Assembly (NCBI GenBank): GCA_913065025.1 | Contig: CAJYAP010000004.1 | Span: 1 to 53,262, forward strand | Direction of reading: 5' to 3' | Source of the DNA: an uncultured Gammaproteobacteria bacterium | GTDB lineage: Bacteria; Pseudomonadota; Gammaproteobacteria; Poriferisulfidales; GCA-002705445 | Length of the DNA: 53,262 nt | In this document: piece after piece, positions 1 through 53,262 of the stretch | How positions within the stretch are numbered: position 1 is the stretch's first letter | How the letters are laid out: each line of letters begins with the position of its first letter | Translations under genes and position numbers: made by a program | The notes under the pieces: model-generated | The model's input: only the letters and a program-made list of their open reading frames with translations | What the model was told of the DNA's origin: nothing | Databases searched by the model: none

Positions 1-2697
1 GAAAATCTTTACAAAAATTTGTTAGATTTAAATAAAAATTCTAAAAAATTTATACTTCATGATGGTCCGCCATATGCTAATGGCGACATACATATTGGAC
101 ACGCGGTAAATAAAATTTTAAAAGATATAATATTGAGGTCTAAAGTATTTTCTGGATTTTATACACCATTTGTTCCTGGATGGGATTGCCATGGTTTGCC
201 CATTGAACTTGAAGTTGAAAAAAAATTAAAGAAAAAAGAAGATATATCTGATAGAGATTTTAGAAATTTATGCAGAGATTATGCTCTTAAGCAAGTTGAG
301 AGACAAAAAAGAGATTTTAAACGATTAGGTATTCTTGGAGACTGGGAAAAACCCTACTTAACTCTTAATAAAGATTTTGAAGCTTCAACTGTTAAGGCTC
401 TAGAAAAAATATATAATAATGGACATCTAAAAAAAGGTTTTAAGCCAGTCAATTGGTGTGTAAAAATTCAATCAGCTTTAGCTGAAGCAGAAGTTGAATA
501 TAAAGAAAAGGAATCTACATCTATAGATGTAAAATTCAAAATCACATCTTCTGAAAACATTAAAAATTTATTTAATTTAAAAGATATTTCCATAGATACT
601 TTTATTGTTATTTGGACAACAACTCCATGGACACTTCCATCTAATAAATCTGTAGCTATAAAAAAAGATCTTAATTATATTTTAATATCAGATGGTAAAG
701 AAAATTATATTATTGCTGAGAATCTTTTAGAAAAATTTACAGAGCGTGTAGGGTTAAGTTTTAAAATCATATCAAATTGTAGTGGTGACAGATTGATAGG
801 AATAGAAGCTCAACATCCTTTTCTATTAAATAAAATAAATATTATTGATGGTGAACATGTAACAGATGATTCAGGAACAGGATGCGTTCACATCGCTCCT
901 GCTCATGGTGTAGAAGATTTTGAATTGGGCACAAAACATAATTTAGAAGTAATAAATCCTATTCAAAGTAATGGTGTTTTTTCAGGCCTTCCTGAAGAAT
1001 TTAATGGGATACATGTATACAAACTTGATGATCATGTTATAGATTTATTAGAAAAAAAAGATAGATTGCTAAGTAAAAATAAGTTTAAACACTCATACCC
1101 TCACTGTTGGAGAACAAAAACACCTTTAATTTATAGAGCAACACCTCAATGGTTTATTTCAATGAATAAAAATAATTTATTAGAAAAAACCTTAAATAAA
1201 TTATCTGATGTCAATTGGTTACCTGCATGGGGAGAAGCAAGAATTCAGGGAATGCTTGAAAATAGGCCAGACTGGTGCATATCAAGACAAAGAAAATGGG
1301 GCGTCCCTATCACAATGCTTATAAATAAAAAAACTGGAGAACCTCACTCTAATTCGTCTATAATTTTTTCAAGAGTTTCTAAACTAGTTGAAAAACATGG
1401 TATTGAAAAATGGTTTGATATTAAAATCGAAGATTTAATTGATAATCCCAAAGATTATGAAAAAGTAACAGATACTTTAGATGTTTGGTTTGATTCAGGC
1501 TCTTCACATGCAGCAGTTTTAGAAAAAATATCAGATCTAAGTTTTCCTGCTGATCTTTATTTAGAAGGTTCAGATCAACACAGAGGCTGGTTTCAATCAT
1601 CTCTTCTTACTTCAGTTGCAATAAATGATTTAGTTCCATATAAAACTGCAATGACACATGGTTTTACTGTAGATGCTAAAGGCAATAAAATGTCTAAATC
1701 GAAAGGTAATGTTATCGCCCCTCAAAAAATTATCGATAGACTAGGTTCCGATATTTTAAGACTATGGGCTGCTTCGACTGATTCTTCTTCTGAAATGAAC
1801 GTTTCAGAAGAAATACTAAGCAGAACATCAGATAAATATAGAAAAATAAGAAATACCATAAGATTCTTGTTATCTAATATTGATGATTATGATCCAAATA
1901 GTTTTTCTCAAGACTCAATAACTATTGAGCTAGATAAATGGATCCTAAAGAAAGCTATTAAAACTCAAGAAGAAATAAAAAAACAATATGAATTGTATAA
2001 TTTTCATTTGTTATCGCAAACAATACATAGTTTCTGCGTTAATGAATTGGGATCTTTCTATCTTGATGTGATTAAAGATAGACAATACACATGTAAAAAA
2101 GATTCGCAGGAGAGAATTTCTGCTCAACATGCTATGTTCTGCTTGGTAAAAATGTTACTGACCTGGATAGCACCTATTTGCCCCCATACTGCAGAAGAAG
2201 CCTGGACACATATACCAAAAAACAAAAATAAATCTATTTTTTATAATAGATGGCTTGATTTGAATATAAATGATTTTCAAAAATGTAATATTAGTGATTC
2301 AGATTGGAATGAAATTCTAGAAGTTAAAAAAATTGTTTCAAAGTCATTAGAAGAAAAAAGAGTTGAGAATATTATTGGGTCACCTTTAGACGCTGATATT
2401 ACTATTCACTGTTCTAGAAAATTATATAATATATTGAGTACACTAGACAAAGAATTAAAATTTATATTTATAACATCAAATGCATATTTAAAAATTATAG
2501 ATGAAAAGAAAAATTATAATAAAATATCTATAAATGATCATGATATTTCTGTAGATATTATTAATTCGAAAAATAAAAAATGCGAAAGATGCTGGCATAA
2601 ATGTGATAGTGTTGGCAAAAATAAAGAATATAACAATATTTGTAAAAGATGCATTTCAAATGTTTTTGGTAAGGGTGAAATAAGAATAAATGCTTAA
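1..2697 (+). CDS. ileS: Isoleucine--tRNA ligase, 5'-truncated at window edge
   Basis: PPYANGDIHIGH (HIGH), GWDCHGLP, WTTTPWT, KMSKS and C-terminal CERCW..CKRC zinc finger. The frame is open from base 1, so the TTG at 19 is not the true start. Confidence 0.98.
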   Translation, partial: ENLYKNLLDLNKNSKKFILHDGPPYANGDIHIGHAVNKILKDIILRSKVFSGFYTPFVPGWDCHGLPIELEVEKKLKKKEDISDRDFRNLCRDYALKQVERQKRDFKRLGILGDWEKPYLTLNKDFEASTVKALEKIYNNGHLKKGFKPVNWCVKIQSALAEAEVEYKEKESTSIDVKFKITSSENIKNLFNLKDISIDTFIVIWTTTPWTLPSNKSVAIKKDLNYILISDGKENYIIAENLLEKFTERVGLSFKIISNCSGDRLIGIEAQHPFLLNKINIIDGEHVTDDSGTGCVHIAPAHGVEDFELGTKHNLEVINPIQSNGVFSGLPEEFNGIHVYKLDDHVIDLLEKKDRLLSKNKFKHSYPHCWRTKTPLIYRATPQWFISMNKNNLLEKTLNKLSDVNWLPAWGEARIQGMLENRPDWCISRQRKWGVPITMLINKKTGEPHSNSSIIFSRVSKLVEKHGIEKWFDIKIEDLIDNPKDYEKVTDTLDVWFDSGSSHAAVLEKISDLSFPADLYLEGSDQHRGWFQSSLLTSVAINDLVPYKTAMTHGFTVDAKGNKMSKSKGNVIAPQKIIDRLGSDILRLWAASTDSSSEMNVSEEILSRTSDKYRKIRNTIRFLLSNIDDYDPNSFSQDSITIELDKWILKKAIKTQEEIKKQYELYNFHLLSQTIHSFCVNELGSFYLDVIKDRQYTCKKDSQERISAQHAMFCLVKMLLTWIAPICPHTAEEAWTHIPKNKNKSIFYNRWLDLNINDFQKCNISDSDWNEILEVKKIVSKSLEEKRVENIIGSPLDADITIHCSRKLYNILSTLDKELKFIFITSNAYLKIIDEKKNYNKISINDHDISVDIINSKNKKCERCWHKCDSVGKNKEYNNICKRCISNVFGKGEIRINA

Positions 2698-3157
2698 AAA
2701 AAATTTAATAATTTTTTCTATAATAATATTTATTTTTTTTTTAGATTTAATTACAAAAAATTACGCTTTAAGTAGCTTAATAATAAACCACTCAATATCT
2801 ATTAATAACTTTTTGAATTTCACTCTAGCTTTTAATCATGGAGCTGCTTTTAGTTTTTTAAGTAACGCTGGCGGATGGCAAAGATGGTTTTTTATAATAT
2901 TTAGTGTAATAGTTATTTTAATAATCACTTATATTTTAGTAAAAGAGAAAAATTCGCAGTACATTGCATTTAGTTTTGTTATTGGCGGTGCAATAGGAAA
3001 CCTTTATGATCGGATTTTGTATGGTTATGTTATTGATTTTATAGAATTTCACTATAATTCTTTTTATTGGCCAATATTTAATATAGCTGATATTGCAATT
3101 TCTATAGGAATTATATTATTGTTATACTCTATGTTTGCAAAAGAAAGTAAAAAATAA
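2690..3157 (+). CDS. lspA: Lipoprotein signal peptidase II
   Basis: NHGAAFS, GGAIGNLYDR, VIDFI, FNIAD motifs; overlaps the ileS stop. Confidence 0.97.
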   Translation: MLKKNLIIFSIIIFIFFLDLITKNYALSSLIINHSISINNFLNFTLAFNHGAAFSFLSNAGGWQRWFFIIFSVIVILIITYILVKEKNSQYIAFSFVIGGAIGNLYDRILYGYVIDFIEFHYNSFYWPIFNIADIAISIGIILLLYSMFAKESKK

Positions 3158-4099
3158 ATGAATATTATTTTAGCCAATCCAAGAGGATTCTGTGCCGGTG
3201 TTGATAGAGCTATTGAAATTACTAATAGAGCTTTAGATGTTTTTGGATCTCCAATATATGTAAAACATGAAATTGTTCACAATAAGTATGTGGTAGATGA
3301 ACTTAAAGAAAAAGGGGTTATCTTTATTGAAGATATAAATAAAGTTCCAGAATATTCTATATTAATATATAGCGCACATGGTGTTTCAGAAAAAATAGTT
3401 CAAGAATCAAGTGATAGAAATCTTCAGGTTTTTAACGCCACCTGTCCTTTAGTTACAAAAGTTCATATGGAAGTTGCAAGATTATCAAAAAAACAAATAA
3501 ACACTATTTTAGTAGGTCATAAGGGGCATCCAGAAGTTGAAGGGACTATTGGGCGTTATAACTCAACAGAAAATTCTAAGATTATCCTGGTTGAAGATGA
3601 AAATGATGTAGCAAATCTTAAATTTAATACAGAAGATCAAGTTGCATATGTTACACAAACCACATTATCAATAGATGATACAGCTAGCATTATTAACGCA
3701 ATAAAATCTAAATATAATAAAATTATTGAACCACCTAGAGGCGATATTTGTTATGCAACTACTAACAGACAGAATGCTGTCAAAGAATTAACTGATAAGT
3801 GCGATATAATTCTTGTTGTAGGTTCTGAAAATAGTTCCAATTCAAATAGATTAAAAGAAATTTCAACCAGAGCTGGGGTACCTTCTTATTTAATAGATTG
3901 CGCTAATGATCTTGATGTAGAGTGGTTGTCGAACAAAAAGAACATAGGTTTAACTGCTGGGGCATCCGCACCTGAAACTCTAGTTGCGTCAATAATAAGT
4001 AAGCTTAAAGGTTTTGGCGCTTTAAACGTAATAGAATCTGAGGGCATTGAGGAAAACATCACTTTTAAAATACCTAAAGAGCTAATAAGTAAAAGCTAG
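3158..4099 (+). CDS. ispH: 4-hydroxy-3-methylbut-2-enyl diphosphate reductase
   Basis: PRGFCAGV, ATCPLV and DICYAT cluster cysteines; SSNSNRL. Confidence 0.98.
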   Translation: MNIILANPRGFCAGVDRAIEITNRALDVFGSPIYVKHEIVHNKYVVDELKEKGVIFIEDINKVPEYSILIYSAHGVSEKIVQESSDRNLQVFNATCPLVTKVHMEVARLSKKQINTILVGHKGHPEVEGTIGRYNSTENSKIILVEDENDVANLKFNTEDQVAYVTQTTLSIDDTASIINAIKSKYNKIIEPPRGDICYATTNRQNAVKELTDKCDIILVVGSENSSNSNRLKEISTRAGVPSYLIDCANDLDVEWLSNKKNIGLTAGASAPETLVASIISKLKGFGALNVIESEGIEENITFKIPKELISKS

Positions 4100-4188
4100 A
4101 TCATCCCTATGCCTGAAAGAGCAAAATAAACTGTCAAAACACAGATTATAATACCCAAAGATAATGCAACTACTCTAAAAATATCCAT
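4096..4188 (-). CDS. Small single-pass membrane peptide, 30 aa (MDIFRVVALSLGIIICVLTVYFALSGIGMI), not in ORF track
   Basis: Hand translation; AAAGGAG Shine-Dalgarno just upstream of ATG; extended -10 TGCTATTAT at 4224-4232; one hydrophobic helix. Confidence 0.65.
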   Translation of the reverse strand: MDIFRVVALSLGIIICVLTVYFALSGIGMI

Positions 4189-4250
4189 AATATCTCCTTT
4201 TAATTTTTGTTATTTTGACATAAATAATAGCATTTTTAAATTAAAATTTT

Positions 4251-5252
4251 TTAAGATATTAATTTTTTGACAATTTTTGCAGATGATATAGCTGTTAAAA
4301 TGCCATACCTATAATGACCAAAATTATAGATCAATCTTTCATTTTTAATATCAATATTTATATATGGATCTTCTTTATCTGAATATGGTCTGAATCCATA
4401 TGTCTGCTCAAGACTAAGCATTTCTACGCTATTAGAAAATATTTCTGAAACTGATTTTTCTAAAAATATTTTTGCAGAACTAGTAATATTCTCATCAAAT
4501 CCAACATCTTCTATCGTAGCACCAACAACTATTCTGTTATCTCTCCTAGGAATAATATAATAATTATTATAAAGCAACACATTGTCAATCAACTTTTCTC
4601 TTGTTTTAAAATGAAGAAGTTGTCCCTTTATAGGCTTTAATCTTATATTTTTATTACCTAAAATATGATTACTCCAAACTCCTGCGCATAAAATTATAAA
4701 TTCATACTTATTGTTTGATGGTTTTCTTAGAAAACTATCAATTTTCTCTATTTTAGACTTTTTAAATTCTACATTATTTTTTAAAAGTGTATTCCTTAGA
4801 AAATTAATTAACTTTCTAGGGTCTAATGTATTTATATTTTCTATTTCTAGAAAATTTTTGTGAGATTCTTTTATAAATTTTTCTCTAGAATTCAAATTTT
4901 TTTTTATGTAACTCGAATTAATAACAGGATTTTCCTTATACCAATTTTTTGCGCTTTCAATATCATTTCCAAAAATTAATAAATTTTTTTTTTCAAAATT
5001 AATTTCTCTTTTATCTTTTATGCTTAGCGTGTTAAAAAAATTATTGTACTGTTCGTGCCCAGAGATACATAAGTCTTGCATATACTTTGTGTTTTTCCAT
5101 GGATTAAGAGGAAACATTATCCCTGCTGCTGATTTTGATGCTTGCCCCGTGCTCTGATTATCTATTATTGTTACCTGATGGCCAGTTTTATTAAGTTCAT
5201 AGGCTGTTGTTAAACCAACTATTCCAGAACCTATAATTACACACTTGGTCAT
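4251..5252 (-). CDS. thiO: FAD-dependent oxidoreductase, glycine oxidase ThiO-like (DAO family)
   Basis: IIGSGIVG dinucleotide motif, ASKSAAG, PIKGQ, VVGAT, GFRP, GHYRxGIL; thiS/thiG are in the window. Confidence 0.7.
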   Translation of the reverse strand: MTKCVIIGSGIVGLTTAYELNKTGHQVTIIDNQSTGQASKSAAGIMFPLNPWKNTKYMQDLCISGHEQYNNFFNTLSIKDKREINFEKKNLLIFGNDIESAKNWYKENPVINSSYIKKNLNSREKFIKESHKNFLEIENINTLDPRKLINFLRNTLLKNNVEFKKSKIEKIDSFLRKPSNNKYEFIILCAGVWSNHILGNKNIRLKPIKGQLLHFKTREKLIDNVLLYNNYYIIPRRDNRIVVGATIEDVGFDENITSSAKIFLEKSVSEIFSNSVEMLSLEQTYGFRPYSDKEDPYINIDIKNERLIYNFGHYRYGILTAISSAKIVKKLIS

Positions 5253-6106
5253 TTTTTAACTAGCGTCCCTATACCTTCATTGGTAAATATTTCTAATAAT
5301 ACTGAATGCTGTATTCTTCCATCTACAATATGTGCCATTTTCACATTTTTTTCTATTGAATTTAAACATGCTTTTATTTTAGGAAGCATACCACCAGTTA
5401 TTACATTGGTATTTATTAATTTTTCAATTTCACTAAAATTCAAAGATGATATTAATTTTTCCTCTTTATTTAAAACACCTGTTTGATCAGTTAGAAATAT
5501 TAATTTCTCGGCAGATAAATGTGATGCTATAGCACTTGCAGCTGAGTCTGCATTTATATTGTAAATATTATTGTTTTCATCAAAACCCAATGGTGCGATC
5601 ACTGGTATGTAGTTTGAATTCATAAGTTCATATAGATAGTTTGCATCAACATCTATAATTTCTCCAACGTATCCGTAATTTGTTTTACCACTAATGTATT
5701 TTTTTACTTTTATTAATCCACTGTTATTTTTTGCTAAGCCTATGGAGTTACCCCCATTATTGTTTATTAGTCCCACAATTTCTTTATTCACCAAATCGTT
5801 TAATGTGTTTGATACAACTTCAATTGTTTTTTCATCAGTTACTCTTATACCATCTATAAAGTTTCTTTTTATTCCAACTTTGCTTAATTGGTTATCAATT
5901 TGTGGCCCGCCGCCATGAACAACGACAACATTTATTCCCACCTGTTTCATTAGCGCTATATCCCTAGCAAAACTATTTTTTAAATCACTCTCAACCATTG
6001 CTGCACCACCATATTTAACAACGCAAATTTTTTTTGAAAATTTTTGTATGTATGGAAGTGCTTCTGTTAAAATTTTTATTACTTGTTCTGCTTTATTTTT
6101 TTCCAT
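5249..6106 (-). CDS. argB: Acetylglutamate kinase
   Basis: VVKYGGAAM, VVVHGGGPQI, YNINAD, GGMLPK, EIFTxxGIGT. Confidence 0.97.
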   Translation of the reverse strand: MEKNKAEQVIKILTEALPYIQKFSKKICVVKYGGAAMVESDLKNSFARDIALMKQVGINVVVVHGGGPQIDNQLSKVGIKRNFIDGIRVTDEKTIEVVSNTLNDLVNKEIVGLINNNGGNSIGLAKNNSGLIKVKKYISGKTNYGYVGEIIDVDANYLYELMNSNYIPVIAPLGFDENNNIYNINADSAASAIASHLSAEKLIFLTDQTGVLNKEEKLISSLNFSEIEKLINTNVITGGMLPKIKACLNSIEKNVKMAHIVDGRIQHSVLLEIFTNEGIGTLVKK

Positions 6107-7487
6107 TTGGAATCTCTAATGTGGAATCAATATTAAGTATCTCACTTGTAAACTTGTCTTGTATTTCTTTCAACTCTTCTTCTGTATTAGCTTCAAATCT
6201 CATAACTAAACATGGAGTTGTGTTAGAAGCTCTTACTAATCCCCATCCATTTTTGAAATCTGCTCTTAAACCATCAATTTTAGAAATTTCTGCTCCATCA
6301 AAATTTACTTTGCTGCAGAATTTTTTCATAAATTCATGCTGATTACCATCTTTATCAACTTTTATATTTATTTCTGGAGTGGAATAAGAAGATGGTAATT
6401 CGTCGAATATTTCACTGCTTTTCTTATTTTCATTTGATATTATTTCGAGCATTCTTAAACTAGCATATATTCCATCATCAAACCCAAACCATCTATCCTT
6501 GAAAAATATATGTCCTGACATTTCTCCACCTAATATAGCGTTAATCTCTTTCATCTTCATCTTAATATATGAATGTCCTGTTCTAGACATTACCGGTATA
6601 CCTCCATACTCTTTTATATATATGGGTAAATCTTTTGATGATTTAACATCAAAAACAATTTTTTCATTTGCATTTTTTGACAAAATATTTTTAGAGTAAA
6701 GCATCATTTGTCTATCAGGCCATAGAATATTTCCTAAATTATCTATTATCAAACATCTATCACCATCACCATCAAATGCGACTCCTATATCGCATTTATT
6801 TTCTTTAACAGACGATATTAAATTAATTAGATTTTTTGGCTCACTAGGATTTGGGTGATGATTTGGAAAATTTCCATCTATATCGCAATATAAATCTATA
6901 ACCTCAAGACCTAATTTTTTATAAATTTTTAGAGAGATTGGTCCTGCTGCACCATTACCTGCATCAATAGCTACTTTTAATTTTTTGTTAATTTTTATGT
7001 CCTTTAATATAGCTTCTAGATAATTCTTTTCTATATTTATTTTCTCTTCACCTACTTCTGAATTCTTATTTATTTTTTTTAAATTTTTGCTTAAAATTTT
7101 ATTGTATATATTTTGGATTTCTTCACCAGCTAGAGCGTGGTTGTCCATAATAATTTTTAAACCATTGTAATTTTTTGGATTATGACTCCCTGTAACAATA
7201 ATTCCTGAATTGACCTTGAAGTAATTTACTGCAAAATATAAAAGTGGTGTTGGGACTTGGCCAATGTCTATAACTTTTTTCCCACTTTCTAACAGCCCTC
7301 TAATTAATGTATTAGATATAGCTTCGCTTGATAGTCTTCCATCTCTGCCAACAACTATTATGTCATTATCTTTTTGGTATAGATCACTTAAAGATCTTGC
7401 TATTAAGTCTATAGATTCTAGAGTTAGTTCTTTTTTATAGATCCCTCTAATATCATAAGCCTTGAATATTGTTTTTAATACTTTCAT
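6093..7487 (-). CDS. algC: Phosphomannomutase/phosphoglucomutase
   Basis: IFKAYDIRG, TGSHNP phosphoserine loop, FDGDGDR, GEMSGH, RASNT; dut-algC-argB synteny. Confidence 0.93.
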   Translation of the reverse strand: MKVLKTIFKAYDIRGIYKKELTLESIDLIARSLSDLYQKDNDIIVVGRDGRLSSEAISNTLIRGLLESGKKVIDIGQVPTPLLYFAVNYFKVNSGIIVTGSHNPKNYNGLKIIMDNHALAGEEIQNIYNKILSKNLKKINKNSEVGEEKINIEKNYLEAILKDIKINKKLKVAIDAGNGAAGPISLKIYKKLGLEVIDLYCDIDGNFPNHHPNPSEPKNLINLISSVKENKCDIGVAFDGDGDRCLIIDNLGNILWPDRQMMLYSKNILSKNANEKIVFDVKSSKDLPIYIKEYGGIPVMSRTGHSYIKMKMKEINAILGGEMSGHIFFKDRWFGFDDGIYASLRMLEIISNENKKSSEIFDELPSSYSTPEINIKVDKDGNQHEFMKKFCSKVNFDGAEISKIDGLRADFKNGWGLVRASNTTPCLVMRFEANTEEELKEIQDKFTSEILNIDSTLEIPNGKK

Positions 7488-7489
7488 TA

Positions 7490-7948
7490 TTAGTTTTTTC
7501 CGCTATGACCAAATCCACCTGATGCTCTATCAGTGGATTCAAAGTTATCTACAAAAGTATATTCAATATTTACTACAGGTATAAGCATAAATTGTGCAAT
7601 TCTATCACCTGGATTAATTTGAAAATTATTATCACTATTATTAAATAAAGATACCATCAGCTCTCCTTGGTAATCAGAGTCAATTAATCCAATAGAATTT
7701 CCTAAGATAATCCCATGTTTGTGGCCTAAGCCAGATCTGGGAAGTATTATTCCTGCATATTTTTTGTCTTCGATATAGAAAGCTAGCCCCGTCGGAATTA
7801 AAGTAGTACTTTTTGGAGCAAGCTCGATTTTTTCATCAACACATGCCCTCAAATCCATTGCTGCTGAGCCCTCTGTAGCATAACTTGGTAATGGTATGTC
7901 TTCATTAATCTTAGAATTTAAAATCTTTACTTGTACTTTTTTTGACAT
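7490..7948 (-). CDS. dut: dUTP diphosphatase
   Basis: [37 protein letters not shown]. Confidence 0.98.
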
Positions 7949-7959
7949 ATTTTTTATTC

Positions 7960-9144
7960 CTAATTATAAATATTCGAAATTTCTTCTACAAACTCAATTG
8001 CTAAATCTTTTTTATTTTTTAGCCCTAAATTTTTTTCTAACCCATTCCCCCAATATAAAGTTATTGCATTATTCTCATTATCTATTCCCTCTGAAAAACT
8101 AACTTTATTTGCGGCTATTACAGAAACTTTTTTTTCTTTTAGTTTTTTTATAGCATTACTTTTTAATTCACTTGTTTCTGCGGCAAACCCTATTGAAAAA
8201 ATATTATATTTTTGCGAAATTGTTTTTAATATGTCAGTATTTTTCTCTAACTCTAGATTTGAAATACTTTCACTCTTTATCTTTTCTTTTGACAAATCTT
8301 TTACTATAAAATCTGATACAGCTGCTACTGAAACAAAAATATCACAATTGCTCATATTATTTTCTACTGATAAAAGCATGTCTTGCGCACTCTTTACTTC
8401 TATAGAATCTATTTCATCTTTTTCCTTATAACTACAAGGTCCTTTGACTAAAATTACCTTAGCACCATGATCGTAAAATGCATTGGCGATTTCACATCCC
8501 ATCATTCCAGAGCTTCTGTTAGATAAATACCTAACTGGGTCAATAAATTCTTGCGTTGGTCCTGCTGTGATTACAATTTTTTTATTTTCAAATAATTTTA
8601 ATTTTTTTTTTGTTAAAGATTTAATATCTTCTATTATATCTTCTGGCTCTTTCATTCTACCTGTGCCTATATCTCCACATGCCTGACTACCAAAGTCTGG
8701 CCCTGAGAAAATTAATCCTCTCCTTTTTAAAGCTTTATAATTTTCTTGTGTAGCTTTATTTGCCCACATATTTTTGTTCATGCTCGGGGCTAAGACAATT
8801 TTTTTGTCAAAAGCAAGGCAGGTTGTCGTAAGTAAGTCTTCTGCTCTACCATGCATGATTTTAGACAAGAATTCTGCGGTTGTAGGAGCTATAAGTATTA
8901 AATCTGCCCATCTTGCTAAATCAATATGTAGCATTGGTTTATCTTTTATAACAGTATTATATTGATAAACCCCCTCATTTGTTAATGTCTCAAAAGTCAG
9001 AGGTGTTATAAAATCCTCAGCTGTTCGTGTCATTATAACTTTTACTAAATAACCCTTCTTTATTAGTAATCTTGTAATTTCAGCTGCTTTATAAGCAGCA
9101 ATCCCACCTGTAACCCCAAGCAATATTTTAGTTTTTTTACTCAT
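7960..9144 (-). CDS. coaBC: Phosphopantothenoylcysteine decarboxylase/synthetase
   Basis: [49 protein letters not shown]. Start placed at MSKK (9144), 1 nt after the bioF stop. Confidence 0.97.
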
Positions 9145-9145
9145 T

Positions 9146-10315
9146 CTAGGATTGTACAAGATTTCTTGATATCGTATGTAAAATATTTATTAGATGATCA
9201 ATGTCAGACTCTTGATGATCTGTGGTTATTGAAATCCTTAATCTTGACTTACCTTCTTCGACAGTTGGAGGTCTAATAGCTGGAATATAAATACCGTTTT
9301 TAAAAAGTTCTTCGCTCAAGTATAAAGCATCTTTACTACTTCCTATTAATAATGCTTGGATTTGACTACTGCTATCCAATACAGAAAACCCAGATTTATT
9401 AATATTTTTTCTAAAATAATTTATTAGTGAAAATAACTTTTCTCTTCTCCAATTTTCTTCTTCTACAATTTTTAATGATTTTCTTGTAGCTTCAACTGCA
9501 TTTATTGGAAGAGATGTCGAGTAAATATAGCTTCTAGCTTTTTGGATTATATAATCGACGCTATCTTTATCCCCAGAGAAGAAAGCACCAAAAGTTCCCA
9601 CTGCTTTGCCGAAAGTTCCTGTGATAAAAGTGTTTAATTTCTTATTAAGAGACGATTTATTAACAAGGCCTCTTCCATTTTCTCCATATACTCCCAACGC
9701 ATGAGCTTCATCAACCAATAAGAGCGCCCCATGGTTTTGGACCTTTGAGTAAATTTTTTGTAAATTAGCAATATCTCCATCCATACTAAATAAAGAATCA
9801 CTAACTACAAGATTAGATTTTGATTTACTTTCATTTAGTAAATTTTCTAAACTTTCACAATCGTTATGTCTATATCTCTTAAAATTTGCTCTAGATATTA
9901 TTGATCCATCTATCAATGAAGCATGATTAAGTTTATCAGAAAAAATACTATCGCCTCGATTTACTAAAGTTTTTATTACACCCAGATTAGCTTGATAACC
10001 TGTAGAAAATAATAATGTTTTTTCTTGTCCTAAGAAATCCGAGATTTCCTCTTCAAGCATATGATGTGACTTTGTATACCCTGATATCAAAGCTGACGAA
10101 CTCGTGCTATAACCGTGCTTATCTAATGCTTTTTTAGCTGAATTAATAATTCTCTTATCATTAGATAATGATAAATAATCGTTACTTGCAAAAGAAAGAA
10201 ATTCTTTATTTTTATATACAAATATGTGTGAGTTTCCAGAATCTTTTACTTTTCTAATTCTGTAATTATTTGACAACTTTAGTCCGGAAAGTTTTTTTTC
10301 TATTATGTTATTCAA
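9146..10315 (-). CDS. bioF: 8-amino-7-oxononanoate synthase
   Basis: SFASNDYL, DKLNHASLIDG, FSMDGD, VDEAH, TFGKAVG (PLP Lys), AIRPPTV. Confidence 0.95.
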   Translation of the reverse strand: MNNIIEKKLSGLKLSNNYRIRKVKDSGNSHIFVYKNKEFLSFASNDYLSLSNDKRIINSAKKALDKHGYSTSSSALISGYTKSHHMLEEEISDFLGQEKTLLFSTGYQANLGVIKTLVNRGDSIFSDKLNHASLIDGSIISRANFKRYRHNDCESLENLLNESKSKSNLVVSDSLFSMDGDIANLQKIYSKVQNHGALLLVDEAHALGVYGENGRGLVNKSSLNKKLNTFITGTFGKAVGTFGAFFSGDKDSVDYIIQKARSYIYSTSLPINAVEATRKSLKIVEEENWRREKLFSLINYFRKNINKSGFSVLDSSSQIQALLIGSSKDALYLSEELFKNGIYIPAIRPPTVEEGKSRLRISITTDHQESDIDHLINILHTISRNLVQS

Positions 10316-10333
10316 ATTTATTTTAATAAATAA

Positions 10334-11368
10334 TTAATTAATTAATTTTAAATTATAAATATTTTGTTTTCCCTCTGCTTTTGAAGATTCTTTATTATTT
10401 GAATTTTTTATTTTTCCATTTTCTCCTTCTATCTTCATACCTAATTTGTTAAATAATTCTCTATCTTTTTCAACTTCTACGTTTGGTGCTGTTAATAATT
10501 CTTCTCCATAAAATACAGAATTCGCCCCTGCATAAAAACATAATGCTTGCATTGATTCTGACATTGATTCTCTTCCTGCAGATAATCTAACATAGGTGTT
10601 AGGCATCATTATTCTTGTTATTGCTATTGTTCTAACAAACTCTATCTCATCTACCTTTTCATTATCATACAGTCTTGTGCCTTCCATCTGAACCAACATG
10701 TTTATTGGTACCGACTCTGGGTGTTTTTCTAGATTAGCTAATTCTATTAAAAGTTTAGCTCTATCATCTCTTGATTCACCAAGTCCTAATATGCCGCCTG
10801 AACATACTTTTATACCTGATTCTCGAACGTATTTTAATGTATTTAGCCTGTCTTGATAATTTCTTGTGCTAATAACTTTTGTATAATGTTCTCTTGAAGT
10901 ATCAAGGTTATGGTTATAATAATTTAGACCTGACTTTGAAAGTCTCATTGCTTGATCTTCAGATAGCATGCCAAGTGTTACGCAACTTTCCATGCCAAGC
11001 CCGTGAACTACATCAATCATTTTAATCACTCTATCTATATTCTTATTGCTAGGCCTTCTCCAAGCTGCCCCCATACAAAATCTAGTAGATCCTTGTTCAC
11101 GTGCAAGCTTTGCTTGTTTTTCAACCTCCTCTAATGACATTAATGGTGTTGCTTCTATTGGGTCTTCGCTATGTATACTTTGAGAGCAATATCCGCAGTC
11201 CTCCGGGCAGCCACCAGTTTTAATAGAGAGTAATGTACAAACTTGCACCATATCTTTTTTATGATTTTTAATATGCGAATTATGAGCTTCATATAACAAT
11301 TCGTTAAAAGGTTTGTTAAAAAGTATCAAAACTTCTTCTAGTTTCCAATCATTTCGCATATTACTCAT
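10334..11368 (-). CDS. bioB: Biotin synthase
   Basis: CPEDCGYC radical-SAM motif, YNHNLDT, VCSGGI, SVPIN, VRLSAGR. Confidence 0.98.
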   Translation of the reverse strand: MSNMRNDWKLEEVLILFNKPFNELLYEAHNSHIKNHKKDMVQVCTLLSIKTGGCPEDCGYCSQSIHSEDPIEATPLMSLEEVEKQAKLAREQGSTRFCMGAAWRRPSNKNIDRVIKMIDVVHGLGMESCVTLGMLSEDQAMRLSKSGLNYYNHNLDTSREHYTKVISTRNYQDRLNTLKYVRESGIKVCSGGILGLGESRDDRAKLLIELANLEKHPESVPINMLVQMEGTRLYDNEKVDEIEFVRTIAITRIMMPNTYVRLSAGRESMSESMQALCFYAGANSVFYGEELLTAPNVEVEKDRELFNKLGMKIEGENGKIKNSNNKESSKAEGKQNIYNLKLIN

Positions 11369-12225
11369 ATAAGATACTCCCCGTATATACCTAAAAAAAT
11401 TAACAAACCCACATATTGATTATTGCTAAAAGCCATTATACAAAATTTTGGCTCCCTTTTTTTTATTAATATTTGATTATACACACCTACCAACATAGCG
11501 AGTACAAGAAAAAAGTAAAAAATATAACTATATTCTTTCAAATAACCTATATATATAAAAATTATGTAAAAACTACACTGAAAAAATCCAATGATAATTT
11601 TATCTCTATTTCCGAAAAGTATTGCTGTTGAGTTAATTCCTATTTTTAAATCATCCTCCTTGTCTGACATTGCATACATTGTATCAAACATGGTCACCCA
11701 TATTAATGTTGCTAGAAAAAAAATCCATGTTATAAAGTTTGGTAATTGATTGGTAATACTAGTAAATGCCATTAGTGTAGAAACAGCAAATGTTATTCCT
11801 AAAAATATTTGAGGTGCTCTAAAAAACCTTTTTGTTAGAGGATAGGAAATAATAAGTAAGATAGCGATAAGGCCAATATAAATAGTTTTTATATTTAGCA
11901 TAAAGAGTAAACCTAAATTTAAAATTGATAATATTGAAAATATTAAAATAACTTCTTTTTTGCTTATTAAGCCTGATGCATAGGGTCTGTTTAGAGTTCT
12001 AGATACTTTATTGTCAAAATTTTTATCAAAAAAATCATTTATTACACAACCAATCGTTCTTGTTGTAATAACCCCTACTAAAAATATTAAGCTTACAAAA
12101 TTATATATTTCACCATTATTATTACATGCAATTACCCAAAATGGTGGCCATAATAGTAATAATATTCCAATAGGACTATTAAGCCTCATTAATTTTATAT
12201 ATAGGTAAAGTTTATTTTTAAACAT
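11365..12225 (-). CDS. ubiA: 4-hydroxybenzoate polyprenyltransferase
   Basis: GCVINDFFDKNFD, RPYASG, YPLTKR, DTMYAMSDKEDD aspartate-rich motifs. Confidence 0.95.
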   Translation of the reverse strand: MFKNKLYLYIKLMRLNSPIGILLLLWPPFWVIACNNNGEIYNFVSLIFLVGVITTRTIGCVINDFFDKNFDNKVSRTLNRPYASGLISKKEVILIFSILSILNLGLLFMLNIKTIYIGLIAILLIISYPLTKRFFRAPQIFLGITFAVSTLMAFTSITNQLPNFITWIFFLATLIWVTMFDTMYAMSDKEDDLKIGINSTAILFGNRDKIIIGFFQCSFYIIFIYIGYLKEYSYIFYFFLVLAMLVGVYNQILIKKREPKFCIMAFSNNQYVGLLIFLGIYGEYLI

Positions 12226-12272
12226 GAAAGAAATAATTTAATATATTTATAAAGAAACTATAATACAACAAA

Positions 12273-12806
12273 ATGACGATAAGAAAATTTAAAGATTTTA
12301 CACCTAATATTGACAAAAATGCTTATATTGATGAAAGCTGTTCAGTGATCGGAGATGTTTCAATTGGCGAGGAGTCTTCTATATGGCCTCAAACCGTCAT
12401 AAGAGGAGATGTGCAAAAAGTAATAATAGGCAAAAGAACGAATGTTCAAGATGGATCTATCCTTCATGTAACAAGCGATAACATATTTACGCCTGGCGGC
12501 TTTCCTTTAAAAATTGGAGATGATGTTACTATTGGACACGGAGTTATTTTGCACGCGTGCACAATAGAAAGTATGAGCCTAGTCGGCATTGGGAGTATAA
12601 TATTGGATGGAGCAATAGTTCAAAGTAATTCTATGATTGCAGCTGGAAGTCTTGTTGGTCCAAATAAAGTAATTGAATCTGGAATTTTATACAAAGGATC
12701 TCCCGCAAAACCTGTAAGAGATTTAACTAAAAAAGAAATTGAGTATATCAGCTTTTCATCAAAGCATTATGTAAATACTATGAAACAACACATAAATACA
12801 AAATGA
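12273..12806 (+). CDS. yrdA: Gamma carbonic anhydrase-like protein (YrdA/CamH family)
   Basis: Hexapeptide repeats, IRGD, NVQD, three His ligands (LHVT, GHGVILH). Confidence 0.88.
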   Translation: MTIRKFKDFTPNIDKNAYIDESCSVIGDVSIGEESSIWPQTVIRGDVQKVIIGKRTNVQDGSILHVTSDNIFTPGGFPLKIGDDVTIGHGVILHACTIESMSLVGIGSIILDGAIVQSNSMIAAGSLVGPNKVIESGILYKGSPAKPVRDLTKKEIEYISFSSKHYVNTMKQHINTK

Positions 12807-13003
12807 ATATAATGCTAAATGGAGAAAATTTCTTTTTTGACAAAAGTTTAACTATAGACGAATTATTAAAAAAAAATAATATAAGCTTACAAAATATTGT
12901 TATAGAGATAAATAAAGAAATAATAACAAAAAGTCTATGGGGGAAATATGAATTAAATAGTGGTGATGAAGTAGAAATTATTACAGCAGTTGGTGGTGGG
13001 TAG
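12803..13003 (+). CDS. thiS: Thiamine sulfur carrier
   Basis: 66 aa ending VGGG, directly before thiG. Confidence 0.93.
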
Positions 13004-13005
13004 GT

Positions 13006-13776
13006 ATGAGCTTTTTGATAAATAATAGAACTTATAATTCAAGATTAATTATTGGCAGTGGAAAATATAAAGATTTTAAGCAAACAAAAGATGCTCTAGA
13101 TTCAAGTGGGGCACAAATGATTACTGTTGCAATTAAAAGAACTAATGTTGGTCAAAATAATAACCAGAAGAATTTATTAGATTTTATTAACCCTATTGAT
13201 TATAAAATACTTCCAAATACTGCTGGCTGCTACTCTGCAAAAGATGCCATAAGAGTATCTCTTTTAGCAAAAGAATTATTAAATGATAATCTTGTTAAAT
13301 TAGAAGTTTTAGCAGATGAAAACACCTTGTTACCAAATGAAGAAGAAACATTTATTGCAGCAAAAGAACTAGTGGATCTTGGTTTTTCAGTAATGGTTTA
13401 CACTACTGATAACATTAAATTGGCAAAAGAACTTGAAGAAATTGGATGTGATGCTGTCATGCCACTCGCCTCACCAATTGGTACTGGTCAAGGAATTGTC
13501 AACTCTGTGAATATAAAAAAAATTATTAAGAATGCAAATATTCCAATTATTATTGATGCAGGTATCGGAACTGCAAGCGATGCAACTATAGCCATGGAAA
13601 TAGGTTGTGACGCAGTTTTATTAAATTCTGCAATAGCTATGTCTGACAATCCAATATTAATGGCAGAAGCTATGAAATATGCTGTAATTTCAGGAAGAAA
13701 GGCTTATGAGGCGAAAAGGATGAAGTTAAGCAATACTGCCATTGCCTCAAGCAACAAAAAAGATGCATTATCATGA
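13006..13776 (+). CDS. thiG: Thiazole synthase
   Basis: [41 protein letters not shown]. Confidence 0.97.
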
Positions 13777-14438
13777 ATAATTCAAATCACATAAAAAGCT
13801 TTGTCAAAAGAAGTGGTAGAATAACGAACTCACAAAAAGTATTTTTAAATAATAAAGATAGTGATTATAATTTTTTTTCTATTGATAAAGCATTGCATTA
13901 CGAAAAAATATTTAATAATAAAAATCCATATGTTTTAGATATTGGGTTTGGGGATGGAAAATTATTAACTAACATAGCAAAAAAATTTCCTGAAGTGAAT
14001 TTTATAGGTCTCGAAGTTTATGAATCAGGTATAGGTAATGTTTTGAAGCAGATTTGTGAGGAAGAATTAGATAATATAAAAATATCTTGCTGTGACGCTA
14101 TTGTTTTTTTAAGTAATTTTATAAAAGATGAAAGTCTTTATGGTGTAAGTTTATTTTTTCCAGATCCATGGCCAAAGAAAAAACATCATAAAAGAAGAAT
14201 AATAGATAAAGAATTTATTAATTTATTATCTCGTAAAATTTATAAAAATGGTTTTATTAAAATTGCTACTGACTGGTCAAATTATAGTGATATTATAATC
14301 GAAATATTTAATCAAAATAATAAATTTGAGAAAATTAATGATATTTATTTATATAAAAATAGATGTCTGACAAAATTCGAAAAAAGAGGTATTTCTCTTG
14401 GACATAAAATTTCTGAATTATCTTATAGATTAAAATAA
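13773..14438 (+). CDS. trmB: tRNA (guanine-N7)-methyltransferase
   Basis: [34 protein letters not shown]. Confidence 0.96.
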
Positions 14439-14453
14439 TCTTATTAATCTATT

Positions 14454-16274
14454 TTATTTTTTTATCTTCTTTATACTTGCTTCATATATTGAAGATAAAC
14501 CTGCTGTATCTCTATTCATTGGACATATTTCACTAGTACAAAATGGTGGTGAAATATTTGTGCATCCTAAATCTGACCATGCGCTTTCTATTGCGCCATC
14601 AATAGTCCTATGAAAATGATTTTTCCATTGCCCTGTTGAATAACCAGTATCTACAAAAATCTTTAAGATTGGCTTATGCACCCTAGCAAAATATAATTTA
14701 ATATTCTGATCATAAAGTCGCGACGACAAACTATTTAGCATATCCTGTCCTGAAGCGTCTATTTCATTAATAGCTATTGCGTCTATTATGAAATATCTTA
14801 GCTCAGGTTTAGTTGCCACTCTTTCAATAACTTCATTTTCGAAATGACCCGCATTAGTAAATATTAGAGGGCCATCAAATCGCATAACTGATATTGAGCA
14901 ACATTTTGGGATATTATTTGCGTCAGAATTTCTAAATATCCCTTGTTTATTTTTTGATAAACATATTACTCTTGGTCTCATAGACCTATAACAATAACTT
15001 GCGAGGGACAGTACAATACCAACTATTATTCCCATCTCTAATTCTGGAGCTAGAAGTAATGTTACAAAAAATGTAATAATCGATATTACTGCATCTTGCT
15101 TTTGAACTCTCCAAGCATATTTTATTGGTTTAAATTTAATTAAATTCACAACAGCAGTTATTATTACTGCTGCAAGTGTTGCCTGTGGAAGATGGTATAG
15201 TAATGGAGTTAAAAATAATAATGTTATTCCTACAACTAAACCTGTAACAACAGATGAAAATCCTGTTACCGCGCCTGCTGAAATATTAACAGCTGACCTT
15301 GAAAAAGATCCTGAGACTGGGTAACCTTGGAAAAAACTAGATGCTAAATTACTTAAGCCCTGCCCTATTAATTCTTGATCAGCATCTAATCTCTGCTTAG
15401 TTTGTGTTGCCATTGCCTTTGCAATTGAAATAGCTTCCATAAAACCTATCAAACTAATAGCTATAGCAACTGTTCCTAAATTAACAAGCTGCGTAACGTC
15501 TATTTGCGGCATTTGGATAGAAGGTAACCCATCAGGGACTACTCCAATTACTTTTCCCCCAAAATTTGTCTCAAATTTAATGTACCAAGATATAAGTGTA
15601 GTTATAACTACCGAGATTAATACTGAAGGGTACTTATTAGAAATTCTCCTAACAAAAAGTATAATAAATATTGCTAAAAGACCCATTAACAAAGTAGGCG
15701 TATGCGTGCTTACTAAAGATTCAGATATTACCATCATAATAGTTTGGTAGTGGTGTTCTTGAGAAACTACACTTACTCCAAATAATTTTGATAATTGTGA
15801 TGTAGCAATTATTATTGCAGCAGCATTAGTGAATCCAGTTACAACTGGGTGAGATAGAAAATCAACTAATACCCCTAATCTCAATAAACCCAGGCATAAT
15901 TGAAATAAACCCACAAGAAATGCCAGCATAATTGCATATGCAATGTAACCTGTTGGATCGCTACTAGCTATAGGCTCTAAAGCTGCTGCTGTTAAAAGAC
16001 TTACTACAGCTACTGGACCTGTTGCTAATTGTCTTGAGGAGCCAAAAATAGATGCAATAGCTACTGGCAAGAAAGAAGCATAAAGGCCATAGTAAGGTGG
16101 TAAGCCTGCTAATTGCGCATATGCCATAGATTGCGGCACTAAGACTAAAGCTACTGTAACCCCAGCAATAATATCAGCCTGTAAAATTTTTGGGTTTTTA
16201 AGATCAGAAATCCAATCTTTAAAAGGAAAAAATCTTTTTAATATAAATTTTTGTATGTAGTCAACCATTATCAT
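14454..16274 (-). CDS. SulP/SLC26 family anion transporter with STAS domain
   Basis: PQSMAYA, GLYAS, GSSRQLATGP, QELIGQG, GSFSRSAVN; STAS region RFDGPL..IDASG. Confidence 0.93.
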   Translation of the reverse strand: MIMVDYIQKFILKRFFPFKDWISDLKNPKILQADIIAGVTVALVLVPQSMAYAQLAGLPPYYGLYASFLPVAIASIFGSSRQLATGPVAVVSLLTAAALEPIASSDPTGYIAYAIMLAFLVGLFQLCLGLLRLGVLVDFLSHPVVTGFTNAAAIIIATSQLSKLFGVSVVSQEHHYQTIMMVISESLVSTHTPTLLMGLLAIFIILFVRRISNKYPSVLISVVITTLISWYIKFETNFGGKVIGVVPDGLPSIQMPQIDVTQLVNLGTVAIAISLIGFMEAISIAKAMATQTKQRLDADQELIGQGLSNLASSFFQGYPVSGSFSRSAVNISAGAVTGFSSVVTGLVVGITLLFLTPLLYHLPQATLAAVIITAVVNLIKFKPIKYAWRVQKQDAVISIITFFVTLLLAPELEMGIIVGIVLSLASYCYRSMRPRVICLSKNKQGIFRNSDANNIPKCCSISVMRFDGPLIFTNAGHFENEVIERVATKPELRYFIIDAIAINEIDASGQDMLNSLSSRLYDQNIKLYFARVHKPILKIFVDTGYSTGQWKNHFHRTIDGAIESAWSDLGCTNISPPFCTSEICPMNRDTAGLSSIYEASIKKIKK

Positions 16275-16282
16275 AATTTTAT

Positions 16283-18364
16283 TTACTGACGCAAAATAGC
16301 GATATTTGCTAAATTATTATAGTGATTATTAATTAGGCTTAATAACGATAGCCTATTTAGCTTAATGCCTTCTTCTTTATCATTAATCATCACTTCTTCA
16401 AAAAATGTTTTTATACAAGAATTAAGAGAATTTAGCTCTTTTAAATAATTTTCATAGTCACTTTTCGCCAATAATATCTTTAGATCATCCTCAATCTTGA
16501 TAATAGTATTATATAATATCTTTTCACTAGATTCTCTTAGTAAATTTTCTTTAATATTCCCTGTTAAAGCTAAATTAGATTTCTTTAATATATTCGATAC
16601 TCTTTTTGCATTACTGAAAAGTTGCTGGTAATCATCATTTGTTAATATTGTGTTTATTGCCTTAATCTTTTTTTGGCTTTGATGCGGGTTAATATTTTTT
16701 GTATTGTCTACTACGGAGCGAATAACATTTTGTTCATAATTATAATTTTCTTTAAACAGAGAAAATAATTTTTCTTTTATATACATTTCGCAATCGTTCA
16801 AAGCATTCTTATCATCTTTTAAATTATTAAGTTTGCAATAAATAACTCTATGTACTTCATTAATCAATTTTGTCAAATCAATACTATAATTTATCTCAAG
16901 TAAAATTTTCAATACTCCATTTACAGATCTCCTTATTCCCAAAGGATCTCTAGTACCACTTGGTTTTTCTTTGACCAAGAAAATACCTACAATAGTATCT
17001 AGTTTGTCTGCTAATGAAACAATTTTAGCATCTGAACTTTTTGGGAGATTGTCTTCAGGATTTCTTGGAGCATAGTGATCTTTGATACCATCAGCCACTA
17101 TAGGATCTAAGCCAATTTTATTAGCATAATAACTTCCGATGTACCCTTGCAATTTCGGCATTTCTACAACCATATTTGAAATTAAATCTAGCTTACATAC
17201 TTCTGCTATTTCTTTACATAATAATTTTTTATTCTGATAACTTTGTGCATTTATATAATTAGATATCTCAATAATCCTTTGAACTTTATCAAACATACTT
17301 CCAAGTTTTTTATGAAAAATTACTCTTTTAAGAAATTCTTTATTTTTAAAAATATTGTTTGATAAATCTTTAGATATAAAAAATTGCGCATCATCTAATC
17401 TTGGATTAATTACTCTTTCATTTCCCTGGATAATATTTTTGTTGACTATTACATTAGAAACTCCGATAAAATTATTAGTTATTTTATTACTTTTGAATAC
17501 TAAAGAATATTTTTGTGTTTCTTGAATCACATACTTTAATACTTCATCTGGAAGATCTAAATATTTTTTAGGAAATTTACCCAAATAAATATAGGGGTAT
17601 TCAACCATATTAGTTAATTCACTAATTAATTTTAAATCTATTTTTTTGTCATAACCATTTTTGTCTATTATATTTTCAATCTCGTCTTGAATAATTTTCT
17701 GTCTATTTTTATGGTTAATTTCTATATTCGCGCTTTTAAGTTTAATAAAATACTCTTCAATACTTCTAATTTGTATTTTTTTTCCTGACAAAGATTTATT
17801 CCCAAAAGTATAATCTTCGGTTTTTATTCCTAATATTTGAGAAGATATATTTTCTTTTTCTAGGAGTAATAGCATCCATCTTATTGGCCTGATAAAAGAA
17901 ATCTTAGAACTACCCCATCTCATTTTCTTTTGTTCTTCTACTTTATTAATAGAATCTTCTAAAATGTTAGGCAATTTATCTTTGACGTTTATTATTGTTT
18001 CAGGCTTCTCATAGTATAAATATTTTTTTCCATCAAGTTCTTTCTCGCTAAGATCCTCTATACTTGATCCATATTTTTTAGCAAAGCCTAATCCAGTTTT
18101 TGTTGGCTTTCCTAATTGGTCAAAACATTTATCTAATGGTGGGCCTTTAATTAATTTTTTCTCAAGAATAATTTCTTCATTAATATTATTAACTAAAAAT
18201 ATTAGTCTTATATTTGTATAAAAATTATCTATTGATTCAAAATCTATATTATTTTGGAAAAAATTTTCTTCAATATTCTTTTTTAATTTTTCAGAAAAGA
18301 TATTTAAATTTTTCGCAGGAAGGTCTTCTAAACCTATTTCAAAAAGTAATTTTTTTTTTTCCAT
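16283..18364 (-). CDS. glyS: Glycine--tRNA ligase beta subunit
   Basis: LLFEIGLEDLP, FIRPIRW, ELQG-like PKLQG, ADKLDT, GTRDPLGIRR. Confidence 0.96.
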   Translation of the reverse strand: MEKKKLLFEIGLEDLPAKNLNIFSEKLKKNIEENFFQNNIDFESIDNFYTNIRLIFLVNNINEEIILEKKLIKGPPLDKCFDQLGKPTKTGLGFAKKYGSSIEDLSEKELDGKKYLYYEKPETIINVKDKLPNILEDSINKVEEQKKMRWGSSKISFIRPIRWMLLLLEKENISSQILGIKTEDYTFGNKSLSGKKIQIRSIEEYFIKLKSANIEINHKNRQKIIQDEIENIIDKNGYDKKIDLKLISELTNMVEYPYIYLGKFPKKYLDLPDEVLKYVIQETQKYSLVFKSNKITNNFIGVSNVIVNKNIIQGNERVINPRLDDAQFFISKDLSNNIFKNKEFLKRVIFHKKLGSMFDKVQRIIEISNYINAQSYQNKKLLCKEIAEVCKLDLISNMVVEMPKLQGYIGSYYANKIGLDPIVADGIKDHYAPRNPEDNLPKSSDAKIVSLADKLDTIVGIFLVKEKPSGTRDPLGIRRSVNGVLKILLEINYSIDLTKLINEVHRVIYCKLNNLKDDKNALNDCEMYIKEKLFSLFKENYNYEQNVIRSVVDNTKNINPHQSQKKIKAINTILTNDDYQQLFSNAKRVSNILKKSNLALTGNIKENLLRESSEKILYNTIIKIEDDLKILLAKSDYENYLKELNSLNSCIKTFFEEVMINDKEEGIKLNRLSLLSLINNHYNNLANIAILRQ

Positions 18365-18370
18365 AATTTA

Positions 18371-19240
18371 TTATTTCTTCATTAAGGGAAAATTAATTTT
18401 TTCTCTACTCTCAAGATATTTTTGTGCAATTAAAAATGATAATTTTCTTAATCTTAAAATGTAAGCCTGTCTTTCTGTAGCTGATACCGCTTGTTTTGAA
18501 TCTAGCAAATTTAATGAATGTGAATTTTGCAATAATATATCGTATGCTGGAATTGGTAGATTTTTATCTAATAAATTAATACATTCTTTTTCCATATCAT
18601 CAAATAACTTTATTAGTATTTTTGGCTCTACGAGCTCAAAATTATATTTAGAATTTTCTTGTTCATTTTGTAAATATATTTCTCCATAAGTAATATCTTC
18701 GTTCCATTTTATATCATATAAATTATCTACTGATTGAAGGTGCATTGCTATTCTTTCCAATCCATATGTAAGCTCCCCAGTGACAGGATTACAATCTATT
18801 CCACCAATTTGCTGAAAATATGTAAATTGACTTATTTCCATACCATTTAGCCAAACCTCCCACCCTACTCCTGCTGCCCCCAAAGAGGGTGATTCCCAGT
18901 TATCATCAATGAACTTAATATCATTACAATTTCTTTCCACACCAATATCCGCTAATGATTTAATATATAAATCTTGTATATCGTCTGGGGACGGCTTTAA
19001 AATTACCTGAAGTTGATAGTAATGTTGTAATCTATTTGGATTTTCTCCATATCGTCCATCTGTTGGTCTTCTGCAAGGCTGAGCATATACAGCCTTCCAA
19101 GGTTCTGGGCCGAGTGCTCGCAAAAATGTCGACGGGTGGAATGTTGCTGCACCTACAGGAAAATCATAGGGTTCTAAGGAAACACAGCCTTTGCTTGCCC
19201 AAAATGACTTTAATTTAAATATAATTTCTTGAAATGTCAT
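18371..19240 (-). CDS. glyQ: Glycine--tRNA ligase alpha subunit
   Basis: [45 protein letters not shown]. Confidence 0.98.
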
Positions 19241-19391
19241 AATTTAAAAATACCCAGATAAATAGGTTCTATTATAAAACAAAGTTTAATTTTCAATTAT
19301 TAATATACTACTATATAAATCTCATATATTATTGAATCGTACTAACAATTTAACACAATTTTAGTAATATTTTATGCCTACTAGCCTAACA

Positions 19392-19408
19392 TGGCACAAA
19401 ATATGCAT
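19392..19408 (+). promoter_or_regulatory. sigma54 (-24/-12) promoter of glnA
   Basis: TGGCAC-AAAAT-ATGCAT, GG-N10-GC, about 50 nt before the glnA ATG; AGGAG SD at 19446-19450. Confidence 0.8.
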
Positions 19409-19456
19409 GTTTTAAAAAACAAAATGAAAATAATGTAATACACATAGGAGCGAATA

Positions 19457-20863
19457 ATGTCAGATATAATGAAAACAATAAAGGAGAATGACGTCAAATT
19501 TGTTGATTTGAGATTCACTGATACAAAAGGCAAAGAACAACATGTAACAATTCCCGTAGGCGCAGTAGAAGAATCTTTATTCGAAGATGGTAAAATGTTT
19601 GATGGTTCTTCGATTGCTGGCTGGAAAGCAATTAATGAGTCAGATATGATCCTTATGCCAGATGTTGACACAGCAGTTATGGACCCATTCTTCAGTGATC
19701 CAACTTTAACAGTTAGGTGTAATATTCTTGAGCCTAGTACTGGAGAAGGATACAGTCGTGACCCAAGATCTATTGCTAATAGAGCTGAAAAATATTTAGT
19801 AGACTCCGGTATCGCAGACACAGCTTATTTTGGCCCTGAGCCAGAATTTTTTATATTTGATTCAGTTACTTATGGTAATGAAATCGGAGAATCGTTTTAT
19901 AGAGTTGAGTCAGAAGAGGGTTGTTTTAGCTCTGGAGAACAATACGAAGATGGAAACACTGGTCATAGACCAGGGGTTAAAGGGGGTTATTTTCCTGTGC
20001 CACCAGTTGATTCTTTCCAAGATATTCGTTCTGCAATGTGCAACGTTCTCGAAGAAATGGGTGTAGAAACTGAAGTGCATCATCATGAAGTTGCAACTGC
20101 TGGACAATGTGAAATCGCAACCAAGTTCGACACAATGGTAAAAAGAGCAGATAAAAACCAAGTGATGAAATATGTAATACACAATGTGGCTCATAATTAT
20201 GGAAAAACAGCTACATTTATGCCTAAACCTATTATTAATGATAATGGTAATGGTATGCACGTACATCAATCATTATTTCTAAATGGAGAAAATTTATTTT
20301 TAGGTAATAAATATGGTGGTTTATCAAAACTTGCCCTACATTATATCGGTGGAATTATAAAACATGCAAAAGCTATAAATGCTTTCTCTAACGCAGCTAC
20401 AAATAGTTATAAAAGACTAGTGCCAGGTTTTGAAGCTCCAACTATTTTAACTTATTCTGCTAAAAATAGATCTGCAAGCATAAGAATTCCTTATGTTGCG
20501 AATGACAAAGCTAGACGAATTGAAGTAAGGTTCCCTGACGCATGTGGAAATCCTTATCTTACATTTACAGCGCTAATGATGGCTGGGCTTGATGGGATTA
20601 AAAATCAAATAGATCCAGGACCAAATATGGATATTGATCTGTTTGATGATCTTAGTCCCGAAGACGAAGCTAAAATTCCTCATGTATGTTCTTCTCTTGA
20701 TGAAGCTCTGAAGTCTTTAGATGAAGACAGAGAATTTTTAAAAGCAGGTGGCGTTTTTGATGACGATACAATAGATGCATATATAGCTCTTAAGATGGAG
20801 GAAGTGCAAGCTTTTCAAGCCAATACTCATCCACTAGAGTTTGAAATGTACTATAGCTTATAA
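19457..20863 (+). CDS. glnA: Glutamine synthetase type I
   Basis: [58 protein letters not shown]. Confidence 0.99.
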
Positions 20864-20874
20864 TAGTTACTTTA

Positions 20875-20897
20875 TAACGCTCTTTTACAGGGCGTTA
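20875..20897 (+). terminator. Stem-loop after glnA (weak terminator or stabiliser)
   Basis: TAACGCTCT-TTTAC-AGGGCGTTA, a 9-bp stem with one G-U; short U tail. Confidence 0.55.
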
Positions 20898-20907
20898 CTT
20901 CAAAAAA

Positions 20908-20952
20908 ATAATGCACTTTTATAGTGCATTATCAATTGCCTTACTATACAAT
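20908..20952 (+). promoter_or_regulatory. NtrC box overlapping the -35 of a putative sigma70 ntrB promoter
   Basis: ATAATGCAC-TTTTATA-GTGCATTAT (TGCAC-N7-GTGCA with palindromic flanks); GTGCAT-17 nt-TACAAT. Confidence 0.82.
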
Positions 20953-20958
20953 TAGTAA

Positions 20959-22056
20959 ATGACTCATTTTACAAATAAGAATAATAAAGAAATAAAAGCA
21001 TTTAATTTTATAGAAATGGACTTTAATATCTTAGATAATATTTCGACATCTATAATAATCACCAATAAATTTATGGAGATTGTTCATGTCAACGCTTCAG
21101 GCGAAAATTTTCTTAGTAATAGTAAAGCTAACCTAACAAATGTAAAAATTTCTGAGATTTTTGCAAAAAAAAATAATATTATTCTAAGCCAGGTTTATGA
21201 TGCTATTGCTTTAAATCAGTCATCGGTTTCTAGGGATATTGAGGTTTCTTTAAGGAATAAATCCAAGGAGAGGTTGGACTGCAATGTTCAGACTATTTTT
21301 GCAAATGAAGAAAAGTATGTCTTGCTTGAGATTAATACAGTTCAAAGGCAAAAAAATATAATAAATAATTCAGATTATATGGATAGAAGTAACGCAACTC
21401 AAATGATAACGAGATCTATAGCCCATGAGATAAAAAATCCATTAGGTGGCATAAAAGGTGCTGCACAGTTACTCGAAAATGAAATAAGTGAAGAACATAA
21501 AGATTACATAGAAATAATTATTAATGAAGTTGATAGATTAAAAAATTATATAGATAAAATGGTTGGCCCAAGAAATGAACCTGCTTTTAAATCTGTAAAT
21601 ATCCATTCAATAATTGAAAGAGTGCTACAAATATCTAGCGCCAAAATAAAAATAAAAAATACTTTCAAGAGGGACTTCGACCCTAGCATCCCAGATGTAA
21701 TTGTTGATGAAGATATGATAATCCAGTCTTTATTAAATATAGTAAAAAACGCTCAAGAAGCTATTACGACTAAAGGTGAAATTGAATTAAAAACAAGAGT
21801 TGAGAGAAATTATACTATAAATTCTATAAAGCATAAGTTGGTAGTCATAATAAGCGTTATTGATAGTGGTATTGGAGTTAGTGATGAAATTAAAAATAAA
21901 TTATTTTTACCTTTGGTAACTGATAAAACACAAGGTTCTGGTTTAGGACTTTCTATATCTCAAAGATTAGTATCTCTCAACAATGGGATAATCGTTTTTG
22001 AAGAATTCCAAAATAAAACAATATTTAAAATTATTTTACCTATTGAGAATCATTAA
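20959..22056 (+). CDS. ntrB: Nitrogen regulation sensor kinase (PAS + HisKA + HATPase); start may be 21016 (MDFNIL)
   Basis: AHEIKNPLGGIKGAAQLL H-box, FKRDFDPSIPD, QGSGLGL; glnA-ntrB-ntrC order. Confidence 0.95.
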   Translation: MTHFTNKNNKEIKAFNFIEMDFNILDNISTSIIITNKFMEIVHVNASGENFLSNSKANLTNVKISEIFAKKNNIILSQVYDAIALNQSSVSRDIEVSLRNKSKERLDCNVQTIFANEEKYVLLEINTVQRQKNIINNSDYMDRSNATQMITRSIAHEIKNPLGGIKGAAQLLENEISEEHKDYIEIIINEVDRLKNYIDKMVGPRNEPAFKSVNIHSIIERVLQISSAKIKIKNTFKRDFDPSIPDVIVDEDMIIQSLLNIVKNAQEAITTKGEIELKTRVERNYTINSIKHKLVVIISVIDSGIGVSDEIKNKLFLPLVTDKTQGSGLGLSISQRLVSLNNGIIVFEEFQNKTIFKIILPIENH

Positions 22057-22057
22057 T

Positions 22058-23455
22058 ATGGATAACTTAAAAAATATATTCGTTATAGACGATGATAAAT
22101 CAATAAGATGGGTCTTAGAAAAAGCTCTTACAAAAAAAGGTTTTAATGTTTTTTGTTATAAAACATCTGAAGATATGATTAATGCCTTAGAAGAGGTGGT
22201 GCCAAATGTTATTATTTCTGATGTAAGAATGCCGGGGCTTAGCGGAATTGATTTATTAGACAAAATTAAAAGAGAATACCCGTCTATACCTATAATTATA
22301 ATGACTGCATTTTCAGATATGGAAACTACTGTAGATTCTTTAAAAAAAGGGGCATATGACTTCGTAACCAAACCATTTGATATTAATGAAGTTACTGCTC
22401 TTATTGATAAAGCCCATAAAAATTCATTCAATAATAATTTTTCAGAAAAAATAGAACCGTCTAAAAATGTTAGTAAAATTATTGGTACTTCAGAGTCCAT
22501 GCAAACTATATATAAATCTATTGGAAAAATTGCTCAAACTGATATCGAGGTTTTAATACTTGGAGAAACCGGCACAGGTAAAGAGTTAATAGCCAAAGCA
22601 ATACATGATAATAGTGCTAGAAAAGATAAGCCTTTCATTGCCATTAATACTGGTGCAATACCAACTGAGCTTCTTGAATCAGAATTATTTGGGCATGAAA
22701 AAGGATCTTTTACAGGTGCTTATAATCAAAGAATTGGTAGATTTGAGCAAGCCTCAGATGGAACCTTGTTTTTAGATGAAATTGGAGATATGCCACTGGA
22801 TGTCCAAACAAGATTATTAAGAGTATTACAAGAAGGGGAATTCTTCAGAGTTGGTGGTTCAAAGTCAATTAAAGTAAAAACTAGAATCATCACCGCGACA
22901 CATAAAAATCTTAAATCGCTTGTGAATAAAGAAATTTTTAGAGAAGACCTTTTACATAGAATAAATGCCGTTAAAATTGAATTGCCAAATTTAAAAAACA
23001 GGAAGTCTGATATTATCAATTTAGCAGAGCACTTTATGCGATATTATTCTCAAGAATATAAATCCTCATTAAAAGTTCTAAATGACGATGTCAAAAAGGT
23101 TTTTCTAAAATATGATTGGCCAGGGAATATTAGAGAGCTACAAAACGTATGTAAGTATCTTTCCGTAATGTCCGTAAATTCAGATGTAGTAGTTGCAGAT
23201 TTACCAAGGGAATTAGTGAATGAAGGAATAGATTCTAATATCAATATAAATTGGGAAGAGGTATTCGAATCATGGATTCTTAGTGAGTTTAATAAAGATT
23301 CTAAAGATATTTCAAAAAATATTGATAGTATTTATGAATCTATACTTATTAAGTCTGCATTAACGTTATCTGAGGGAAATAAAACGGAAGCAGCGAGAAT
23401 ATTAGGTTGGGGAAGAAATACGATATCAAATAAAATGAAATCTATTGAGAAATAA
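22058..23455 (+). CDS. ntrC: Nitrogen regulation response regulator, sigma54 activator
   Basis: SDVRMPG receiver, GETGTGKE, ELFGHEKGSFTGA, WPGNIRELQN, AARILGWGRNT HTH. Start moved to MDNL at 22058. Confidence 0.96.
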   Translation: MDNLKNIFVIDDDKSIRWVLEKALTKKGFNVFCYKTSEDMINALEEVVPNVIISDVRMPGLSGIDLLDKIKREYPSIPIIIMTAFSDMETTVDSLKKGAYDFVTKPFDINEVTALIDKAHKNSFNNNFSEKIEPSKNVSKIIGTSESMQTIYKSIGKIAQTDIEVLILGETGTGKELIAKAIHDNSARKDKPFIAINTGAIPTELLESELFGHEKGSFTGAYNQRIGRFEQASDGTLFLDEIGDMPLDVQTRLLRVLQEGEFFRVGGSKSIKVKTRIITATHKNLKSLVNKEIFREDLLHRINAVKIELPNLKNRKSDIINLAEHFMRYYSQEYKSSLKVLNDDVKKVFLKYDWPGNIRELQNVCKYLSVMSVNSDVVVADLPRELVNEGIDSNININWEEVFESWILSEFNKDSKDISKNIDSIYESILIKSALTLSEGNKTEAARILGWGRNTISNKMKSIEK

Positions 23456-23463
23456 AATAGAGA

Positions 23464-24516
23464 TTATTTACAATCTACACCAATTGCTTCTGATATGTTT
23501 TTATAACCGCTCTTCTTAATCAAAATACTTAACTCTTTGTTAATTTTGTCTGCTACATAAGGGCCTTCGTAAACTAATGATGTGTATAGTTGTAATAAAG
23601 ATGCCCCAGATTTAATTTTTTCAAAAGCTGTAGAACCATTATTTATTCCACCAGCGCCTATTATTGGGATATTTCTACCTAAGCGCAGATAAAATTTCTT
23701 TATAACTTTATTAGATATGTCATTTAAAGGCTCCCCTGAAAGACCGCCTCTTTCAACTCTGTATTTACTAACTAAATTATTTTTATTACTTGTAGTTGTA
23801 TTAGTTAATATTACACCGTCAATAGATTTTTCTATAAAAATATCACATAGATTTTTTATTTCTTTGTCATCGATATCTGGTGATATTTTAAATAAAATCG
23901 GAACTTTGGAATTATGCTCTCTACTTCTTTTTTTTATCATATCTATTAACCGAATAATTTTCTCATCTTCATGCTGCATCCGCAAATTCGGTGTATTTGG
24001 AGATGAGATATTAATTGTTATATATGATGCTAACTCAGAAAATTGATCAAAACATAATAAATAATCATCTGACTTAGTCGCATTATCTTTATTAGGCCCA
24101 ATATTTATCCCGCAAATTCCTTTTGGTGGGTTATTTTTTATTCTTTCCTTTATTATTTTCATGCCTTCATTAGGAAAACCCAATCTGTTAATTATTGCTT
24201 TATCATCTATCAACCTAAATACTCTTGGTTTTGGATTTCCTTCTTGAGGTTTAGGAGTTATTGTCCCTACTTCTGTAAAACCAAAACCTAATTTATAAAC
24301 TTGATTGTAGACTTCTGCATTTTTATCAAACCCAGCAGCTAAACCTATAGGACTCTTAAAGTCTAAGTTAAATATTTTTTGTGATAAATTTTCATATGAA
24401 CTATTCGAAAATAAATTTAACCTTATAGAGTATTTTTTTATATATGATATTGCTAATTTATGAGCTAGCTCAGAATCAGTTCTGTTTAAAAAAAATTTAA
24501 ATATTCTATATAGCAT
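23464..24516 (-). CDS. pyrD: Dihydroorotate dehydrogenase (quinone, class 2)
   Basis: GLAAGFDKN, EVGTITPKPQ.GNPKPR, NISSPNTPNLR, KISPD, GGLSG. Confidence 0.96.
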   Translation of the reverse strand: MLYRIFKFFLNRTDSELAHKLAISYIKKYSIRLNLFSNSSYENLSQKIFNLDFKSPIGLAAGFDKNAEVYNQVYKLGFGFTEVGTITPKPQEGNPKPRVFRLIDDKAIINRLGFPNEGMKIIKERIKNNPPKGICGINIGPNKDNATKSDDYLLCFDQFSELASYITINISSPNTPNLRMQHEDEKIIRLIDMIKKRSREHNSKVPILFKISPDIDDKEIKNLCDIFIEKSIDGVILTNTTTSNKNNLVSKYRVERGGLSGEPLNDISNKVIKKFYLRLGRNIPIIGAGGINNGSTAFEKIKSGASLLQLYTSLVYEGPYVADKINKELSILIKKSGYKNISEAIGVDCK

Positions 24517-24551
24517 CTTATGCGCTTGATTTAATTTTAATATTTGCGAAA

Positions 24552-25511
24552 TTAAACAAATTCTTTTTTTTGTTCTCTTATTAGTAAATCGCTAACTGCT
24601 TTTTCAGGATTTAAACCTTTATTTATTATATCAAAAACCTTACTGCAAATAGGTAAGTTTAATGCGTATTTTTTAATTAAGATATTTAGTCCCTCAGATG
24701 CATAAATCCCTTCAACGACATTTCCTATCTTTTTTTCCGCATCAGGTACTGATAGACCTTTTGCTATTTCTAAACCAAACCTTCTATTTCTCGATAAATT
24801 ATCGTTGGATGTCAACACAAGATCTCCTAAACCACTTAATCCATAGATAGTTTTTTCGTCACATTTCAATATTTCACCAAGAATTTTAATCTCAACCATT
24901 CCTCTAGAAATTAATGCTGCTTTAGCATTTGCTCCTAAATCAAGACCATCAGATATTCCAACTGCAACTGATAGTATATTTTTCATGGCACCCCCTAATT
25001 GACATCCAATCATATCATTTGAAGCATACACCCTAAAATATTTACTATGAAACATTTCTGTAAAAATTTTTAATACACTGTCATTTTCTGAAGCAATTGT
25101 TACAGCAGTAGGTTTATTTTGCATAACCTCTGCTGCAAAAGATGGGCCCGATAGAACTGCGACATTTTCTGAAGGTGTATACTGGCTTATTATTTGTGAC
25201 GGAAATAAACCTAATTTTGAATCTATTCCTTTGCAAGCTAAAATAATTGGCTCGTGATAATTATTATTTTTTACTAATTCTCCAATATCAACTAACGACT
25301 TTACCGGCGTAGCGATTACAATTGGAGAATCATGACTGAAAATATCTGTTTTGTCGTTTGTTTGCAGAATATTTTTACTATTAAATTTGTATTTTTTATC
25401 TTCAGGATTTCTAGAATAGATTAGAACTTTTTTCTTGTTAATTGAAAGAGTGTGGGCAAGTGCTTTACCCCATGAGCCGGAGCCTACAATTGCTACATCA
25501 AAAGATGACAT
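24552..25511 (-). CDS. gpsA: Glycerol-3-phosphate dehydrogenase (NAD(P)+)
   Basis: GSGSWG, ACKG, LSGPSFA, GGAMKN, GLGDLVLT, SRNRRFG. Confidence 0.96.
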   Translation of the reverse strand: MSSFDVAIVGSGSWGKALAHTLSINKKKVLIYSRNPEDKKYKFNSKNILQTNDKTDIFSHDSPIVIATPVKSLVDIGELVKNNNYHEPIILACKGIDSKLGLFPSQIISQYTPSENVAVLSGPSFAAEVMQNKPTAVTIASENDSVLKIFTEMFHSKYFRVYASNDMIGCQLGGAMKNILSVAVGISDGLDLGANAKAALISRGMVEIKILGEILKCDEKTIYGLSGLGDLVLTSNDNLSRNRRFGLEIAKGLSVPDAEKKIGNVVEGIYASEGLNILIKKYALNLPICSKVFDIINKGLNPEKAVSDLLIREQKKEFV

Positions 25512-25537
25512 GTATATTTTGTTGCATCATTATATTT

Positions 25538-25786
25538 TTATTCATTACTATCAAGACCTCCCTCCATATCTAATTCAACTAAATCATCATATCCACCAAC
25601 ATGCTTGTCATCTATAAAAATCTGAGGCACTGATTGTCGTCCATTAGATAATTCTAGCATCTGCTGAAACATTTCATTGTTTTCATCAACTTTGTATTCA
25701 ATATAATCAATCTTTCTTTTTTCTAAGAGCATTTTTGCTCTAACACAGTATGGACATATTCTTGTTGAGTATACTATTGCTTTCAT
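25538..25786 (-). CDS. grxC: Glutaredoxin 3
   Basis: CPYC, SVPQIFI, GGYDDL. Confidence 0.95.
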   Translation of the reverse strand: MKAIVYSTRICPYCVRAKMLLEKRKIDYIEYKVDENNEMFQQMLELSNGRQSVPQIFIDDKHVGGYDDLVELDMEGGLDSNE

Positions 25787-25788
25787 AT

Positions 25789-26211
25789 TTAATTTTTAAC
25801 AATGGGAAGATTATCTGAAATCCAAGCTTCAAAACCTCCCTTCATAGAGTAAACTTCACTGAAATTATTTTTGGTTAGTATATTTGATATTGTTGCTGAC
25901 TTAATACCTGTTTTACAATAAACAATTGTTGGCTTGTTAGCATATTTTTTAATAGAATCTAGACTGCTTTCAACTGATGAAAAAGTAATATGTTTTGAAT
26001 TTTTTATTATACCTTTGGTCAGCTCTGTGCTCTCTCTTACATCAAGAATAAATGCATCATTATTAATTAAGAAAACTGCATCCTGTGGTGTAATATCTTT
26101 AAATTTTTGAGTTATCGTTTTATATTCATTAAAGATGATGAATGACAAAATGACAAAAAATAAAATAAATAAAACTGGATTATTTAAAATAAAATTGTAA
26201 TAGGCGTCCAT
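25789..26211 (-). CDS. Membrane-anchored rhodanese (YibN-like)
   Basis: N-terminal TM, ILDVRE, IVYCKTG active-site Cys, MKGGFEAW. Confidence 0.88.
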   Translation of the reverse strand: MDAYYNFILNNPVLFILFFVILSFIIFNEYKTITQKFKDITPQDAVFLINNDAFILDVRESTELTKGIIKNSKHITFSSVESSLDSIKKYANKPTIVYCKTGIKSATISNILTKNNFSEVYSMKGGFEAWISDNLPIVKN

Positions 26212-26226
26212 AGTAATTTTTTTCTT

Positions 26227-26556
26227 TTACTTCCCTGAAGAACAAAAAACTTCTCTCATCATTTCTAATAACTTTAAAGTTCTTTCGTCACTAACTCTAT
26301 AGAATACTTTATTGGCTTCTTTTCTAGTTTCTAATACACCTTTATCTTTTAGTATGCCAAGGTGCTGAGAAATATTGCTTTGAGACGTTCCAACTGTATC
26401 AACGATATCCTGAACACTAAATTCAGAATCACCTAAAATACATAATATTTTTAGTCTTAAAGGATGTGACATGGCTTTTATAGAACGCGAGGCTCTTTCT
26501 ATGTCTTCCTGTGTTACATCACTGTGGTCTACTGGTTGCCCTGCGACTTCTGCCAT
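26227..26556 (-). CDS. ArsR/SmtB repressor, BigR/SqrR/YgaV-like
   Basis: HPLRLKILCIL, SQSNISQHL HTH, EVFCS; two-Cys pattern. Confidence 0.88.
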   Translation of the reverse strand: MAEVAGQPVDHSDVTQEDIERASRSIKAMSHPLRLKILCILGDSEFSVQDIVDTVGTSQSNISQHLGILKDKGVLETRKEANKVFYRVSDERTLKLLEMMREVFCSSGK

Positions 26557-26640
26557 AAAACTTTCCTCTTATATATTCTTGTTATTATAAACTTTAATTT
26601 ATAGTATCATTTAATCTCATGTTACCAATCAATATTAGAT

Positions 26641-27786
26641 ATGTCTAATAAATTAATTTTATTGATTTTAATGACTTATACGGGTTTTTTTACCTCTTTA
26701 GCGAGCTTTGCTGAAGACAATGAAGCTCAAAATAAATTAAAAATTATTAAAAAAAATATTGTTTCAGAAAATCAAAAAAAACGGGACCTTATAAAATATT
26801 TAGATAATGTCACTAAAGATATTAAAATTACTGACATCAAAATTAATGAAATAGAAAAAAAAATAATAAATATAAATGATAAGAAGTCTAGCTTAAGAGT
26901 AGATTTAGATAAAATAAAGAAAAAAATACAACAAATTAAAAGAAATAAAGATAATTCTAACAAATTACTAAAAAAAATTATTTATGAAGAATATTCAACA
27001 GATATAAATAATCCAATTTATCAAATCTTAAATTCAAAAAGTAAGGATGTATTTATAGATATTGAAATATCTAAATATATAAGAAAATCTAATAAGGACA
27101 AACTAGATCTCTTCGAAATTCATGAAAATATTAAAATTGCAAAGGCAAATCTTTATAATAAAAAAATAACAGAATTAAGTAATCTAAATAATGACTTAAA
27201 AAGACAGCTATCATTATTAAAAACTTTGGAAAAAGATAATTTTTTACTTTCACAAAAAATTAAAAACAAAATAAAGAATAGTGAACTTGCATACCTTAAC
27301 TATATTAATATAGAAAAAGATCTTTTGAAGCTGCTTGGTGACAGTAGTAATTATTCTAAGAATTCTCAAATATTAAAAATTAAAGGTACTTTGCCTTGGC
27401 CTGTTAATGGGAATATTACTAATAATTTTAATAAATATAAGATTAAAAATCTTCATCGATGGAATGGCGAAACTATATCAACAGGTTCAAGTGATATAAT
27501 AAGATCCATTTACCCTGGTGAAGTAGTTTTTTCTGACTGGATAAAAGGCTACGGATTAATGATAATAATTGATCACGGAGAAAAACTTATGTCATTATAT
27601 GCTCATAATAAGGTTTTATTAAAAAATAAAGGTGACGTTGTTCGTAAAGGTGAAATAATTTCGAAAAGTGGGTTGAGTGGAGGTAAAACAGAAAATTCTT
27701 TATATTTTGAGATTAGAAAGAATGGCATACCTCAAAATCCCCATGATTGGTGCAATATTAAGAACAAATTTAGTTTGGCTCAATGA
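26641..27786 (+). CDS. envC: Murein hydrolase activator EnvC-like (coiled coil + degenerate M23)
   Basis: Signal peptide, long coiled coil, LPWPVNG, GYGLMIIIDHG, SLYAHN, LYFEIR; precedes ctpA. Confidence 0.8.
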   Translation: MSNKLILLILMTYTGFFTSLASFAEDNEAQNKLKIIKKNIVSENQKKRDLIKYLDNVTKDIKITDIKINEIEKKIININDKKSSLRVDLDKIKKKIQQIKRNKDNSNKLLKKIIYEEYSTDINNPIYQILNSKSKDVFIDIEISKYIRKSNKDKLDLFEIHENIKIAKANLYNKKITELSNLNNDLKRQLSLLKTLEKDNFLLSQKIKNKIKNSELAYLNYINIEKDLLKLLGDSSNYSKNSQILKIKGTLPWPVNGNITNNFNKYKIKNLHRWNGETISTGSSDIIRSIYPGEVVFSDWIKGYGLMIIIDHGEKLMSLYAHNKVLLKNKGDVVRKGEIISKSGLSGGKTENSLYFEIRKNGIPQNPHDWCNIKNKFSLAQ

Positions 27787-27809
27787 TGAAATTCTAATAC
27801 TATAGTGAT

Positions 27810-29111
27810 ATGAAAGTTTTCAAATACAAAAATGTTTTAATTATATTCGCATTAACATTTGCTATTATTACTATGTTTTACTTCAAAAATAGTAGTAGCG
27901 CTTATGCATCCAAAACAAGTCTTCCTCTTAATCAATTGCAAGCTTTCTCTGAGGTATATTTGAAAATAAAACAAAATTATGTTCAAGATATAACTGATAA
28001 GGAGTTATTTGATAACGCAATTAAAGGAATGCTTGAGGGTCTTGACCCGCATTCAACTTTTTTAAATGAAAAAGATTTTAAAGATCTTCAAATAGGAACC
28101 AAAGGTGAATTTGGAGGCTTGGGCATAGAAGTAACAATGGAAGATGGTTTTGTTAAAGTTATAACGCCGATTGATGATACTCCAGCCTATAAAGCTGGTG
28201 TTAAATCTGGAGACCTAATAATAGAGATAGACGCAAAGCCAGTTAAAGGGTTATCTCTTAATCAGGCTGTAGATTTAATGAGAGGAAAAGTTGGTAGCCC
28301 AATTTTGCTAACAATTGCAAGAACAGGGGAAAATGGACCGATAGAAATTAAAATCGTCAGAGCTAAAATTAAGGTTAAAAGTGTAAAATATGAGATTATT
28401 GATGATAATTATGGATATATAAGAATTTCTAGCTTTCAAAATAAAACTGGGAATAATTTATATGACGCAATATCTAATTTAAAAAAGGATGCAAAAGGGA
28501 ACATAAAAGGTTTCGTAATAGATATGAGAAACAACCCTGGTGGAGTTCTTGGTGCAGCAGTTGATGTAAGTGATGCTTTTATAAAAGGTAAGAAGAAACT
28601 AGTTTTTACTAAAGGGAAAACTGAAAATGCAGTATATGAATTCACTTCAAATAATACTGATCTAGCTGAAGGGAAACCCATAGTTGTATTAATAAATGGT
28701 GGCTCAGCTTCAGCATCTGAAATTGTGGCAGGTGCTTTACAAGATCATAAAAGAGCAATAATTATGGGAACGCAGTCTTTTGGAAAAGGGTCTGTTCAAA
28801 CTATATTGCCGATTACATCTAAAACTGCAGTAAAAATAACTACAGCTAGATATTACACTCCTAACGGAAGATCTATTCAAGCTAAAGGTATTACACCAGA
28901 TATCATTGTGAAAGATTTAGAATTGAGCTCACTAAATAAGAATAAAATGATAAAAGAGTCTGACTTAAAGGGCCACTTAAAAAATACAGATAAGAAAAAT
29001 AAAGACGGTGAGCCGCAAGCTCAGAATAAAAAACTCGAAAATGACTACCAATTATCAGAGGCTATAAATCTATTAAAAGGCTTAAATATATTGTCTTTAC
29101 GAAAAAAATAA
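27810..29111 (+). CDS. ctpA: Carboxy-terminal processing protease (S41)
   Basis: LDPHS, GLGIEV PDZ, DMRNNPGG, SASASEIV, QSFGKGSVQ, TTARYYTP. Confidence 0.93.
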   Translation: MKVFKYKNVLIIFALTFAIITMFYFKNSSSAYASKTSLPLNQLQAFSEVYLKIKQNYVQDITDKELFDNAIKGMLEGLDPHSTFLNEKDFKDLQIGTKGEFGGLGIEVTMEDGFVKVITPIDDTPAYKAGVKSGDLIIEIDAKPVKGLSLNQAVDLMRGKVGSPILLTIARTGENGPIEIKIVRAKIKVKSVKYEIIDDNYGYIRISSFQNKTGNNLYDAISNLKKDAKGNIKGFVIDMRNNPGGVLGAAVDVSDAFIKGKKKLVFTKGKTENAVYEFTSNNTDLAEGKPIVVLINGGSASASEIVAGALQDHKRAIIMGTQSFGKGSVQTILPITSKTAVKITTARYYTPNGRSIQAKGITPDIIVKDLELSSLNKNKMIKESDLKGHLKNTDKKNKDGEPQAQNKKLENDYQLSEAINLLKGLNILSLRKK

Positions 29112-29146
29112 ATTAAATCAATAATTTATTAATCTTAAAATTAATC

Positions 29147-29182
29147 TTGAGTGTTGAAGAAACCGTTGTATAATAACGCGCC
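29147..29182 (+). promoter_or_regulatory. Putative sigma70 promoter of dksA with Zur-like box and GC-rich discriminator
   Basis: TTGAGT-16 nt-TATAAT; CGTTGT-ATA-ATAACG near-palindrome at 29164-29178; ACGCGCC after the -10. Confidence 0.5.
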
Positions 29183-29233
29183 TAACTATTTAGTATTCAT
29201 ATTGGTTTAATATTTATATAGGATAATTGATTA

Positions 29234-29644
29234 ATGAAATACACTGAAGCAAAAATAAAAAAAGCAGCTGCAAGCCGCTATATGAATGACGATCAACTTG
29301 AATTTTTTAAAGAACGTTTAATTAATATGAAAATTGAATTGAGGAAGCATTTAGAAAACGAAAGATCTGAATTGTCTCAACAATCGAGAGAGTGCGATGA
29401 TTTAGATAGAGCTCAAATTGAAGAAGAAATTCATTTAAGGCTGAGAATACTCGATAGGGAATCTAAACTTCTTCCTAAAATAGATGAAGCAATTTTACGA
29501 ATTAATGATGGAAGTTATGGTTATTGTATAAATACCGGAGAAGCAATAGGTATAGAAAGATTGCTTGTTAGGCCAACTGCTTTATTTTGTGCAGAAGAGA
29601 AAAGCAGACAAGAAAGAATTGAAAAGGCATACAGGGATACTTAA
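29234..29644 (+). CDS. dksA: DksA, two-Cys (zinc-independent, DksA2-like) form
   Basis: YMNDDQLEFFK, DDLDRA coiled-coil tip, YGYCINTGEAIG..RPTALFCAEE. Confidence 0.9.
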   Translation: MKYTEAKIKKAAASRYMNDDQLEFFKERLINMKIELRKHLENERSELSQQSRECDDLDRAQIEEEIHLRLRILDRESKLLPKIDEAILRINDGSYGYCINTGEAIGIERLLVRPTALFCAEEKSRQERIEKAYRDT

Positions 29645-29668
29645 TAAATCCCTGCATACTCGACAGAA

Positions 29669-30124
29669 TTATTTTATATTTTTGTTAAATAAATCAGACA
29701 TTCTTGTCTTAACATTTGGCATCATAACTGTTCCTTCAAACCTCTCTATTGCCTTTGCCATTTCAACTTTATTACTTGAATCTGATACTTGAATTAACCC
29801 TGCCATAGCCATCATCGCATGAGGTGTGCATTTATATAAATATATACCGTTAACATCAAATTTAACTGTTGTTGAAGGCTTATATTTTGTATCAAAAGGG
29901 CTGCTACCTGAAGGTCCAGCAACTGTGACAGCATTATGACCAGCGTCAGTCATTTCAAAAGTGATACTATCTCCAGTATTTATTTTTATAAACGCTGGTT
30001 CAAAAACCATTGATCCTGTAGTTCCATTATTCAACATTTTTACTACATGATTTTCAGAAGCATGCACTACGTTACTAAATAAAATTATAGTTATTAAGCT
30101 AAAAAGCTTTGCAAGTTTACTCAT
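29669..30124 (-). CDS. Pseudoazurin-like type 1 blue copper protein, exported
   Basis: Signal peptide, VKMLN, MVFEPAFIKI, GHN, YKCTPH.MM.M copper ligands. Confidence 0.88.
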   Translation of the reverse strand: MSKLAKLFSLITIILFSNVVHASENHVVKMLNNGTTGSMVFEPAFIKINTGDSITFEMTDAGHNAVTVAGPSGSSPFDTKYKPSTTVKFDVNGIYLYKCTPHAMMAMAGLIQVSDSSNKVEMAKAIERFEGTVMMPNVKTRMSDLFNKNIK

Positions 30125-30200
30125 ATTAATTTCCTTATTGTTTGAATATTTATCATAAAGTATTATACTCTAATATATTAGAAAATACTCATATAGATTA

Positions 30201-30380
30201 ATGAACAAAACCTTAATTGAAAAGAACAAAGAAAATGCCAAAAATGCTTTAGCAGAAGCTAGAGAGCGAAAAAGGCAAGAAGTTGCTGTTTTAAGAGCGA
30301 AAGAGAAAAACGGACCAAAAGGTCTAGAACCGACGAGATACGGAGATTGGGAAAGGAAAGGTATAACTTACGATTTTTAA
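30201..30380 (+). CDS. DUF1674 / SDHAF4-like small protein, 59 aa, not in ORF track
   Basis: Hand translation ends GPKGLEPTRYGDWERKGITYDF, the family signature. Confidence 0.9.
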   Translation: MNKTLIEKNKENAKNALAEARERKRQEVAVLRAKEKNGPKGLEPTRYGDWERKGITYDF

Positions 30381-30382
30381 TT

Positions 30383-30997
30383 TTATACCCCTAAATACTC
30401 CCATAAATACCAACAAACTATAGATCTATATGGCGCCCAAACTCTAGCCAAAGAAATTATCTTTTTTTGATCATCTTTATCAACTTGATAAATCTCTGAT
30501 ATTGCCCTTCTTAGTGCAATATCACCAATTGAAAAAATGTCGAGTCTTTTATAGGCAAACATTAAAAACATTTCTGAGGTCCAAGGCCCGACACCTTTTA
30601 ATTCTAATAAAAAATCTTTTGCTTCACTGTCACTCATATTTTGTACTGACTCTAATGATAATCTTTTTGTCACTATTTTTTTTGCAATTAACTTTATATA
30701 TTCATGTTTTCTTGAAGACAAACCTTGTTCTCTAGCCCATTTTAAACGAGACTGAGAAATAAAAACTAAAAAATCTTTCTTATTGTCTGAAAAAGAAGTT
30801 ATTCTTTTCCAGATTAAATCTGCAACTTTTGCTGATATTTGTTGGCCTACTATAGATTGAGCTAATTCATAGAATAGAATTTCTTCTTTTATTGCAGGTT
30901 TTAGCAAAAAAGGGCATTTTTTTGAATTATCAAGAATTATTTTTAATTTATTATCTTTTCTAGCAAGTTCTTCTAGAATTTTTTTTTGGGCAATCAA
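30383..30997 (-). CDS. DNA-3-methyladenine glycosylase II (AlkA/HhH-GPD family)
   Basis: SIVGQQIS, LKGVGPWTSEMFLMF, D in IGDIALRR, WAPYRS. Confidence 0.9.
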   Translation of the reverse strand: MIAQKKILEELARKDNKLKIILDNSKKCPFLLKPAIKEEILFYELAQSIVGQQISAKVADLIWKRITSFSDNKKDFLVFISQSRLKWAREQGLSSRKHEYIKLIAKKIVTKRLSLESVQNMSDSEAKDFLLELKGVGPWTSEMFLMFAYKRLDIFSIGDIALRRAISEIYQVDKDDQKKIISLARVWAPYRSIVCWYLWEYLGV

Positions 30998-31003
30998 TTT
31001 AAA

Positions 31004-32026
31004 TTAACTAGAAAAATTTAAACCAACAACATCATAAACTTCTTTTAAAACCTCTGTTGCTATTTTTTTTGCATCCAATGAGCCAGACTGTAATATTTTT
31101 TGTAGGTAGTCTTCGTCACTTGTTAACTTGATCATTTCATCTCTTATAGGACTAAGCTTATTTATAACTATATCTATCAAGTCTTTTTTTAGTTCTGAGA
31201 AATTTTTTCCCTGGTACCTATTAAAAACTAGTTCAAAATTTTCATCTTCGCATGCAGCATATATTGTTAATAGATTTGTTGCTTCTGGCATATTTTCTAA
31301 TTCCTTTAAAGAATTGGGTAATGGCATTGCGTCTGTTTTAGCTTTTTTTATTTTTTTTGAAATTTCATCATCACTGTCAGTGAGCATTATTCTTGAGTAT
31401 TCTGATATATCTGATTTACTCATTTTTTTAGTTCCATCTCTTAAGCTCATAATTCTTGCAGCACTCTTCATGATAATTGGTTCAGGCATTGGGAAAACAT
31501 TTTTTTTAAAATCATTATTAAATTTTTGGACTATATCTCTCGCGAGTTCTAGATGCTGCTTTTGATCTTCTCCTACCGGAACATGAGTTGCCTTATATAT
31601 CATTATGTCTGAGGCCATTAAGACTGGATAAGTAAACAAACCTACGCTAACATTTTCCTTATTTTTACCTGCCTTGTCTTTAAATTGAGTCATTCTATTT
31701 AACCAACCCATTCTTGCAACACAATTTAATATCCATGCTAACTGTAAATGTTCAGCAACTTGCGATTGATTAAAGACAATACTTTTTTTAGGGTCTATGC
31801 CAGAAGCAATGAAAGCTGCTGCAACTTCACATTTTTTTGACATCAACTCCTTTGGCTCTTGCCAAACAGTTATTGCATGGAGGTCTACAACACAAAATAA
31901 AGATTGAAATTTTTCTTGCAGGGGAACAAAGTTTTTTATTGCACCTAGATAATTACCTAAATGTAGACCTCCTGTAGGCTGAACTCCAGATAACACCCTT
32001 CTTGGAAAATCTTTATTACTACTCAT
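31004..32026 (-). CDS. trpS: Tryptophan--tRNA ligase
   Basis: SGVQPTG.LHLGNY (HIGH), [24 protein letters not shown]. Confidence 0.98.
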
Positions 32027-32453
32027 AATCTCTAAGCATTTTTTCTACTGTTAAAGTATGTATTTCTTCGTTTTTAATCATTTCTTTGGCATATTCCTCT
32101 AAATATATACTTTTATTTTCTACTTCAATCAATAAATCTTTATAAAGAGAAACTGCTTTTCTTTCATGCTGTAAACTTTCCGCCAATAAAGAAGTGATTG
32201 AGTGCTCATTAGACTCTTCAATAATTGAAATATCCTGCGATGGATGTCCACCTAAACTTACTAATAATTCTCCAGCACTTTGCGCATGAGCTAATGACTC
32301 TGTTGATTGCTCATTAAAATATTTTATTAAACTTTCCCTGTAGGGTCCAACAACCATAAGTGCAGAATGTGTATATCTAACTACTCCAGCTAATTCATAT
32401 TTCATGATTTCATTTAACAATAAAATAACTTTTTTTCTATCTACTTTTTCCAT
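32019..32453 (-). CDS. Ferritin-like/bacterioferritin-like four-helix protein
   Basis: [28 protein letters not shown]; GGAGA SD supports the second Met (32453). Confidence 0.82.
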
Positions 32454-32527
32454 AATTATCTCCATGCCTACTTTTACTTTAAAAGATATATTTATTGTAA
32501 CAAATATGTTTATTCAAAATTACTATT

Positions 32528-32830
32528 TTATTTCTTACTAAAAATAGATTTTAGCTTACTTATTGTTTTTTTCTCCATTTTCCAAAAATATGTAAATTCT
32601 CCGAATATTACTCCGAATATTATTAGCAATGCCTGATATAAAGGTAATATTAAAATTATTCTTGTTAGCCAGTAAAAGAAACTGCCATATGCATCTTTTG
32701 TTATTAACAGTGAATTCAAAATATAATCTGCCAAAAAAAGAGAAGAAGTTCCAGTTAAGGCGAAAACAATATTTATAATAAATAATTGATAATTAGACTC
32801 AGCTTTAAAAAAACTTCTAATTTTCTCCAT
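32528..32830 (-). CDS. Small membrane protein, DUF6787-like
   Basis: IVFALTGTSS, ILPLYQ, FG.F.YFW.MEKK; start placed at MEKI. Confidence 0.65.
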   Translation of the reverse strand: MEKIRSFFKAESNYQLFIINIVFALTGTSSLFLADYILNSLLITKDAYGSFFYWLTRIILILPLYQALLIIFGVIFGEFTYFWKMEKKTISKLKSIFSKK

Positions 32831-32840
32831 GTCATTACTT

Positions 32841-33503
32841 CTATATGATTTCGTAGTGACCCAGTTTAACAAGTCTTGAAGTAAAACGGGTCTTTATTTC
32901 TTCGGATAAACAATCTATTTCCAGTGCTTTTTTCATCTTTGCAATATTATCACTTTCATGAAAGAGTAATTTTGAAATTTCATATATACTCATGGTTAAA
33001 TTTTCACGATGAATTAACCTTAAATCATCTCCTTTTTCGATTACTCCGTTTTTTATAACTTTCATATATGCTCCAAGATGGCAATAATCTGTAAAAAAAC
33101 TTAAAAAATCTTTTTTATTCATTTTGATAGCTAGCTTATAGCATGGAATCCTTGGTTGAGTAATTTGTAAAACTGTATTGGAGATCTGAAATTGGTCGCC
33201 TATGAAACATTCTTTTTCATCAAAGTTGTTAATAGTCAAATTTTCACCAATTAAACCATAGTTTTTAGAAAAATCGTTTTTTAGTAATCTTCCCCAATAA
33301 ATGTAATGATTATATGAATAAGCATATACTGCCTTATTTACACCACCATGAGATTTTAAATCGGCTTGCTTATCTCCCTCAATACCTTTTTTACTAATGC
33401 TCACTTTCCCATCTATTGGTTTTTTATATATGCTGGTATTTAGAGTTTTATTATTAAATAATATTTTTTTAGGAAGTGATATATTAATTGATAATATTTT
33501 CAT
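32841..33503 (-). CDS. MOSC-domain protein with 3-alpha domain (YiiM-like)
   Basis: GDKQAD..HGG..KAV, GENLT, QPRIPCYKL. Confidence 0.9.
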   Translation of the reverse strand: MKILSINISLPKKILFNNKTLNTSIYKKPIDGKVSISKKGIEGDKQADLKSHGGVNKAVYAYSYNHYIYWGRLLKNDFSKNYGLIGENLTINNFDEKECFIGDQFQISNTVLQITQPRIPCYKLAIKMNKKDFLSFFTDYCHLGAYMKVIKNGVIEKGDDLRLIHRENLTMSIYEISKLLFHESDNIAKMKKALEIDCLSEEIKTRFTSRLVKLGHYEII

Positions 33504-33847
33504 CTTGATAATTTACTTTTTAAATATAAAAAATAAGCAATAACTTCATAGATTATATTAAAAAATGGAAATACTAATGGACTTTTAAAAAACTTACATA
33601 AAAAATTATATTTTGGAATTTGCTTCCATATAATCAAAAAAGATTCTGCTCCAGAAATTATTTTCCCATTTTCTAATACATGCATTCTTCTATAAAGCTC
33701 GTCTTTTTTTTTATTAGTTTCACTTTCTGAATTATCATAAGTAGATATATCAACCCATTCAATTTTATCTTCTGAGTGTTTTTTGTATTCATTAATTTCA
33801 GTTCTACAAATAGAACAAGAATTATTAAAATATACTTTAGTTTTCAT
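33500..33847 (-). CDS. DUF393 / DCC1-like thiol-disulfide oxidoreductase
   Basis: YFNNSCSIC, WVDIS, RRMHV, GAESF..IW. Confidence 0.8.
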   Translation of the reverse strand: MKTKVYFNNSCSICRTEINEYKKHSEDKIEWVDISTYDNSESETNKKKDELYRRMHVLENGKIISGAESFLIIWKQIPKYNFLCKFFKSPLVFPFFNIIYEVIAYFLYLKSKLSR

Positions 33848-33867
33848 TTTTAACTTTAATTAATTTA

Positions 33868-35358
33868 TTATTCATCTTTCCAGCCAACTTTACTTAAAAA
33901 ATCTTCATACGAACCCTCGAATACTGACACTTTGTTATCATCAAAAACTATCAATTTATTTGCTATTTCTTTTAAGAAATATTCATCATGCGTAACCATC
34001 ATTACTGCACCGTCAAAAGACTTTATGGCCTCTAATAATGACTCGCACGAATCAAGATCTAAGTGATTAGTTGGCTCATCTAACATTAACAAATTTGCTG
34101 GTTTAAGCAATATTTTACCTAGCATTACTCTACTTTTCTCTCCACCAGATAAGACTTTTATTTGCTTACTAGAAAGTTTGCTTGAAAACATCATGTTTCC
34201 ACACACCCTTCTTACTTTAGTTTCTTCCAATTCTGGAACATAGCTTTGTATTTCCTGATAAACACTGTTATTAGGTTTCAACCTGTCAATATTCATCTGC
34301 CCAAAGTATCCAAACTCAGTTTTTTGATGCATATTAACCTCACCAGATTTTGGTAGTAAATCTTTTGTTATTAGTTTTAAAAGCGTTGATTTACCCTTTC
34401 CGTTTTTTCCTATTACACATATTTTATCTGTCTTTTTTATGCTAAAAGAAATATTTTTTATAAGATAATTTTCTTCGTTATAATAAAAATCAAGTTTTTT
34501 AATATTCAAAAGATTTTCTTTACTGTTATATGGCATATAATTAAATTTAAAATCTAAGTTTGCAATCGCTGCTAGTTTTTCTTTTTTTCCACTTTTTTCT
34601 AGCATTTTGACTTTTGACTGCGCTCTACTTGCCATACTTGCTTTTGACCCAAACCTTTTTATCCACTCCTCTGTCTTTTCTCTTTTCTTGCTCTCATTTA
34701 GAACTGTCTTATTATATATTTCTTCTTCTTCTAATATTTTCTCCATTACATTTTCAGTATTACCTGCTGTTTTTTTAAATACTCCTCTATGTATATTTAA
34801 TGTATGACTAATGACGCTATTCATAAAATTTCGATCATGGGTAATTAGTATTAATTCTTGACGCCAGTCGTTTAGAAATTTTTGCAACCATCTTATTGAA
34901 TGAATATCTAAATAGTTCGTAGGTTCATCTAATAAAAGCATATTTGGTTCATCAAGTAATAGCTTAGCTAGATTAATTTTTACTTGATACCCGCCAGAAA
35001 AATCTTTTGGGTCCTTCATCATTTCTTCATATGTAAATCCCAGTCCAGTTAATATTGACTCTCCTTTCCATCCTTCATATTCCCTATCGCCAGTAAGTAT
35101 GCTGCAAACTTCTTCTAGCACTGTACTATGAGTAAATTTTATGTGTTGCTCAAGATGTCCTATCTTATAACCTTTTGGGATTATTATTTCCCCGCTATCT
35201 GCTTCGAGTTGACCTAAAATTAATTTTAAAAATGTACTTTTACCTGAACCATTTCTACCGATAAACCCCACTTTTTCTTTTTTATTAATTATTACATCGA
35301 CGTCTTTAAAAATTTCTTGACCTGTAAATGATATTTCTAAACCTTGTGCTTTAATCAT
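33868..35358 (-). CDS. ABC-F family ATPase
   Basis: Two NBDs (GRNGSGKST, GKNGKGKST), LLDEPTN twice, no TM segments. Confidence 0.92.
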   Translation of the reverse strand: MIKAQGLEISFTGQEIFKDVDVIINKKEKVGFIGRNGSGKSTFLKLILGQLEADSGEIIIPKGYKIGHLEQHIKFTHSTVLEEVCSILTGDREYEGWKGESILTGLGFTYEEMMKDPKDFSGGYQVKINLAKLLLDEPNMLLLDEPTNYLDIHSIRWLQKFLNDWRQELILITHDRNFMNSVISHTLNIHRGVFKKTAGNTENVMEKILEEEEIYNKTVLNESKKREKTEEWIKRFGSKASMASRAQSKVKMLEKSGKKEKLAAIANLDFKFNYMPYNSKENLLNIKKLDFYYNEENYLIKNISFSIKKTDKICVIGKNGKGKSTLLKLITKDLLPKSGEVNMHQKTEFGYFGQMNIDRLKPNNSVYQEIQSYVPELEETKVRRVCGNMMFSSKLSSKQIKVLSGGEKSRVMLGKILLKPANLLMLDEPTNHLDLDSCESLLEAIKSFDGAVMMVTHDEYFLKEIANKLIVFDDNKVSVFEGSYEDFLSKVGWKDE

Positions 35359-35594
35359 AGGATTTTGTTAAGTAAATTTTTGAATTTGTCATTCTAATTC
35401 AATAAAATATAAATACAAATTATAATTTGATTTTAAATGAAACTGCTGAATTTATTACTTGTATTATCATCAAGTTACTGTCAAAGTAGCGCCAAATTGC
35501 GATATTGCATTTTATAAAAGATTCCCGCGTTAATTACTTAAATTATTGAATTTCACGTAATGCACATTGGTTTCTCAACAAATATGGAAGCCAA

Positions 35595-36944
35595 ATGGAT
35601 AATTTTGAAAAATTAGGACTTTGTCAGGCTCTAAATAAATCTTTAAAAAAAATAGGTTTTAAGAAACCGACACCTATACAAGCTGAAGCTATACCCTTTA
35701 TACTTGCTGGCAAAGATCTTTTAGGGTCGGCTTCCACTGGAACTGGAAAAACTGGAGCTTTTGCCATACCTGTTATTGACAGAATAATTTCTTCTAATAA
35801 GGACGAGTGCGCGCTAATTGTTACTCCTACAAGAGAATTAGCAAAACAAGTTATTAATGTTTTTAGAGATTTGTTGGGACCATCAAATTCTATTAAAGCA
35901 TGTTGTCTCATTGGAGGTGAAGCTATTGGAAAACAACTTAATCAACTAAAAAGAAATCCAAGAATTATAATTGGCACTCCAGGCCGTATAAATGACCATC
36001 TAGAGAAAAAATCCCTAAGTCTTAAAAAAACAGCTTACCTTGTTCTAGATGAGACAGATAGAATGCTTGATATGGGATTTGGTATACAAATTAATCAAAT
36101 TTTAAAATTTATGCCGCAAGAACGACAAACTTTGATGTTTTCAGCTACATTCCCTAAAAATATAATCACTTTGTCAAAAAAATATTTAAAAAACCCTGAG
36201 CGAGTTACAGTCGATGCTGAAAATACTTTATCAAAAAATATAAAACATGAAGTTATAAATATTGATAATTCTAAAAAATATAACACCTTAATAGAGCAAC
36301 TAGAGAAGCGGAAAGGCGCTGTTTTAGTTTTCGTAAAAACAAAACATAGTACTGAAAAAATTGCAAAGAATCTTAAACGAGACGGCTTTAAAGCTGATGC
36401 ATTAAACGGAGACTTAAGACAAAGTAAGCGTGATAGGATAATGAAGAATTTTAGAGAAAATAAAATTAGAGTTTTAATTGCTACAGATATAGCTTCTCGT
36501 GGATTAGATGTCCGCCATCTTCAACATGTTATTAACTTCGACCTTCCTCAGGTTGCTGAAGATTATATCCATAGAATCGGAAGAACAGCTAGAGCAGGTG
36601 CAAGCGGTGAAGCTATATGCTTTGTGTCTCCAAACGAGGGGCATCTTTGGCTAAATATTGATATGCTATTAAATCCAGACGCAAAACATAAATATTCGAC
36701 AAGAGGAAAATCGAGTAATAAATCATACAAACCAAAAAGAAAATCTAGTGGCAAGTCTTCGAATGGGAAAAATTTTGCTGACAAACCAAAAAGAAAATCT
36801 AGTGGCAAGTCTTCGAATGGGAAAAATTTTGCTGACAAACCAAAAAGAAAATCTAGTGGCAAGTCTTCTAAAAAAACCGTCCGAAGTTCTGATGCAAAAC
36901 CAAAAAAAAGATTCTATCCTGCAAAAAAGAAAACTAAAAAGTAA
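35595..36944 (+). CDS. DEAD-box RNA helicase (RhlE/SrmB-like) with basic repeat tail
   Basis: PTPIQ Q-motif, TGTGKT, PTRELA, TPGR, LDETD, SAT, RGLD, HRIGRTAR. Confidence 0.93.
   Translation: MDNFEKLGLCQALNKSLKKIGFKKPTPIQAEAIPFILAGKDLLGSASTGTGKTGAFAIPVIDRIISSNKDECALIVTPTRELAKQVINVFRDLLGPSNSIKACCLIGGEAIGKQLNQLKRNPRIIIGTPGRINDHLEKKSLSLKKTAYLVLDETDRMLDMGFGIQINQILKFMPQERQTLMFSATFPKNIITLSKKYLKNPERVTVDAENTLSKNIKHEVINIDNSKKYNTLIEQLEKRKGAVLVFVKTKHSTEKIAKNLKRDGFKADALNGDLRQSKRDRIMKNFRENKIRVLIATDIASRGLDVRHLQHVINFDLPQVAEDYIHRIGRTARAGASGEAICFVSPNEGHLWLNIDMLLNPDAKHKYSTRGKSSNKSYKPKRKSSGKSSNGKNFADKPKRKSSGKSSNGKNFADKPKRKSSGKSSKKTVRSSDAKPKKRFYPAKKKTKK
36727..36868 (+). repeat. Perfect 54-bp tandem repeat, about 2.6 copies, encoding KPKRKSSGKSSNGKNFAD
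   Basis: Units start at 36727, 36781 and 36835 (partial); identical sequence. Confidence 0.95.
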
Positions 36945-36993
36945 TAAAAAAATAATTAAGTATAAAAAACTTTATGATTGAGTGCTTAATAGT

Positions 36994-37410
36994 TTATTTT
37001 TTATTACCATTTATTAAGAAAAATATACTTAAAACAAAAATATAAATTTGCTCGCTTTTAAATAATTTTTCATTTATAAACCAGTCTGGATGCGCCAAAT
37101 AAAATGCACCAATCATTATTATGAATACAGATAATGCTGATAGCTTAGTTATATAATGGCCTAGTATTCCAGGTATAAAACTTCCTACGATTAATCCTAC
37201 GCCAGCCCCTATTTCACCGATGGTCACAAGTGATCCAATGAAGTATGGCGATATCATCCCAATACTCTCTAGCCATGAAATAAATTTTTCTGGTGGGAAT
37301 GGCAGCTTGCCAATACCATGTAACATGAATGATATACCAAGGGTCATCTGCAAAATCCATATCGTTATGCCTGTTAGTTTACCCCATGGATTGAAGCCGT
37401 TATTTTTCAT
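36994..37410 (-). CDS. DoxX family membrane protein
   Basis: FMLHGIGKL, GEIGAG.GLI, four TM helices. Confidence 0.78.
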   Translation of the reverse strand: MKNNGFNPWGKLTGITIWILQMTLGISFMLHGIGKLPFPPEKFISWLESIGMISPYFIGSLVTIGEIGAGVGLIVGSFIPGILGHYITKLSALSVFIIMIGAFYLAHPDWFINEKLFKSEQIYIFVLSIFFLINGNKK

Positions 37411-37483
37411 GTGTAAAAATCTATATCTGATTAAATTTTGTAAATATTATCATAAATTATTATTTATAATATAATTTAATTTA

Positions 37484-37705
37484 ATGTACATATATAAAAA
37501 AATTACTTTAGTCACAGGAAATTCTTCGTGGTGGAAACAAATTAAATTTAGACGCGAAAGTGCTTCTTGTTTAGCATATTATAGAAATCTTGGATGGAGA
37601 TTTATAAAAAAAGAAGTACTAAACACTGATTCTATAAATAAAGATACGAGAACTTTTAGCATCTATTATTTAAAAAAAAGACCGGAAAGCTATCTTCCGG
37701 TCTAG
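37484..37705 (+). CDS. Hypothetical protein, 73 aa
   Basis: Fills the gap between DoxX and DUF1097; plausible codon use; no family recognised. Confidence 0.55.
   Translation: MYIYKKITLVTGNSSWWKQIKFRRESASCLAYYRNLGWRFIKKEVLNTDSINKDTRTFSIYYLKKRPESYLPV
37672..37703 (-). terminator. Intrinsic terminator for the DUF1097 gene
   Basis: Minus strand AGACCGGAA-GATAGCT-TTCCGGTCT followed by a T run, 30 nt after the stop. Confidence 0.75.
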
Positions 37706-37732
37706 TTAGAGCTAACGATATAATAAACTTTC

Positions 37733-38236
37733 TTAACTTCCTATTGCCTCAGCAACTTTGCCAGATAACATTCCAAATATTGTTCCAATAATAAGTGATA
37801 TAATGATTGAGACTAAAGGATTAGTTAAAGCTATAGTACTTATCATAGGAATCATTGCTCCATCTATTGCATGAATACAGTAACCTGCCGTTACTGCGTA
37901 GCCGCATACGGCTGTTGGCGCACAACTAAACATTGGAATTTGTGTTCCAAAAATTAAAGCGAACACTGTTATTGCAATCCATATGGGCCCATTTAATGCT
38001 CCACCAATATTTATAGCTCCCGAAAGAACAAAGAAGAGTCCGGCAAGAACTGCTCCATAAATCCCTGCGGATATACCCATTTTTAATGCTGCATTATCCC
38101 CACCGTTTTTAAAGAATAGTCCCCATGCAATAAATCCTACCCAAACAATGTAATGGGTAAAAGCAGTTGCTAAAATTAAAGAGATACCCCCAAGTACTCC
38201 AACACTAAGTGACAAAGCTAAATGTTGTTTATTCAT
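37733..38236 (-). CDS. DUF1097 family membrane protein
   Basis: VWVGFIAWGLFF..GG, G.FGG.A-like GYAVTAG, GTIFGMLSGK; Gly/Ala-rich TMs. Confidence 0.75.
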   Translation of the reverse strand: MNKQHLALSLSVGVLGGISLILATAFTHYIVWVGFIAWGLFFKNGGDNAALKMGISAGIYGAVLAGLFFVLSGAINIGGALNGPIWIAITVFALIFGTQIPMFSCAPTAVCGYAVTAGYCIHAIDGAMIPMISTIALTNPLVSIIISLIIGTIFGMLSGKVAEAIGS

Positions 38237-38440
38237 AAATTTCCCCTATTTTGTTTGCCTTATTTAAAAATGTAACAATTAAAATTGTATATTTATAGTT
38301 ACAAACATGAACTAAGAAAATATTAATGTTTAATATAGATTGCTATTATATCTATGGTGGAAAGTCATGAAGGGATTTTAAATAAGAATGTTTCTTATTC
38401 TTAATAAAATAATATTAAATTTAAAAAAATTGATAGTTGT

Positions 38441-41260
38441 TTAACCAGTATTTCTTAATCCAGCAGCAATTGCATGGATAGTTCTAAGTAAAGGATTAAA
38501 TACCGCCTCATCATGAGAGCTTGAATTTCTATGCTTTCTTAACAACATTACTTGGATATAATTCAATGGATCCATATAGGGCTTTCTTCTATATAGTGAT
38601 AATGCTAATTTTTTATTGTCTGCTAGTAGTCTATGTGTGTCTATTATTTGAAGCATTAAATTTTCTGTTAACATATATTCTTCTTCTATTTTTGCAAATA
38701 TTTTCTTAGCAGTTTCCTGATCATTTGCTAACGTTGCATAATCTTTTGAGATGGCCAAGTCAGCTTTTGCAATTGCTTGGCCTATATTATCAATCATCAT
38801 GTGAAAGAATGGCCATTCTCTATACATTTCTTGCAGGATTTCTATTCCTTTTTCATCGTAAATTTTATTTAAGGCAGTTCCTAAACCATACCAAGCAGGC
38901 AGTGTATTCCTTGATAATGACCAACCAAATACCCATGGGATTGCTCTAATTGAATATCTAGATCTTTCACCACTAGATCTATGAGCTGGTCTAGACCCTA
39001 TATTTAATTCCCCTAATTCCTGTACTGGCGTAGCTTCATAAAAATAGTCAATCAAACCTGGAGTTTTATCAGTAAGATCTCGATATTTATTTTCTCCCAT
39101 ATTGGACATATTTTTCATTATTTTTTCGTACTCTGAAGTATCAGATTTTTGTTCCACAACAATATGCTGGCTTGCTTTTATGAGTCCGCTAATAGCCATT
39201 TCTAATTCATAGCATGCAGTTTCATATTGAGCATATTTGTATGACAACACTTCTCCTTGTTCTGTTATTTTTATCTTTCCATTAACTGTATTTGCTGGCT
39301 GTGCAACAATAGAATTATGTGTTGGACCTCCACCACGGCCGACCGTTCCACCCCTGCCATGAAATATTTTACACTCTACTTTATATTTTTCAGATATCTC
39401 AATTATCTGTTGTTGTGCTTCATATAGACCGTACGAAGAAGCTAATATTCCTCCATCTTTACAAGAGTCAGAATACCCTAACATTACTTCTTGCAGATTA
39501 TCCTCGTGACATTGTAAAAATTTTTTATAAACTTCATTAGAGAAAAGCGACTCTAAAATGATTTTAATTCTGGCTAAGTCGTCAACAGTTTCAAATAACG
39601 GAGTAATTAAAATATTACAGAATAGTTCTCCATTATCTTTCTCTCCGATAAGACCAACCATTTTTGCTATCAGCATAACCTCAAGAACATGGCTTGCATC
39701 ATGAGTCATAGAGATAATATAATGCCCAAATGCTTCTGGACTTACTTGCTCCCTAAGGATAATCATTGTTTTGAAAACATCCACAATGACTTTGAGTTCA
39801 TCTGAAAGTAATTCATAGCTATCCTTATATGTTTCTTTTGATATAAGCATATTTGATAGCAACTTAACTTTTTCTTCCTCGTTCATGTTGTTGTAATTCT
39901 TATTTTTAGCTTGCTTAATTACTGCGCTTACAACGTTTGTATGTCTTGTTGACTCCTCTCGGATATCTAAATTCACTAAGAAGAACCCAAATGTCTCAAC
40001 TAATCTAATGAAGTCATCTAACCCAAACTCAAGTAAAACTAAATCTCCATCTGCTTTTAAAGAATCTCTAATGGTATATAAATCTTCAAGAAGTTCTTTC
40101 TCACATGAATACGCATTAGTTTTTTCTTTATTATTTTTGCCGTCCTGAAGCTCTGTTATTCTTTTTAAAGACTCGGCTAAGCGATAACTTATAATATTAA
40201 ATTTTCTTCTGTATGGCTCTTTTGGAAAGTCATTTGTTTTTTTATGAAAAGCTGCTTTTAAAAATTTGTCATCTTTTTCTAATGATTTAATAAAATTGTC
40301 AGATGGCTTCATAAGTTGGTCTGAATGAGTCATGAATAAAGATAATTCTTTTGCTCTTGTTATATATTCTTTTAGTGCTGTTTTGGAGTGCATATATACA
40401 GCTTTTTGAGTTACATCTGGAGTAACAAAAGGATTTCCATCTCTATCTCCGCCAATCCAAGACCCAAATCTTAAAAAACTTGGTACTTTTATAGAGTTAA
40501 CTGTTAAGGAATCACAATATATTCTTCTTGTCGCGTTTTCCAAATCTCTATACATTTGAGGGACTGCTTTAAACAAAGATGTATTAAAATAATATAAACC
40601 ATTTCTCACTTCATCTTCTACTGTTGGCTTTTTCATACGAACTTCATCTGTTTTCCAAAGTATCAATATTTGGGCTTCCAGTTTTTTAATTATTTCTTCT
40701 TTTTTAATAGATTGAGCACGATAATTATGAAGTTCTAAAATAGTGGCAAAAATTCTGCGTGTCGCCTCCATCTTACTTCTTCTCATAGCTTCTGTAGGAT
40801 GAGCTGTAAATACAGGTACAAACTGCAAACTATTATATAATTTCTGTAAGCCATCTGTTGTGATGCCATTTGTTTTACAGTCTTTGAGCATGTGATCAAA
40901 AGAACCTTCCCACAATGATGAGCCTGCTTTGCCTGATCTTAAAGTACTTTCTCTATGTATATGTTGATATGCTTCTTCAGCAACATTGACTAAAGCAAAA
41001 TATTTGGAGAATGATCTAACGACATTTTTTAAGACTTCAGGATTAAGTTTATCTATGAAGTTAATTAGCTGATCATGCTGTTCTTGATTATTATTATCTT
41101 GAAGATTTATAAATCCTTTTCTTAGCTTTTCCACTACGGCGTAAACATCTTTACCAGCATGCGATTTAATAGCGTTGCCTAAAAGCTTGCCTAAAAGCTT
41201 CACGCAAGATCTTAATTGCGTATCTGTGATCGCATCATAATTTTTTAGAAAATCGCTCAT
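38441..41260 (-). CDS. ppc: Phosphoenolpyruvate carboxylase
   Basis: VFTAHPTE, SWIGGDRDGNP, EVMLGYSDSCKDGG, FHGRGGTVGRGGGP, RAIPWVF, C-terminal GLRNTG. Confidence 0.98.
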   Translation of the reverse strand: MSDFLKNYDAITDTQLRSCVKLLGKLLGNAIKSHAGKDVYAVVEKLRKGFINLQDNNNQEQHDQLINFIDKLNPEVLKNVVRSFSKYFALVNVAEEAYQHIHRESTLRSGKAGSSLWEGSFDHMLKDCKTNGITTDGLQKLYNSLQFVPVFTAHPTEAMRRSKMEATRRIFATILELHNYRAQSIKKEEIIKKLEAQILILWKTDEVRMKKPTVEDEVRNGLYYFNTSLFKAVPQMYRDLENATRRIYCDSLTVNSIKVPSFLRFGSWIGGDRDGNPFVTPDVTQKAVYMHSKTALKEYITRAKELSLFMTHSDQLMKPSDNFIKSLEKDDKFLKAAFHKKTNDFPKEPYRRKFNIISYRLAESLKRITELQDGKNNKEKTNAYSCEKELLEDLYTIRDSLKADGDLVLLEFGLDDFIRLVETFGFFLVNLDIREESTRHTNVVSAVIKQAKNKNYNNMNEEEKVKLLSNMLISKETYKDSYELLSDELKVIVDVFKTMIILREQVSPEAFGHYIISMTHDASHVLEVMLIAKMVGLIGEKDNGELFCNILITPLFETVDDLARIKIILESLFSNEVYKKFLQCHEDNLQEVMLGYSDSCKDGGILASSYGLYEAQQQIIEISEKYKVECKIFHGRGGTVGRGGGPTHNSIVAQPANTVNGKIKITEQGEVLSYKYAQYETACYELEMAISGLIKASQHIVVEQKSDTSEYEKIMKNMSNMGENKYRDLTDKTPGLIDYFYEATPVQELGELNIGSRPAHRSSGERSRYSIRAIPWVFGWSLSRNTLPAWYGLGTALNKIYDEKGIEILQEMYREWPFFHMMIDNIGQAIAKADLAISKDYATLANDQETAKKIFAKIEEEYMLTENLMLQIIDTHRLLADNKKLALSLYRRKPYMDPLNYIQVMLLRKHRNSSSHDEAVFNPLLRTIHAIAAGLRNTG

Positions 41261-41434
41261 GAATTCTTACTATGGCTTACATCGTTTATAAAGAAATATA
41301 ATAGCATAATATGAAATACTGATCAGCAATTCATTATTTAATCGACAAATTATTGATTTTATTGATGATTAAGCCATTAACTCAATTATTGCGTGTAATA
41401 AATTTTATATATGGTTGTTAACCAATAATAGAAA

Positions 41435-41890
41435 CTATGAAATCATTCCGTCCATTAGTCTATACTTTCTAAAACTATCTCTTATAAGAGAAGGTACTCT
41501 TCTTCTATTTTTTTTGTTAAAAACCTGGCTTTTAAGACTTTCTCTTCTATTTATAAGTTTACAGATTTTTATTTTTATTTTAGTAATTTTTTTATTTTCA
41601 TATGAAATACATCTATCTAAATATTTTAGATCAAATTGATACTCTTCAATTCTTGAATTTATAATTTGAACTTCTTTTTTTCTATTTTTTTCTTTTGCTG
41701 TTCTAAAAGTGGAGTTATATATTTCATGCAATTTTTTAACTTTACTTTCGAGTATTAAATTATTATCTTGAGAATTATTTTTATTTATTTTATTTTGAAT
41801 ATTATTAATTTTTATGCGTATCTTTTTTTGGAGTTTTTCTGCTTTAAATCGGTTATAACTAGCCTTATTATCTTTGCATCTATTTGACAT
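41435..41890 (-). CDS. Hypothetical Lys/Arg/Asn-rich, probably coiled-coil protein
   Basis: Strong AGGAGGTG SD before ATG; 151 open codons. Confidence 0.6.
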   Translation of the reverse strand: MSNRCKDNKASYNRFKAEKLQKKIRIKINNIQNKINKNNSQDNNLILESKVKKLHEIYNSTFRTAKEKNRKKEVQIINSRIEEYQFDLKYLDRCISYENKKITKIKIKICKLINRRESLKSQVFNKKNRRRVPSLIRDSFRKYRLMDGMIS

Positions 41891-42082
41891 AATTCACCTC
41901 CTTTTACAATTTTATTATAAACACTTAACAAGCTATTGTTTTCAATTTTTTTAATTCTGTTTATTAATTTTATTTATAAAACATTATTAGTTGATAATAA
42001 TTTAATTAAATTGTGAATATATTTGATTTTTTATTTTTTGAGAAGATACTAAATAAATAAGTATTTTTTTAGAGGCAATAAA

Positions 42083-42424
42083 GTGAATATATATGTTGAG
42101 GGCAACTTAATTAAAACAAATGATCAAGGATATCTTGTTCACTTAGATGACTGGTCTGAATCATATGCTTTAGAAATAGCAAAGATTGATAATATTAATT
42201 TATTTACAGATCACTGGGAATTAATTTATTATTTTAGGGATTATTATAAAGTTAATCTTGAATGTCCAACTATGCATCAGATGCTTATGGAGTTAACTCC
42301 AAATATTAAAAAATTTCATAATAAAAAAATTTACGAGCATCATATTTATAACTTATTTAAATTTGATCCTATCCATGAAATATGCAAATTAGCAGGTCTT
42401 CCAATGCCTCAACCTGATACTTAA
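42083..42424 (+). CDS. DsrC/TusE family protein lacking the C-terminal catalytic Cys (RspA-like)
   Basis: DQGYLV.LDDWSE, LFTDHWELIYYFRDYY, LF, CKLAGLP; ends PMPQPDT; GTG start with GAGG SD. Confidence 0.85.
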   Translation: MNIYVEGNLIKTNDQGYLVHLDDWSESYALEIAKIDNINLFTDHWELIYYFRDYYKVNLECPTMHQMLMELTPNIKKFHNKKIYEHHIYNLFKFDPIHEICKLAGLPMPQPDT

Positions 42425-42449
42425 ATAAATTTTTATACGGAGTTAGACA

Positions 42450-42650
42450 GTGAGCACATCTTCATTAATTTTTTGTATTATTTTTATTCCTCTTTTTGCT
42501 TTGTTTTTATTTATTAATGTTAAACATAATTTTATAAACAAAAATAAGAAGTTTGAAATTATTACCAGCCCTGTCTATTATATTCTTTTACTTATATCGA
42601 CTATCTGGTTTTCTTATGTGCTTTTAATTACACTAGATCCAAATTTTTAG
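42450..42650 (+). CDS. Small two-TM hypothetical membrane protein
   Basis: Two hydrophobic segments; 25 nt after the DsrC-like gene. Confidence 0.5.
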   Translation: MSTSSLIFCIIFIPLFALFLFINVKHNFINKNKKFEIITSPVYYILLLISTIWFSYVLLITLDPNF

Positions 42651-42756
42651 TATTTTTTTTCGCTTTTTTTTCGCTTTTTTTTCTAGATTTACATTTTTTA
42701 TTACATAGCTTTTTTTCACACTTTTTCGAACAATATTTAATTTTACTTGATCGCAT
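42628..42756 (-). CDS. Putative 42-aa Cys/Lys-rich peptide (MRSSKIKYCSKKCEKKLCNKKCKSRKKSEKKAKKNTKNLDLV), not in ORF track
   Basis: ATG 3 nt after the upstream stop; C-x3-C-x4-C-x3-C; explains the T8CGC repeats. Confidence 0.4.
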   Translation of the reverse strand: MRSSKIKYCSKKCEKKLCNKKCKSRKKSEKKAKKNTKNLDLV

Positions 42757-42759
42757 ACT

Positions 42760-43044
42760 TTATTTTTCTTTATCTTCATCTCTAACAAAAGCTTTTGTTT
42801 TTCCATCACTTAAGCTTTGCAAAAATGCAATAGCTTCTTCCCCTGTCATATATTTATATTCATCATAGTCTTTTGGTGTTTTCACAACTTGTATCTCTAG
42901 TTCTTCCATACCGTCTCTTATATATTGTTGATCAGCAGACTTCAAATCCTTAATAATTTCGTCTAATTCGGATATTAAAATATAACCAGTTTCTTTGCCT
43001 TTTTTAACAATATTTTTTATGTCATTAGTTATGTTTTCATTCAT
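42760..43044 (-). CDS. Stand-alone sigma70 region 1.1-like protein
   Basis: IKNIVKKGKETGYILISELDEII..IRDGMEELEIQVV resembles RpoD 1.1 (LKLLVTRGKEQGYLTYAEVNDHL..IIQMINDMGIQV). Confidence 0.7.
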   Translation of the reverse strand: MNENITNDIKNIVKKGKETGYILISELDEIIKDLKSADQQYIRDGMEELEIQVVKTPKDYDEYKYMTGEEAIAFLQSLSDGKTKAFVRDEDKEK

Positions 43045-43054
43045 ATTTTTACTA

Positions 43055-43570
43055 TTAGCTCCATATTTTTATCCAGTTATCTAAACTTACATGAAGTTTT
43101 TTATTTCTTTCTTGAATTTCTTTTCGCATTGCACATCTCATTTCTCCTGCTTTAAATAATTTTTTTTCAATCTCAGACTCAATATTTAACTTCGGGACCT
43201 CCATGGGTTTTCCATCTTCACTTATAGAAACCATAGTAAAATAACTAGAAATAGCATGGTACTCTTCCTTTTCTTTAATTTTTTCTCCTTCAACACGAAC
43301 TCCGACTTCCATTGAAGTCTTTCCAACATAATTTATATTACATTTGAACGTTATAAGGTCACCTACTTCTATAGGATTTTTAAAAACAACTTGATCTAAT
43401 GACTTTGTTACTACATACGTTTTACAGTACCTAGATGCACATGTGAAAGCTGCTTCATCCAATAATTTTAATATTGTTCCACCATGAACTTTTCCTGAAA
43501 AATTAGACATATCAGGTGTCATTAACCTCGTCATAAATAATGATTTATCTTGCTGCGTTTTATCATTCAT
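43055..43570 (-). CDS. Acyl-CoA thioesterase (hotdog, YciA-like)
   Basis: NFSGKVHGG.ILK.LDE, GKTSMEVGV, SYFTMV. Confidence 0.9.
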   Translation of the reverse strand: MNDKTQQDKSLFMTRLMTPDMSNFSGKVHGGTILKLLDEAAFTCASRYCKTYVVTKSLDQVVFKNPIEVGDLITFKCNINYVGKTSMEVGVRVEGEKIKEKEEYHAISSYFTMVSISEDGKPMEVPKLNIESEIEKKLFKAGEMRCAMRKEIQERNKKLHVSLDNWIKIWS

Positions 43571-43968
43571 TTACTAGCTTCCTTTTTTATATATTTCTGC
43601 TTGCTTGGGATTACGCCTCTAACTCCCCCTCGTGGATTAGGCATATCGCCGCTTCTTCTTGGGATAAGATGTATATGCAAATGATCAACGCTCCGACCTG
43701 CGTCTCGACCGTCATTTAACCCAATATTAAATCCAGTTACTGATGAATCTTTACTTAAAATTACATTTCTTTGCTTTTCTATAAATGGGAAGAGATGCTT
43801 TTGCTCTGTAGAATCTAATTCAAAAAAAGATAAGATATGCCTTTGTGGGATAATTAGTGTATGTAGTGGAGTTACAGGGTATCCATCTCTAATTGCAAAG
43901 AAAAACTCATTCTCATCGATTTTTTCAAATTTATAAAATATGCTTTTCGTCATTATCTCCAATTCCAA
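43567..43968 (-). CDS. HIT family hydrolase
   Basis: YPVTPLHTLIIP.RH, FNIG.NDG..AG.SV.HLHIHLIPRR. Confidence 0.93.
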   Translation of the reverse strand: MELEIMTKSIFYKFEKIDENEFFFAIRDGYPVTPLHTLIIPQRHILSFFELDSTEQKHLFPFIEKQRNVILSKDSSVTGFNIGLNDGRDAGRSVDHLHIHLIPRRSGDMPNPRGGVRGVIPSKQKYIKKEASK

Positions 43969-44028
43969 CCTTTGTTAATGGTTTAGTTTTACTATAAAAA
44001 ATAAAAGATCTATTTAATCCATACTTCC

Positions 44029-44292
44029 CTATTTATTATATTTAATTTTAAAAATTAATATAAATAATGATAATAATAAAGTAAATATATTAGCTAAAAT
44101 TAAAGGAAATGACATTATTAAAATACCGTAAATTAGCCACAAGAATACACCAAAGCTAAATATAATCCACGTTGGCAAAGATATATCTTTAGAGCTCTTT
44201 GTTTTGTATATTTTCCAAGCTTGAGGTAGAAAAGCTATAGTTGTGCAAATAGCTGCTAAAAATCCTATACTTTGGACAAAGTCACTTATCAT
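44029..44292 (-). CDS. SemiSWEET (PQ-loop) sugar transporter
   Basis: TTIAFLPQ, SKDIS, WLIYG, P.ILAN; three TMs, 87 aa. Confidence 0.9.
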   Translation of the reverse strand: MISDFVQSIGFLAAICTTIAFLPQAWKIYKTKSSKDISLPTWIIFSFGVFLWLIYGILIMSFPLILANIFTLLLSLFILIFKIKYNK

Positions 44293-44987
44293 TATTTTAT
44301 ACTCATAAGAGGCAAAACATTCTCTTTAATTTTTTTATCCTCATATTCAACTAGATATGAATTCTTTTTTCCTCTAAACGAAATTGCATAATGTACTTCG
44401 TCATTTTTTATATGAAGTGCGGAACCACCTTCAATTGCGTAACAATTTTGCATTTCATTATTCTTAATAAATTTTGATAATGAAGGTCTTCTTTCTGATT
44501 CTTCGTCATAATGTGGGCAACAATTTCCTTTTGTAAAACTCAAGCAGTCCATGATATTGAGCTTTTTTGACCATGAATCAGTAATTCCTTTTTCAAACCA
44601 ACATATTGCACCAGCACTTACACCACTCATTATAGTACCATTTTCATATGCTTCTTTTAAGATTACATCAAGATCCCAGTCTCGCCAAACTGCCAACATA
44701 CTTTTTGTGTTCCCACCGCCAACAAATATTATATCCTGCTCTTTGATTAGCTTTTTCAGATCTGGAGTTCTTTTAAATAAATCTAAGTGAGAAGGATTAC
44801 AATTTAATTTACTAAGCGTGGCATAGTAACTAACCTTGTATGACTCATCATCTCCCGTTGCTGTTGGAATAAAGCATATATTTGGCCTAGCTTTTTTTGC
44901 TTGGTCTAGTATGTATTTCTCAATAACACCATCTCCAGGATTTCGTCCAAAGCCACCACCACCTATTGCTATAATTTGCTTATCCAT
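44292..44987 (-). CDS. Peptidase E (S51) family
   Basis: IIAIGGGG, FIPTA.GD, VGGGNT, GVSAGA, CCPHYD. Confidence 0.88.
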   Translation of the reverse strand: MDKQIIAIGGGGFGRNPGDGVIEKYILDQAKKARPNICFIPTATGDDESYKVSYYATLSKLNCNPSHLDLFKRTPDLKKLIKEQDIIFVGGGNTKSMLAVWRDWDLDVILKEAYENGTIMSGVSAGAICWFEKGITDSWSKKLNIMDCLSFTKGNCCPHYDEESERRPSLSKFIKNNEMQNCYAIEGGSALHIKNDEVHYAISFRGKKNSYLVEYEDKKIKENVLPLMSIK

Positions 44988-45011
44988 TCTTTTTCCTTCT
45001 TATTTATTGAA

Positions 45012-46010
45012 TTAATCTTTAATCATCTTAAATAATTCTTTTATTGAATTTATATTTCTTTCTCGGTTGAAAACATATTTAGCATGAATTTCACTACCAG
45101 CTAAACTATCCAATTCAATTCCCCATAAGCCTTTAATTTCATTTGGTAACATTGAGTACCTAATATCAATAATCCGATTTTTGTATTTGTTAGATAATGC
45201 AACGTATCCTCCAGAAAACCATCTAAACCTTTCAATATCTTTTGCTTGCTGGCTAGATAAATCGAGCCATGGAAATGACTCACTGATATTCAATTTATTG
45301 ATTTTTGAGCCCTCATATATTTTTGTTCGTAATCCTACTTTTACGGCGTCAACATAATAAATATTATTATTACTATATATTGATTTCCACACTATTAAAT
45401 TTGCAAAACTTGGCTTAACATCCACTAGCGCGTTGGTATGTCCTCTTGATAATGCAAGATTTGACGCTAGATCTTTCGCTCTTTCCTTCTGAACTACCCC
45501 AAATATACAGTAACCAATAATCCAACATAAAGATATTCGAGTATAAATCTTTTTCTTTTTTAAAGCGCCAATTAATATTAAAAGAAATATTGGTAATGTA
45601 AATATTGGGTCTATTATTGATATAGTATTCCAAGATATTCTTGCATCACTGAAAGGCCATAACAGCTGGGTTCCGTATGATGTGCAAGAGTCTAGCAAAC
45701 CGTGGGTTCCATACCCTAATGTACAATAAAGATATACACTCTTAAATTCTATTTCGCGACGCTTTGCAAATAAATAATAAAAAATTAATGCGCATATTAA
45801 GCCGCCTATAGGAATAAATATTAAAGAGTGTGTAAACTGACGATGATATTCTAAAGCTAATAAAGGATCATGATTAGATCTAATAAAAATATCTAGATCT
45901 GGAGCAAGTCCTGAAAGAAAACCGAATAATGTTGCTATTATTATATTTTTCTTGTTAGCAGATTGTTGTGCAACTGCTGAACCAAGAACTCCCTGCGTCA
46001 ATGGGTCCAT
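45012..46010 (-). CDS. Membrane-bound metal-dependent hydrolase (YdjM/YbcI-like)
   Basis: MDPLTQ..LG, PDLD, HRQFTHS, THGLLD..TSYGT, IIDP; start at MDPL. Confidence 0.85.
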   Translation of the reverse strand: MDPLTQGVLGSAVAQQSANKKNIIIATLFGFLSGLAPDLDIFIRSNHDPLLALEYHRQFTHSLIFIPIGGLICALIFYYLFAKRREIEFKSVYLYCTLGYGTHGLLDSCTSYGTQLLWPFSDARISWNTISIIDPIFTLPIFLLILIGALKKKKIYTRISLCWIIGYCIFGVVQKERAKDLASNLALSRGHTNALVDVKPSFANLIVWKSIYSNNNIYYVDAVKVGLRTKIYEGSKINKLNISESFPWLDLSSQQAKDIERFRWFSGGYVALSNKYKNRIIDIRYSMLPNEIKGLWGIELDSLAGSEIHAKYVFNRERNINSIKELFKMIKD

Positions 46011-46031
46011 GTATTTATTTCCCAAATTACT

Positions 46032-46712
46032 TTAATTTAAAAACTTAATTTCTGATAAATCAATTCTTATTTTTTCTTTTCCTTTTTTCATAATTCTTGT
46101 TGATACCATTAAATTTTTATGCTCTTTTGAGAAAAAGAAAATATTCTTTTTATTTCCTGATATATATTCTGCAGAATAACCATGGTACTGCAATTTATTT
46201 ATCTTAATAGAAGCATTTTCTTTAAAATTATAATTGTAGATCTTAATATTCTTTTTTGACAATACATTATATTTTGTATCAAAATTAGGGTAAGTTCTCA
46301 TTAATAATAAAAGTAGAGAAATGGGGTCATATATTATTTCATCAGTATTAAGATTTATAGGTTCCGTATTTTTCTTTATTATTTCAACTTTATTTGCATT
46401 AAATATTGCTTGGTAAGACTCTTCGCCATCTTTATACATATATTTTTTTGGTAAAATAATGTTTTGGTTTATTTCAACATGAGATATTTCTTCTCTATAC
46501 CCTCTATTTGCTAGTTCTGCTAAAAAATTACCATCATATACAGTGCTAATTTTAATTTTATTATTTTCAGTATTAATTTTAAGCGTCATTTTGCCAGCTT
46601 CCATATTCTTATAGTAAAAAATATATTTTGCTTCAACATTTTTTATAATGTTTTCATTTGATAACGAATTTTGACATAGAAACACAAGCGCAATGATTAT
46701 AAGTTTTTTCAT
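46032..46712 (-). CDS. Exported hypothetical protein, DUF3108-like
   Basis: Signal peptide; beta-rich; Y.EIS, P.KY, YDP.S.L pattern. Confidence 0.5.
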   Translation of the reverse strand: MKKLIIIALVFLCQNSLSNENIIKNVEAKYIFYYKNMEAGKMTLKINTENNKIKISTVYDGNFLAELANRGYREEISHVEINQNIILPKKYMYKDGEESYQAIFNANKVEIIKKNTEPINLNTDEIIYDPISLLLLLMRTYPNFDTKYNVLSKKNIKIYNYNFKENASIKINKLQYHGYSAEYISGNKKNIFFFSKEHKNLMVSTRIMKKGKEKIRIDLSEIKFLN

Positions 46713-46727
46713 AATGATTTCTCATTT

Positions 46728-47246
46728 TTATTGTCTATCAATATTTTTCTGTAATATAAAATTCTTTAGCATTTGCTTTTTCATAGCTTCGGAGAGAATT
46801 TTCTTAAGCTCTATACATGTGTAAGCATTTATGACATTTTTATCATATAAGCTAACTTTAAGATTTTTTTTATCAAATTTTAATTTGACTTCATTGTTTA
46901 TAATTTCTTCGCTAAAGTCTTTTGTAGAATAAAAACTTCCCATATTGAAAGAATTTTTTATTATATTATCTTCAATATAAATACTGTTTCCGTTATCCCA
47001 TTTATCACTTTTATATATTAAACCTATTTTATTTTCAGATTGAATCAAACTTATATCTTTATTAGCTTTATAGTTTTTTCTCTGGTCGGTACTAGGTTTT
47101 AAATTACATGAATAAAATTCACCTTTTGAAAATGAATTTAATATATTATTTAAATTTTTTTTATCTGTATACTCATATTGTTCAGTACAGCCTAATATAC
47201 TCATTAATAAAATTGAATAAATTATAATTTTTGTATTCCTTATCAT
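46728..47246 (-). CDS. Hypothetical lipoprotein
   Basis: Lipobox ILLMSILG-C after a basic N-terminus. Confidence 0.6.
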   Translation of the reverse strand: MIRNTKIIIYSILLMSILGCTEQYEYTDKKNLNNILNSFSKGEFYSCNLKPSTDQRKNYKANKDISLIQSENKIGLIYKSDKWDNGNSIYIEDNIIKNSFNMGSFYSTKDFSEEIINNEVKLKFDKKNLKVSLYDKNVINAYTCIELKKILSEAMKKQMLKNFILQKNIDRQ

Positions 47247-47267
47247 TATATAATCCTTTTTTAATTT

Positions 47268-47816
47268 TCATTCATCAAAAGATATCTCTTTAACATATAT
47301 TTTTGCTTTATAATCTTTACCATAAGCAACAATGCCAATTGATTTTATATTTTTAGAATTTATTGTACTTGCTTGAAATGCTCCTGATTTTTTGAATTTT
47401 TTTATTGGTAAAATGAATTCTTTATATTTTTCTTCAACAGTAAAGCTATGTTGATAATACTGCCAGGGTAATATTGTCCCTGTCGTTCTCAAATGTACGA
47501 AATATTTTTCATTATTTCCTTTTGCAATAATTTTTATATTATTTACTCCGTCCAATGTAATTCCTTTCATATTTCTTCTGAACTGTATAAACCCACCATT
47601 ATTTTCTGTAGAGACATTACCTGATAAATGTGCAATTGACTGACCCTCTATAATTGAAAAATCAATTGAACCTGTTGAAACACCGCCCATAACATTATCT
47701 GATATAAATTTCCATTGAGATGGGTCTTGAAAATTATCTTTATAAAGGCTTCCAGCAAAAGTTTTTTGATTCATAATTATTATACAAAATATCAGAAGTA
47801 ATATTATTTTTTTCAT
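47268..47816 (-). CDS. CIA30/NDUFAF1 family protein with signal peptide
   Basis: W.FISDNVMGGVS, G.VSTENNGGF, WQYY, FILP...FK. Confidence 0.88.
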   Translation of the reverse strand: MKKIILLLIFCIIIMNQKTFAGSLYKDNFQDPSQWKFISDNVMGGVSTGSIDFSIIEGQSIAHLSGNVSTENNGGFIQFRRNMKGITLDGVNNIKIIAKGNNEKYFVHLRTTGTILPWQYYQHSFTVEEKYKEFILPIKKFKKSGAFQASTINSKNIKSIGIVAYGKDYKAKIYVKEISFDE

Positions 47817-47856
47817 GTCATCAATATAGCAAAGTATTAATACTTCTTACAGTAGC

Positions 47857-47873
47857 TTGGCATGTATATTGCA
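47857..47873 (+). promoter_or_regulatory. sigma54 (-24/-12) promoter upstream of the glucosylglycerate cluster
   Basis: TTGGCATG-TATA-TTGCA, one mismatch to TGGCACG-N4-TTGCW. Confidence 0.75.
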
Positions 47874-47889
47874 TTTACAAGGATGTAGT

Positions 47890-47997
47890 ATGAATTCTAT
47901 AGCTGAGATTCGTCCTTTTTTCCTATTTCCCCTCTCAGCCTATAGAATTCTTCTTTCAGCATATTCTATTTATTATTTCTTGCGAAGAAGATACTAA
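47890..47997 (+). CDS. Putative 35-aa hydrophobic peptide (MNSIAEIRPFFLFPLSAYRILLSAYSIYYFLRRRY)
   Basis: AAGGA SD 6 nt before ATG; overlaps the hairpin, so it may be non-coding. Confidence 0.35.
   Translation: MNSIAEIRPFFLFPLSAYRILLSAYSIYYFLRRRY
47892..47950 (+). other. Long inverted repeat/hairpin: 17-bp stem with 1-nt bulge and 24-nt pyrimidine loop
   Basis: GAATTCTATAGCTGAGA ... TCTCAGCCTATAGAATTC. Confidence 0.8.
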
Positions 47998-48045
47998 TGA
48001 TTAATATGATAGAATAAAAAATTACTAGCTAACAATATAAACTTA

Positions 48046-48888
48046 ATGACATATAAAATTAAAAATTTATGCGCTCTAATTTTTACAGATCTTGATGCAT
48101 CGTTCCTTAATAAAAGTAATTTTTCTTTTGGTAATAACATGAATATTACAAAAAAAATTTTCAAGGATGACAATTTTGTAATATTTAATACTAGTAAAAC
48201 ATTTATTGAATTAAATTATTTTTTCCAACAACAATCATACGATTTACCATTTATATGTGAAAATGGGGGCGGAATATATTCTCCTAAAAGATACTTCAAC
48301 AATGCTGCTCATACAAGAGATGGATATAATGTTATCTTCGAGTCAACCAAAATAAATAAAAAAATAAGTAAAATTAAGAGAGCTATTCTTCAAATATTTG
48401 GAGAACATTGTACTTTTTATAACGACCTCAACGATTTTGAGAAACAAAAATTCTCTGGTCTTAATGAGAAAGAATTAATGAATGCTTCGCGCAGAGAATT
48501 TACTGAGTTAATAATATGGAAATCAGATTATGAAAATCTTATTAAATTTAATGATTATTTGCATACTCATGACCTGAAAATTATTAAAGGGGGGAGATTT
48601 CACCATATATCAAATAATATAAATAAAGGAATATCCATGCTTAGACTTGTCAATGAATATAAAAAATATTACCCTAGTAAAAAATTTGTCACTATTGCAA
48701 TTGGGGATAGTGAGAACGACTTAGAGATGCTTAACTGCGTTGACTATCCTTGTTTAGTTAAAAGTAACGATAGTCAAACTTTTATAAAAAATATTAAATC
48801 TAGTAATTTATTTATTAGCGATAGAGAAGCGCCTGAAGGCTGGGAAGATTGTGTAAATCAGGCATTCGAGCAGATAAGGAGGCAATAA
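48046..48888 (+). CDS. Glucosyl/mannosyl-3-phosphoglycerate phosphatase (HAD-IIB)
   Basis: IFTDLD, NTSKT, ICENGG, RREFTE, GGRF.H, GDSENDLEML. Confidence 0.9.
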   Translation: MTYKIKNLCALIFTDLDASFLNKSNFSFGNNMNITKKIFKDDNFVIFNTSKTFIELNYFFQQQSYDLPFICENGGGIYSPKRYFNNAAHTRDGYNVIFESTKINKKISKIKRAILQIFGEHCTFYNDLNDFEKQKFSGLNEKELMNASRREFTELIIWKSDYENLIKFNDYLHTHDLKIIKGGRFHHISNNINKGISMLRLVNEYKKYYPSKKFVTIAIGDSENDLEMLNCVDYPCLVKSNDSQTFIKNIKSSNLFISDREAPEGWEDCVNQAFEQIRRQ

Positions 48889-50102
48889 TGGCTGATTTTC
48901 ATCAAAATGGTGTAGTAAGTACACTGCATAATATTTCAAATAGGTCAGCAGAAGATCTTGAAAAGGAGCTTATTGTCTTTTCAAAAAAAAGACCAATTGA
49001 TTTAATTTTGCCATCTTTATATTCAGAAATAGAGGGTCCTGCTTTAAAAAATATTATTAATATATTATCTAAAGTTAAATATTTGAATCACATCACAATT
49101 GGATTAGACAAAGCTGATAATAAACAATTTATAAAGGCAAAAGAATTTTTTTCTAATTTAAATCAGCCACATTCTGTGATCTGGAATGATGGCCCACGTA
49201 TGAAAGCCCTTGATAACGAATTAAATAAAAAAGGGTTGGCGCCTGGTGAATCAGGTAAAGGAAAAAACGTATGGTATTGCATGGGCTATGTACTTGCACG
49301 TGATGAAGCAAGATCTATCGCGTTGCATGATTGCGATATTTTAACTTATGATAAAGAATTGCTAGCTAGGCTGGTTTATCCAGTTGCAAACCCTCTTTTT
49401 AATTACGAATTTTGTAAAGGATACTATCCAAGAGTAGGTAACAATAAACTAAATGGAAGAGTGACTAGACTACTAGTAACTCCATTACTAAAAGCACTCA
49501 AAAAGGTTTTAGGCCCAAGAGAATATATAGAATTTATTGATGTTTTTAGATATCCATTAGCTGGAGAATTTTCTTTTAGAAGTAGAATGCTTAAGGAATT
49601 AAGAATCCCAAGCGACTGGGGCCTTGAAATAGGAATCTTGTCTGAGATGCAGCGAAATCACGCTCAAAATAGAATATGCCAAGTTGATATTGCAAAAATA
49701 TATGACCACAAACATCAAGAAATTTCTTTAAAAGATAAAGAAAAAGGACTATCTAAAATGTCTATTGATATTTCAAAAACATTAATTAGAAAACTTGCTG
49801 CTCAAGGAGATACTTTTACATCAAATAACTTAAGGACAATTAAAGCGACCTACTACAGAACAGCTTTGGATCTTCTTGAAATATACCATAACGACGCAAA
49901 GCTAAACGGTTTAGATATAAATATTAATGATGAAGAAATAATGATTGAAATGTTTGCAAACAATATTATCATCGCTGGACAGGAGTTTTTAAATAAACCA
50001 AATCATAATCCATTAACACCGAATTGGAATAGAGTTCAAAATACTTTACCCGACTTTAAAGATAAGTTTATCCAAGCAGTCGACGAAGATTCAAAAATTT
50101 AG
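48888..50102 (+). CDS. gpgS: Glucosyl-3-phosphoglycerate synthase-type glycosyltransferase
   Basis: MADFHQNG..TLH, LILPSLYSE, GKGKNVW, HDCDI, RYPLAGEF, DWGLEIG; AGGAGG SD. Confidence 0.85.
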   Translation: MADFHQNGVVSTLHNISNRSAEDLEKELIVFSKKRPIDLILPSLYSEIEGPALKNIINILSKVKYLNHITIGLDKADNKQFIKAKEFFSNLNQPHSVIWNDGPRMKALDNELNKKGLAPGESGKGKNVWYCMGYVLARDEARSIALHDCDILTYDKELLARLVYPVANPLFNYEFCKGYYPRVGNNKLNGRVTRLLVTPLLKALKKVLGPREYIEFIDVFRYPLAGEFSFRSRMLKELRIPSDWGLEIGILSEMQRNHAQNRICQVDIAKIYDHKHQEISLKDKEKGLSKMSIDISKTLIRKLAAQGDTFTSNNLRTIKATYYRTALDLLEIYHNDAKLNGLDININDEEIMIEMFANNIIIAGQEFLNKPNHNPLTPNWNRVQNTLPDFKDKFIQAVDEDSKI

Positions 50103-50121
50103 TTATAATAAGAGAATAAAG

Positions 50122-51870
50122 ATGCTTGATAGTAAAAGTTTTTCAATAAGATTAGAACAACATCTAGTAAAAATATATGGTGGAGTAAAAACAACAAAAG
50201 AGATAAAACAAGTTTCCAATGATTTGTTAGTGTTTATTGAATCTAAATTTAGTAAGAATCCTCCAAAATTTTTAAATAACGTAAGTAAATGGTCTGAAAA
50301 AGATACTATTTTAATATCATATCCAAATTCTATAGTTGAAAACAAAAGAAAGCCTTTATCTACATTAAAAAAATTTTTAGATAAACATTGTATGAATATG
50401 GTTTCAATTATTCATATTTTACCTTTTTTCCCCTCAAGCTCAGACCAAGGTTTTTCAGTTAAAGATTATTATTCTGTTGATAAAAATTTTGGTTCTTGGG
50501 ATGACATTAAGAGAATAAGTCAAAAATTTTCAGTCATGGGTGATGTAGTATTAAATCATGGCTCATCAAAAAGTAAATGGTTTGAAAACTTCTTAAATGG
50601 AAGTGGCCCAGGCTCAAAATATTTTTTAACTGCTGATAAGAATCTTGATTTATCAACGGTCACTAGGCCAAGAACGAGTGATTTACTTTCAAAAGTAGAT
50701 ACTGCAAATGGTGAAAAATATGTTTGGTGTACTTTTAGCGAAGACCAAGTTGATTATGATTTTGAAAATTTCGAAGTTTTAAAAGAATTTATATCTATAA
50801 TAACTTTTTATCTAGAAAACGGTATATCAGTTTTTAGATTTGATGCTGTTGCATTTTTATGGAAAAAAATTGGCACAGGCTGTGTAAATCTTCCAGAAAC
50901 ACATGAAATAGTCCGGCTTTTTAGAACAATATTAGACTATTTGGCGCCTAGTGCGATATTGGTAACGGAAACAAACACCCCAGCAAGAGAGAACGTCACT
51001 TATTTTGGTAACGCAAATGAGGCTCATTGGATCTATAATTTTTCGTTACCTCCAATTTTAATATATACGGTTCTTAAAGGCGATTCTTCGTATCTCGAAA
51101 AATTAACCATGAGTCTGCCGCCTGCACAATTAGGAGCATCATATCTCAATTTTGTTGCTTCCCATGATGGCATTGGACTTAGGCCTATTGAAGGAATGAT
51201 GAGTAAAAGTGAAATAAATAAGCTTATTAATAAAATGAAAAATAATGGTGGTGAAATTTCATATAGAATAAATAAAGATAATAAGGAATCTCCTTATGAA
51301 ATTAATATTTCACTTTTTGATGCTATGCAGGAGACACTAAATGGAAATGAAGATTTCCATTTTGATAGATTTTTATGCATACATATAATTATGCTATCTC
51401 TTGAGGGTGTGCCTGCTTTTTATATTCACAGCCTATTCGGAACAAAAAATGATCAAAATCTTTATTCCAAAACTAATAAAAAAAGAGACCTAAACAGACA
51501 TGTTTTTGAAATTGATAACCTAAAGAAAATTATTGACGATGAAAATAATCATGGAAGTTTTATTTTTTATAAATTAAAAAATCTAATTGCTATTAGAAAA
51601 AAGCAAACAGCCTTCCATCCAAATGCTGTGCAATTTACGCTTCATTTAGGTAAAAACTTTTATGGTGTATGGAGACAAAGTTTAGACAAATCTCAAAGCA
51701 TTTTTTGCATAACAAATGTAACAGATGAAAATAGAGAATTCTCTTTAATGGACATTAACTTAATAGGTTTTGATCAGTGGAGAGATTTAATTAGCAATAA
51801 AACTTTATCTGATATTCATTCAAAAATTACATTAAAACCTTACCAAACAATTTGGGTTAGTAATAAATGA
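50122..51870 (+). CDS. GH13_18 phosphorylase, probably glucosylglycerate phosphorylase
   Basis: HILPFFP, RFDAVAFLWK nucleophile, TETN acid/base, ASHDGIG, YEIN loop. Confidence 0.85.
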   Translation: MLDSKSFSIRLEQHLVKIYGGVKTTKEIKQVSNDLLVFIESKFSKNPPKFLNNVSKWSEKDTILISYPNSIVENKRKPLSTLKKFLDKHCMNMVSIIHILPFFPSSSDQGFSVKDYYSVDKNFGSWDDIKRISQKFSVMGDVVLNHGSSKSKWFENFLNGSGPGSKYFLTADKNLDLSTVTRPRTSDLLSKVDTANGEKYVWCTFSEDQVDYDFENFEVLKEFISIITFYLENGISVFRFDAVAFLWKKIGTGCVNLPETHEIVRLFRTILDYLAPSAILVTETNTPARENVTYFGNANEAHWIYNFSLPPILIYTVLKGDSSYLEKLTMSLPPAQLGASYLNFVASHDGIGLRPIEGMMSKSEINKLINKMKNNGGEISYRINKDNKESPYEINISLFDAMQETLNGNEDFHFDRFLCIHIIMLSLEGVPAFYIHSLFGTKNDQNLYSKTNKKRDLNRHVFEIDNLKKIIDDENNHGSFIFYKLKNLIAIRKKQTAFHPNAVQFTLHLGKNFYGVWRQSLDKSQSIFCITNVTDENREFSLMDINLIGFDQWRDLISNKTLSDIHSKITLKPYQTIWVSNK

Positions 51871-51890
51871 TATATATTGGAATTATCAAT

Positions 51891-52337
51891 TTATAATTTT
51901 CCACTAAGAATGTACTTTAATATCTGAAAAGCTTGTTGCTGACTTTTAACAACAGCTGATGCAGAAGCGTCAACTTCTTTAAGAGGATGTTGATGTTCGT
52001 CACCATGAATCACGATTATGGATTTATTTAGTGCTGCTGCATAACCGGTATCGAAAGCCGCATTCCATTGTTTGTATTTTTCACCAAATTTGACAATAAC
52101 CACATCACAATCTTCTAAAGATTTTTTTGTTCTTATAGCATTAATATTTGCCCCTTTATTATCCTTCCAAAAATTATTTTCTTCGTGTCCGAGGATTTCT
52201 ACACCACAATTATCTGATGCCTCATGATCTGTAACAGGTGATGTAAATGTAATATTTAACCCCTCATCATTGCATAGTTGAATAATTTCATCTCGCCAAT
52301 TAGAGTGTATTTCACCCGATAAATATACATTTAACAT
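51891..52337 (-). CDS. YtoQ family protein
   Basis: VYLSGEIH.NWR, PVTDH.ASD.CG, FGEKYKQWNAAFD, HPLKEVDA. Confidence 0.85.
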   Translation of the reverse strand: MLNVYLSGEIHSNWRDEIIQLCNDEGLNITFTSPVTDHEASDNCGVEILGHEENNFWKDNKGANINAIRTKKSLEDCDVVIVKFGEKYKQWNAAFDTGYAAALNKSIIVIHGDEHQHPLKEVDASASAVVKSQQQAFQILKYILSGKL

Positions 52338-52425
52338 ATTATTTTCTCCTCTTTTTTTTATCGAAACATTATATATGAATTTATAATTATGAATAGTTTA
52401 TTATTTTTTAAGTTAAGTTATTTCT

Positions 52426-52443
52426 TTGGCATAATATATGCAT
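52426..52443 (+). promoter_or_regulatory. sigma54-like promoter upstream of the DUF2721 gene
   Basis: TTGGCATAATATATGCAT, GG-N10-GC; predicted +1 falls at about the ATG. Confidence 0.6.
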
Positions 52444-52453
52444 AGTAAAAAAT

Positions 52454-52882
52454 ATGAATATTGATAATAACTTTTTCTGGTACCCTGCATTACTTTTCCC
52501 TGCAATACCAATCATGCTTCTAGTTTTTACAAATAAATATACTGCATTAGCTATGCTAATTAGAAAATTGCATATCATGTCTCAAAATAATGAAATAAAT
52601 AATTTATCAGCTGAGAGAATTCAAATATTAGCTAGCAGAATGCAATTACTAAGATGGATGCAAACTTTCTCCAGCATATCTTTTCTATTTAATTTAGTTA
52701 CTATTTTTTGCGGATTTGTTGGTCTTCCAAATTATGCATTAATTTTTTTTATAATTTCTGTTATTTTTTTAATATTAGCAATGTCACTTTTTATAATTGA
52801 ATCACAACAATCACATTATGCACTTAGTCTGCATATTCAAGACTTGGAAGCATATAATAAAGATAAAATTTCTACTAACTAG
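52454..52882 (+). CDS. DUF2721 family membrane protein
   Basis: PALLFPAIP..LL..TN.Y.AL..LIR.LH, I..L..R..L.R.MQ. Confidence 0.75.
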   Translation: MNIDNNFFWYPALLFPAIPIMLLVFTNKYTALAMLIRKLHIMSQNNEINNLSAERIQILASRMQLLRWMQTFSSISFLFNLVTIFCGFVGLPNYALIFFIISVIFLILAMSLFIIESQQSHYALSLHIQDLEAYNKDKISTN

Positions 52883-52932
52883 TAATTTTATAATTTAAAT
52901 TAGTAATATTTTTATTTGATTTTATAGCTTGA

Positions 52933-53211
52933 TTAAGTGAGTAGAGGTCTATAGAAAACTGTAATAAAACCTATTTTATGAACAATCTCCGCATTTAACT
53001 CTTGTTCTATTTTTAAGCATTGCTCTGCACATTCGTTTTTATCTGAGCCTCTAATACGAACTTTTATTAATTCATGTATATTTAGTGCCCCATCAATTTC
53101 AGCGAAAACGGCATCTGTAAGACCTTTATGACCAATCATAATTATTGGTTTTAGAAGGTTTGCTTTTTTCTGCAATTCCTTCCTTTTGTTTTTTGAAAGA
53201 CTAATTTTCAT
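52933..53211 (-). CDS. yhbY: CRM-domain ribosome assembly RNA-binding protein
   Basis: A..LKPIIMIG.KGLT, HELIKVRI, IG...V.YR. Confidence 0.92.
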   Translation of the reverse strand: MKISLSKNKRKELQKKANLLKPIIMIGHKGLTDAVFAEIDGALNIHELIKVRIRGSDKNECAEQCLKIEQELNAEIVHKIGFITVFYRPLLT

Positions 53212-53262
53212 ATTTTAATAATACGGATTATTTGAAGATTGTAAAATTAGGACTGACCCATC

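Follow-up and report, generated by a model that had tools for sequence, protein, structure and literature searches.

Does a handful of motifs resembling sigma-54 promoters mark the nitrogen regulon of a streamlined bacterium, and by what means would such a regulon be run? The stretch of DNA analysed here (53,262 nt, hereafter the window) comes from an uncultured gammaproteobacterium, a tiny marine sulfur-oxidising bacterium with an AT-rich, streamlined genome. We searched 0.98 Mb of this genome, which is 83% complete and includes 52,046 nt of intergenic DNA; at this completeness, part of the gene inventory leans on congeners. A sequence-only reading of the window had pointed to three TGGCA-N7-TGC motifs, each lying in a spacer and facing a gene, and had taken them for the sigma-54 promoters of a nitrogen-related regulon. 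We conclude with good confidence that these sites are genuine sigma-54 -24/-12 promoters, and that they belong to a small, NtrC-run nitrogen regulon from which the GlnE arm has been lost.

In the window TGGCA-N7-TGC occurs five times, always on the plus strand, against 0.82 expected from shuffled sequences, and none of 100 shuffles reached five. Two matches, at 21447 (inside ntrB) and 40744 (inside a minus-strand ORF), are coding and have no TGCAT extension. The other three are in spacers, each facing the gene that follows: 19392-19406, 50 nt before glnA; 47858-47872, 173 nt before gpgP; and 52427-52441, 12 nt before a DUF2721 gene. All three have GG and GC 10 nt apart in a TGGCAC-N5-TTGCW-like context, conform to TGGCAY-N6-TGCAT, and score between 22.6 and 27.3 bits with a position weight matrix (PWM).

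The simplest objection is that these are chance matches or an artefact of AT-rich composition; the core motif is indeed short, and 18 of its 25 matches genome-wide are coding. The seven intergenic matches, however, compare with 0.18 (analytic) to 0.23 (1000 shuffles, maximum 2) expected, the match probability, roughly estimated before at 2e-6 per position, being computed as 1.7e-6 per position per strand. Each of the seven faces a gene 12-173 nt downstream and fits the longer pattern TGGCAY-N6-TGCAT, whose expected number is 0.012-0.014; overall, the intergenic excess over chance is 30- to 500-fold and the observed count was reached by no shuffle. A genome-wide RpoN scan, using a PWM built from the congeners' sites only, returned the same seven host sites at 17.9 bits or more, well apart from the background (0.07 sites expected at 15 bits or more), although its training sites had been picked with the TGGCAY-N6-TGCAT pattern, which makes the core positions partly circular.

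The same picture was obtained across the genus, where the extended motif has 88 matches in 15 congeneric genomes (3-9 per congener, as compared with seven promoters in the host), while the reversed control has 0. These matches precede orthologous genes: glnK in 15 genomes, a porin-like gene in 13, glnA at 12 sites, lpxC in 10, the gpg/ATP-grasp operon in five, and ppk2 and the DUF2721 gene in two each. The shuffles, the reversed control and this orthologous placement together refute the explanation by chance or composition, to which we give practically no credence, and they bear out both the arrangement first described and its assignment to sigma-54. Judged from this distribution, the core targets in the genus would be glnA(-ntrBC), the Gcw_chp porin-like gene, glnK-amtB and lpxC, with the gpgP-gpgS-GH13 operon, the DUF2721 gene and ppk2-ppk1-ppx as putative accessory targets in few species.

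The first of the three window sites opens a complete nitrogen-regulatory locus, whose features are as follows.

19290-19379, plus strand: conserved block of ~90 nt that precedes the glnA promoter and hardly varies in an alignment of 12 congeners
19392-19408, plus strand: predicted sigma-54 promoter of glnA, TGGCACAAAATATGCAT, PWM 27.3 bits
19457-20863, plus strand: glnA, type I glutamine synthetase (TIGR00653, 646 bits)
20884-20912, plus strand: sigma-70-like promoter TTTACA-17-AATAAT between glnA and ntrB, a consensus match only, abutting the NtrC box
20912-20928, no strand assigned: perfect NtrC box TGCAC-N7-GTGCA in the glnA-ntrB spacer, TGCACTTTTATAGTGCA
20959-22056, plus strand: ntrB (NRII) sensor kinase (NF008293, 250 bits, cut-off 240; PAS, HisKA and HATPase domains)
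22058-23455, plus strand: ntrC (NRI) (TIGR01818, 578 bits, cut-off 558.6)

The GG and GC of the glnA promoter are invariant in 12 congeners. The conserved block upstream could contain a sigma-70 promoter or binding sites for regulators; no NtrC box of at least 7/10 was found there within 300 nt. NtrC itself, which likely starts at ATG 22058 rather than at the TTG 21998 of the listed ORF, combines a receiver domain with an AAA+ domain that carries GSFTGA and a Fis-type HTH in which GWGRNT occurs. In each congener genome the PF00158 profile gives a single strong match, which is NtrC, and a weak second match looks, judging by its sequence, like a CbbQ/NorQ-type AAA+ protein; NtrC thus appears to be the sole sigma-54 activator in this genome, at 83% completeness. 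The gene for sigma-54, rpoN, is cut by a contig end (C9:38525-39483), its N-terminal 319 codons being present, and is full-length in nine of 12 congeners.

In an NtrBC regulon, NtrC sites of the form TGCACC-N5-GGTGCA serve as enhancers of the target promoters. We found canonical palindromes at two loci only per genome, the glnA-ntrB spacer and the region upstream of the glnK promoter, and the genus as a whole keeps a box at each of the two. The box at 20912-20928 is the only perfect TGCAC-N7-GTGCA in the host genome, and a perfect or 9/10 box occupies the same position in at least nine congeners; it is probably the autoregulatory site of ntrBC and possibly also a remote enhancer of the glnA promoter. 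The host glnK box matches at 9/10 and lies 108 nt upstream of the promoter. By contrast with these two loci, the 300 nt preceding each of the glnA, gpg and DUF2721 promoters contain no canonical NtrC box, in agreement with the first description of the window as having no visible NtrC enhancer before its promoters.

That description had gone further, proposing purely transcriptional nitrogen control in which an RNA element substitutes for protein-level regulation. Spelled out, such control would dispense with NtrC enhancer logic, and the RNA would be the structured leader at 47884-47991. In favor of such a scheme, apart from the three box-less promoters, is the state of glutamine synthetase (GS), which had been read as non-adenylylatable, and for the canonical site the reading holds. 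Aligned to the loop of Salmonella GS (1f1h/2gls), NLY-DLPPE corresponds to DLFDDLSPE in the host, placing Phe (codon 20642-20644) at the adenylylation site Tyr397; the residue is Phe in all 12 congeners with a readable loop and Tyr in all eight same-order relatives outside the genus. Moreover, glnE (PF03710) is absent from 13 of 13 genomes of the genus, and the same profile detects it in same-order relatives and in three control genomes.

The rest of the inventory runs against the proposal. The host genome encodes GlnD, two PII proteins, both with the T-loop Tyr51, and AmtB adjoining GlnK, in addition to rpoN and the NtrBC pair that follows glnA; the canonical targets glnA and glnK-amtB both lie behind sigma-54 promoters, and NtrC boxes are in place both in the glnA-ntrB spacer and in the region ahead of glnK. 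Because GlnD, PII, NtrBC and AmtB are present, the GlnD-PII-NtrB-NtrC cascade and the GlnK-AmtB control appear to be retained, and streamlining seems to have removed only the adenylylation arm.

There remains the RNA element, a stable hairpin which follows the promoter of the second window locus. The features of this locus are the following.

47858-47874, plus strand: predicted sigma-54 promoter of the glucosylglycerate (gpg) operon, TGGCATGTATATTGCAT, PWM 23.5 bits
47892-47950, plus strand: hairpin with a 17-18 bp stem and a 23-nt CU-rich loop, one compensatory pair
47951-48045, plus strand: non-coding leader, left as a scar where a CP-ATP-grasp / alpha-E / transglutaminase cassette was deleted
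48046-48888, plus strand: gpgP, HAD-IIB phosphatase of the MPGP/GpgP family (TIGR01486, 160.5 bits, cut-off 164.75; PF08282)
48849-50102, plus strand: probable gpgS, glucosyl-3-phosphoglycerate synthase of the Methanococcoides type (NF040724)
50122-51870, plus strand: GH13 sucrose-phosphorylase-like glucoside phosphorylase, the nearest solved structures being sucrose and glucosylglycerol phosphorylases

The hairpin begins ~8 nt past the predicted start of transcription and has a single copy in the genome. In relatives it is followed directly by a CP_ATPgrasp_2 gene with its SD and ATG; the cassette is intact in G009 and G012, and its head and tail remnants are kept in G002. We therefore read the hairpin as a leader inherited from an ancestral CP-ATP-grasp operon whose cassette has since been deleted. 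It was found in four species only and is absent at glnA, and a search of Rfam gave nothing better than E = 1 in 47700-48150, the only hit in the window at gathering thresholds being Rp_sR47 at 28617-28839. A single-copy leader of this kind, unconnected with GS, does not fit an element replacing protein-level regulation, and we regard control by transcription alone, with this RNA as substitute, as very improbable.

The genes behind the hairpin support another part of the sequence-only reading, the inclusion of a nitrogen-free osmolyte pathway, since the gpg operon lies behind a sigma-54 promoter and is a putative member of the regulon. GpgS matches NF040724 over its full length (E = 4e-106, 355 bits, equivalog cut-off 700) and has 44 related loci; the GH13 enzyme is, from its gene context, a candidate glucosylglycerate phosphorylase. 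The phosphatase-synthase(-phosphorylase) order is common to congeners, Methylophaga, Cellvibrionales and other loci. The promoter is conserved in G002, G009 and G012 and in six metagenome contigs, and sigma-54-like promoters stand directly upstream of gpg operons at no fewer than nine loci of other low-GC genera and also in Methylophaga, Piscirickettsiaceae and Cellvibrionales loci. One such promoter in Methylophaga has a perfect NtrC box 62-65 nt upstream. In the library searched, we found no paper linking sigma-54 with glucosylglycerate operons beyond two incidental glucosylglycerate/rpoN mentions.

The third window locus comprises only two features.

52427-52443, plus strand: predicted sigma-54 promoter of the DUF2721 gene, TGGCATAATATATGCAT, PWM 22.6 bits, ending 10 nt before the ATG
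52454-52882, plus strand: DUF2721 membrane protein (PF11026, 86.5 bits)

The promoter is kept with identical spacing in G009. The 10 nt that separate the promoter from the ATG show no SD, and the mRNA is probably leaderless, as far as this spacing indicates. The DUF2721 family is described as uncharacterised (PMC12093963).

The gpg and DUF2721 sites, together with those at lpxC and ppk2, where no recognisable NtrC site was found within 300 nt, raise a second question, namely whether they bind sigma-54 holoenzyme and yet are not NtrC-activated, nitrogen-responsive promoters; they may instead be poised, silent, roadblocks or decaying relics. Besides the lack of an NtrC box at all four, gpg and DUF2721 are present in only 2-4 species of the genus, and in congener G011 (98% complete), which has lost rpoN and ntrBC, the motif still stands before glnA and glnK, so that a motif can outlast its machinery. 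E. coli, too, has many non-productive sigma-54 sites; one study describes widespread intragenic and inactive sigma-54 binding (PMC4591121). Nevertheless, all the sites in question are intergenic, correctly oriented and at a promoter-like distance, the lpxC site is kept in 10 species with only its spacer varying, and the gpg promoter is conserved beyond the genus, in several genera and families, with Methylophaga having a perfect NtrC box alongside a sigma-54-like promoter at the head of the cluster. On balance we consider it unlikely that the four sites are merely bound, and we infer their activation by NtrC because NtrC is the sole activator.

As a whole, the system resembles the enterobacterial Ntr system (E. 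coli / Salmonella glnALG) in its glnA-ntrB-ntrC order with a sigma-54 promoter before glnA, in the glnLp-like arrangement of the glnA-ntrB spacer, where the NtrC palindrome TGCAC-N7-GTGCA adjoins a sigma-70-like promoter, in the glnK-amtB sigma-54 promoter with an NtrC box ~100 nt upstream, and in having GlnD and two PII proteins. It differs in lacking both GlnE and an NtrC box immediately ahead of the glnA promoter, in having Phe at GS Tyr397, in that NtrC would be the only sigma-54 activator of a regulon of only ~7 promoters, and in its putative targets lpxC, the glucosylglycerate operon, ppk2-ppk1-ppx and DUF2721, none of which, to our knowledge, is an Ntr target in E. coli. SAR11 ('Candidatus Pelagibacter ubique') is a streamlined marine bacterium with a PII-independent nitrogen response. 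The host is like it in its very small AT-rich marine genome and reduced nitrogen-regulatory network, and unlike it in keeping PII (two copies), GlnD, NtrBC and sigma-54, with only GlnE lost; congener G011, without rpoN and ntrBC, is reduced further than the host.

In the mechanism we propose for the NtrC-run regulon, low glutamine would lead GlnD to uridylylate PII, whereupon NtrB would phosphorylate NtrC, and NtrC~P would remodel sigma-54 closed complexes. Protein-level control by GlnK-AmtB and PII-NtrB would persist, and GS, without GlnE, would be governed by its synthesis and whatever feedback inhibition remains. The spacer and glnK boxes may serve the glnA and porin promoters remotely (1.5 kb and 0.9 kb away, respectively), and the box-less promoters (gpg, DUF2721, lpxC and ppk2) may fire only with abundant NtrC~P. 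The response would then have two tiers, ammonium scavenging first and nitrogen sparing second, the latter including a swap of glutamate for nitrogen-free glucosylglycerate.

This last step has precedents. Glucosylglycerate accumulation under nitrogen limitation is known in Dickeya, and Behrends et al. 2012 reportedly observed it upon nitrogen deprivation. In marine cyanobacteria (including Prochlorococcus and Synechococcus) and mycobacteria, which also accumulate the solute when nitrogen is limiting, the nitrogen regulators are NtcA or GlnR. The host, too, has its synthesis genes behind a nitrogen-type promoter, and unlike in NtcA or GlnR organisms the link would be sigma-54/NtrC. Accumulation of glucosylglycerate is a documented nitrogen-deprivation response (PMC5381378). 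We tentatively propose, at somewhat less than even likelihood, that sigma-54/NtrC directly controls glucosylglycerate synthesis and that this link has been conserved in evolution among marine Gammaproteobacteria, namely this genus, several other low-GC lineages, Methylophaga, Piscirickettsiaceae and Cellvibrionales. In streamlined genomes it would form one tier of a two-tier NtrC response, the box-less promoters (gpg, DUF2721, ppk2-ppk1-ppx and lpxC) firing only at high NtrC~P. Nitrogen-free osmolyte synthesis would thereby have been brought under the control of the nitrogen regulon and, if this is true, such control would provide the genetic switch so far missing for a known response to nitrogen limitation, in which a nitrogen-free anionic osmolyte takes the place of glutamate.

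Within the window, the short sigma-54 pattern TGGCA-N7-TGC was matched five times, always on the + strand, against 0.82 expected, and none of 100 shuffles reached five. Two of the matches (21447 and 40744) are inside coding sequence, while three lie in spacers and face the next gene:

19392, + strand: sigma-54 site, 50 nt ahead of the type I glutamine synthetase gene (glnA)
47858, + strand: sigma-54 site, 173 nt ahead of the HAD phosphatase / glucosyl-3-phosphoglycerate synthase / GH13 operon (gpg operon)
52427, + strand: sigma-54 site, 12 nt ahead of the DUF2721 gene

The genome to which the window belongs (0.98 Mb in 36 contigs, ~30% GC, rated 83% complete) had its ORFs called throughout, giving a coding density of 95%. 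Genome-wide the short motif has 25 matches, 7 of them within the 52 kb of intergenic DNA, where 0.18-0.23 are expected; each of the 7 faces a gene at a distance of 12-173 nt and also matches the longer TGGCAY-N6-TGCAT, for which the intergenic expectation is 0.012-0.014. The maximum seen in 1000 intergenic shuffles was 2 for the short motif and 1 for the extended one. A position weight matrix built solely from the sites of congeneric genomes picked out these 7 again, with scores of 17.9-27.6 bits, the next candidate scoring 14.2 bits and the shuffles yielding 0.07 sites at 15 bits or more; its training sites were picked by the extended pattern, so the core positions are partly circular. The sequence-only reading had held the motif to be above background, which both counts and matrix bear out, and its hand estimate of the motif frequency was about right.

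Conservation was examined in 15 congeners with genomes of 0.7-1.2 Mb, where the extended motif occurs 88 times and the same pattern read backwards not once. Each site was fetched with its flanks, the first downstream ORFs were clustered, and families were assigned, with the outcome below.

Genes preceded by the extended motif in congeneric genomes
glnK, followed by amtB: 15 genomes
Gcw_chp porin-like gene, ~1 kb upstream of glnK: 14 sites in 13 genomes
glnA: 12 sites
lpxC: 10 sites
CP-ATP-grasp gene / gpg operon: 5 sites
ppk2: 2 sites
DUF2721 gene: 2 sites
unknown 184-aa gene: 2 sites
lapB: 1 site

The other congener matches are inside coding sequence. Since the motif recurs ahead of orthologous genes, the three window loci belong to a larger regulon, which as predicted here is made up of a conserved core and species-specific accessories.

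Several of these members lie outside the window. The lpxC site is found in the ftsZ-lpxC spacer (contig C9:2019-2035, minus strand), and this sigma-54 promoter is kept in 10 species; one congener, G021, also carries a sigma-54 promoter ahead of lapB. In E. coli lapB regulates LpxC turnover, and the promoters of lpxC and lapB suggest a tie between lipid A synthesis and this regulon. Another site (contig C16:4797-4813, plus strand) lies 75 nt ahead of ppk2, with the promoter present in the congener G009 too; the two ORFs that follow ppk2 (696 and 313 aa) read as PPK1-like and Ppx/GppA-like, and polyphosphate metabolism may be a regulon member. Separately, an antisense intragenic TGGCATAAAAGATGCAT was noted at C1:39635-39651 (minus strand), with near-identical sites in three congeners, and may reflect either coding constraint or an intragenic sigma-54 site.

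The genes needed to read such promoters are at hand. Directly downstream of glnA come ntrB and ntrC, which both score above the NCBIfam equivalog cut-offs, and the NtrC encoded at 22058-23455 has the receiver Asp, the AAA+ domain and a Fis-type HTH with GWGRNT; its sigma-54 contact motif reads GSFTGA in place of the canonical GAFTGA. Each genome of the genus gave a single strong Sigma54_activat match, NtrC; the second match in this genome is weak and, by its sequence, looks like a CbbQ/NorQ-type AAA+ protein. A family search of the genome for the sigma-54 DNA-binding domain returned no match, the gene being cut by a contig break. An absence of rpoN was rejected as an artefact of this break: the first 319 codons, the N-terminal two thirds of the gene, follow lptB at the extreme end of contig C9, contig C5 opens with the gene that comes after rpoN in relatives, and rpoN is full-length in 9 of 12 congeners.

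Transcription-only nitrogen control had been proposed from the sequence, and the gene inventory does not support it. We found no glnE in any of 13 genus genomes, the identical search succeeding in same-order relatives and in three control genomes. Present are glnD (on contig C19, and in 11 of 12 congeners), amtB and two PII genes, one (glnK) adjoining amtB and the other beside a Kdo-transferase-like gene, both with the T-loop Tyr. The glutamine synthetase itself was compared with the Salmonella enzyme (1f1h, 2gls), in which the adenylylation loop NLY-DLPPE corresponds to DLFDDLSPE here, with one inserted residue and Phe (codon 20642-20644) at the Tyr397 position. Phe occupies this position in 12 of 12 congeneric enzymes with a readable loop, and Tyr is kept in 8 of 8 same-order relatives outside the genus. 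Together with the missing glnE, these alignments support the suggestion that the enzyme is probably non-adenylylatable, and the Tyr397Phe change coincides with the loss of glnE in the genus.

We also searched for NtrC boxes. The genome has a single perfect E. coli-type palindrome, TGCAC-N7-GTGCA, in the spacer between glnA and ntrB (20912-20928), where it abuts a sigma-70-like promoter (TTTACA-17-AATAAT), an arrangement matching the known layout of glnLp. A 9/10 box is found 108 nt upstream of the glnK promoter and aligns in 15 of 15 genomes; in the genus-wide scan perfect boxes recur, genome after genome, at the glnA-ntrB spacer and the glnK locus. The three window promoters had been described as lacking a visible NtrC enhancer, and this stands in a narrower form, as no box of at least 8/10 was detected within 300 nt upstream of glnA, gpg or DUF2721; the genus-wide scan likewise gave no canonical box upstream of the gpg, DUF2721 and lpxC promoters. 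Perfect boxes lie 1.5 kb downstream of the glnA promoter and ~0.9 kb downstream of the porin promoter. Reitzer and Magasanik reportedly found NtrC sites to act at such distances and from downstream, which suggests shared remote enhancers; promoters with no box may need high NtrC~P to be activated. Ahead of glnA's sigma-54 promoter is a 90-nt block (19290-19379) that hardly varies among 12 species; it contains two TTGAATT repeats ~42 nt apart and no NtrC box; a sigma-70 promoter in this block was considered and was not flagged by the consensus scan.

A natural loss is provided by the congener G011 (98% complete, 8 contigs). Downstream of its glnA (locus L116, C4:76800-80800) ntrB is gone and only the last 92 ntrC codons are left, and between lptB and mgtE (locus L169, C2, ~50.6 kb) just ~110 nt of rpoN remnants persist; nevertheless TGGCAT-N6-TGCAT still stands ahead of both glnA and glnK. 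At least one species thus does without the whole sigma-54 module, and the motif can persist after the module is lost.

The proposal that an RNA element replaces protein-level regulation concerned the leader of the gpg operon. Its promoter at 47858 is kept in the congeners G002, G009 and G012 and in six metagenome contigs. Downstream of it lies a hairpin (47892-47950) of 17-18 bp with a CU-rich loop, whose stem shows one compensatory pair and one G-U pair on comparison. In the metagenome contigs, as in G009 and G012, the hairpin leads directly into the Shine-Dalgarno and ATG of a CP_ATPgrasp_2 gene, with two more ORFs before gpgP, the last of them a transglutaminase-core-like sequence. We read this cassette as a putative CP-ATP-grasp / alpha-E / transglutaminase triad, of which the ATP-grasp gene alone was Pfam-checked. 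The comparison (loci L072, L111 and L091) shows it intact in G009 and G012, reduced to head and tail in G002, and present in the window as a further decayed scar at 47951-48045, within the gpgP leader. These remnants in relatives indicate that the long stretch ahead of gpgP was left by a deletion and that its hairpin is an older leader that was inherited. The idea of a repeat element was rejected, since the genome has a single copy of the hairpin. A 35-codon ORF (ATG 47890) overlying it was also discarded: relatives have GTG in place of the ATG, indels and a different reading, and they preserve the stem through a compensatory change. No Rfam family was found in the leader or in the other window regulon loci. 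A single-copy inherited leader with no Rfam match and no connection to glutamine synthetase leaves the RNA proposal unsupported. Elsewhere in the window, Rfam gave a match to Rp_sR47 (Rickettsia sRNA47; 78.9 bits, 28617-28839, minus strand), antisense in a 433-aa ORF (27810-29111); the match is probably due to conservation of the coding sequence and not to an sRNA.

The gpg operon itself is found in only 4 of 13 genus genomes, and its association with sigma-54 extends beyond the genus. Scanning species-representative genomes for gpgS gave 44 loci; in at least 9 of them, from other low-GC gammaproteobacterial genera, sigma-54-like (C/T)GGCAT-N5-TTGCAT elements lie ~45 nt upstream of gpgP. The gpgP spacer in these low-GC genera (loci L120-L129, L135 and L157; ~3060-3125) often holds two divergent sigma-54-like elements, the second facing a neighbouring 155-aa gene without a Pfam match. 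In Methylophaga loci an NtrC box, perfect or 9/10, precedes a cluster-head TGGCAC-N5-CTGCT element by 62-65 nt, and a second sigma-54-like element lies directly ahead of the fused first gpg operon gene; loci of Piscirickettsiaceae and Cellvibrionales carry sigma-54-like elements in the equivalent spacer. We also observed an NtrC-box-like palindrome recurring inside the first gpg operon gene of Methylophaga and Piscirickettsiaceae (L131:2351, L132:2357, L133:2351, L138:2345, L141:1978 and L144:2366), 112 nt into the gene in the two loci measured; its half-sites are conserved although the residues encoded there vary, and it may be an intragenic enhancer. Glucosylglycerate is documented to accumulate under nitrogen deprivation (PMC5381378), and the literature search joining it with rpoN found nothing beyond two incidental mentions.

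At the third window locus, 10 nt separate the end of the promoter from the ATG of the DUF2721 gene, which lies 13 nt after the -12 GC, and no Shine-Dalgarno is visible (52443-52456); in G009 the spacing is kept (9 nt) though the promoter spacer differs. The predicted start (52452-52454) would give a leaderless mRNA for this gene, whose family has no known function (PMC12093963).

What we predict is a reduced version of the classical NtrBC/sigma-54 regulon, and not a new kind of regulation: a compact, almost minimal textbook Ntr system whose single sigma-54 activator serves about seven promoters, with two strong enhancers. Its host is a marine sulfur oxidiser, abundant and uncultured. The system also gives an order of streamlining, in which GlnE and the adenylylatable Tyr were lost first, across the genus, with GlnD, PII and AmtB retained, and one species is additionally without the whole rpoN/ntrBC module. 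Its value lies in the GlnE loss with Tyr397Phe across the genus, in the few promoters under a single activator and in the recurrent link between sigma-54 and glucosylglycerate. The regulon as predicted would connect the uncharacterised DUF2721 gene, lpxC and the polyphosphate genes with nitrogen stress. Of the new leads, the most useful is the presence of sigma-54 promoters at glucosylglycerate operons in several marine gammaproteobacterial lineages, with which the long-observed exchange of glutamate for glucosylglycerate under nitrogen limitation becomes testable at the promoter level, and the gpg transcript is offered as a marker of nitrogen stress in ocean metatranscriptomes.

Follow-up and report, generated by a model that had tools for sequence, protein, structure and literature searches.

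Does a glutamine synthetase (GS) with phenylalanine at the adenylylation tyrosine lie outside control by GlnE, and is the substitution itself what released it? This question is raised by the glnA gene in the window (the whole stretch of DNA that was analysed, 53,262 nucleotides from an uncultured gammaproteobacterium). The original prediction held that the enzyme carries Phe in place of the modified Tyr next to a one-residue insertion, that it cannot be switched off by GlnE while NtrBC transcriptional control is kept, and that this suits chronic nitrogen limitation. The gene very probably encodes an active type I-beta GS (GSI-beta) outside adenylylation control, in which an old loss of glnE was followed by decay of the loop and by the change to Phe.

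The enzyme and its AMP loop

The following features of glnA have been located, all on the forward strand.

19457-20863 (+): glnA, type I-beta glutamine synthetase, 468 aa, from TIGR00653, PF00120 and PDB alignment
20627-20662 (+): AMP (adenylylation) loop, aligning with MDKNLY-DLPPEE of the Salmonella GS
20642-20644 (+): Phe396 codon TTT, opposite the adenylylated Tyr397 of the Salmonella/E. coli GS in the HMMER alignment
20645-20647 (+): one-residue insertion (Asp397; either of the two Asp), seen as a single gap in the PDB alignments

The profile search against TIGR00653 gives 645.9 bits over residues 3-467 of the glnA product (cut-off 429.15), and the enteric-specific model NF007006 gives a score of 808, slightly below its cut-off of 845. 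In HMMER, the product aligns from end to end at 717 bits with GS structures of Salmonella (PDB 1f1h/2gls) and of E. coli. There is no gap against the Salmonella GS across residues ~140-175, where the beta-specific insertion of ~25 residues lies in the catalytic domain, and the glnA product is therefore assigned to GSI-beta. The GSI-alpha structures (e.g. 4lnf and 7tfa) match it in two separate stretches only. In the 83%-complete assembly, glnA is the only gene matched by PF00120 and so the sole member of the GS family, and a second GS isoform carrying the regulation was rejected on this ground. Across the genus (g1), glnA has been found in 14 of 15 species, the exception being a 79%-complete genome. 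One species (G008) has two glnA genes, a full copy of 94% identity (C15:27890-29293) and a second of 91% (C16:26828-28033) that is cut by a contig end. Both carry Phe, and they could reflect a duplication or a mixture of strains in the bin.

Read in frame with the 468-aa ORF, the loop codons are ATG GAT ATT GAT CTG TTT GAT GAT CTT AGT CCC GAA. The Tyr that is conserved in the AMP loop of GSI-beta enzymes is replaced by Phe396, and the only gap against the Salmonella GS in this alignment is one residue long and falls directly after it. The GlnE recognition context K-x-L-Y-D-L-P-P-E-E is altered at two further positions, with Ile at -3 and Ser at +3, in addition to the insertion. The top PDB match, chain A of 8pvg, is an E. 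coli-like GS chain that reads NLFD-LPPEE and has Phe at 397; we take it to be an engineered Y397F variant that is non-adenylylatable.

Phe occupies this site, together with the extra residue, in each of the 14 species of the genus in which glnA was found, and their alignment, like that of the glnA product from the window, places no Tyr at the modified position. The Phe codon is TTT in 13 of them and TTC in one, while the Leu codons flanking Phe396 vary between CTG, CTA, CTT, TTA and TTG. The loop consensus is [MT][DE]IDLF[DE]DLSPE. Synonymous sites have thus diverged well while Phe was kept, a pattern that shows the mark of purifying selection on Phe396 and on the DLF[DE]DLSPE loop within the genus. 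Such selection could mean that the loop has a function beyond structural maintenance. The insertion is common to this genus, to genus g3 of the same family and to family f4 only.

The assembly is of metagenome type and in 36 contigs, and its incompleteness lends some plausibility to a sequencing or assembly error hiding a true TAT codon, or to a gene decaying into a pseudogene. On the other hand, the same Phe recurs in 14 species whose genomes were assembled independently, one of which encodes it by TTC, and the gene is an intact, full-length ORF that scores well above the family cut-off and is the lone GS gene. With Phe genus-wide, synonymous variation beside it and the ORF intact, error and pseudogene were rejected; their chance is negligible.

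Absence of glnE and the retained nitrogen-control genes

A search of the 83%-complete assembly with PF03710, the GlnE model, returns zero matches, and tblastn of four GlnE proteins from relatives in the class against the genome reaches a best E-value of only 0.72. The absence of glnE from a single genome is weak when taken alone, because the assembly is 83% complete, but its absence throughout the genus compensates for this. With PF03710, all 17 family members (genera g1, g2 and g3; several of these genomes are 95-98% complete) scored negative. Nor is glnE found in any of 19 genomes of family f3, which are 1.4-3.0 Mb in size and in many cases closed, or in the one genome of family f4 (G019). 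Both of these families have kept the GS Tyr. By comparison, the gene was found in 14 of 16 f2 genomes, in the glnE-positive outgroup families and in 48 of 50 named gamma- and beta-proteobacterial genomes (50 of 80 named genomes were covered in the survey). Two genomes, G017 in family f2 and G019, are taken by inference to be glnE-negative, as they gave only weak PF03710 matches in ORFs of GlnD size.

In a sample of the class, glnE was present in 284 of 401 genomes and missing from the other 117 (29%), so that its loss is common there. The glnE-less members include relatives of 1.6-3 Mb in the same order.

The rest of the nitrogen-control system has been retained. The window holds the following features next to glnA.

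19392-19407 (+): sigma-54-type promoter TGGCAC-N5-ATGCA, ~50 bp before the glnA start codon
20959-22056 (+): ntrB (glnL), sensor kinase NR(II), NF008293 at 250.2 bits (cut-off 240)
22058-23455 (+): ntrC (glnG), sigma-54-dependent response regulator NR(I), TIGR01818 at 578.1 bits (cut-off 558.6)

The ORF list puts the start of ntrC at a TTG (21998) that lies within the end of ntrB. As matches to the NtrC family models set in only at ORF residue 26-27, the ATG at 22058, two bases past the ntrB stop, is the likelier start. Elsewhere in the genome, glnD is intact (772 bits, cut-off 519). Two PII genes are present, each with the Tyr51 context of the T-loop: a glnK-type gene directly upstream of a 412-aa ammonium transporter (amtB), and a glnB-like gene that lies between miaA and a gene which, from our reading of its translation, is presumably Kdo-transferase-like. 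The rpoN gene (G000:C9:38555-39481) is cut by the end of contig C9 and covers model positions 3-300 of 434.

Eleven species of the genus have enough sequence upstream of glnA for comparison; each of them has the promoter motif TGGCAY-N5-[AT]TGCA in this position, and its counterpart in genus g3 is TGGCAT-N5-GTGCA. With the regulatory components and a -24/-12 promoter in place, glnA is predicted to be under NtrBC/sigma-54 control and dependent on NtrC. Upstream of this promoter, an AT-rich block of ~90 bp (19285-19375, GAATTATTAATATACTACTATATAAATCTCATATATTATTGAAT...AATTTAACACAATTTTAGT) is near-invariant in the genus, while the intergenic sequence that flanks it varies; the block may contain enhancer sites for NtrC or a further promoter, of the sigma-70 type.

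These results bear out part of what was originally predicted. Phe and the inserted residue stand where they were placed, glnE was not found while glnD, glnK and a glnB-like gene were, and the transcriptional branch of control has been kept. With Phe at the site and glnE missing from genome and genus alike, the GS would lie outside switch-off by GlnE, as anticipated.

Loop decay and the order of events

The relation between the loop and glnE has been surveyed with tblastn-derived loop sequences from ~150 genomes, including 80 of 112 glnE-negative genomes of the class, with G319 left unscored. The residue at the modified position and the occurrence of Pro at Tyr+3 were as follows.

glnE-positive, 67 genomes: Tyr 67, Phe 0, Ser 0, TTN 0; Pro at Tyr+3 in 61
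glnE-negative, 82 genomes: Tyr 60, Phe 20, Ser 1, TTN 1; Pro at Tyr+3 in 11

In a Fisher test on these genome counts, which are phylogenetically non-independent, glnE is associated with Tyr at p = 5e-7 and with Pro(+3) at p = 3e-23. At the family level, Tyr has been lost in 8 of 41 glnE-less families, in most of them to Phe. Independent changes from Tyr to Phe are seen in six further glnE-less families. After dereplication at 85% identity, the entropy of the loop relative to the protein average is 0.61 in glnE-positive genomes and 1.61 in glnE-negative ones. The dereplicated glnE-positive set shows no variation at Lys(-3) (43/43 genomes), Leu(-1), Tyr, Leu(+2) or the first two Glu of the E-E stretch, and it has Pro(+3) in 37/43 genomes. 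The survey shows an AMP loop that stays rigid in GSI-beta enzymes only as long as glnE is there. It also shows a reproducible order of decay following glnE loss, with Pro(+3) and Lys(-3) going first and Tyr last, and the latter only sometimes.

Family f3 (loci L025, L118, L121-L137) retains the GS Tyr and has Ser or Thr in place of Pro at Tyr+3. Since f3 keeps Tyr in glnE-less genomes, Tyr alone is no evidence of adenylylation control. In genus g4 of family f2, glnE is present in 14 of 16 species, and the remaining two (G017 and G022, loci L034 and L119) branch off earliest on the GlnA tree. In both of them Pro(+3) is already Thr, which looks like a separate, recent case of loop decay following glnE loss.

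The maximum-likelihood GlnA tree gives the topology (f4, (g3, g1)) with support values of 99/94 and 100/97. In the f4 genome, the insertion is present, Tyr (TAT) has been kept and there is no glnE. In the g3 genome (G016), which also has the insertion and no glnE, the codon reads TTN and thus encodes Phe or Leu, never Tyr. The loss of glnE preceded Phe, because glnE-less sister lineages still carry Tyr. The simplest history would run from glnE loss to the insertion and then to the change from Tyr to Phe through a single A-to-T change.

The favoured mechanism can be set out along this history. The glnE gene would have been lost before the family split off from its nearest sister family, and without GlnE the AMP loop would no longer have been under selection as its substrate. 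The loop would then have gained its one-residue insertion and lost Lys at Tyr-3 and Pro at Tyr+3, and finally Tyr would have become Phe by a single TAT-to-TTT transversion. As Phe retains an aromatic side chain, the structural role of the loop would be preserved, and purifying selection would have held the residue since.

The claim that Tyr-to-Phe caused the loss of control does not survive this order of events: glnE went first, glnE-less sisters retain Tyr, and Phe comes downstream. The related idea that the change was selected, locking GS permanently on under chronic nitrogen limitation, is improbable. It draws on the fixation of Phe under purifying selection in the genus, on a tiny, streamlined genome that keeps its NtrC/sigma-54 circuitry for nitrogen starvation, and on a similar ecological argument published for glnE-less Great Lakes Nitrospira (PMC9239080). 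However, in a cell with no GlnE, Tyr and Phe are equal with respect to adenylylation; selection is blind to that property, and the substitution was therefore not selected against switch-off. The GlnA tree places glnE loss first, and the proposed fit to chronic limitation is unsupported: this loss is frequent in the class, its 1.6-3 Mb members included. Also, the closest record with a name comes from Saanich Inlet, a low-oxygen fjord that is not nitrogen-poor. The Tyr-to-Phe change would instead be secondary and conservative, made permissible by the old loss of glnE.

The remodelled loop, with Ile at -3, Phe, an extra acidic residue and Ser at +3, might on the other hand have become a contact surface for a different regulator. 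The orphaned GlnB-like PII might dock there directly, or a small inhibitor protein might do so in the manner of the cyanobacterial inactivating factors IF7/IF17, although we consider either candidate a long shot. The loop is near-invariant in 14 species despite saturated synonymous divergence, but its conservation in the genus is about that of the whole protein (roughly 90% identity). The glnB-like PII has been kept although its classical GlnE target is gone, but GlnB retains a target in NtrB. In cyanobacteria, a glnE-less GSI has acquired protein inhibitors (PMC6316151), but no candidate partner gene was seen here. A 2026 cryo-EM preprint (10.64898/2026.09.02.748916) describes the hydrogen bonds of the loop and reports that the unmodified loop stabilises a catalytic Arg; it gives no GlnE recognition determinants for the loop. 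This stabilisation is a sufficient reason for purifying selection on the aromatic residue, and a role as a regulator surface is accordingly very unlikely. If true, it would be a third way to switch off a GSI-beta enzyme. Better supported than such a docking surface is the finding that Lys(-3) and Pro(+3) around Tyr, and not Tyr by itself, follow the presence of glnE, which they would predict from the GS sequence alone.

Comparison with known systems and meaning for the organism

A GS with Phe in the adenylylation loop has been described in Helicobacter pylori. Its GSI-beta enzyme (PDB 5ZLI/5ZLP) has the loop NLF407KLT and has been judged non-adenylylatable (Joo et al. 2018, PMC6076278, citing Garner et al. 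1998), and PDB 5zli is among the homologues of the glnA product. Both are GSI-beta enzymes in which the loop Tyr has become Phe, in an organism with no GS adenylyltransferase. They differ in the insertion after Phe, which is present here and missing in H. pylori. To judge from the title of Garner et al. 1998, H. pylori is also devoid of transcriptional nitrogen-control features, whereas GlnD, both PII proteins, NtrB/NtrC, sigma-54 and a promoter like glnAp2 are retained in the bacterium studied here.

The likeness to the enteric GS-GlnE-PII-GlnD cascade extends to the enzyme class, the glnA-ntrB-ntrC layout, the sigma-54 promoter, GlnD and Tyr51 of PII. What the enteric cascade has and this genome lacks is the second cycle: GlnE and the acceptor Tyr are both absent, and the K-x-L-Y-D-L-P-P-E-E motif is degraded. 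Judged from its gene content, nitrogen control here is predicted to be the enteric cascade minus its second cycle.

Similar enzymes have been reported from plankton. In the Global Ocean Sampling data of 2007 (Yooseph et al., PMC1821046), around half of the marine GSI sequences have Phe or Trp in place of Tyr397, from which non-adenylylation was inferred, and glnE has been lost in the streamlined planktonic Nitrospira of the Great Lakes (PMC9239080). The present case resembles these reports in its planktonic marine lineage, its streamlined genome and a GSI that lacks the adenylylation Tyr; the genome-by-genome link to glnE and the order of events are given here and not there. A non-adenylylatable GS with Phe is thus already known from H. 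pylori and from ocean bacteria, the finding is real but ordinary, and current understanding is not overturned. In metagenomic GS sequences, adenylylation control is better read from the wider motif than from Tyr alone, which marks it poorly.

For the organism, a tiny marine sulfur-oxidising bacterium, the fast post-translational brake on ammonium assimilation would be absent. The GS could conceivably still be modified at another residue, or by an AMPylating enzyme that is unrelated to GlnE. The favoured reading leaves two routes of control only: transcription through GlnD, PII-UMP, NtrB/NtrC and the sigma-54 glnA promoter, and the feedback inhibition that is intrinsic to GSI enzymes. If the adenylylation brake is lacking, GS activity would therefore be set by NtrC/sigma-54 transcription together with feedback inhibition, which would be useful for metabolic models of abundant sulfur oxidisers with tiny genomes.

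Follow-up and report, generated by a model that had tools for sequence, protein, structure and literature searches.

The window analyzed here is a 53,262-nucleotide stretch of DNA from an uncultured gammaproteobacterium whose genome (0.98 Mb, 30% GC) is 83% complete. On its minus strand, at positions 42760-43044, both the list of open reading frames and the sequence itself contain a frame of 94 codons with an ATG start and a TAA stop. The features of the locus are as follows.

42760..43044, minus strand: complete gene for a very probable free-standing paralog of sigma region 1.1 (ATG 43042-43044, TAA 42760-42762, 94 aa)
42871..43044, minus strand: region 1.1-like fold, residues 1-58 (Pfam PF03979, hhalign, AF2, Foldseek)
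42787..42870, minus strand: family-specific and most constrained motif, residues 59-86 (conserved columns, dN/dS 0.04)
42763..42786, minus strand: variable charged tail VRDEDKEK, residues 87-94 (poor conservation, pLDDT below 50)
43055..43570, minus strand: upstream gene for a hotdog-fold acyl-CoA thioesterase (Pfam 4HBT, 6e-17)

The 1.1-like gene is the last of a same-strand run that also comprises genes for an S51 peptidase, a PQ-loop protein, a HIT protein, and the thioesterase, and this run converges on tusE. Between the stop codon of the thioesterase gene and the start of the 1.1-like gene there are 10 nt, a spacing that makes co-transcription of the two probable. Most loci of the genus preserve the order S51 - (PQ-loop) - HIT - thioesterase - 1.1-like gene - ... 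- ppc, with the thioesterase next to the 1.1-like gene; the exceptions in the genus are L012 and L014, where the locus has no thioesterase, and L010 and L011, which have another neighborhood. In a second lineage, the gene follows that of an HhH-GPD glycosylase (endonuclease III) and lies near iscR-iscU. None of the neighbors in either lineage is linked to transcription, all being housekeeping (metabolic or repair) genes. Reading a function from the neighborhood was rejected because the thioesterase/HIT/ppc synteny is confined to the genus and endonuclease III and iscU accompany the gene in the second lineage.

Three further small open reading frames were observed around the gene. A Lys-rich frame of 42 residues with four Cys (MRSSKIKYCSKKCEKKLCNKKCKSRKK...; window 42628-42756, minus strand) starts 3 nt past the stop of the 1.1-like gene. 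Its core, YCSKKCEKKLCNKKCKSRKK, recurs with 81-88% conservation at the equivalent position of L007/L017 and L008/L021, is interrupted by stops in L009/L018, and is missing from the other loci; the frame is either a genuine mini-protein or a 3' region that is conserved. A single-TM mini-ORF of ~33-42 residues (MKDKKITYLIIIFIILALISFYYMHNFLE...; L007:3856-3957 and equivalent positions in L008-L011) is located directly 5' of the 1.1-like gene in a subclade of the genus, with L010 and L011, whose wider synteny is different, among its members; neither the window genome nor the second lineage has it. In L011, it is in the +1 frame relative to the 1.1-like gene, whose GTG start it overlaps, and an in-frame fusion of the two is ruled out. 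Between tusE and ppc is a Lys/Asn-rich frame of 151 residues without a family match (window 41435-41890, minus strand) that is merely 41-49% conserved in L005, L006, and L013 and is missing from the other loci.

Homology to Sigma Region 1.1 and Predicted Fold

Region 1.1 of the group 1 sigma factors (Pfam PF03979) corresponds to residues 1 to ~91 of Escherichia coli sigma70; its structures include those of the 4lk1-type holoenzymes, Thermotoga maritima 2k6x, and Bacillus subtilis 5mww. The motifs from which the original prediction recognized such a region (IKNIVKKGKETGY, SELDEII, and MEELEIQV) are all present in the 94-aa protein. The Pfam Sigma70_r1_1 model, to which that prediction had looked for a match, aligns with residues 7-66 at 20.0-20.5 bits (E 4e-4 to 6.6e-4), so that the window's own member lies just below the gathering score of 22.5 bits; among the aligned family members, 23 of 23 match the model at E<=0.1 (best E 4.8e-7) and the ortholog in G210, at 30.1 bits, above the gathering score. 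Several family members also carry a precomputed PF03979 match, and positions 21-89 of the NCBIfam RpoD model align with residues 3-69. Scans of Pfam and NCBIfam at E<=1 gave only Sigma70_r1_1/RpoD and chance-level matches; in these scans the Rsd, delta subunit, and DksA-like families had no profile match to the protein, and the HARE-HTH family was not among its Pfam matches at the same threshold.

In a 63-aa BLASTP alignment with the RpoD of its own genome, 32% of the residues are identical (1-61 against 3-65, E 8e-5), and hhalign of the family against the RpoD N termini of the same order aligned residues 2-62 with 4-66 over 61 columns (94.6%, E 7e-8). In the PDB, the family profile matched E. 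coli sigma70 and further RpoD chains of solved structure (residues 1-63 on 1-65, E 0.003-0.017) as well as the T. maritima region 1.1 NMR entry. A six-frame search of each carrier genome returned the N terminus of RpoD as the sole other match of the family profile. The features shared with RpoD are the same start at the N terminus, the hydrophobic core, and a KGKExGY turn.

Two AlphaFold2 (AF2) models have pLDDT values of 63.6 and 71.1 overall and of about 80-86 over residues 11-60, with low confidence for residues 62-94. The predicted elements are helix H1 (3-19), a strand (21-23), helices H2 (24-31) and H3 (36-48), a second strand (52-54), and a helix at 68-81. In Foldseek searches of the PDB, sigma 1.1 entries were at the top for the first model, 5mww superimposing with an rmsd of 1.5 Å over 51 columns, and ranks 1-5 for the second were 2k6x, 5mww (prob 0.93), a SigA model, and two E. 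coli sigma70 chains, the latter from RNAP complexes. The structural resemblance originally expected is thus found for the predicted models, which have the helical-bundle fold of sigma 1.1.

The individual statistics are weak: the Pfam score of the window member is below the cutoff, the Foldseek E-values of the sigma 1.1 matches (0.4-1.9) are non-significant, and so is the match to helix H4 (see below) when taken alone. We conclude true homology from the agreement of these individually weak lines. As judged from sequence comparison and predicted models, residues 1 to ~60 are a true homolog of region 1.1, and the resemblance that was first noticed in the motifs is borne out by Pfam, by BLASTP against the genome's RpoD, by hhalign, and by the six-frame profile search. 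That the gene is a free-standing 1.1 paralog under selection we regard as very probable.

RpoD and the Sigma Factor Complement

The genome has, as anticipated, an intact rpoD elsewhere (615 aa, C6:3213-5060, downstream of dnaG) with a 99.8-bit match to region 1.1. Matches to Sigma70_r2 in the genome are limited to rpoD and rpoH, and its sigma70-family genes are two, rpoD and a gene for 285 residues with the RpoH box QRKLFFNLR. With full-length RpoD as query, the sole tblastn match in the 53-kb window was the 94-aa frame, through RpoD residues 3-65, and no remnants of regions 1.2-4 were found. The protein ends at residue 94 and has no regions 1.2, 2, 3, or 4; it is not a group 1 sigma factor, and its lack of regions 1.2-4 excludes the promoter binding and the docking on core RNA polymerase (RNAP) that a sigma factor performs. 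The earlier statements that regions 2-4 are absent and that a frame with its own start and stop is not a broken rpoD both stand.

Full-length RpoD is kept in every carrier checked that has an assembled rpoD region. Region 1.1 of the carrier RpoD is 92-100% identical within the genus and exhibits no notable difference from that of non-carrier sisters. A role for the 94-aa protein as a replacement for 6S RNA is ruled out by the presence of 6S RNA in the same genomes; it occurs in carriers and non-carriers alike.

Distribution of the Family

Homologs form 188-534 clusters at 90% identity, nearly all of 91-100 aa, that come from marine metagenomes, MAGs, and SAGs and are labeled 'Gammaproteobacteria bacterium' or 'Thiothrix sp.' Among 1.84 billion proteins, 29 representatives at 50% identity match, many of them fragments. 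The 1.1-like gene is present in 13 of the 15 GTDB genomes of one genus; the two genomes without it are 77-79% complete and also miss the neighboring thioesterase. The two sister genera of the family lack it, as do the order's 10 other genera, and a thioesterase probe sent against the sister genera in search of a syntenic empty site found no match. Since the sister genera do without it, the gene is dispensable in close relatives. In the second order (~1 Mb genomes only), 18 of 37 genomes, belonging to three of six genera, have the gene. Genome size is about 1 Mb in the genus as well. The family is narrow in distribution and cellular in origin. In one genome of the second lineage, G364, there are two family copies (C41:3012-3287 and C3:78312-78581; 145 and 133 bits), which may represent a strain mixture; the assembly has 5% contamination.

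A second PF03979 match was found in 8 of 300 evenly sampled Gammaproteobacteria, and these comprise full-length sigma duplicates, two 405-aa frames, one 51-aa frame, and the 94-aa family. In another family of the order, two genomes have a tandem pair of full-length rpoD-like frames (about 590-645 aa) spaced about 1.8 kb apart (G043:C1:82502-84743 and G051:C1:237620-239853). The 405-aa frames are borderline matches to Sigma70_r1_1 (G188:C1:2890251-2890427 and G267:C1:1052503-1052670; about 23 bits, model positions 17-75) and may be larger non-sigma proteins with an internal 1.1-like domain. The 51-aa frame (MIAKEIIEKGREQGYLLKSEIMEMLPNEADSPEGLELIFEMIRHMGIEVRD; L070:1501-1656, minus strand), from a GC-rich genome of 2.9 Mb (G134), scores 48.9 bits on Sigma70_r1_1, is unrelated to the 94-aa family, and is without its C-terminal motif; it is an independent free-standing 1.1 fragment or else a remnant.

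Charge and Constraint

The net charge of residues 1-58 averages -1.1 among 23 members (range -5 to +2), as compared with -6 to -8 for region 1.1 of the RpoD of that genus; RpoD residues 1-100, which include the linker, carry -18 to -20. The charge of a DNA mimic is largely gone from the 1.1-like domain, and the premise of the original prediction that such a protein is an acidic DNA mimic fails, since the folded domain is nearly neutral relative to that of RpoD. The C-terminal third carries a charge of about -4.7, and the whole protein has a charge of about -6 and a pI of about 4.5-4.9.

The segment past residue ~58, previously described as a short acidic helix, is the most constrained part of the protein. 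Residues 59-86 comprise invariant and near-invariant columns, DYDExKY[ML][TS]GxxAIxFLQxL[ST]DGxxxAF, and are the best-conserved part even among members that are only 44-51% identical overall; this motif alone had no credible match in Pfam or among PDB sequences. The pairwise dN/dS among orthologs is about 0.10 (0.14 over codons 2-58, 0.04 over codons 59-88); all of these values are approximate because dS (1.3-1.6) is near saturation. Within the genus, the identity of the protein is 72-88%, on a par with the neighboring enzymes.

Once the RpoD alignment was lengthened as far as the beginning of region 1.2, hhalign spanned 77 columns (residues 2-78 against 4-91, 93.5%) and placed GEEAIAFLQSL on AEEAAQALVTV of RpoD. 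The C-terminal part alone is non-significant against RpoD (E 0.22), and its best local match is at the same collinear position. Helix 68-81 is the probable counterpart of H4 in sigma 1.1, and the protein is then probably a whole four-helix 1.1 module composed of H1-H3 and an H4-like helix. These alignments are suggestive of a protein equivalent to the first ~95 codons of rpoD, with a shorter acidic H3-H4 linker and without most of the negative charge. Constraint is concentrated in H3, the short strand, and the H4-like motif, a pattern that suggests a specific surface for protein-protein contact and not electrostatic mimicry.

Discussion

The 94-aa protein is a functional, lineage-restricted, free-standing paralog of the N-terminal module of RpoD. 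It resembles sigma region 1.1 in being homologous from residue 1, in the order of its helices, in the KGKExGY turn and hydrophobic core, and in its probable fourth helix. It differs in being a separate gene product without regions 1.2-4, in having an H3-H4 linker of about 13 residues versus about 25, in a net charge of the domain of about -1 versus -6 to -8, and in its own invariant motif, DYDExKY..GxxAIxFLQxLSDG..AF.

This ancestry makes RNAP or a sigma factor the likeliest partner and suggests that the protein would serve the transcription machinery as a small accessory factor. Such a combined statement, that a selected free-standing 1.1 paralog acts as a small RNAP- or sigma-associated accessory factor, is the reading to which we incline tentatively, as somewhat short of an even chance; RNAP itself as the partner is possible, and is proposed a little more guardedly still. 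In E. coli sigma70, region 1.1 is a four-helix bundle seated in the RNAP cleft, where its occupancy is attributed to its negative charge, and H4 is at the cleft's mouth, and formation of the open complex requires H4 to unfold (PMC10979975). The 1.1-like bundle and its highly conserved H3/H4 surface might similarly dock in the cleft or at its mouth. As the genome has RpoD and RpoH only, the likeliest targets would be the enzyme forms without a resident region 1.1, namely the core enzyme or the RpoH holoenzyme; alternatively, the protein could compete with RpoD's own region 1.1. Either way, DNA loading or sigma exchange would be modulated.

The most specific version of this proposal is a region 1.1 that acts in trans, as a dissociable cleft-gating subunit in ~1 Mb genomes that have RpoD and RpoH only. 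It would fill the DNA channel of core RNAP or the RpoH holoenzyme through the H3/H4 protein-protein surface and not by charge mimicry, bringing nonspecific DNA binding, sigma exchange, or formation of the open complex under its control. We judge this version unlikely, and we count the loss of charge, the lack of a contextual link, the absence of the gene from sister genera, and the reuse of a 1.1-like fold in Menshen NsnA against any RNAP-directed role.

In the strongest alternative, a real but doubtful possibility, the 1.1-derived bundle has been repurposed to scaffold the invariant C-terminal motif, the partner is a protein or small ligand unrelated to RNAP, and the likeness to sigma reflects descent and not function. 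Constraint is strongest in the family-specific motif and not in what the protein has in common with RpoD, the negative charge that is the hallmark of region 1.1 has gone, and the neighbors are metabolic or repair genes. Domains similar to sigma-70 region 1.1 have been described as putative sensor domains in Menshen NsnA (PMC12065111), which is like the 94-aa protein in having a 1.1 fold outside a sigma factor; in NsnA they are N-terminal, fused to a defense protein, and recognized by structure only (PMC12065111), whereas the 94-aa protein is free-standing, in a housekeeping context, and without a PADLOC match. Set against repurposing are the facts that no other partner is suggested by context, fusions, or profiles, that the motif has no match in Pfam, PDB sequences, PADLOC, or PHROGs, and that the collinear alignment with H4 of RpoD suggests a motif within the same module and not a new add-on.

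A sigma-directed factor, in which the free 1.1 protein binds free RpoD or RpoH and serves as a mild anti-sigma factor or modulator of sigma exchange, would be an analogy to the role of region 1.1 within sigma, where it has been proposed to stabilize an inactive conformation of the free protein. According to a statement in a review (PMC7641759), region 1.1 of free sigma contacts the promoter-recognition regions and inhibits DNA binding, and the genome, with only RpoD and RpoH, has few other regulators of sigma. This possibility appears rather improbable, in that the carrier RpoD keeps its own, highly conserved region 1.1, with no notable difference from non-carriers, and there is no obvious need for another copy in trans.

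Very improbable is a phage-related role, whether as a decoy for T7 Gp2-like inhibitors that exploit region 1.1 or as a defense or phage-derived gene. Gp2 uses region 1.1 of sigma70 according to a work cited in PMC10979975 (ref 16), and the decoy idea was an analogy of the original prediction that nothing else favors. Relatives of the protein were absent from 50,697 phage records (INPHARED) and from IMG/VR, PADLOC gave no match, PHROGs had none for the window's own protein, and the viral folds of BFVD gave no meaningful match to the predicted model; a phage or defense origin is rejected on these searches, and the gene has a stable chromosomal position amid ordinary housekeeping genes. The reading of the frame as a remnant of a duplicated rpoD or as spurious, for which its coverage of only the N terminus of RpoD could be cited, is refuted, with negligible residual probability, by a dN/dS of about 0.1 at dS above 1, by a length held at 91-100 aa over hundreds of clusters in two orders, and by the absence of rpoD remnants nearby.

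Returning to the proposed accessory factor of the transcription machinery, small modulators of RNAP or its cleft include the delta subunit (RpoE) of Firmicutes, 6S RNA, and the phage DNA mimics T7 Ocr and Gp2. By analogy with these, the 94-aa protein is a candidate small factor on the DNA-binding cleft of RNAP, but it has no relation to the delta subunit, Ocr, or Gp2 in sequence or fold and is much less acidic. The original prediction knew of no characterized protein of this kind, and this agrees with the searchable full-text literature, which describes no free-standing region 1.1 protein and in which the fused domains of Menshen are the only non-sigma occurrence. Some NCBI records are named 'RNA polymerase sigma factor region1.1 domain-containing protein', and the resemblance is therefore already on record in annotation, yet unstudied.

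As a tethered part of sigma, region 1.1 gates the entry of DNA into RNAP and affects the release of sigma, and to our knowledge it has so far been studied only in this form. A free-standing region 1.1 under strong selection would be a natural experiment on its action in trans. It could indicate which surfaces of region 1.1 matter once the charge is gone and by what means transcription is tuned in very small genomes that have two sigma factors. A 1.1 protein that acts in trans on the cleft would, if confirmed, represent a previously unrecognized type of bacterial RNAP accessory subunit. Binding to RNAP would make the protein a new accessory factor; failing that, it would be a sigma module recycled for another job.

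Follow-up and report, generated by a model that had tools for sequence, protein, structure and literature searches.

The window analyzed here is a 53,262-nt stretch of a contig from the 0.98-Mb assembly of an uncultured Gammaproteobacteria bacterium. Toward its end, three genes for glucosylglycerate (GG) metabolism follow one another on the + strand. The first (48046-48888) encodes a HAD-IIB phosphatase of the mannosyl/glucosyl-3-phosphoglycerate phosphatase (MPGP) family, GpgP-like, which scores 160.5 bits against TIGR01486, below the cut-off of 164.75, and whose gene adjoins that of the synthase. The second (48888-50102) encodes a 404-aa glycosyltransferase like glucosyl-3-phosphoglycerate synthase (GpgS). 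It matches NCBIfam NF040724, a model of the Methanococcoides/Persephonella type, over the full length with 355 bits (E 4e-106), below the cut-off of 700; its close homologs are named 'glucosyl-3-phosphoglycerate synthase' or 'glycosyl transferase' in their sources, and it remotely matches structures of mycobacterial GpgS. We treat the product as GpgS-like. Its start was placed at the ATG at 48888, which overlaps the phosphatase stop codon as TAATG and couples the two genes translationally (the longest open reading frame starts with TTG at 48849). The third gene (50122-51870) encodes a GH13 enzyme, GH13_18-like and resembling sucrose phosphorylase; in the PDB it comes closest to sucrose, glucosylglycerol and related phosphorylases (E 4e-51 to 2.5e-43), it falls below the cut-off of the sucrose phosphorylase equivalog, and it is probably a glucosylglycerate phosphorylase. 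A previous, sequence-only reading of this DNA had named the three products as phosphatase, synthase and phosphorylase, and at the family level those identities stand. Since the operon includes a phosphorylase that would degrade the solute, that reading's idea of a switch for synthesis is too simple.

A 229-nt gap separates a divergent CIA30-domain gene (47268-47816, - strand) from the phosphatase ATG at 48046, and it holds a -24/-12 element, TGGCATGTATATTGCA, at 47858-47873 (+). Written as TTGGCATG-TATA-TTGCA, the motif covers 47857-47873, with GG at 47859-47860 and GC at 47871-47872 in the GG-N10-GC arrangement. It differs from TGGCAC-N5-TTGCW by one mismatch, agreeing at 15/16 pattern positions and 10/11 specified positions. 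The window contains only one other match with at most one mismatch, at 19392 before glnA. Two matches where 0.98 are expected is not significant (27/100 shuffles reach two), and the case that the motif is real rests on position and comparison, not on this count. In a PWM scan of the whole assembly the site ranks fourth among all sites, and third among those that are intergenic and correctly oriented, after the sites of glnK-amtB and of a secreted porin-like ORF. The + strand from 47700 to 48046 gave no prediction of a sigma-70-like promoter or of a terminator. Transcription from the element would start at about 47883-47885, some 12 nt past the GC. Every promoter consensus position is conserved in three sister genomes (G002, G009 and G012), although part of this conservation across four close genomes could stem from overlap with the promoter of the divergent CIA30 gene. 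The earlier proposal of a -24/-12 match pointing into the phosphatase-synthase-phosphorylase genes is thus borne out: the site is intergenic, on the + strand and directly followed by a compact operon, and its GG-N10-GC core is kept in the three sisters, with equivalent sites in other gammaproteobacterial lineages. A perfect 14-bp palindrome, AAGTATTAATACTT, also lies in the gap at 47833-47846, 11 nt 5′ of the -24 element; it is not conserved in G012.

Behind the promoter lies a 59-nt leader stem-loop (47892-47950, +), with arms at 47892-47908 and 47933-47950 (17-18 bp, 18 predicted pairs) enclosing a 24-nt C/U-rich loop. In this genome one pair of the stem has changed from A-U to G-C in a compensatory manner, and the loop contains UCCU/UCCCC motifs complementary to purine-rich ribosome-binding sites. 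The hairpin had no match in Rfam at gathering or permissive thresholds. Like the promoter, it is conserved in the three sisters. In G009 and G012 the two elements lead a triad of genes (circularly permuted ATP-grasp, Alpha-E, transglutaminase) that continues into the GG genes, its last gene overlapping the phosphatase gene by 10 nt; the hairpin there ends about 6 nt 5′ of a purine-rich Shine-Dalgarno (SD)-like stretch, GGGAAAAGGA, and 16 nt 5′ of the ATP-grasp ATG. G002 retains the triad ATG and about 95 nt of the triad 3′ end, which proves that the triad was deleted. In the window the deletion left a spacer at 47951-48045 (+), the last ~25 nt of which align with the 3′ end of the sister transglutaminase gene. 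As the triad is deleted here and in one sister, the promoter abuts the GG genes. On this comparison, the promoter and hairpin are inherited from a longer triad-GG operon, a point that the sequence-only reading missed. A loss of the triad from the genome was considered and rejected: contig C14 carries a second, divergent triad (61/43/38% identity), and the loss concerns the GG-linked copy alone. Every triad found in the family has a sigma-54 site.

The triad is that of the Anbu-type operon (circularly permuted ATP-grasp, Alpha-E and transglutaminase, with or without the Anbu peptidase), reportedly described by Valas and Bourne in 2008 and by Iyer in 2009. In G009 and G012 the same triad is headed by the promoter and leader described above, whereas here it is deleted at the GG locus, and no Anbu peptidase gene was seen. 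An Anbu-type operon with the triad is induced in nitrogen-limited Pseudomonas putida (PMC5666114, PMC6376114). The papers that we examined describe no single operon in which the triad is joined to GG genes.

Use of the promoter would call for RpoN and an enhancer-binding protein. A search with the model of the RpoN DNA-binding domain (DBD) was negative, but the activator-interacting and core-binding domains (AID and CBD, 319 aa; 150 and 45.6 bits) are encoded at the end of contig C9, where the gene is cut off, and the rpoN loci of relatives bridge the end of C9 and the start of C5, placing the DBD in the assembly gap between them. The absence of rpoN was therefore rejected; with the N-terminal two domains at a contig end, it is an artifact of that gap. 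Among same-genus genomes 11/14 have rpoN. The sole enhancer-binding protein found in this genome is NtrC (21998-23455, +; Sigma54_activat 242.5 bits), encoded by the last gene of glnA-ntrB-ntrC, behind the NtrB (NRII) sensor kinase gene (20959-22056, +). Exactly one strong Sigma54_activat protein, an NtrC above the TIGR01818 cut-off, occurs in this genome and in 7/8 further genomes of the genus, 97-98% complete ones included; the eighth (G011) is missing rpoN, NtrC and GpgS together. The sequence-only reading had left RpoN to be confirmed and the activator to inference. The rpoN gene is present, and because NtrC is the only enhancer-binding protein, here and in every examined genome of the genus that has one, the activator is constrained and not guessed.

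The nitrogen regulon of this genome provides reference sites. The glnA gene (19457-20863) is preceded by the sigma-54 promoter TGGCACAAAATATGCA at 19392-19407 (+), and the other strong, well-placed intergenic sites genome-wide precede glnA and glnK-amtB. A canonical NtrC box with one mismatch, CGCACTATATTTGTGCA, lies about 108 nt upstream of glnK-amtB. Within 300 nt upstream of the GG promoter no NtrC box (TGCAC-N7-GTGCA) with at most two mismatches was found, the best candidate being a three-mismatch sequence at -240; the same range upstream of glnA in this genome has none at that threshold either. NtrC sites may be degenerate in a genome of 30% GC. A further sigma-54-like motif, TGGCATAATATATGCA at 52427-52442 (+), lies 27 nt before a DUF2721 gene (52454-52882), an arrangement conserved beside GG genes in other genera. 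As in the NtrB/NtrC-sigma-54 systems of glnAp2 and glnK-amtB in Enterobacteria and Pseudomonas, the promoters have a -24/-12 architecture, a PII gene (glnK) is present, and the genome's own glnA and glnK-amtB have the same promoter type, with ntrB and ntrC following glnA. Unlike the NtrC targets of those bacteria, the candidate target here is an osmolyte pathway and not a gene for nitrogen assimilation or scavenging, its promoter lacks a recognisable NtrC box upstream, and NtrC is the sole activator and carries a GSFTGA loop rather than GAFTGA.

Sigma-54 sites recur at GG loci well outside this genus. In 17/28 gammaproteobacterial GG loci, from about 7-9 lineages, a site of at least 13 bits lies 20-260 nt before the first operon gene; by chance 0.011 would be expected per locus, or about 0.3 loci in total. 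Weaker sites occupy the equivalent position in L040, L042, L053, L054 and L057, and some GG carriers are without any such site: G014 (L037), of the same genus, L038 and L077. Cultivable carriers with the architecture seen here include Methylophaga sulfidovorans DSM 11578, a Cellvibrionales isolate and Reinekea forsetii. Alphaproteobacterial GG loci had no sigma-54 sites before the operon, so the pattern appears restricted to Gammaproteobacteria. Methylophaga carries a perfect NtrC box in an intergenic position, 79 nt 5′ of a sigma-54 site, before a cation-efflux gene that precedes the GG genes. A divergent 161-aa ORF of other lineages was compared with the window ORF at 46728-47246; the two are unrelated, and their equivalence was rejected.

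A link between GG and nitrogen status, on which the sequence-only reading drew, is documented. GG accumulates under nitrogen limitation in marine cyanobacteria (PMC11970481), in mycobacteria (PMC5381378) and, as Kleist 2017 is cited in PMC9062515, in Dinoroseobacter shibae. In marine picocyanobacteria gpgS is co-expressed with the NtcA regulon (PMC11970481). As here, the pathway in these organisms consists of GpgS and a phosphatase and is tied to nitrogen status, and the logic is that of a nitrogen-free anion taking the place of glutamate. However, regulation there is by NtcA or of the GlnR type with sigma-70, or the regulator is unknown, whereas here a sigma-54 promoter and NtrC would be used. 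GG accumulation induced by nitrogen limitation in marine picocyanobacteria was reportedly already described by Klahn et al. in 2010. Our literature search found no paper joining GG genes to RpoN, NtrC or sigma54 and, for proteobacteria, none naming a regulator that ties GG to nitrogen limitation.

Given the above, 47858-47873 is likely a functional sigma-54 promoter through which NtrC drives the GG operon under nitrogen limitation, the promoter and hairpin having come from a longer operon. As far as sequence can support it, the sigma-54/NtrC reading is well supported. In vivo, nitrogen starvation would induce the operon: phosphorylated NtrC, the only enhancer-binding protein of the genus, would open the sigma-54 closed complex at 47858-47873. 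The transcript would begin near 47884 with a stable 5′ stem-loop and would read, meeting no recognisable terminator, into the coupled phosphatase-GpgS-phosphorylase genes. The cell would then accumulate glucosylglycerate, the presumed product and a nitrogen-free anionic solute, once glutamate becomes costly. On the same reading, a deletion removed the first three genes of an ancestral operon (ATP-grasp, Alpha-E and transglutaminase, then the GG genes) that is intact in sisters.

We think it unlikely that the promoter and hairpin are instead a relic of the triad operon, weak or halted at the hairpin, with most transcription of the GG genes coming from a sigma-70 promoter that went unrecognised within the AT-rich 95-nt remnant. 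In favour of this, the sigma-54 promoter was demonstrably that of the triad, the deletion junction has decayed in this genome, and -10-like hexamers are plentiful in AT-rich DNA. The U-rich stretch 3′ of the hairpin also fits, as a long hairpin with UUCUUCUUUC behind it could act as a transcription attenuator, and G014 has the same GG genes without a sigma-54 site. Yet the overlap of the GG genes with the last triad gene in G009 and G012 makes them dependent on the same promoter, and the consensus positions and stem were all retained after the deletion in two genomes. In addition, the + strand between 47700 and 48046 yielded no sigma-70-like prediction that could serve the GG genes and no terminator, and independent lineages place a sigma-54 site directly before them.

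It is improbable, and more so than a relic, that the promoter serves primarily to produce not an mRNA but a small non-coding transcript, consisting of the 59-nt stem-loop and its anti-SD-like C/U-rich loop, that acts in trans or as an attenuator. Sigma-54-dependent small RNAs exist, among them Qrr, GlmY and NrsZ, and both the stem, conserved with its compensatory change, and the complementarity of the UCCU/UCCCC loop to purine-rich ribosome-binding sites would suit one. Against this, the SD-like stretch and the ATP-grasp ATG follow so closely behind the stem in G009 and G012 (about 6 and 16 nt) that the structure is a 5′ UTR there; the locus offers no canonical terminator or Rfam match, and no second copy of the hairpin was found in any genome. 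Least probable is a chance likeness of the 16-mer to the consensus, with its conservation due solely to overlap with the divergent CIA30 gene promoter: the window count of two against about one expected and the restriction of the exact locus to four close genomes would allow it, but the site is in the genome's top four, the top-ranked intergenic sites that accompany it, those of glnK-amtB and glnA, are textbook nitrogen-regulon promoters, and sigma-54 sites recur before GG operons and every triad of the family with differing flanking genes, which a CIA30 promoter cannot explain.

Returning to an NtrC-driven GG operon, its recurrent sigma-54/NtrC promoter would give the link between nitrogen and GG a concrete mechanism, for marine gammaproteobacteria that are abundant, uncultured and streamlined as well as for the cultivable Methylophaga, Cellvibrionales and Bermanella. 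More tentatively, the locus could be part of a 'nitrogen-starvation island' run by NtrC and sigma-54 and conserved in marine gammaproteobacteria, although we regard this as doubtful. Such an island would comprise GG synthesis, the triad, the DUF2721 membrane protein and an unannotated ~160-aa protein, each with its own sigma-54 promoter and repeatedly linked or fused. If so, the triad, whose function has remained unknown after 15 years, would act in the same response as the osmolyte switch, for example by reclaiming nitrogen from glutamate or peptides while glucosylglycerate steps in, and the leader hairpin, with its anti-SD loop, would gate translation as well. With a single enhancer-binding protein, the genus offers a minimal sigma-54 regulon of glnA, glnK-amtB, the porin-like gene, the ATP-grasp triad, DUF2721 and the osmolyte genes. 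Membership in it would hint that the uncharacterised triad and DUF2721 function in nitrogen starvation, and the GG-operon promoter offers a transcript marker for nitrogen stress in ocean metatranscriptomes.

The sequence TTGGCATGTATATTGCA at 47857-47873 on the forward strand (GG at 47859-60, GC at 47871-72) differs from the sigma-54 consensus TGGCAC-N5-TTGCW at one position. The sequence-only reading had taken it for the best -24/-12 match in the window; the match is indeed strong, but it is equalled by one other site, TGGCACAAAATATGCA at 19392, upstream of glnA. As two matches this good were observed against 0.98 expected, which is within chance, the motif count alone proves nothing. The motif lies in a 229-nt gap between a divergent gene for a CIA30-domain protein (47268-47816, reverse strand) and a compact row of forward-strand genes into which, as had been proposed, it points. 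The first of these (48046-48888) encodes a HAD-IIB phosphatase of the mannosyl/glucosyl-3-phosphoglycerate phosphatase family. The second, for a GpgS-like glycosyltransferase, begins with the ATG at 48888, overlapping the stop codon of the first in the string TAATG, and the third encodes a 582-aa GH13 enzyme (50122-51870) with sucrose, glucosylglycerol and related phosphorylases as its closest solved structures. Both GpgS and the phosphatase gave full-length matches to their NCBIfam models, with scores under the curated cut-offs; the pathway is therefore assigned at the family level. Close homologs of the GpgS-like protein are very common in marine metagenomes and are named glucosyl-3-phosphoglycerate synthase by some sources. 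Over 47700-48046 on the forward strand, prediction gave neither a sigma-70-type promoter nor a terminator. A perfect 14-bp palindrome (AAGTATTAATACTT, 47833-47846) lies 11 nt 5' of the -24 element; it is kept in the sister genomes G002 and G009, with a single change in one arm, and is not kept in a third, G012. An operator is one possible role; alternatively, it may belong to the CIA30 gene promoter.

The assembly (0.98 Mb in 36 contigs, 83% complete, 30% GC) gave no match to the sigma-54 DNA-binding domain in a domain search. Its relatives are uncultured marine MAGs and SAGs of about 1.1 Mb, deposited as 'Gammaproteobacteria bacterium' or 'Thiothrix sp.', and 11 of 14 genomes of the genus encode rpoN. 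In this assembly, the rpoN loci of these relatives align to two contig ends, the final 1.5 kb of C9 and the initial 1.4 kb of C5, and an ORF running off the end of C9 has the sigma-54 activator-interacting and core-binding domains. Accordingly, rpoN is present and interrupted only by an assembly gap, with its N-terminal domains at the C9 end and the remainder in the C9/C5 gap. In proteobacteria, NtrC is the expected nitrogen regulator. The window itself carries glnA-ntrB-ntrC (19457-23455, forward strand), and its NtrC scores over the TIGR01818 cut-off and has the loop GSFTGA. NtrC is the sole true Sigma54_activat protein in this genome, as in seven of eight further genomes of the genus examined, 97-98% complete ones included; within the genus only NtrC can therefore serve a sigma-54 promoter. 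The eighth, G011 (98% complete), is without rpoN, NtrC and GpgS together and so offers, within the genus, a naturally sigma-54-free genome for comparison.

When the entire assembly was scanned with a simple position-weight matrix, the glucosylglycerate site ranked fourth, and few sites are both intergenic and correctly oriented: those 5' of a secreted porin-like ORF, glnK-amtB (with a one-mismatch NtrC box about 108 nt upstream), the glucosylglycerate genes, glnA and a circularly permuted ATP-grasp gene on contig C14, along with weaker ones 5' of PPK2 and DUF2721. Setting these last two aside, the sites are predicted to define a regulon that is small and consists of nitrogen-type genes. A search of the 300 nt upstream of the glucosylglycerate promoter gave no NtrC box, and glnA in the same genome likewise has none, so with a genome this rich in AT the NtrC sites may be degenerate.

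Recurrence of the promoter was assessed by fetching 44 loci of GpgS relatives, mapping their genes and counting the 28 gammaproteobacterial ones with usable upstream sequence. At 17 of the 28, a sigma-54 site scoring 13 bits or more lies 20-260 nt ahead of the operon's first gene, against 0.011 expected per locus from a background of 29 sites per 653 kb of strand. The 17 represent about 7-9 separate lineages with differing neighbours: the window's genus, locus L039 (TGGCATGTAAATTGCT), the L044/45/46/48/76 group (CGGCATGTWAATTGCA, 41-43 nt 5' of the ATG), Bermanella, an Alteromonadaceae MAG, Methylophaga, Piscirickettsiaceae and Methylophagaceae MAGs, and Cellvibrionales (TGGCACAATATCTGCT). Weaker sites occupy the same position at L040, L042, L053, L054 and L057. 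No such site was found in G014, a related genome with the operon behind tRNA-Leu, at L038 and L077, or at any alphaproteobacterial locus fetched. Methylophaga has an intergenic NtrC box, a perfect match, 79 nt 5' of a sigma-54 site, which is followed by a cation-efflux gene and then the glucosylglycerate operon. Many of these lineages have, at the head of the operon, a PRK-family kinase that either stands alone or is fused to the phosphatase; judging from its family, the kinase is probably a glycerate 3-kinase. Within this kinase ORF there are also near-perfect NtrC boxes, such as TGCACCAAAATGGTGCT (L060 1978, L063 2366, L050/L052 4351, L051 4357, L057 4345, L061 1608, L062 4119, L064 3315). 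They keep a constant reading frame (peptide H-Q/H-N/K/V-G/S-A), the His codon always being CAC, and are either a coding coincidence or an enhancer 3' of the promoter.

From the observed motif, context, machinery and comparative recurrence, we infer that low nitrogen, sensed via PII/NtrB, would lead to phosphorylation of NtrC, which would bind DNA and activate the sigma-54 holoenzyme sitting on 47858-47873. Transcription would be induced from about 47884, giving a transcript with a 5' stem-loop that would run on into the coupled genes for the phosphatase, GpgS and the phosphorylase, and with the metabolite made, the cell could swap glutamate for an N-free anionic solute. As the phosphorylase would be co-transcribed, the operon would control turnover and not synthesis alone. 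The physiology of such a replacement is already documented in picocyanobacteria (PMC11970481), mycobacteria (PMC5381378) and Dinoroseobacter (as cited in PMC9062515). The literature searched held no paper tying glucosylglycerate genes to RpoN or NtrC, in line with the earlier view that such control was not known to be described. The new element would be the sigma-54/NtrC link, which is well supported by the comparison and moderately surprising; cultivable carriers would allow a direct test.

A stretch of 131 nt spanning the promoter occurs once in each of the three sister genomes, with every consensus position kept. Just 3' of the predicted start, a 17-18-bp stem (47892-47908/47933-47950) encloses a 24-nt C/U-rich loop; the stem is conserved in the sister genomes, and the window's genome shows a single compensatory change in it, from A-U to G-C. 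The hairpin, which had no match in Rfam, could attenuate transcription. In G009 and G012, a Shine-Dalgarno-like stretch (GGGAAAAGGA) lies about 6 nt beyond the stem and an ATG about 16 nt beyond it, opening a triad of circularly permuted ATP-grasp, Alpha-E and transglutaminase-like genes. The last overlaps the phosphatase gene by 10 nt, and triad and glucosylglycerate genes likely form one sigma-54 operon in these genomes. G002 retains the triad ATG together with roughly 95 nt from the triad's 3' end, showing that a deletion took place, and in the window's genome the alignment to the triad is down to some 25 nt ahead of the phosphatase ATG. After deletion, the promoter, with all consensus positions, and the stem were kept in both. 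In G009 (L032 1920-5768), the phosphatase and phosphorylase genes are broken up into several ORFs, and in-frame stops interrupt GpgS; these features reflect either indel errors in long reads or a cluster in decay.

Outside the window, at C14 4578-7805, there is a second, divergent triad (61/43/38% identity) with its own sigma-54-like promoter (TGGTACAAAGCTTGCA) 25 nt 5' of the ATG, and the triads of G014, G016 (another related genome) and L042 have sigma-54 sites too. The Anbu-type operon containing the triad is reported to be induced in N-limited Pseudomonas putida (PMC5666114, PMC6376114). In L079 (an alphaproteobacterial MAG, 1261-7239; GpgS 37% identical), the triad is directly 5' of the phosphatase-GpgS genes, as also at L042 and L039; its presence there even in a distant alphaproteobacterium suggests recurrent linkage of the two modules.

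Adjoining the glucosylglycerate genes, a DUF2721 gene has a sigma-54-like motif 26-27 nt 5' of its ATG in the window (52427-52882), G009 (L032 1336-1362, reverse strand) and the L044/46/76 group, another genus-level lineage (L044 4153-4605). Membership of the same NtrC regulon is probable for DUF2721, and its mRNA may be almost leaderless. At L039, a like motif is found at the corresponding place beyond the operon (about 9124, reverse strand). Divergent to the phosphatase gene is an ORF of 153-205 aa without any Pfam match (reverse strand: L042 4607-5224, L044 4602-5087, L039 4582-5043; also L045, L048, L040 and L054). At L039, L042, L045 and L048 it has its own sigma-54-like motif (TGGCATGATTTATGCT type) back-to-back with the glucosylglycerate promoter, predicting two divergent sigma-54 promoters inside about 60 bp. 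More unusual as a lead is the linkage of the glucosylglycerate genes with the triad, DUF2721 and this unannotated small protein, all three of which have sigma-54 sites of their own. Elsewhere in the window, 28617-28839 on the reverse strand gave a gathering-level Rfam match to the Rickettsia sRNA47 (Rp_sR47, 78.9 bits), which probably reflects a conserved coding region.

Follow-up and report, generated by a model that had tools for sequence, protein, structure and literature searches.

A conserved hairpin with a CU-rich loop in the leader of a predicted sigma54-dependent operon of marine Gammaproteobacteria, with a possible part in gating translation

The stretch of DNA analysed here (the window; 53,262 nt from an uncultured gammaproteobacterium) encodes a sigma54-type promoter and a hairpin that directly head the glucosylglycerate genes (48046..51870), with a CIA30-domain gene divergently oriented on the other side (Table 1). 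The promoter, TTGGCAT-GTATA-TTGCA, is a near-consensus -24/-12 element, with the spacing of TGGCAC-N5-TTGCW. Transcription is predicted to start near 47884, and the stem of the hairpin (P1) begins 8 nt later, at +9. The leader of the window is about 160 nt long and untranslated, and it ends at a start codon that lacks a Shine-Dalgarno (SD) sequence.

Table 1. Coordinates of the promoter, leader elements and flanking genes in the window
Feature	Position	Strand	Evidence or remark
CIA30-domain gene, divergent	47268..47816	-	conserved left-hand neighbour
sigma54-type promoter: -24 TTGGCAT (GG 47859-60), -12 TTGCA (GC 47871-72)	47857..47873	+	sequence read
Single-stranded 5' segment before P1 in the predicted transcript	47884..47891	+	alignments; 8 nt here, 13 nt in relatives
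P1 5' arm, GAATTCTATAGCTGAGA	47892..47908	+	fold, pair counts; G47902 is the 5' partner in the compensatory pair
CU-rich 24-nt loop	47909..47932	+	sequence read; purine depletion
P1 3' arm, TCTCAG-C-CTATAGAATTC	47933..47950	+	bulged C47939; C47940 pairs with G47902
Non-conserved leader remainder, to the phosphatase start codon	47951..48045	+	without similarity to relatives more than ~5 nt past the stem
MPGP-family HAD phosphatase	48046-48888	+	Pfam, NCBIfam scans
Glucosyl-3-phosphoglycerate synthase (GpgS)	48888 (probable start) to 50102	+	Pfam, NCBIfam scans
Sucrose-phosphorylase-like GH13	50122-51870	+	Pfam, NCBIfam scans

The genes glnA, ntrB and ntrC were identified at 19457-23455 of the window. 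NtrC (21998-23455; TIGR01818, above the cut-off) is the only clear enhancer-binding protein of the genome, and the promoter motif TTGGCAT-N5-TTGCATTT is invariant in the 38 homologous copies described below. We infer that the operon would be under NtrC/sigma54 control, with transcription from this promoter and with the start site and strand given above. The gene rpoN is present in 9 of the 12 genus genomes searched (including G002 and G009), Hfq is encoded in 14 of 15, and CsrA genes also exist in the genus. Genes for rpoN, csrA and hfq were not detected in the 83%-complete assembly that contains the window; most genomes of the genus carry all three, and incompleteness is probably the reason rather than loss. 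No NtrC-site motif shared among the sigma54-like promoters of the genome was found by eye. A match to an IHF-like site, WATCAANNNNTTR, occurs at ~47829-47848 of the window and at ~1483-1500 of L009, reading TATCAAAGTATTA in G002 and G009 and AGCAA in the window, with a palindrome of 14 bp, AAGTATTAATACTT, nearby. Both are about 10-30 bp upstream of the -24 element and neither is conserved in copies of the G012 type.

A preliminary description of this DNA had placed a 17-bp stem about 8 nt after the predicted sigma54 start and given the sequence of its loop, and on both points the sequence and the RNA fold agree. P1 comprises 17 bp and one bulged C (47939) on the plus strand. Its 24-nt loop, TTCGTCCTTTTTTCCTATTTCCCC (also written UUCGUCCUUUUUUCCUAUUUCCCC), is 92% pyrimidine (13 U, 9 C, 1 A and 1 G). 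P1 alone has a predicted folding energy of -19.2 kcal/mol, only 0.04% of all 59-nt segments of the 53 kb fold as stably, and RNAfold includes P1 in both the minimum free energy (MFE) and the centroid structure. By these predictions the hairpin is far from a chance feature, and is exceptional for AT-rich DNA. The whole 175-nt stretch around it is only mildly better folded than shuffled sequences (z = -1.9 on the plus strand and -0.6 on the minus strand). The second stem that had been proposed, between 47949-47956 (TCTTCTTT) and 47984-47991 (GAAGAAGA), does consist of complementary segments, but it is absent from the MFE and centroid structures, overlaps the last 2 nt of P1 and lies in an unconserved region, and we do not retain it. 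Thus, the folding signal is that of one hairpin and not of an extended structure. The sequence UUACAAGGAUGU (47875-47886), which straddles the predicted +1, matches the CsrA SELEX consensus RUACARGGAUGU at 11 of 12 positions; it occurs in no relative, and the match is probably due to chance.

The hairpin is single-copy in its own 0.98-Mb assembly, as determined by BLAST. When the 53 genomes of the order were searched with a covariance model made from nine homologues, 4 of them had exactly one copy each, and these are the four species known to carry it; a filter-free scan of the window with this model gave no further copy. The sole additional match (E = 0.0025) falls inside a coding, uppP-like gene and is spurious. 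A MITE or other dispersed repeat, which the preliminary description had named among the grounds for rejection, is ruled out by one copy per genome, as is a REP element. Searches of Rfam at E <= 10 with positions 47000-49000 of the window and with the leader of G009 returned chance matches only, and none to the glutamine riboswitch (RF01739), in line with the earlier impression that no known riboswitch is present. We also considered a remnant of the glutamine aptamer in the loop (CGUUCA) or in the 5' flank (UCGUAGCG) and rejected it; the pieces are not collinear, and the model gives no match. No terminator-like site was found in 47500-48300, and P1 itself is unlike an intrinsic terminator or attenuator, with an AU-rich stem and base, a loop of 24 nt (24-28 nt among all copies) and no clean U-tract. 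Being single-copy and having neither an Rfam family nor a terminator, the element is thus neither a repeat nor a stand-alone sRNA gene.

Among 60 related genomes searched by BLAST, the promoter and hairpin were also recovered from three species of the genus (G002, G009 and G012). The stem is palindromic, so the BLAST loci of two relatives were misoriented; they aligned cleanly once re-oriented. From metagenome contigs, a promoter-anchored pattern scan gave 7 marine copies and exact-protein look-ups gave 27 more. The total is 38 copies, 18 of them distinct, with 34 from marine metagenome contigs. In all 38 copies, the CIA30-domain gene is on the left, divergently oriented. In G009, G012 and all metagenome copies but one (L032), 4 nt separate the hairpin from a purine-rich SD that is followed by an ATG, the SD being GGGAAAAGGA or AGGAAGGGGA depending on the lineage. 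The first gene in these copies encodes a 468-aa circularly permuted ATP-grasp protein (PF14403), and an alpha-E gene comes next wherever the contig extends so far. In both G009 and G012 the ATP-grasp and alpha-E genes are followed by a transglutaminase-like gene and then by the HAD phosphatase; GpgS and the sucrose-phosphorylase-like gene come after the phosphatase in G009, and the contig of G012 stops within the phosphatase.

Two of these loci have unusual coding sequences. In L032 (2041-2180, minus strand), ATA replaces the ATG of the ATP-grasp gene and GGTT replaces GGAT in the SD, with the frame still open; a rare start codon, decay of the gene or a sequencing error could each account for this variant. 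In G009 (L148, G009:C2:492000-501700, reverse strand, ~3934-7782), the phosphatase, GpgS and phosphorylase genes are in seven fragments with internal stops, which are either pseudogenes or errors of long-read assembly.

The window locus lacks the ATP-grasp, alpha-E and transglutaminase genes together with their initiation region. No decayed ATP-grasp initiation region is recognisable in the window leader, where identity to the relatives more than 5 nt past the stem (~33%) is random for the composition. The three genes are also gone from G002, which has kept the SD, the ATG and a 32-codon remnant (MYNKIYAKSEKSV vs MYNEVYTKSKIRV). In the outgroups G004 and G007, the CIA30 gene directly adjoins the 148-aa gene that follows the glucosylglycerate genes in the window. 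Thus, the whole cassette is an insertion specific to the four-species clade. The lineage of the window may have lost the trio or never have had it, and two events are needed either way.

Among the four lineages, the CIA30, phosphatase and ATP-grasp genes share only ~32-65% identity at third-codon and four-fold sites, which is near saturation, whereas the promoter and leader are ~90% identical among the same lineages. Thus, selection on the leader is strong. Across the 38 copies (18 distinct), the 36 stem positions show only three changes. A compensatory double change converts an A-U pair, found in all relatives, to G47902-C47940 in the window; one stem A-U is G.U in G002; and the closing pair is either U-A or U.G. 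The bulged base differs freely among lineages (C, T or A), the arms are 24, 27 or 28 nt apart, and the window has a 5-nt deletion in its 5' single-stranded segment relative to the other lineages. The examination of homologues for covariation that had been recommended at the outset therefore yields a conserved helix with one compensatory change. The formal signal is weak, given this single pair and an observed score reached by 53 of 500 shuffles.

The one-sided changes are of the wobble type, producing G.U on the plus strand and C.A on the minus strand, and in combination with the varying loop length they favour an RNA. We therefore favour an RNA helix on the plus strand as the likely nature of the element, over a DNA operator or a minus-strand RNA. 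An inverted repeat recognised as DNA, either by a dimeric regulator or as a downstream NtrC site on the sigma54 promoter, would agree with the near-invariance of both 18-bp arms and with the ~40 bp between the CIA30 start and the -24 element, which leave little space for an upstream enhancer. However, with spacings of 24, 27 and 28 bp the half-sites would differ in rotation by roughly a third of a turn, the arms are unequal because of the bulge, and the one-sided changes break the symmetry of the DNA while keeping G.U on the plus strand. The arms are also unlike the NtrC consensus (TGCACC-N5-GGTGCA), and we consider a DNA operator very improbable.

Conservation of coding sequence is scarcely credible as an explanation. 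A 35-codon open reading frame from the ATG at 47890 does traverse the hairpin, and the 3-nt deletion in the window's loop is in frame, as expected of a leader peptide. Against this, the corresponding frames of the relatives begin with GTG and have no SD, the AAGGA that could serve as an SD lies upstream of the predicted +1, and a 1-nt insertion in copies of the G009 type shifts the frame to a stop at codon 20. Substitutions do not follow a 3-nt period, and conservation is higher in the stems than in the loop.

The window itself is informative about what is selected. Relative to the consensus, its stem has substitutions at 2 of 34 positions, both in one pair, and its loop at 11 of 24 (Fisher p = 0.0008). 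Only 2 of the 24 loop positions are purines (p = 4e-5 against the composition of the window). Thus, selection acts on the pairing within P1 and on a CU-rich loop composition, and not on the exact loop sequence. On this comparative evidence, the hairpin in the window is a real, selected leader element.

The CU-rich loop had been described as resembling an anti-SD sequence, and in the relatives it is indeed complementary to the SD and start codon just downstream. The complementarity of the loop of the ATP-grasp type (UACACCGUUCAUUUCCUUUUUCCCCCA) extends over the SD, the AUG and codons 2-6 of the ATP-grasp gene. Duplexes of the relatives' loops with their initiation regions are predicted at -13.4 to -17.8 kcal/mol (p = 0.002-0.1), and composition-preserving shuffles average -8.6 to -10.1 kcal/mol (sd about 2.6-3.1). 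When the 5' arm is blocked, the relatives' leader refolds to an SD-masking helix of -13.0 to -17.3 kcal/mol, compared with -17.3 to -18.1 kcal/mol for P1 alone. In G002 the SD-masking alternative is the MFE structure, and the ensemble probability that the SD is unpaired is 0.28-0.66 in the relatives. A pseudoknot containing P1 and the loop:SD pairing together was considered and rejected, as the SD would need to contact the loop's 3' end at the far end of P1, and the linker of 3-4 nt cannot span an 18-bp helix. With so short a linker from the foot of the helix to the SD, P1 and the loop:SD pairing are thus mutually exclusive.

We propose that the element forms the 5' leader of a plus-strand transcript from an NtrC/sigma54-dependent operon, and that this leader folds as P1 with an anti-SD loop. 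With P1 formed, the ribosome site would be free; with P1 opened, the loop would sequester the SD, the start codon and the first codons. In the full operon of the sister species, P1 would in this way gate translation of the ATP-grasp gene. A two-state translational gate in the full operon, in addition to a residual role in the window, is the reading that we adopt tentatively from these predicted structures, with a chance of being correct that falls a little short of even. Several points count against it. The complementarity of CU-rich to GA-rich sequence is partly compositional, two SD variants occur without matching changes in the loop, and the alternative helix of the G009 type is weaker. P1, being transcribed first, would normally win kinetically. 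The near-invariant sequence of the stem, beyond its pairing, also hints at a sequence-specific recognition that the gate leaves unexplained.

Alternatively, P1 may be a determinant of stability or processing, as a site for RNase III or a dsRNA-binding factor or as a 5' shield, with the SD complementarity incidental or used for tuning. The stem sequence and pairing are kept in the window although the initiation region is absent, and the retention of 32 of 34 stem positions where synonymous sites are saturated suggests recognition of the helix itself. P1 also lies only 8-13 nt from the predicted 5' end. In E. coli ompA, however, protective 5' hairpins must be within ~0-4 nt of the 5' end, so 8-13 unpaired nt before P1 are more than a shield of that kind allows. 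This explanation would also leave unaccounted for both the selection for a C-rich, purine-poor loop and an SD complementarity above that of shuffles. We regard it as unlikely, if deserving of serious consideration.

In another view, the stem displays the C-rich, G-poor loop as a rut site on which Rho would load, or as a platform for ribosomal protein S1 or Hfq, so that transcriptional read-through or the recruitment of ribosomes would be coupled to first-gene translation. Of the loop positions 9 are C and 1 is G, where C makes up 15% of the genome, the loop's composition and not its sequence is kept in the window, the leader there is untranslated over its ~160 nt and leads to an SD-less start, and Hfq is encoded nearly throughout the genus. 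Rho loading usually involves rut sites of 70-80 unstructured nt, compared with 24-28 nt here, and this role is rather improbable.

Returning to the proposed gate, its counterpart in the window must be considered separately. The window loop pairs no better than shuffles with the leader remainder or with the three glucosylglycerate initiation regions (p = 0.36-0.69). With the initiation region of the G012 type it has a predicted pairing of -14.5 kcal/mol (p = 0.03). P1 and the loop composition are conserved in the window without a cis partner, and thus the gate cannot be the whole function; selection there without the lost initiation region implies some role that does not need that region. Candidates for this role may be transcript stability or processing (RNase III), loading of Rho, S1 or Hfq on the C-rich loop, or a partner in trans. 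Target predictions from the window genome alone would mislead, as the obvious target is absent there.

A partner in trans raises the question of an sRNA. The preliminary description had offered an sRNA and a new cis element as alternatives, and had pointed to GGA motifs on the opposite strand as a possible means of CsrA titration. The cis half fits the observations, and a discrete sRNA of 70-110 nt does not, as there is no terminator and the element always heads an operon. The same two facts count against a trans-acting sRNA derived from the 5' UTR with an SD-pairing loop, even though the CU-rich loop is maintained in the window without a cis partner and both CsrA and Hfq genes exist in the genus. 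A minus-strand CsrA sponge with a GGA loop is contradicted by the substitution pattern, in which the one-sided changes that are G.U on the plus strand are C.A mismatches on the minus strand and so are incompatible with pairing there. Such a sponge would also be a single hairpin, not a multi-GGA array of the CsrB/RsmZ type, and has no Rfam match. For either form of trans-acting RNA we see a very slim chance.

The gene that would be gated may be tied to nitrogen status in more than one way. The phosphatase and ATP-grasp genes co-occur in the same 5 of 17 genomes of the family, and G002, in which the trio was lost, has the phosphatase only. This suggests a functional link between the two genes. 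They form one co-oriented operon in G009 and G012 (L148 and L150), and are divergent neighbours on a riboswitch-type contig (L151). On SAR11-type and other alphaproteobacterial contigs, the orthologues of the ATP-grasp gene are preceded by RF01739 (59-62 bits), which is itself followed by a CU-rich anti-SD:SD hairpin (L057, L058, L065 and L078, ~1404-1462; L151, 2395-2500; L154, ~2400-2500). As judged from gene context, the glutamine riboswitch is a second, independent tie of the ATP-grasp/alpha-E/transglutaminase module to nitrogen status.

In other gammaproteobacterial genomes from metagenomes, in G014 and in a second copy within the genome of the window, the ATP-grasp gene follows a sigma54 promoter, with only a short leader between them or no leader at all. 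This second copy (contig C14:4578-6024; L147) is more distant, at 61% identity to the G009 protein; its own sigma54-type promoter (TGGTACAAAGCTTGCA) is followed by a short leader that has a strong SD and lacks the hairpin. In three contigs of uncultured gammaproteobacteria (L069, L071 and L073), a sigma54-type promoter, TGGTAYATAWYTTGCA, lies ~28 nt before the ATP-grasp ATG, and the mRNA would have no leader or almost none. In L071 and L073 this promoter comes directly after the 3' end of a 16S rRNA gene and a tRNA gene. A bolder proposal is that the hairpin leader stands in for the glutamine riboswitch at this operon as a new class of riboregulator responding in trans, so that a protein, sRNA or metabolite reporting nitrogen or osmotic status would bind the invariant stem or the loop and flip the leader from P1 to the SD-masking fold or back. 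A second, gene-independent role would be kept and would account for the element's persistence where the gated gene is missing; we consider this a long shot.

If the gate operates as proposed, a streamlined clade of marine Gammaproteobacteria would add a post-transcriptional gate to NtrC/sigma54 control, and what is gated would be an uncharacterised ATP-grasp/alpha-E/transglutaminase module joined to the synthesis of glucosylglycerate, a nitrogen-free osmolyte. Two unrelated RNA devices on one gene would point to a nitrogen-linked function of the module and offer a tractable handle on it.

The element seems to be a leader motif that has not been described before and is confined to one clade; its mechanism would be of a familiar kind. 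It is abundant in marine metagenomes and phylogenetically narrow. It shares with sRNAs of the RsaE/RoxS type and with CsrB/RsmZ sponges a pyrimidine-rich UCCC/UCCU loop on a stem, and differs from them in being a single hairpin, without its own terminator or an Rfam match, that is always at the 5' end of an mRNA. Two-state translational leaders include riboswitch expression platforms, RNA thermometers and leaders of the E. coli adhE type, which need remodelling to free the ribosome-binding site. Like these, the element of the relatives has exclusive pairings of similar predicted energy, one of which covers the SD and start codon; unlike these, it persists in genomes without the gated gene. A close parallel is with the glutamine riboswitch platform (RF01739) of the SAR11 type, which precedes the same gene family (74-78% identical proteins) and likewise has a CU-rich anti-SD shortly before a purine-rich SD and ATG TAT/TTT AAT GAA. 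In contrast to that platform, whose anti-SD is 8-10 nt away from the SD, the element has no aptamer and carries its anti-SD in a loop closed by an 18-bp stem. Both are linked to nitrogen status, which in the hairpin leader would be sensed through the NtrC/sigma54 promoter.
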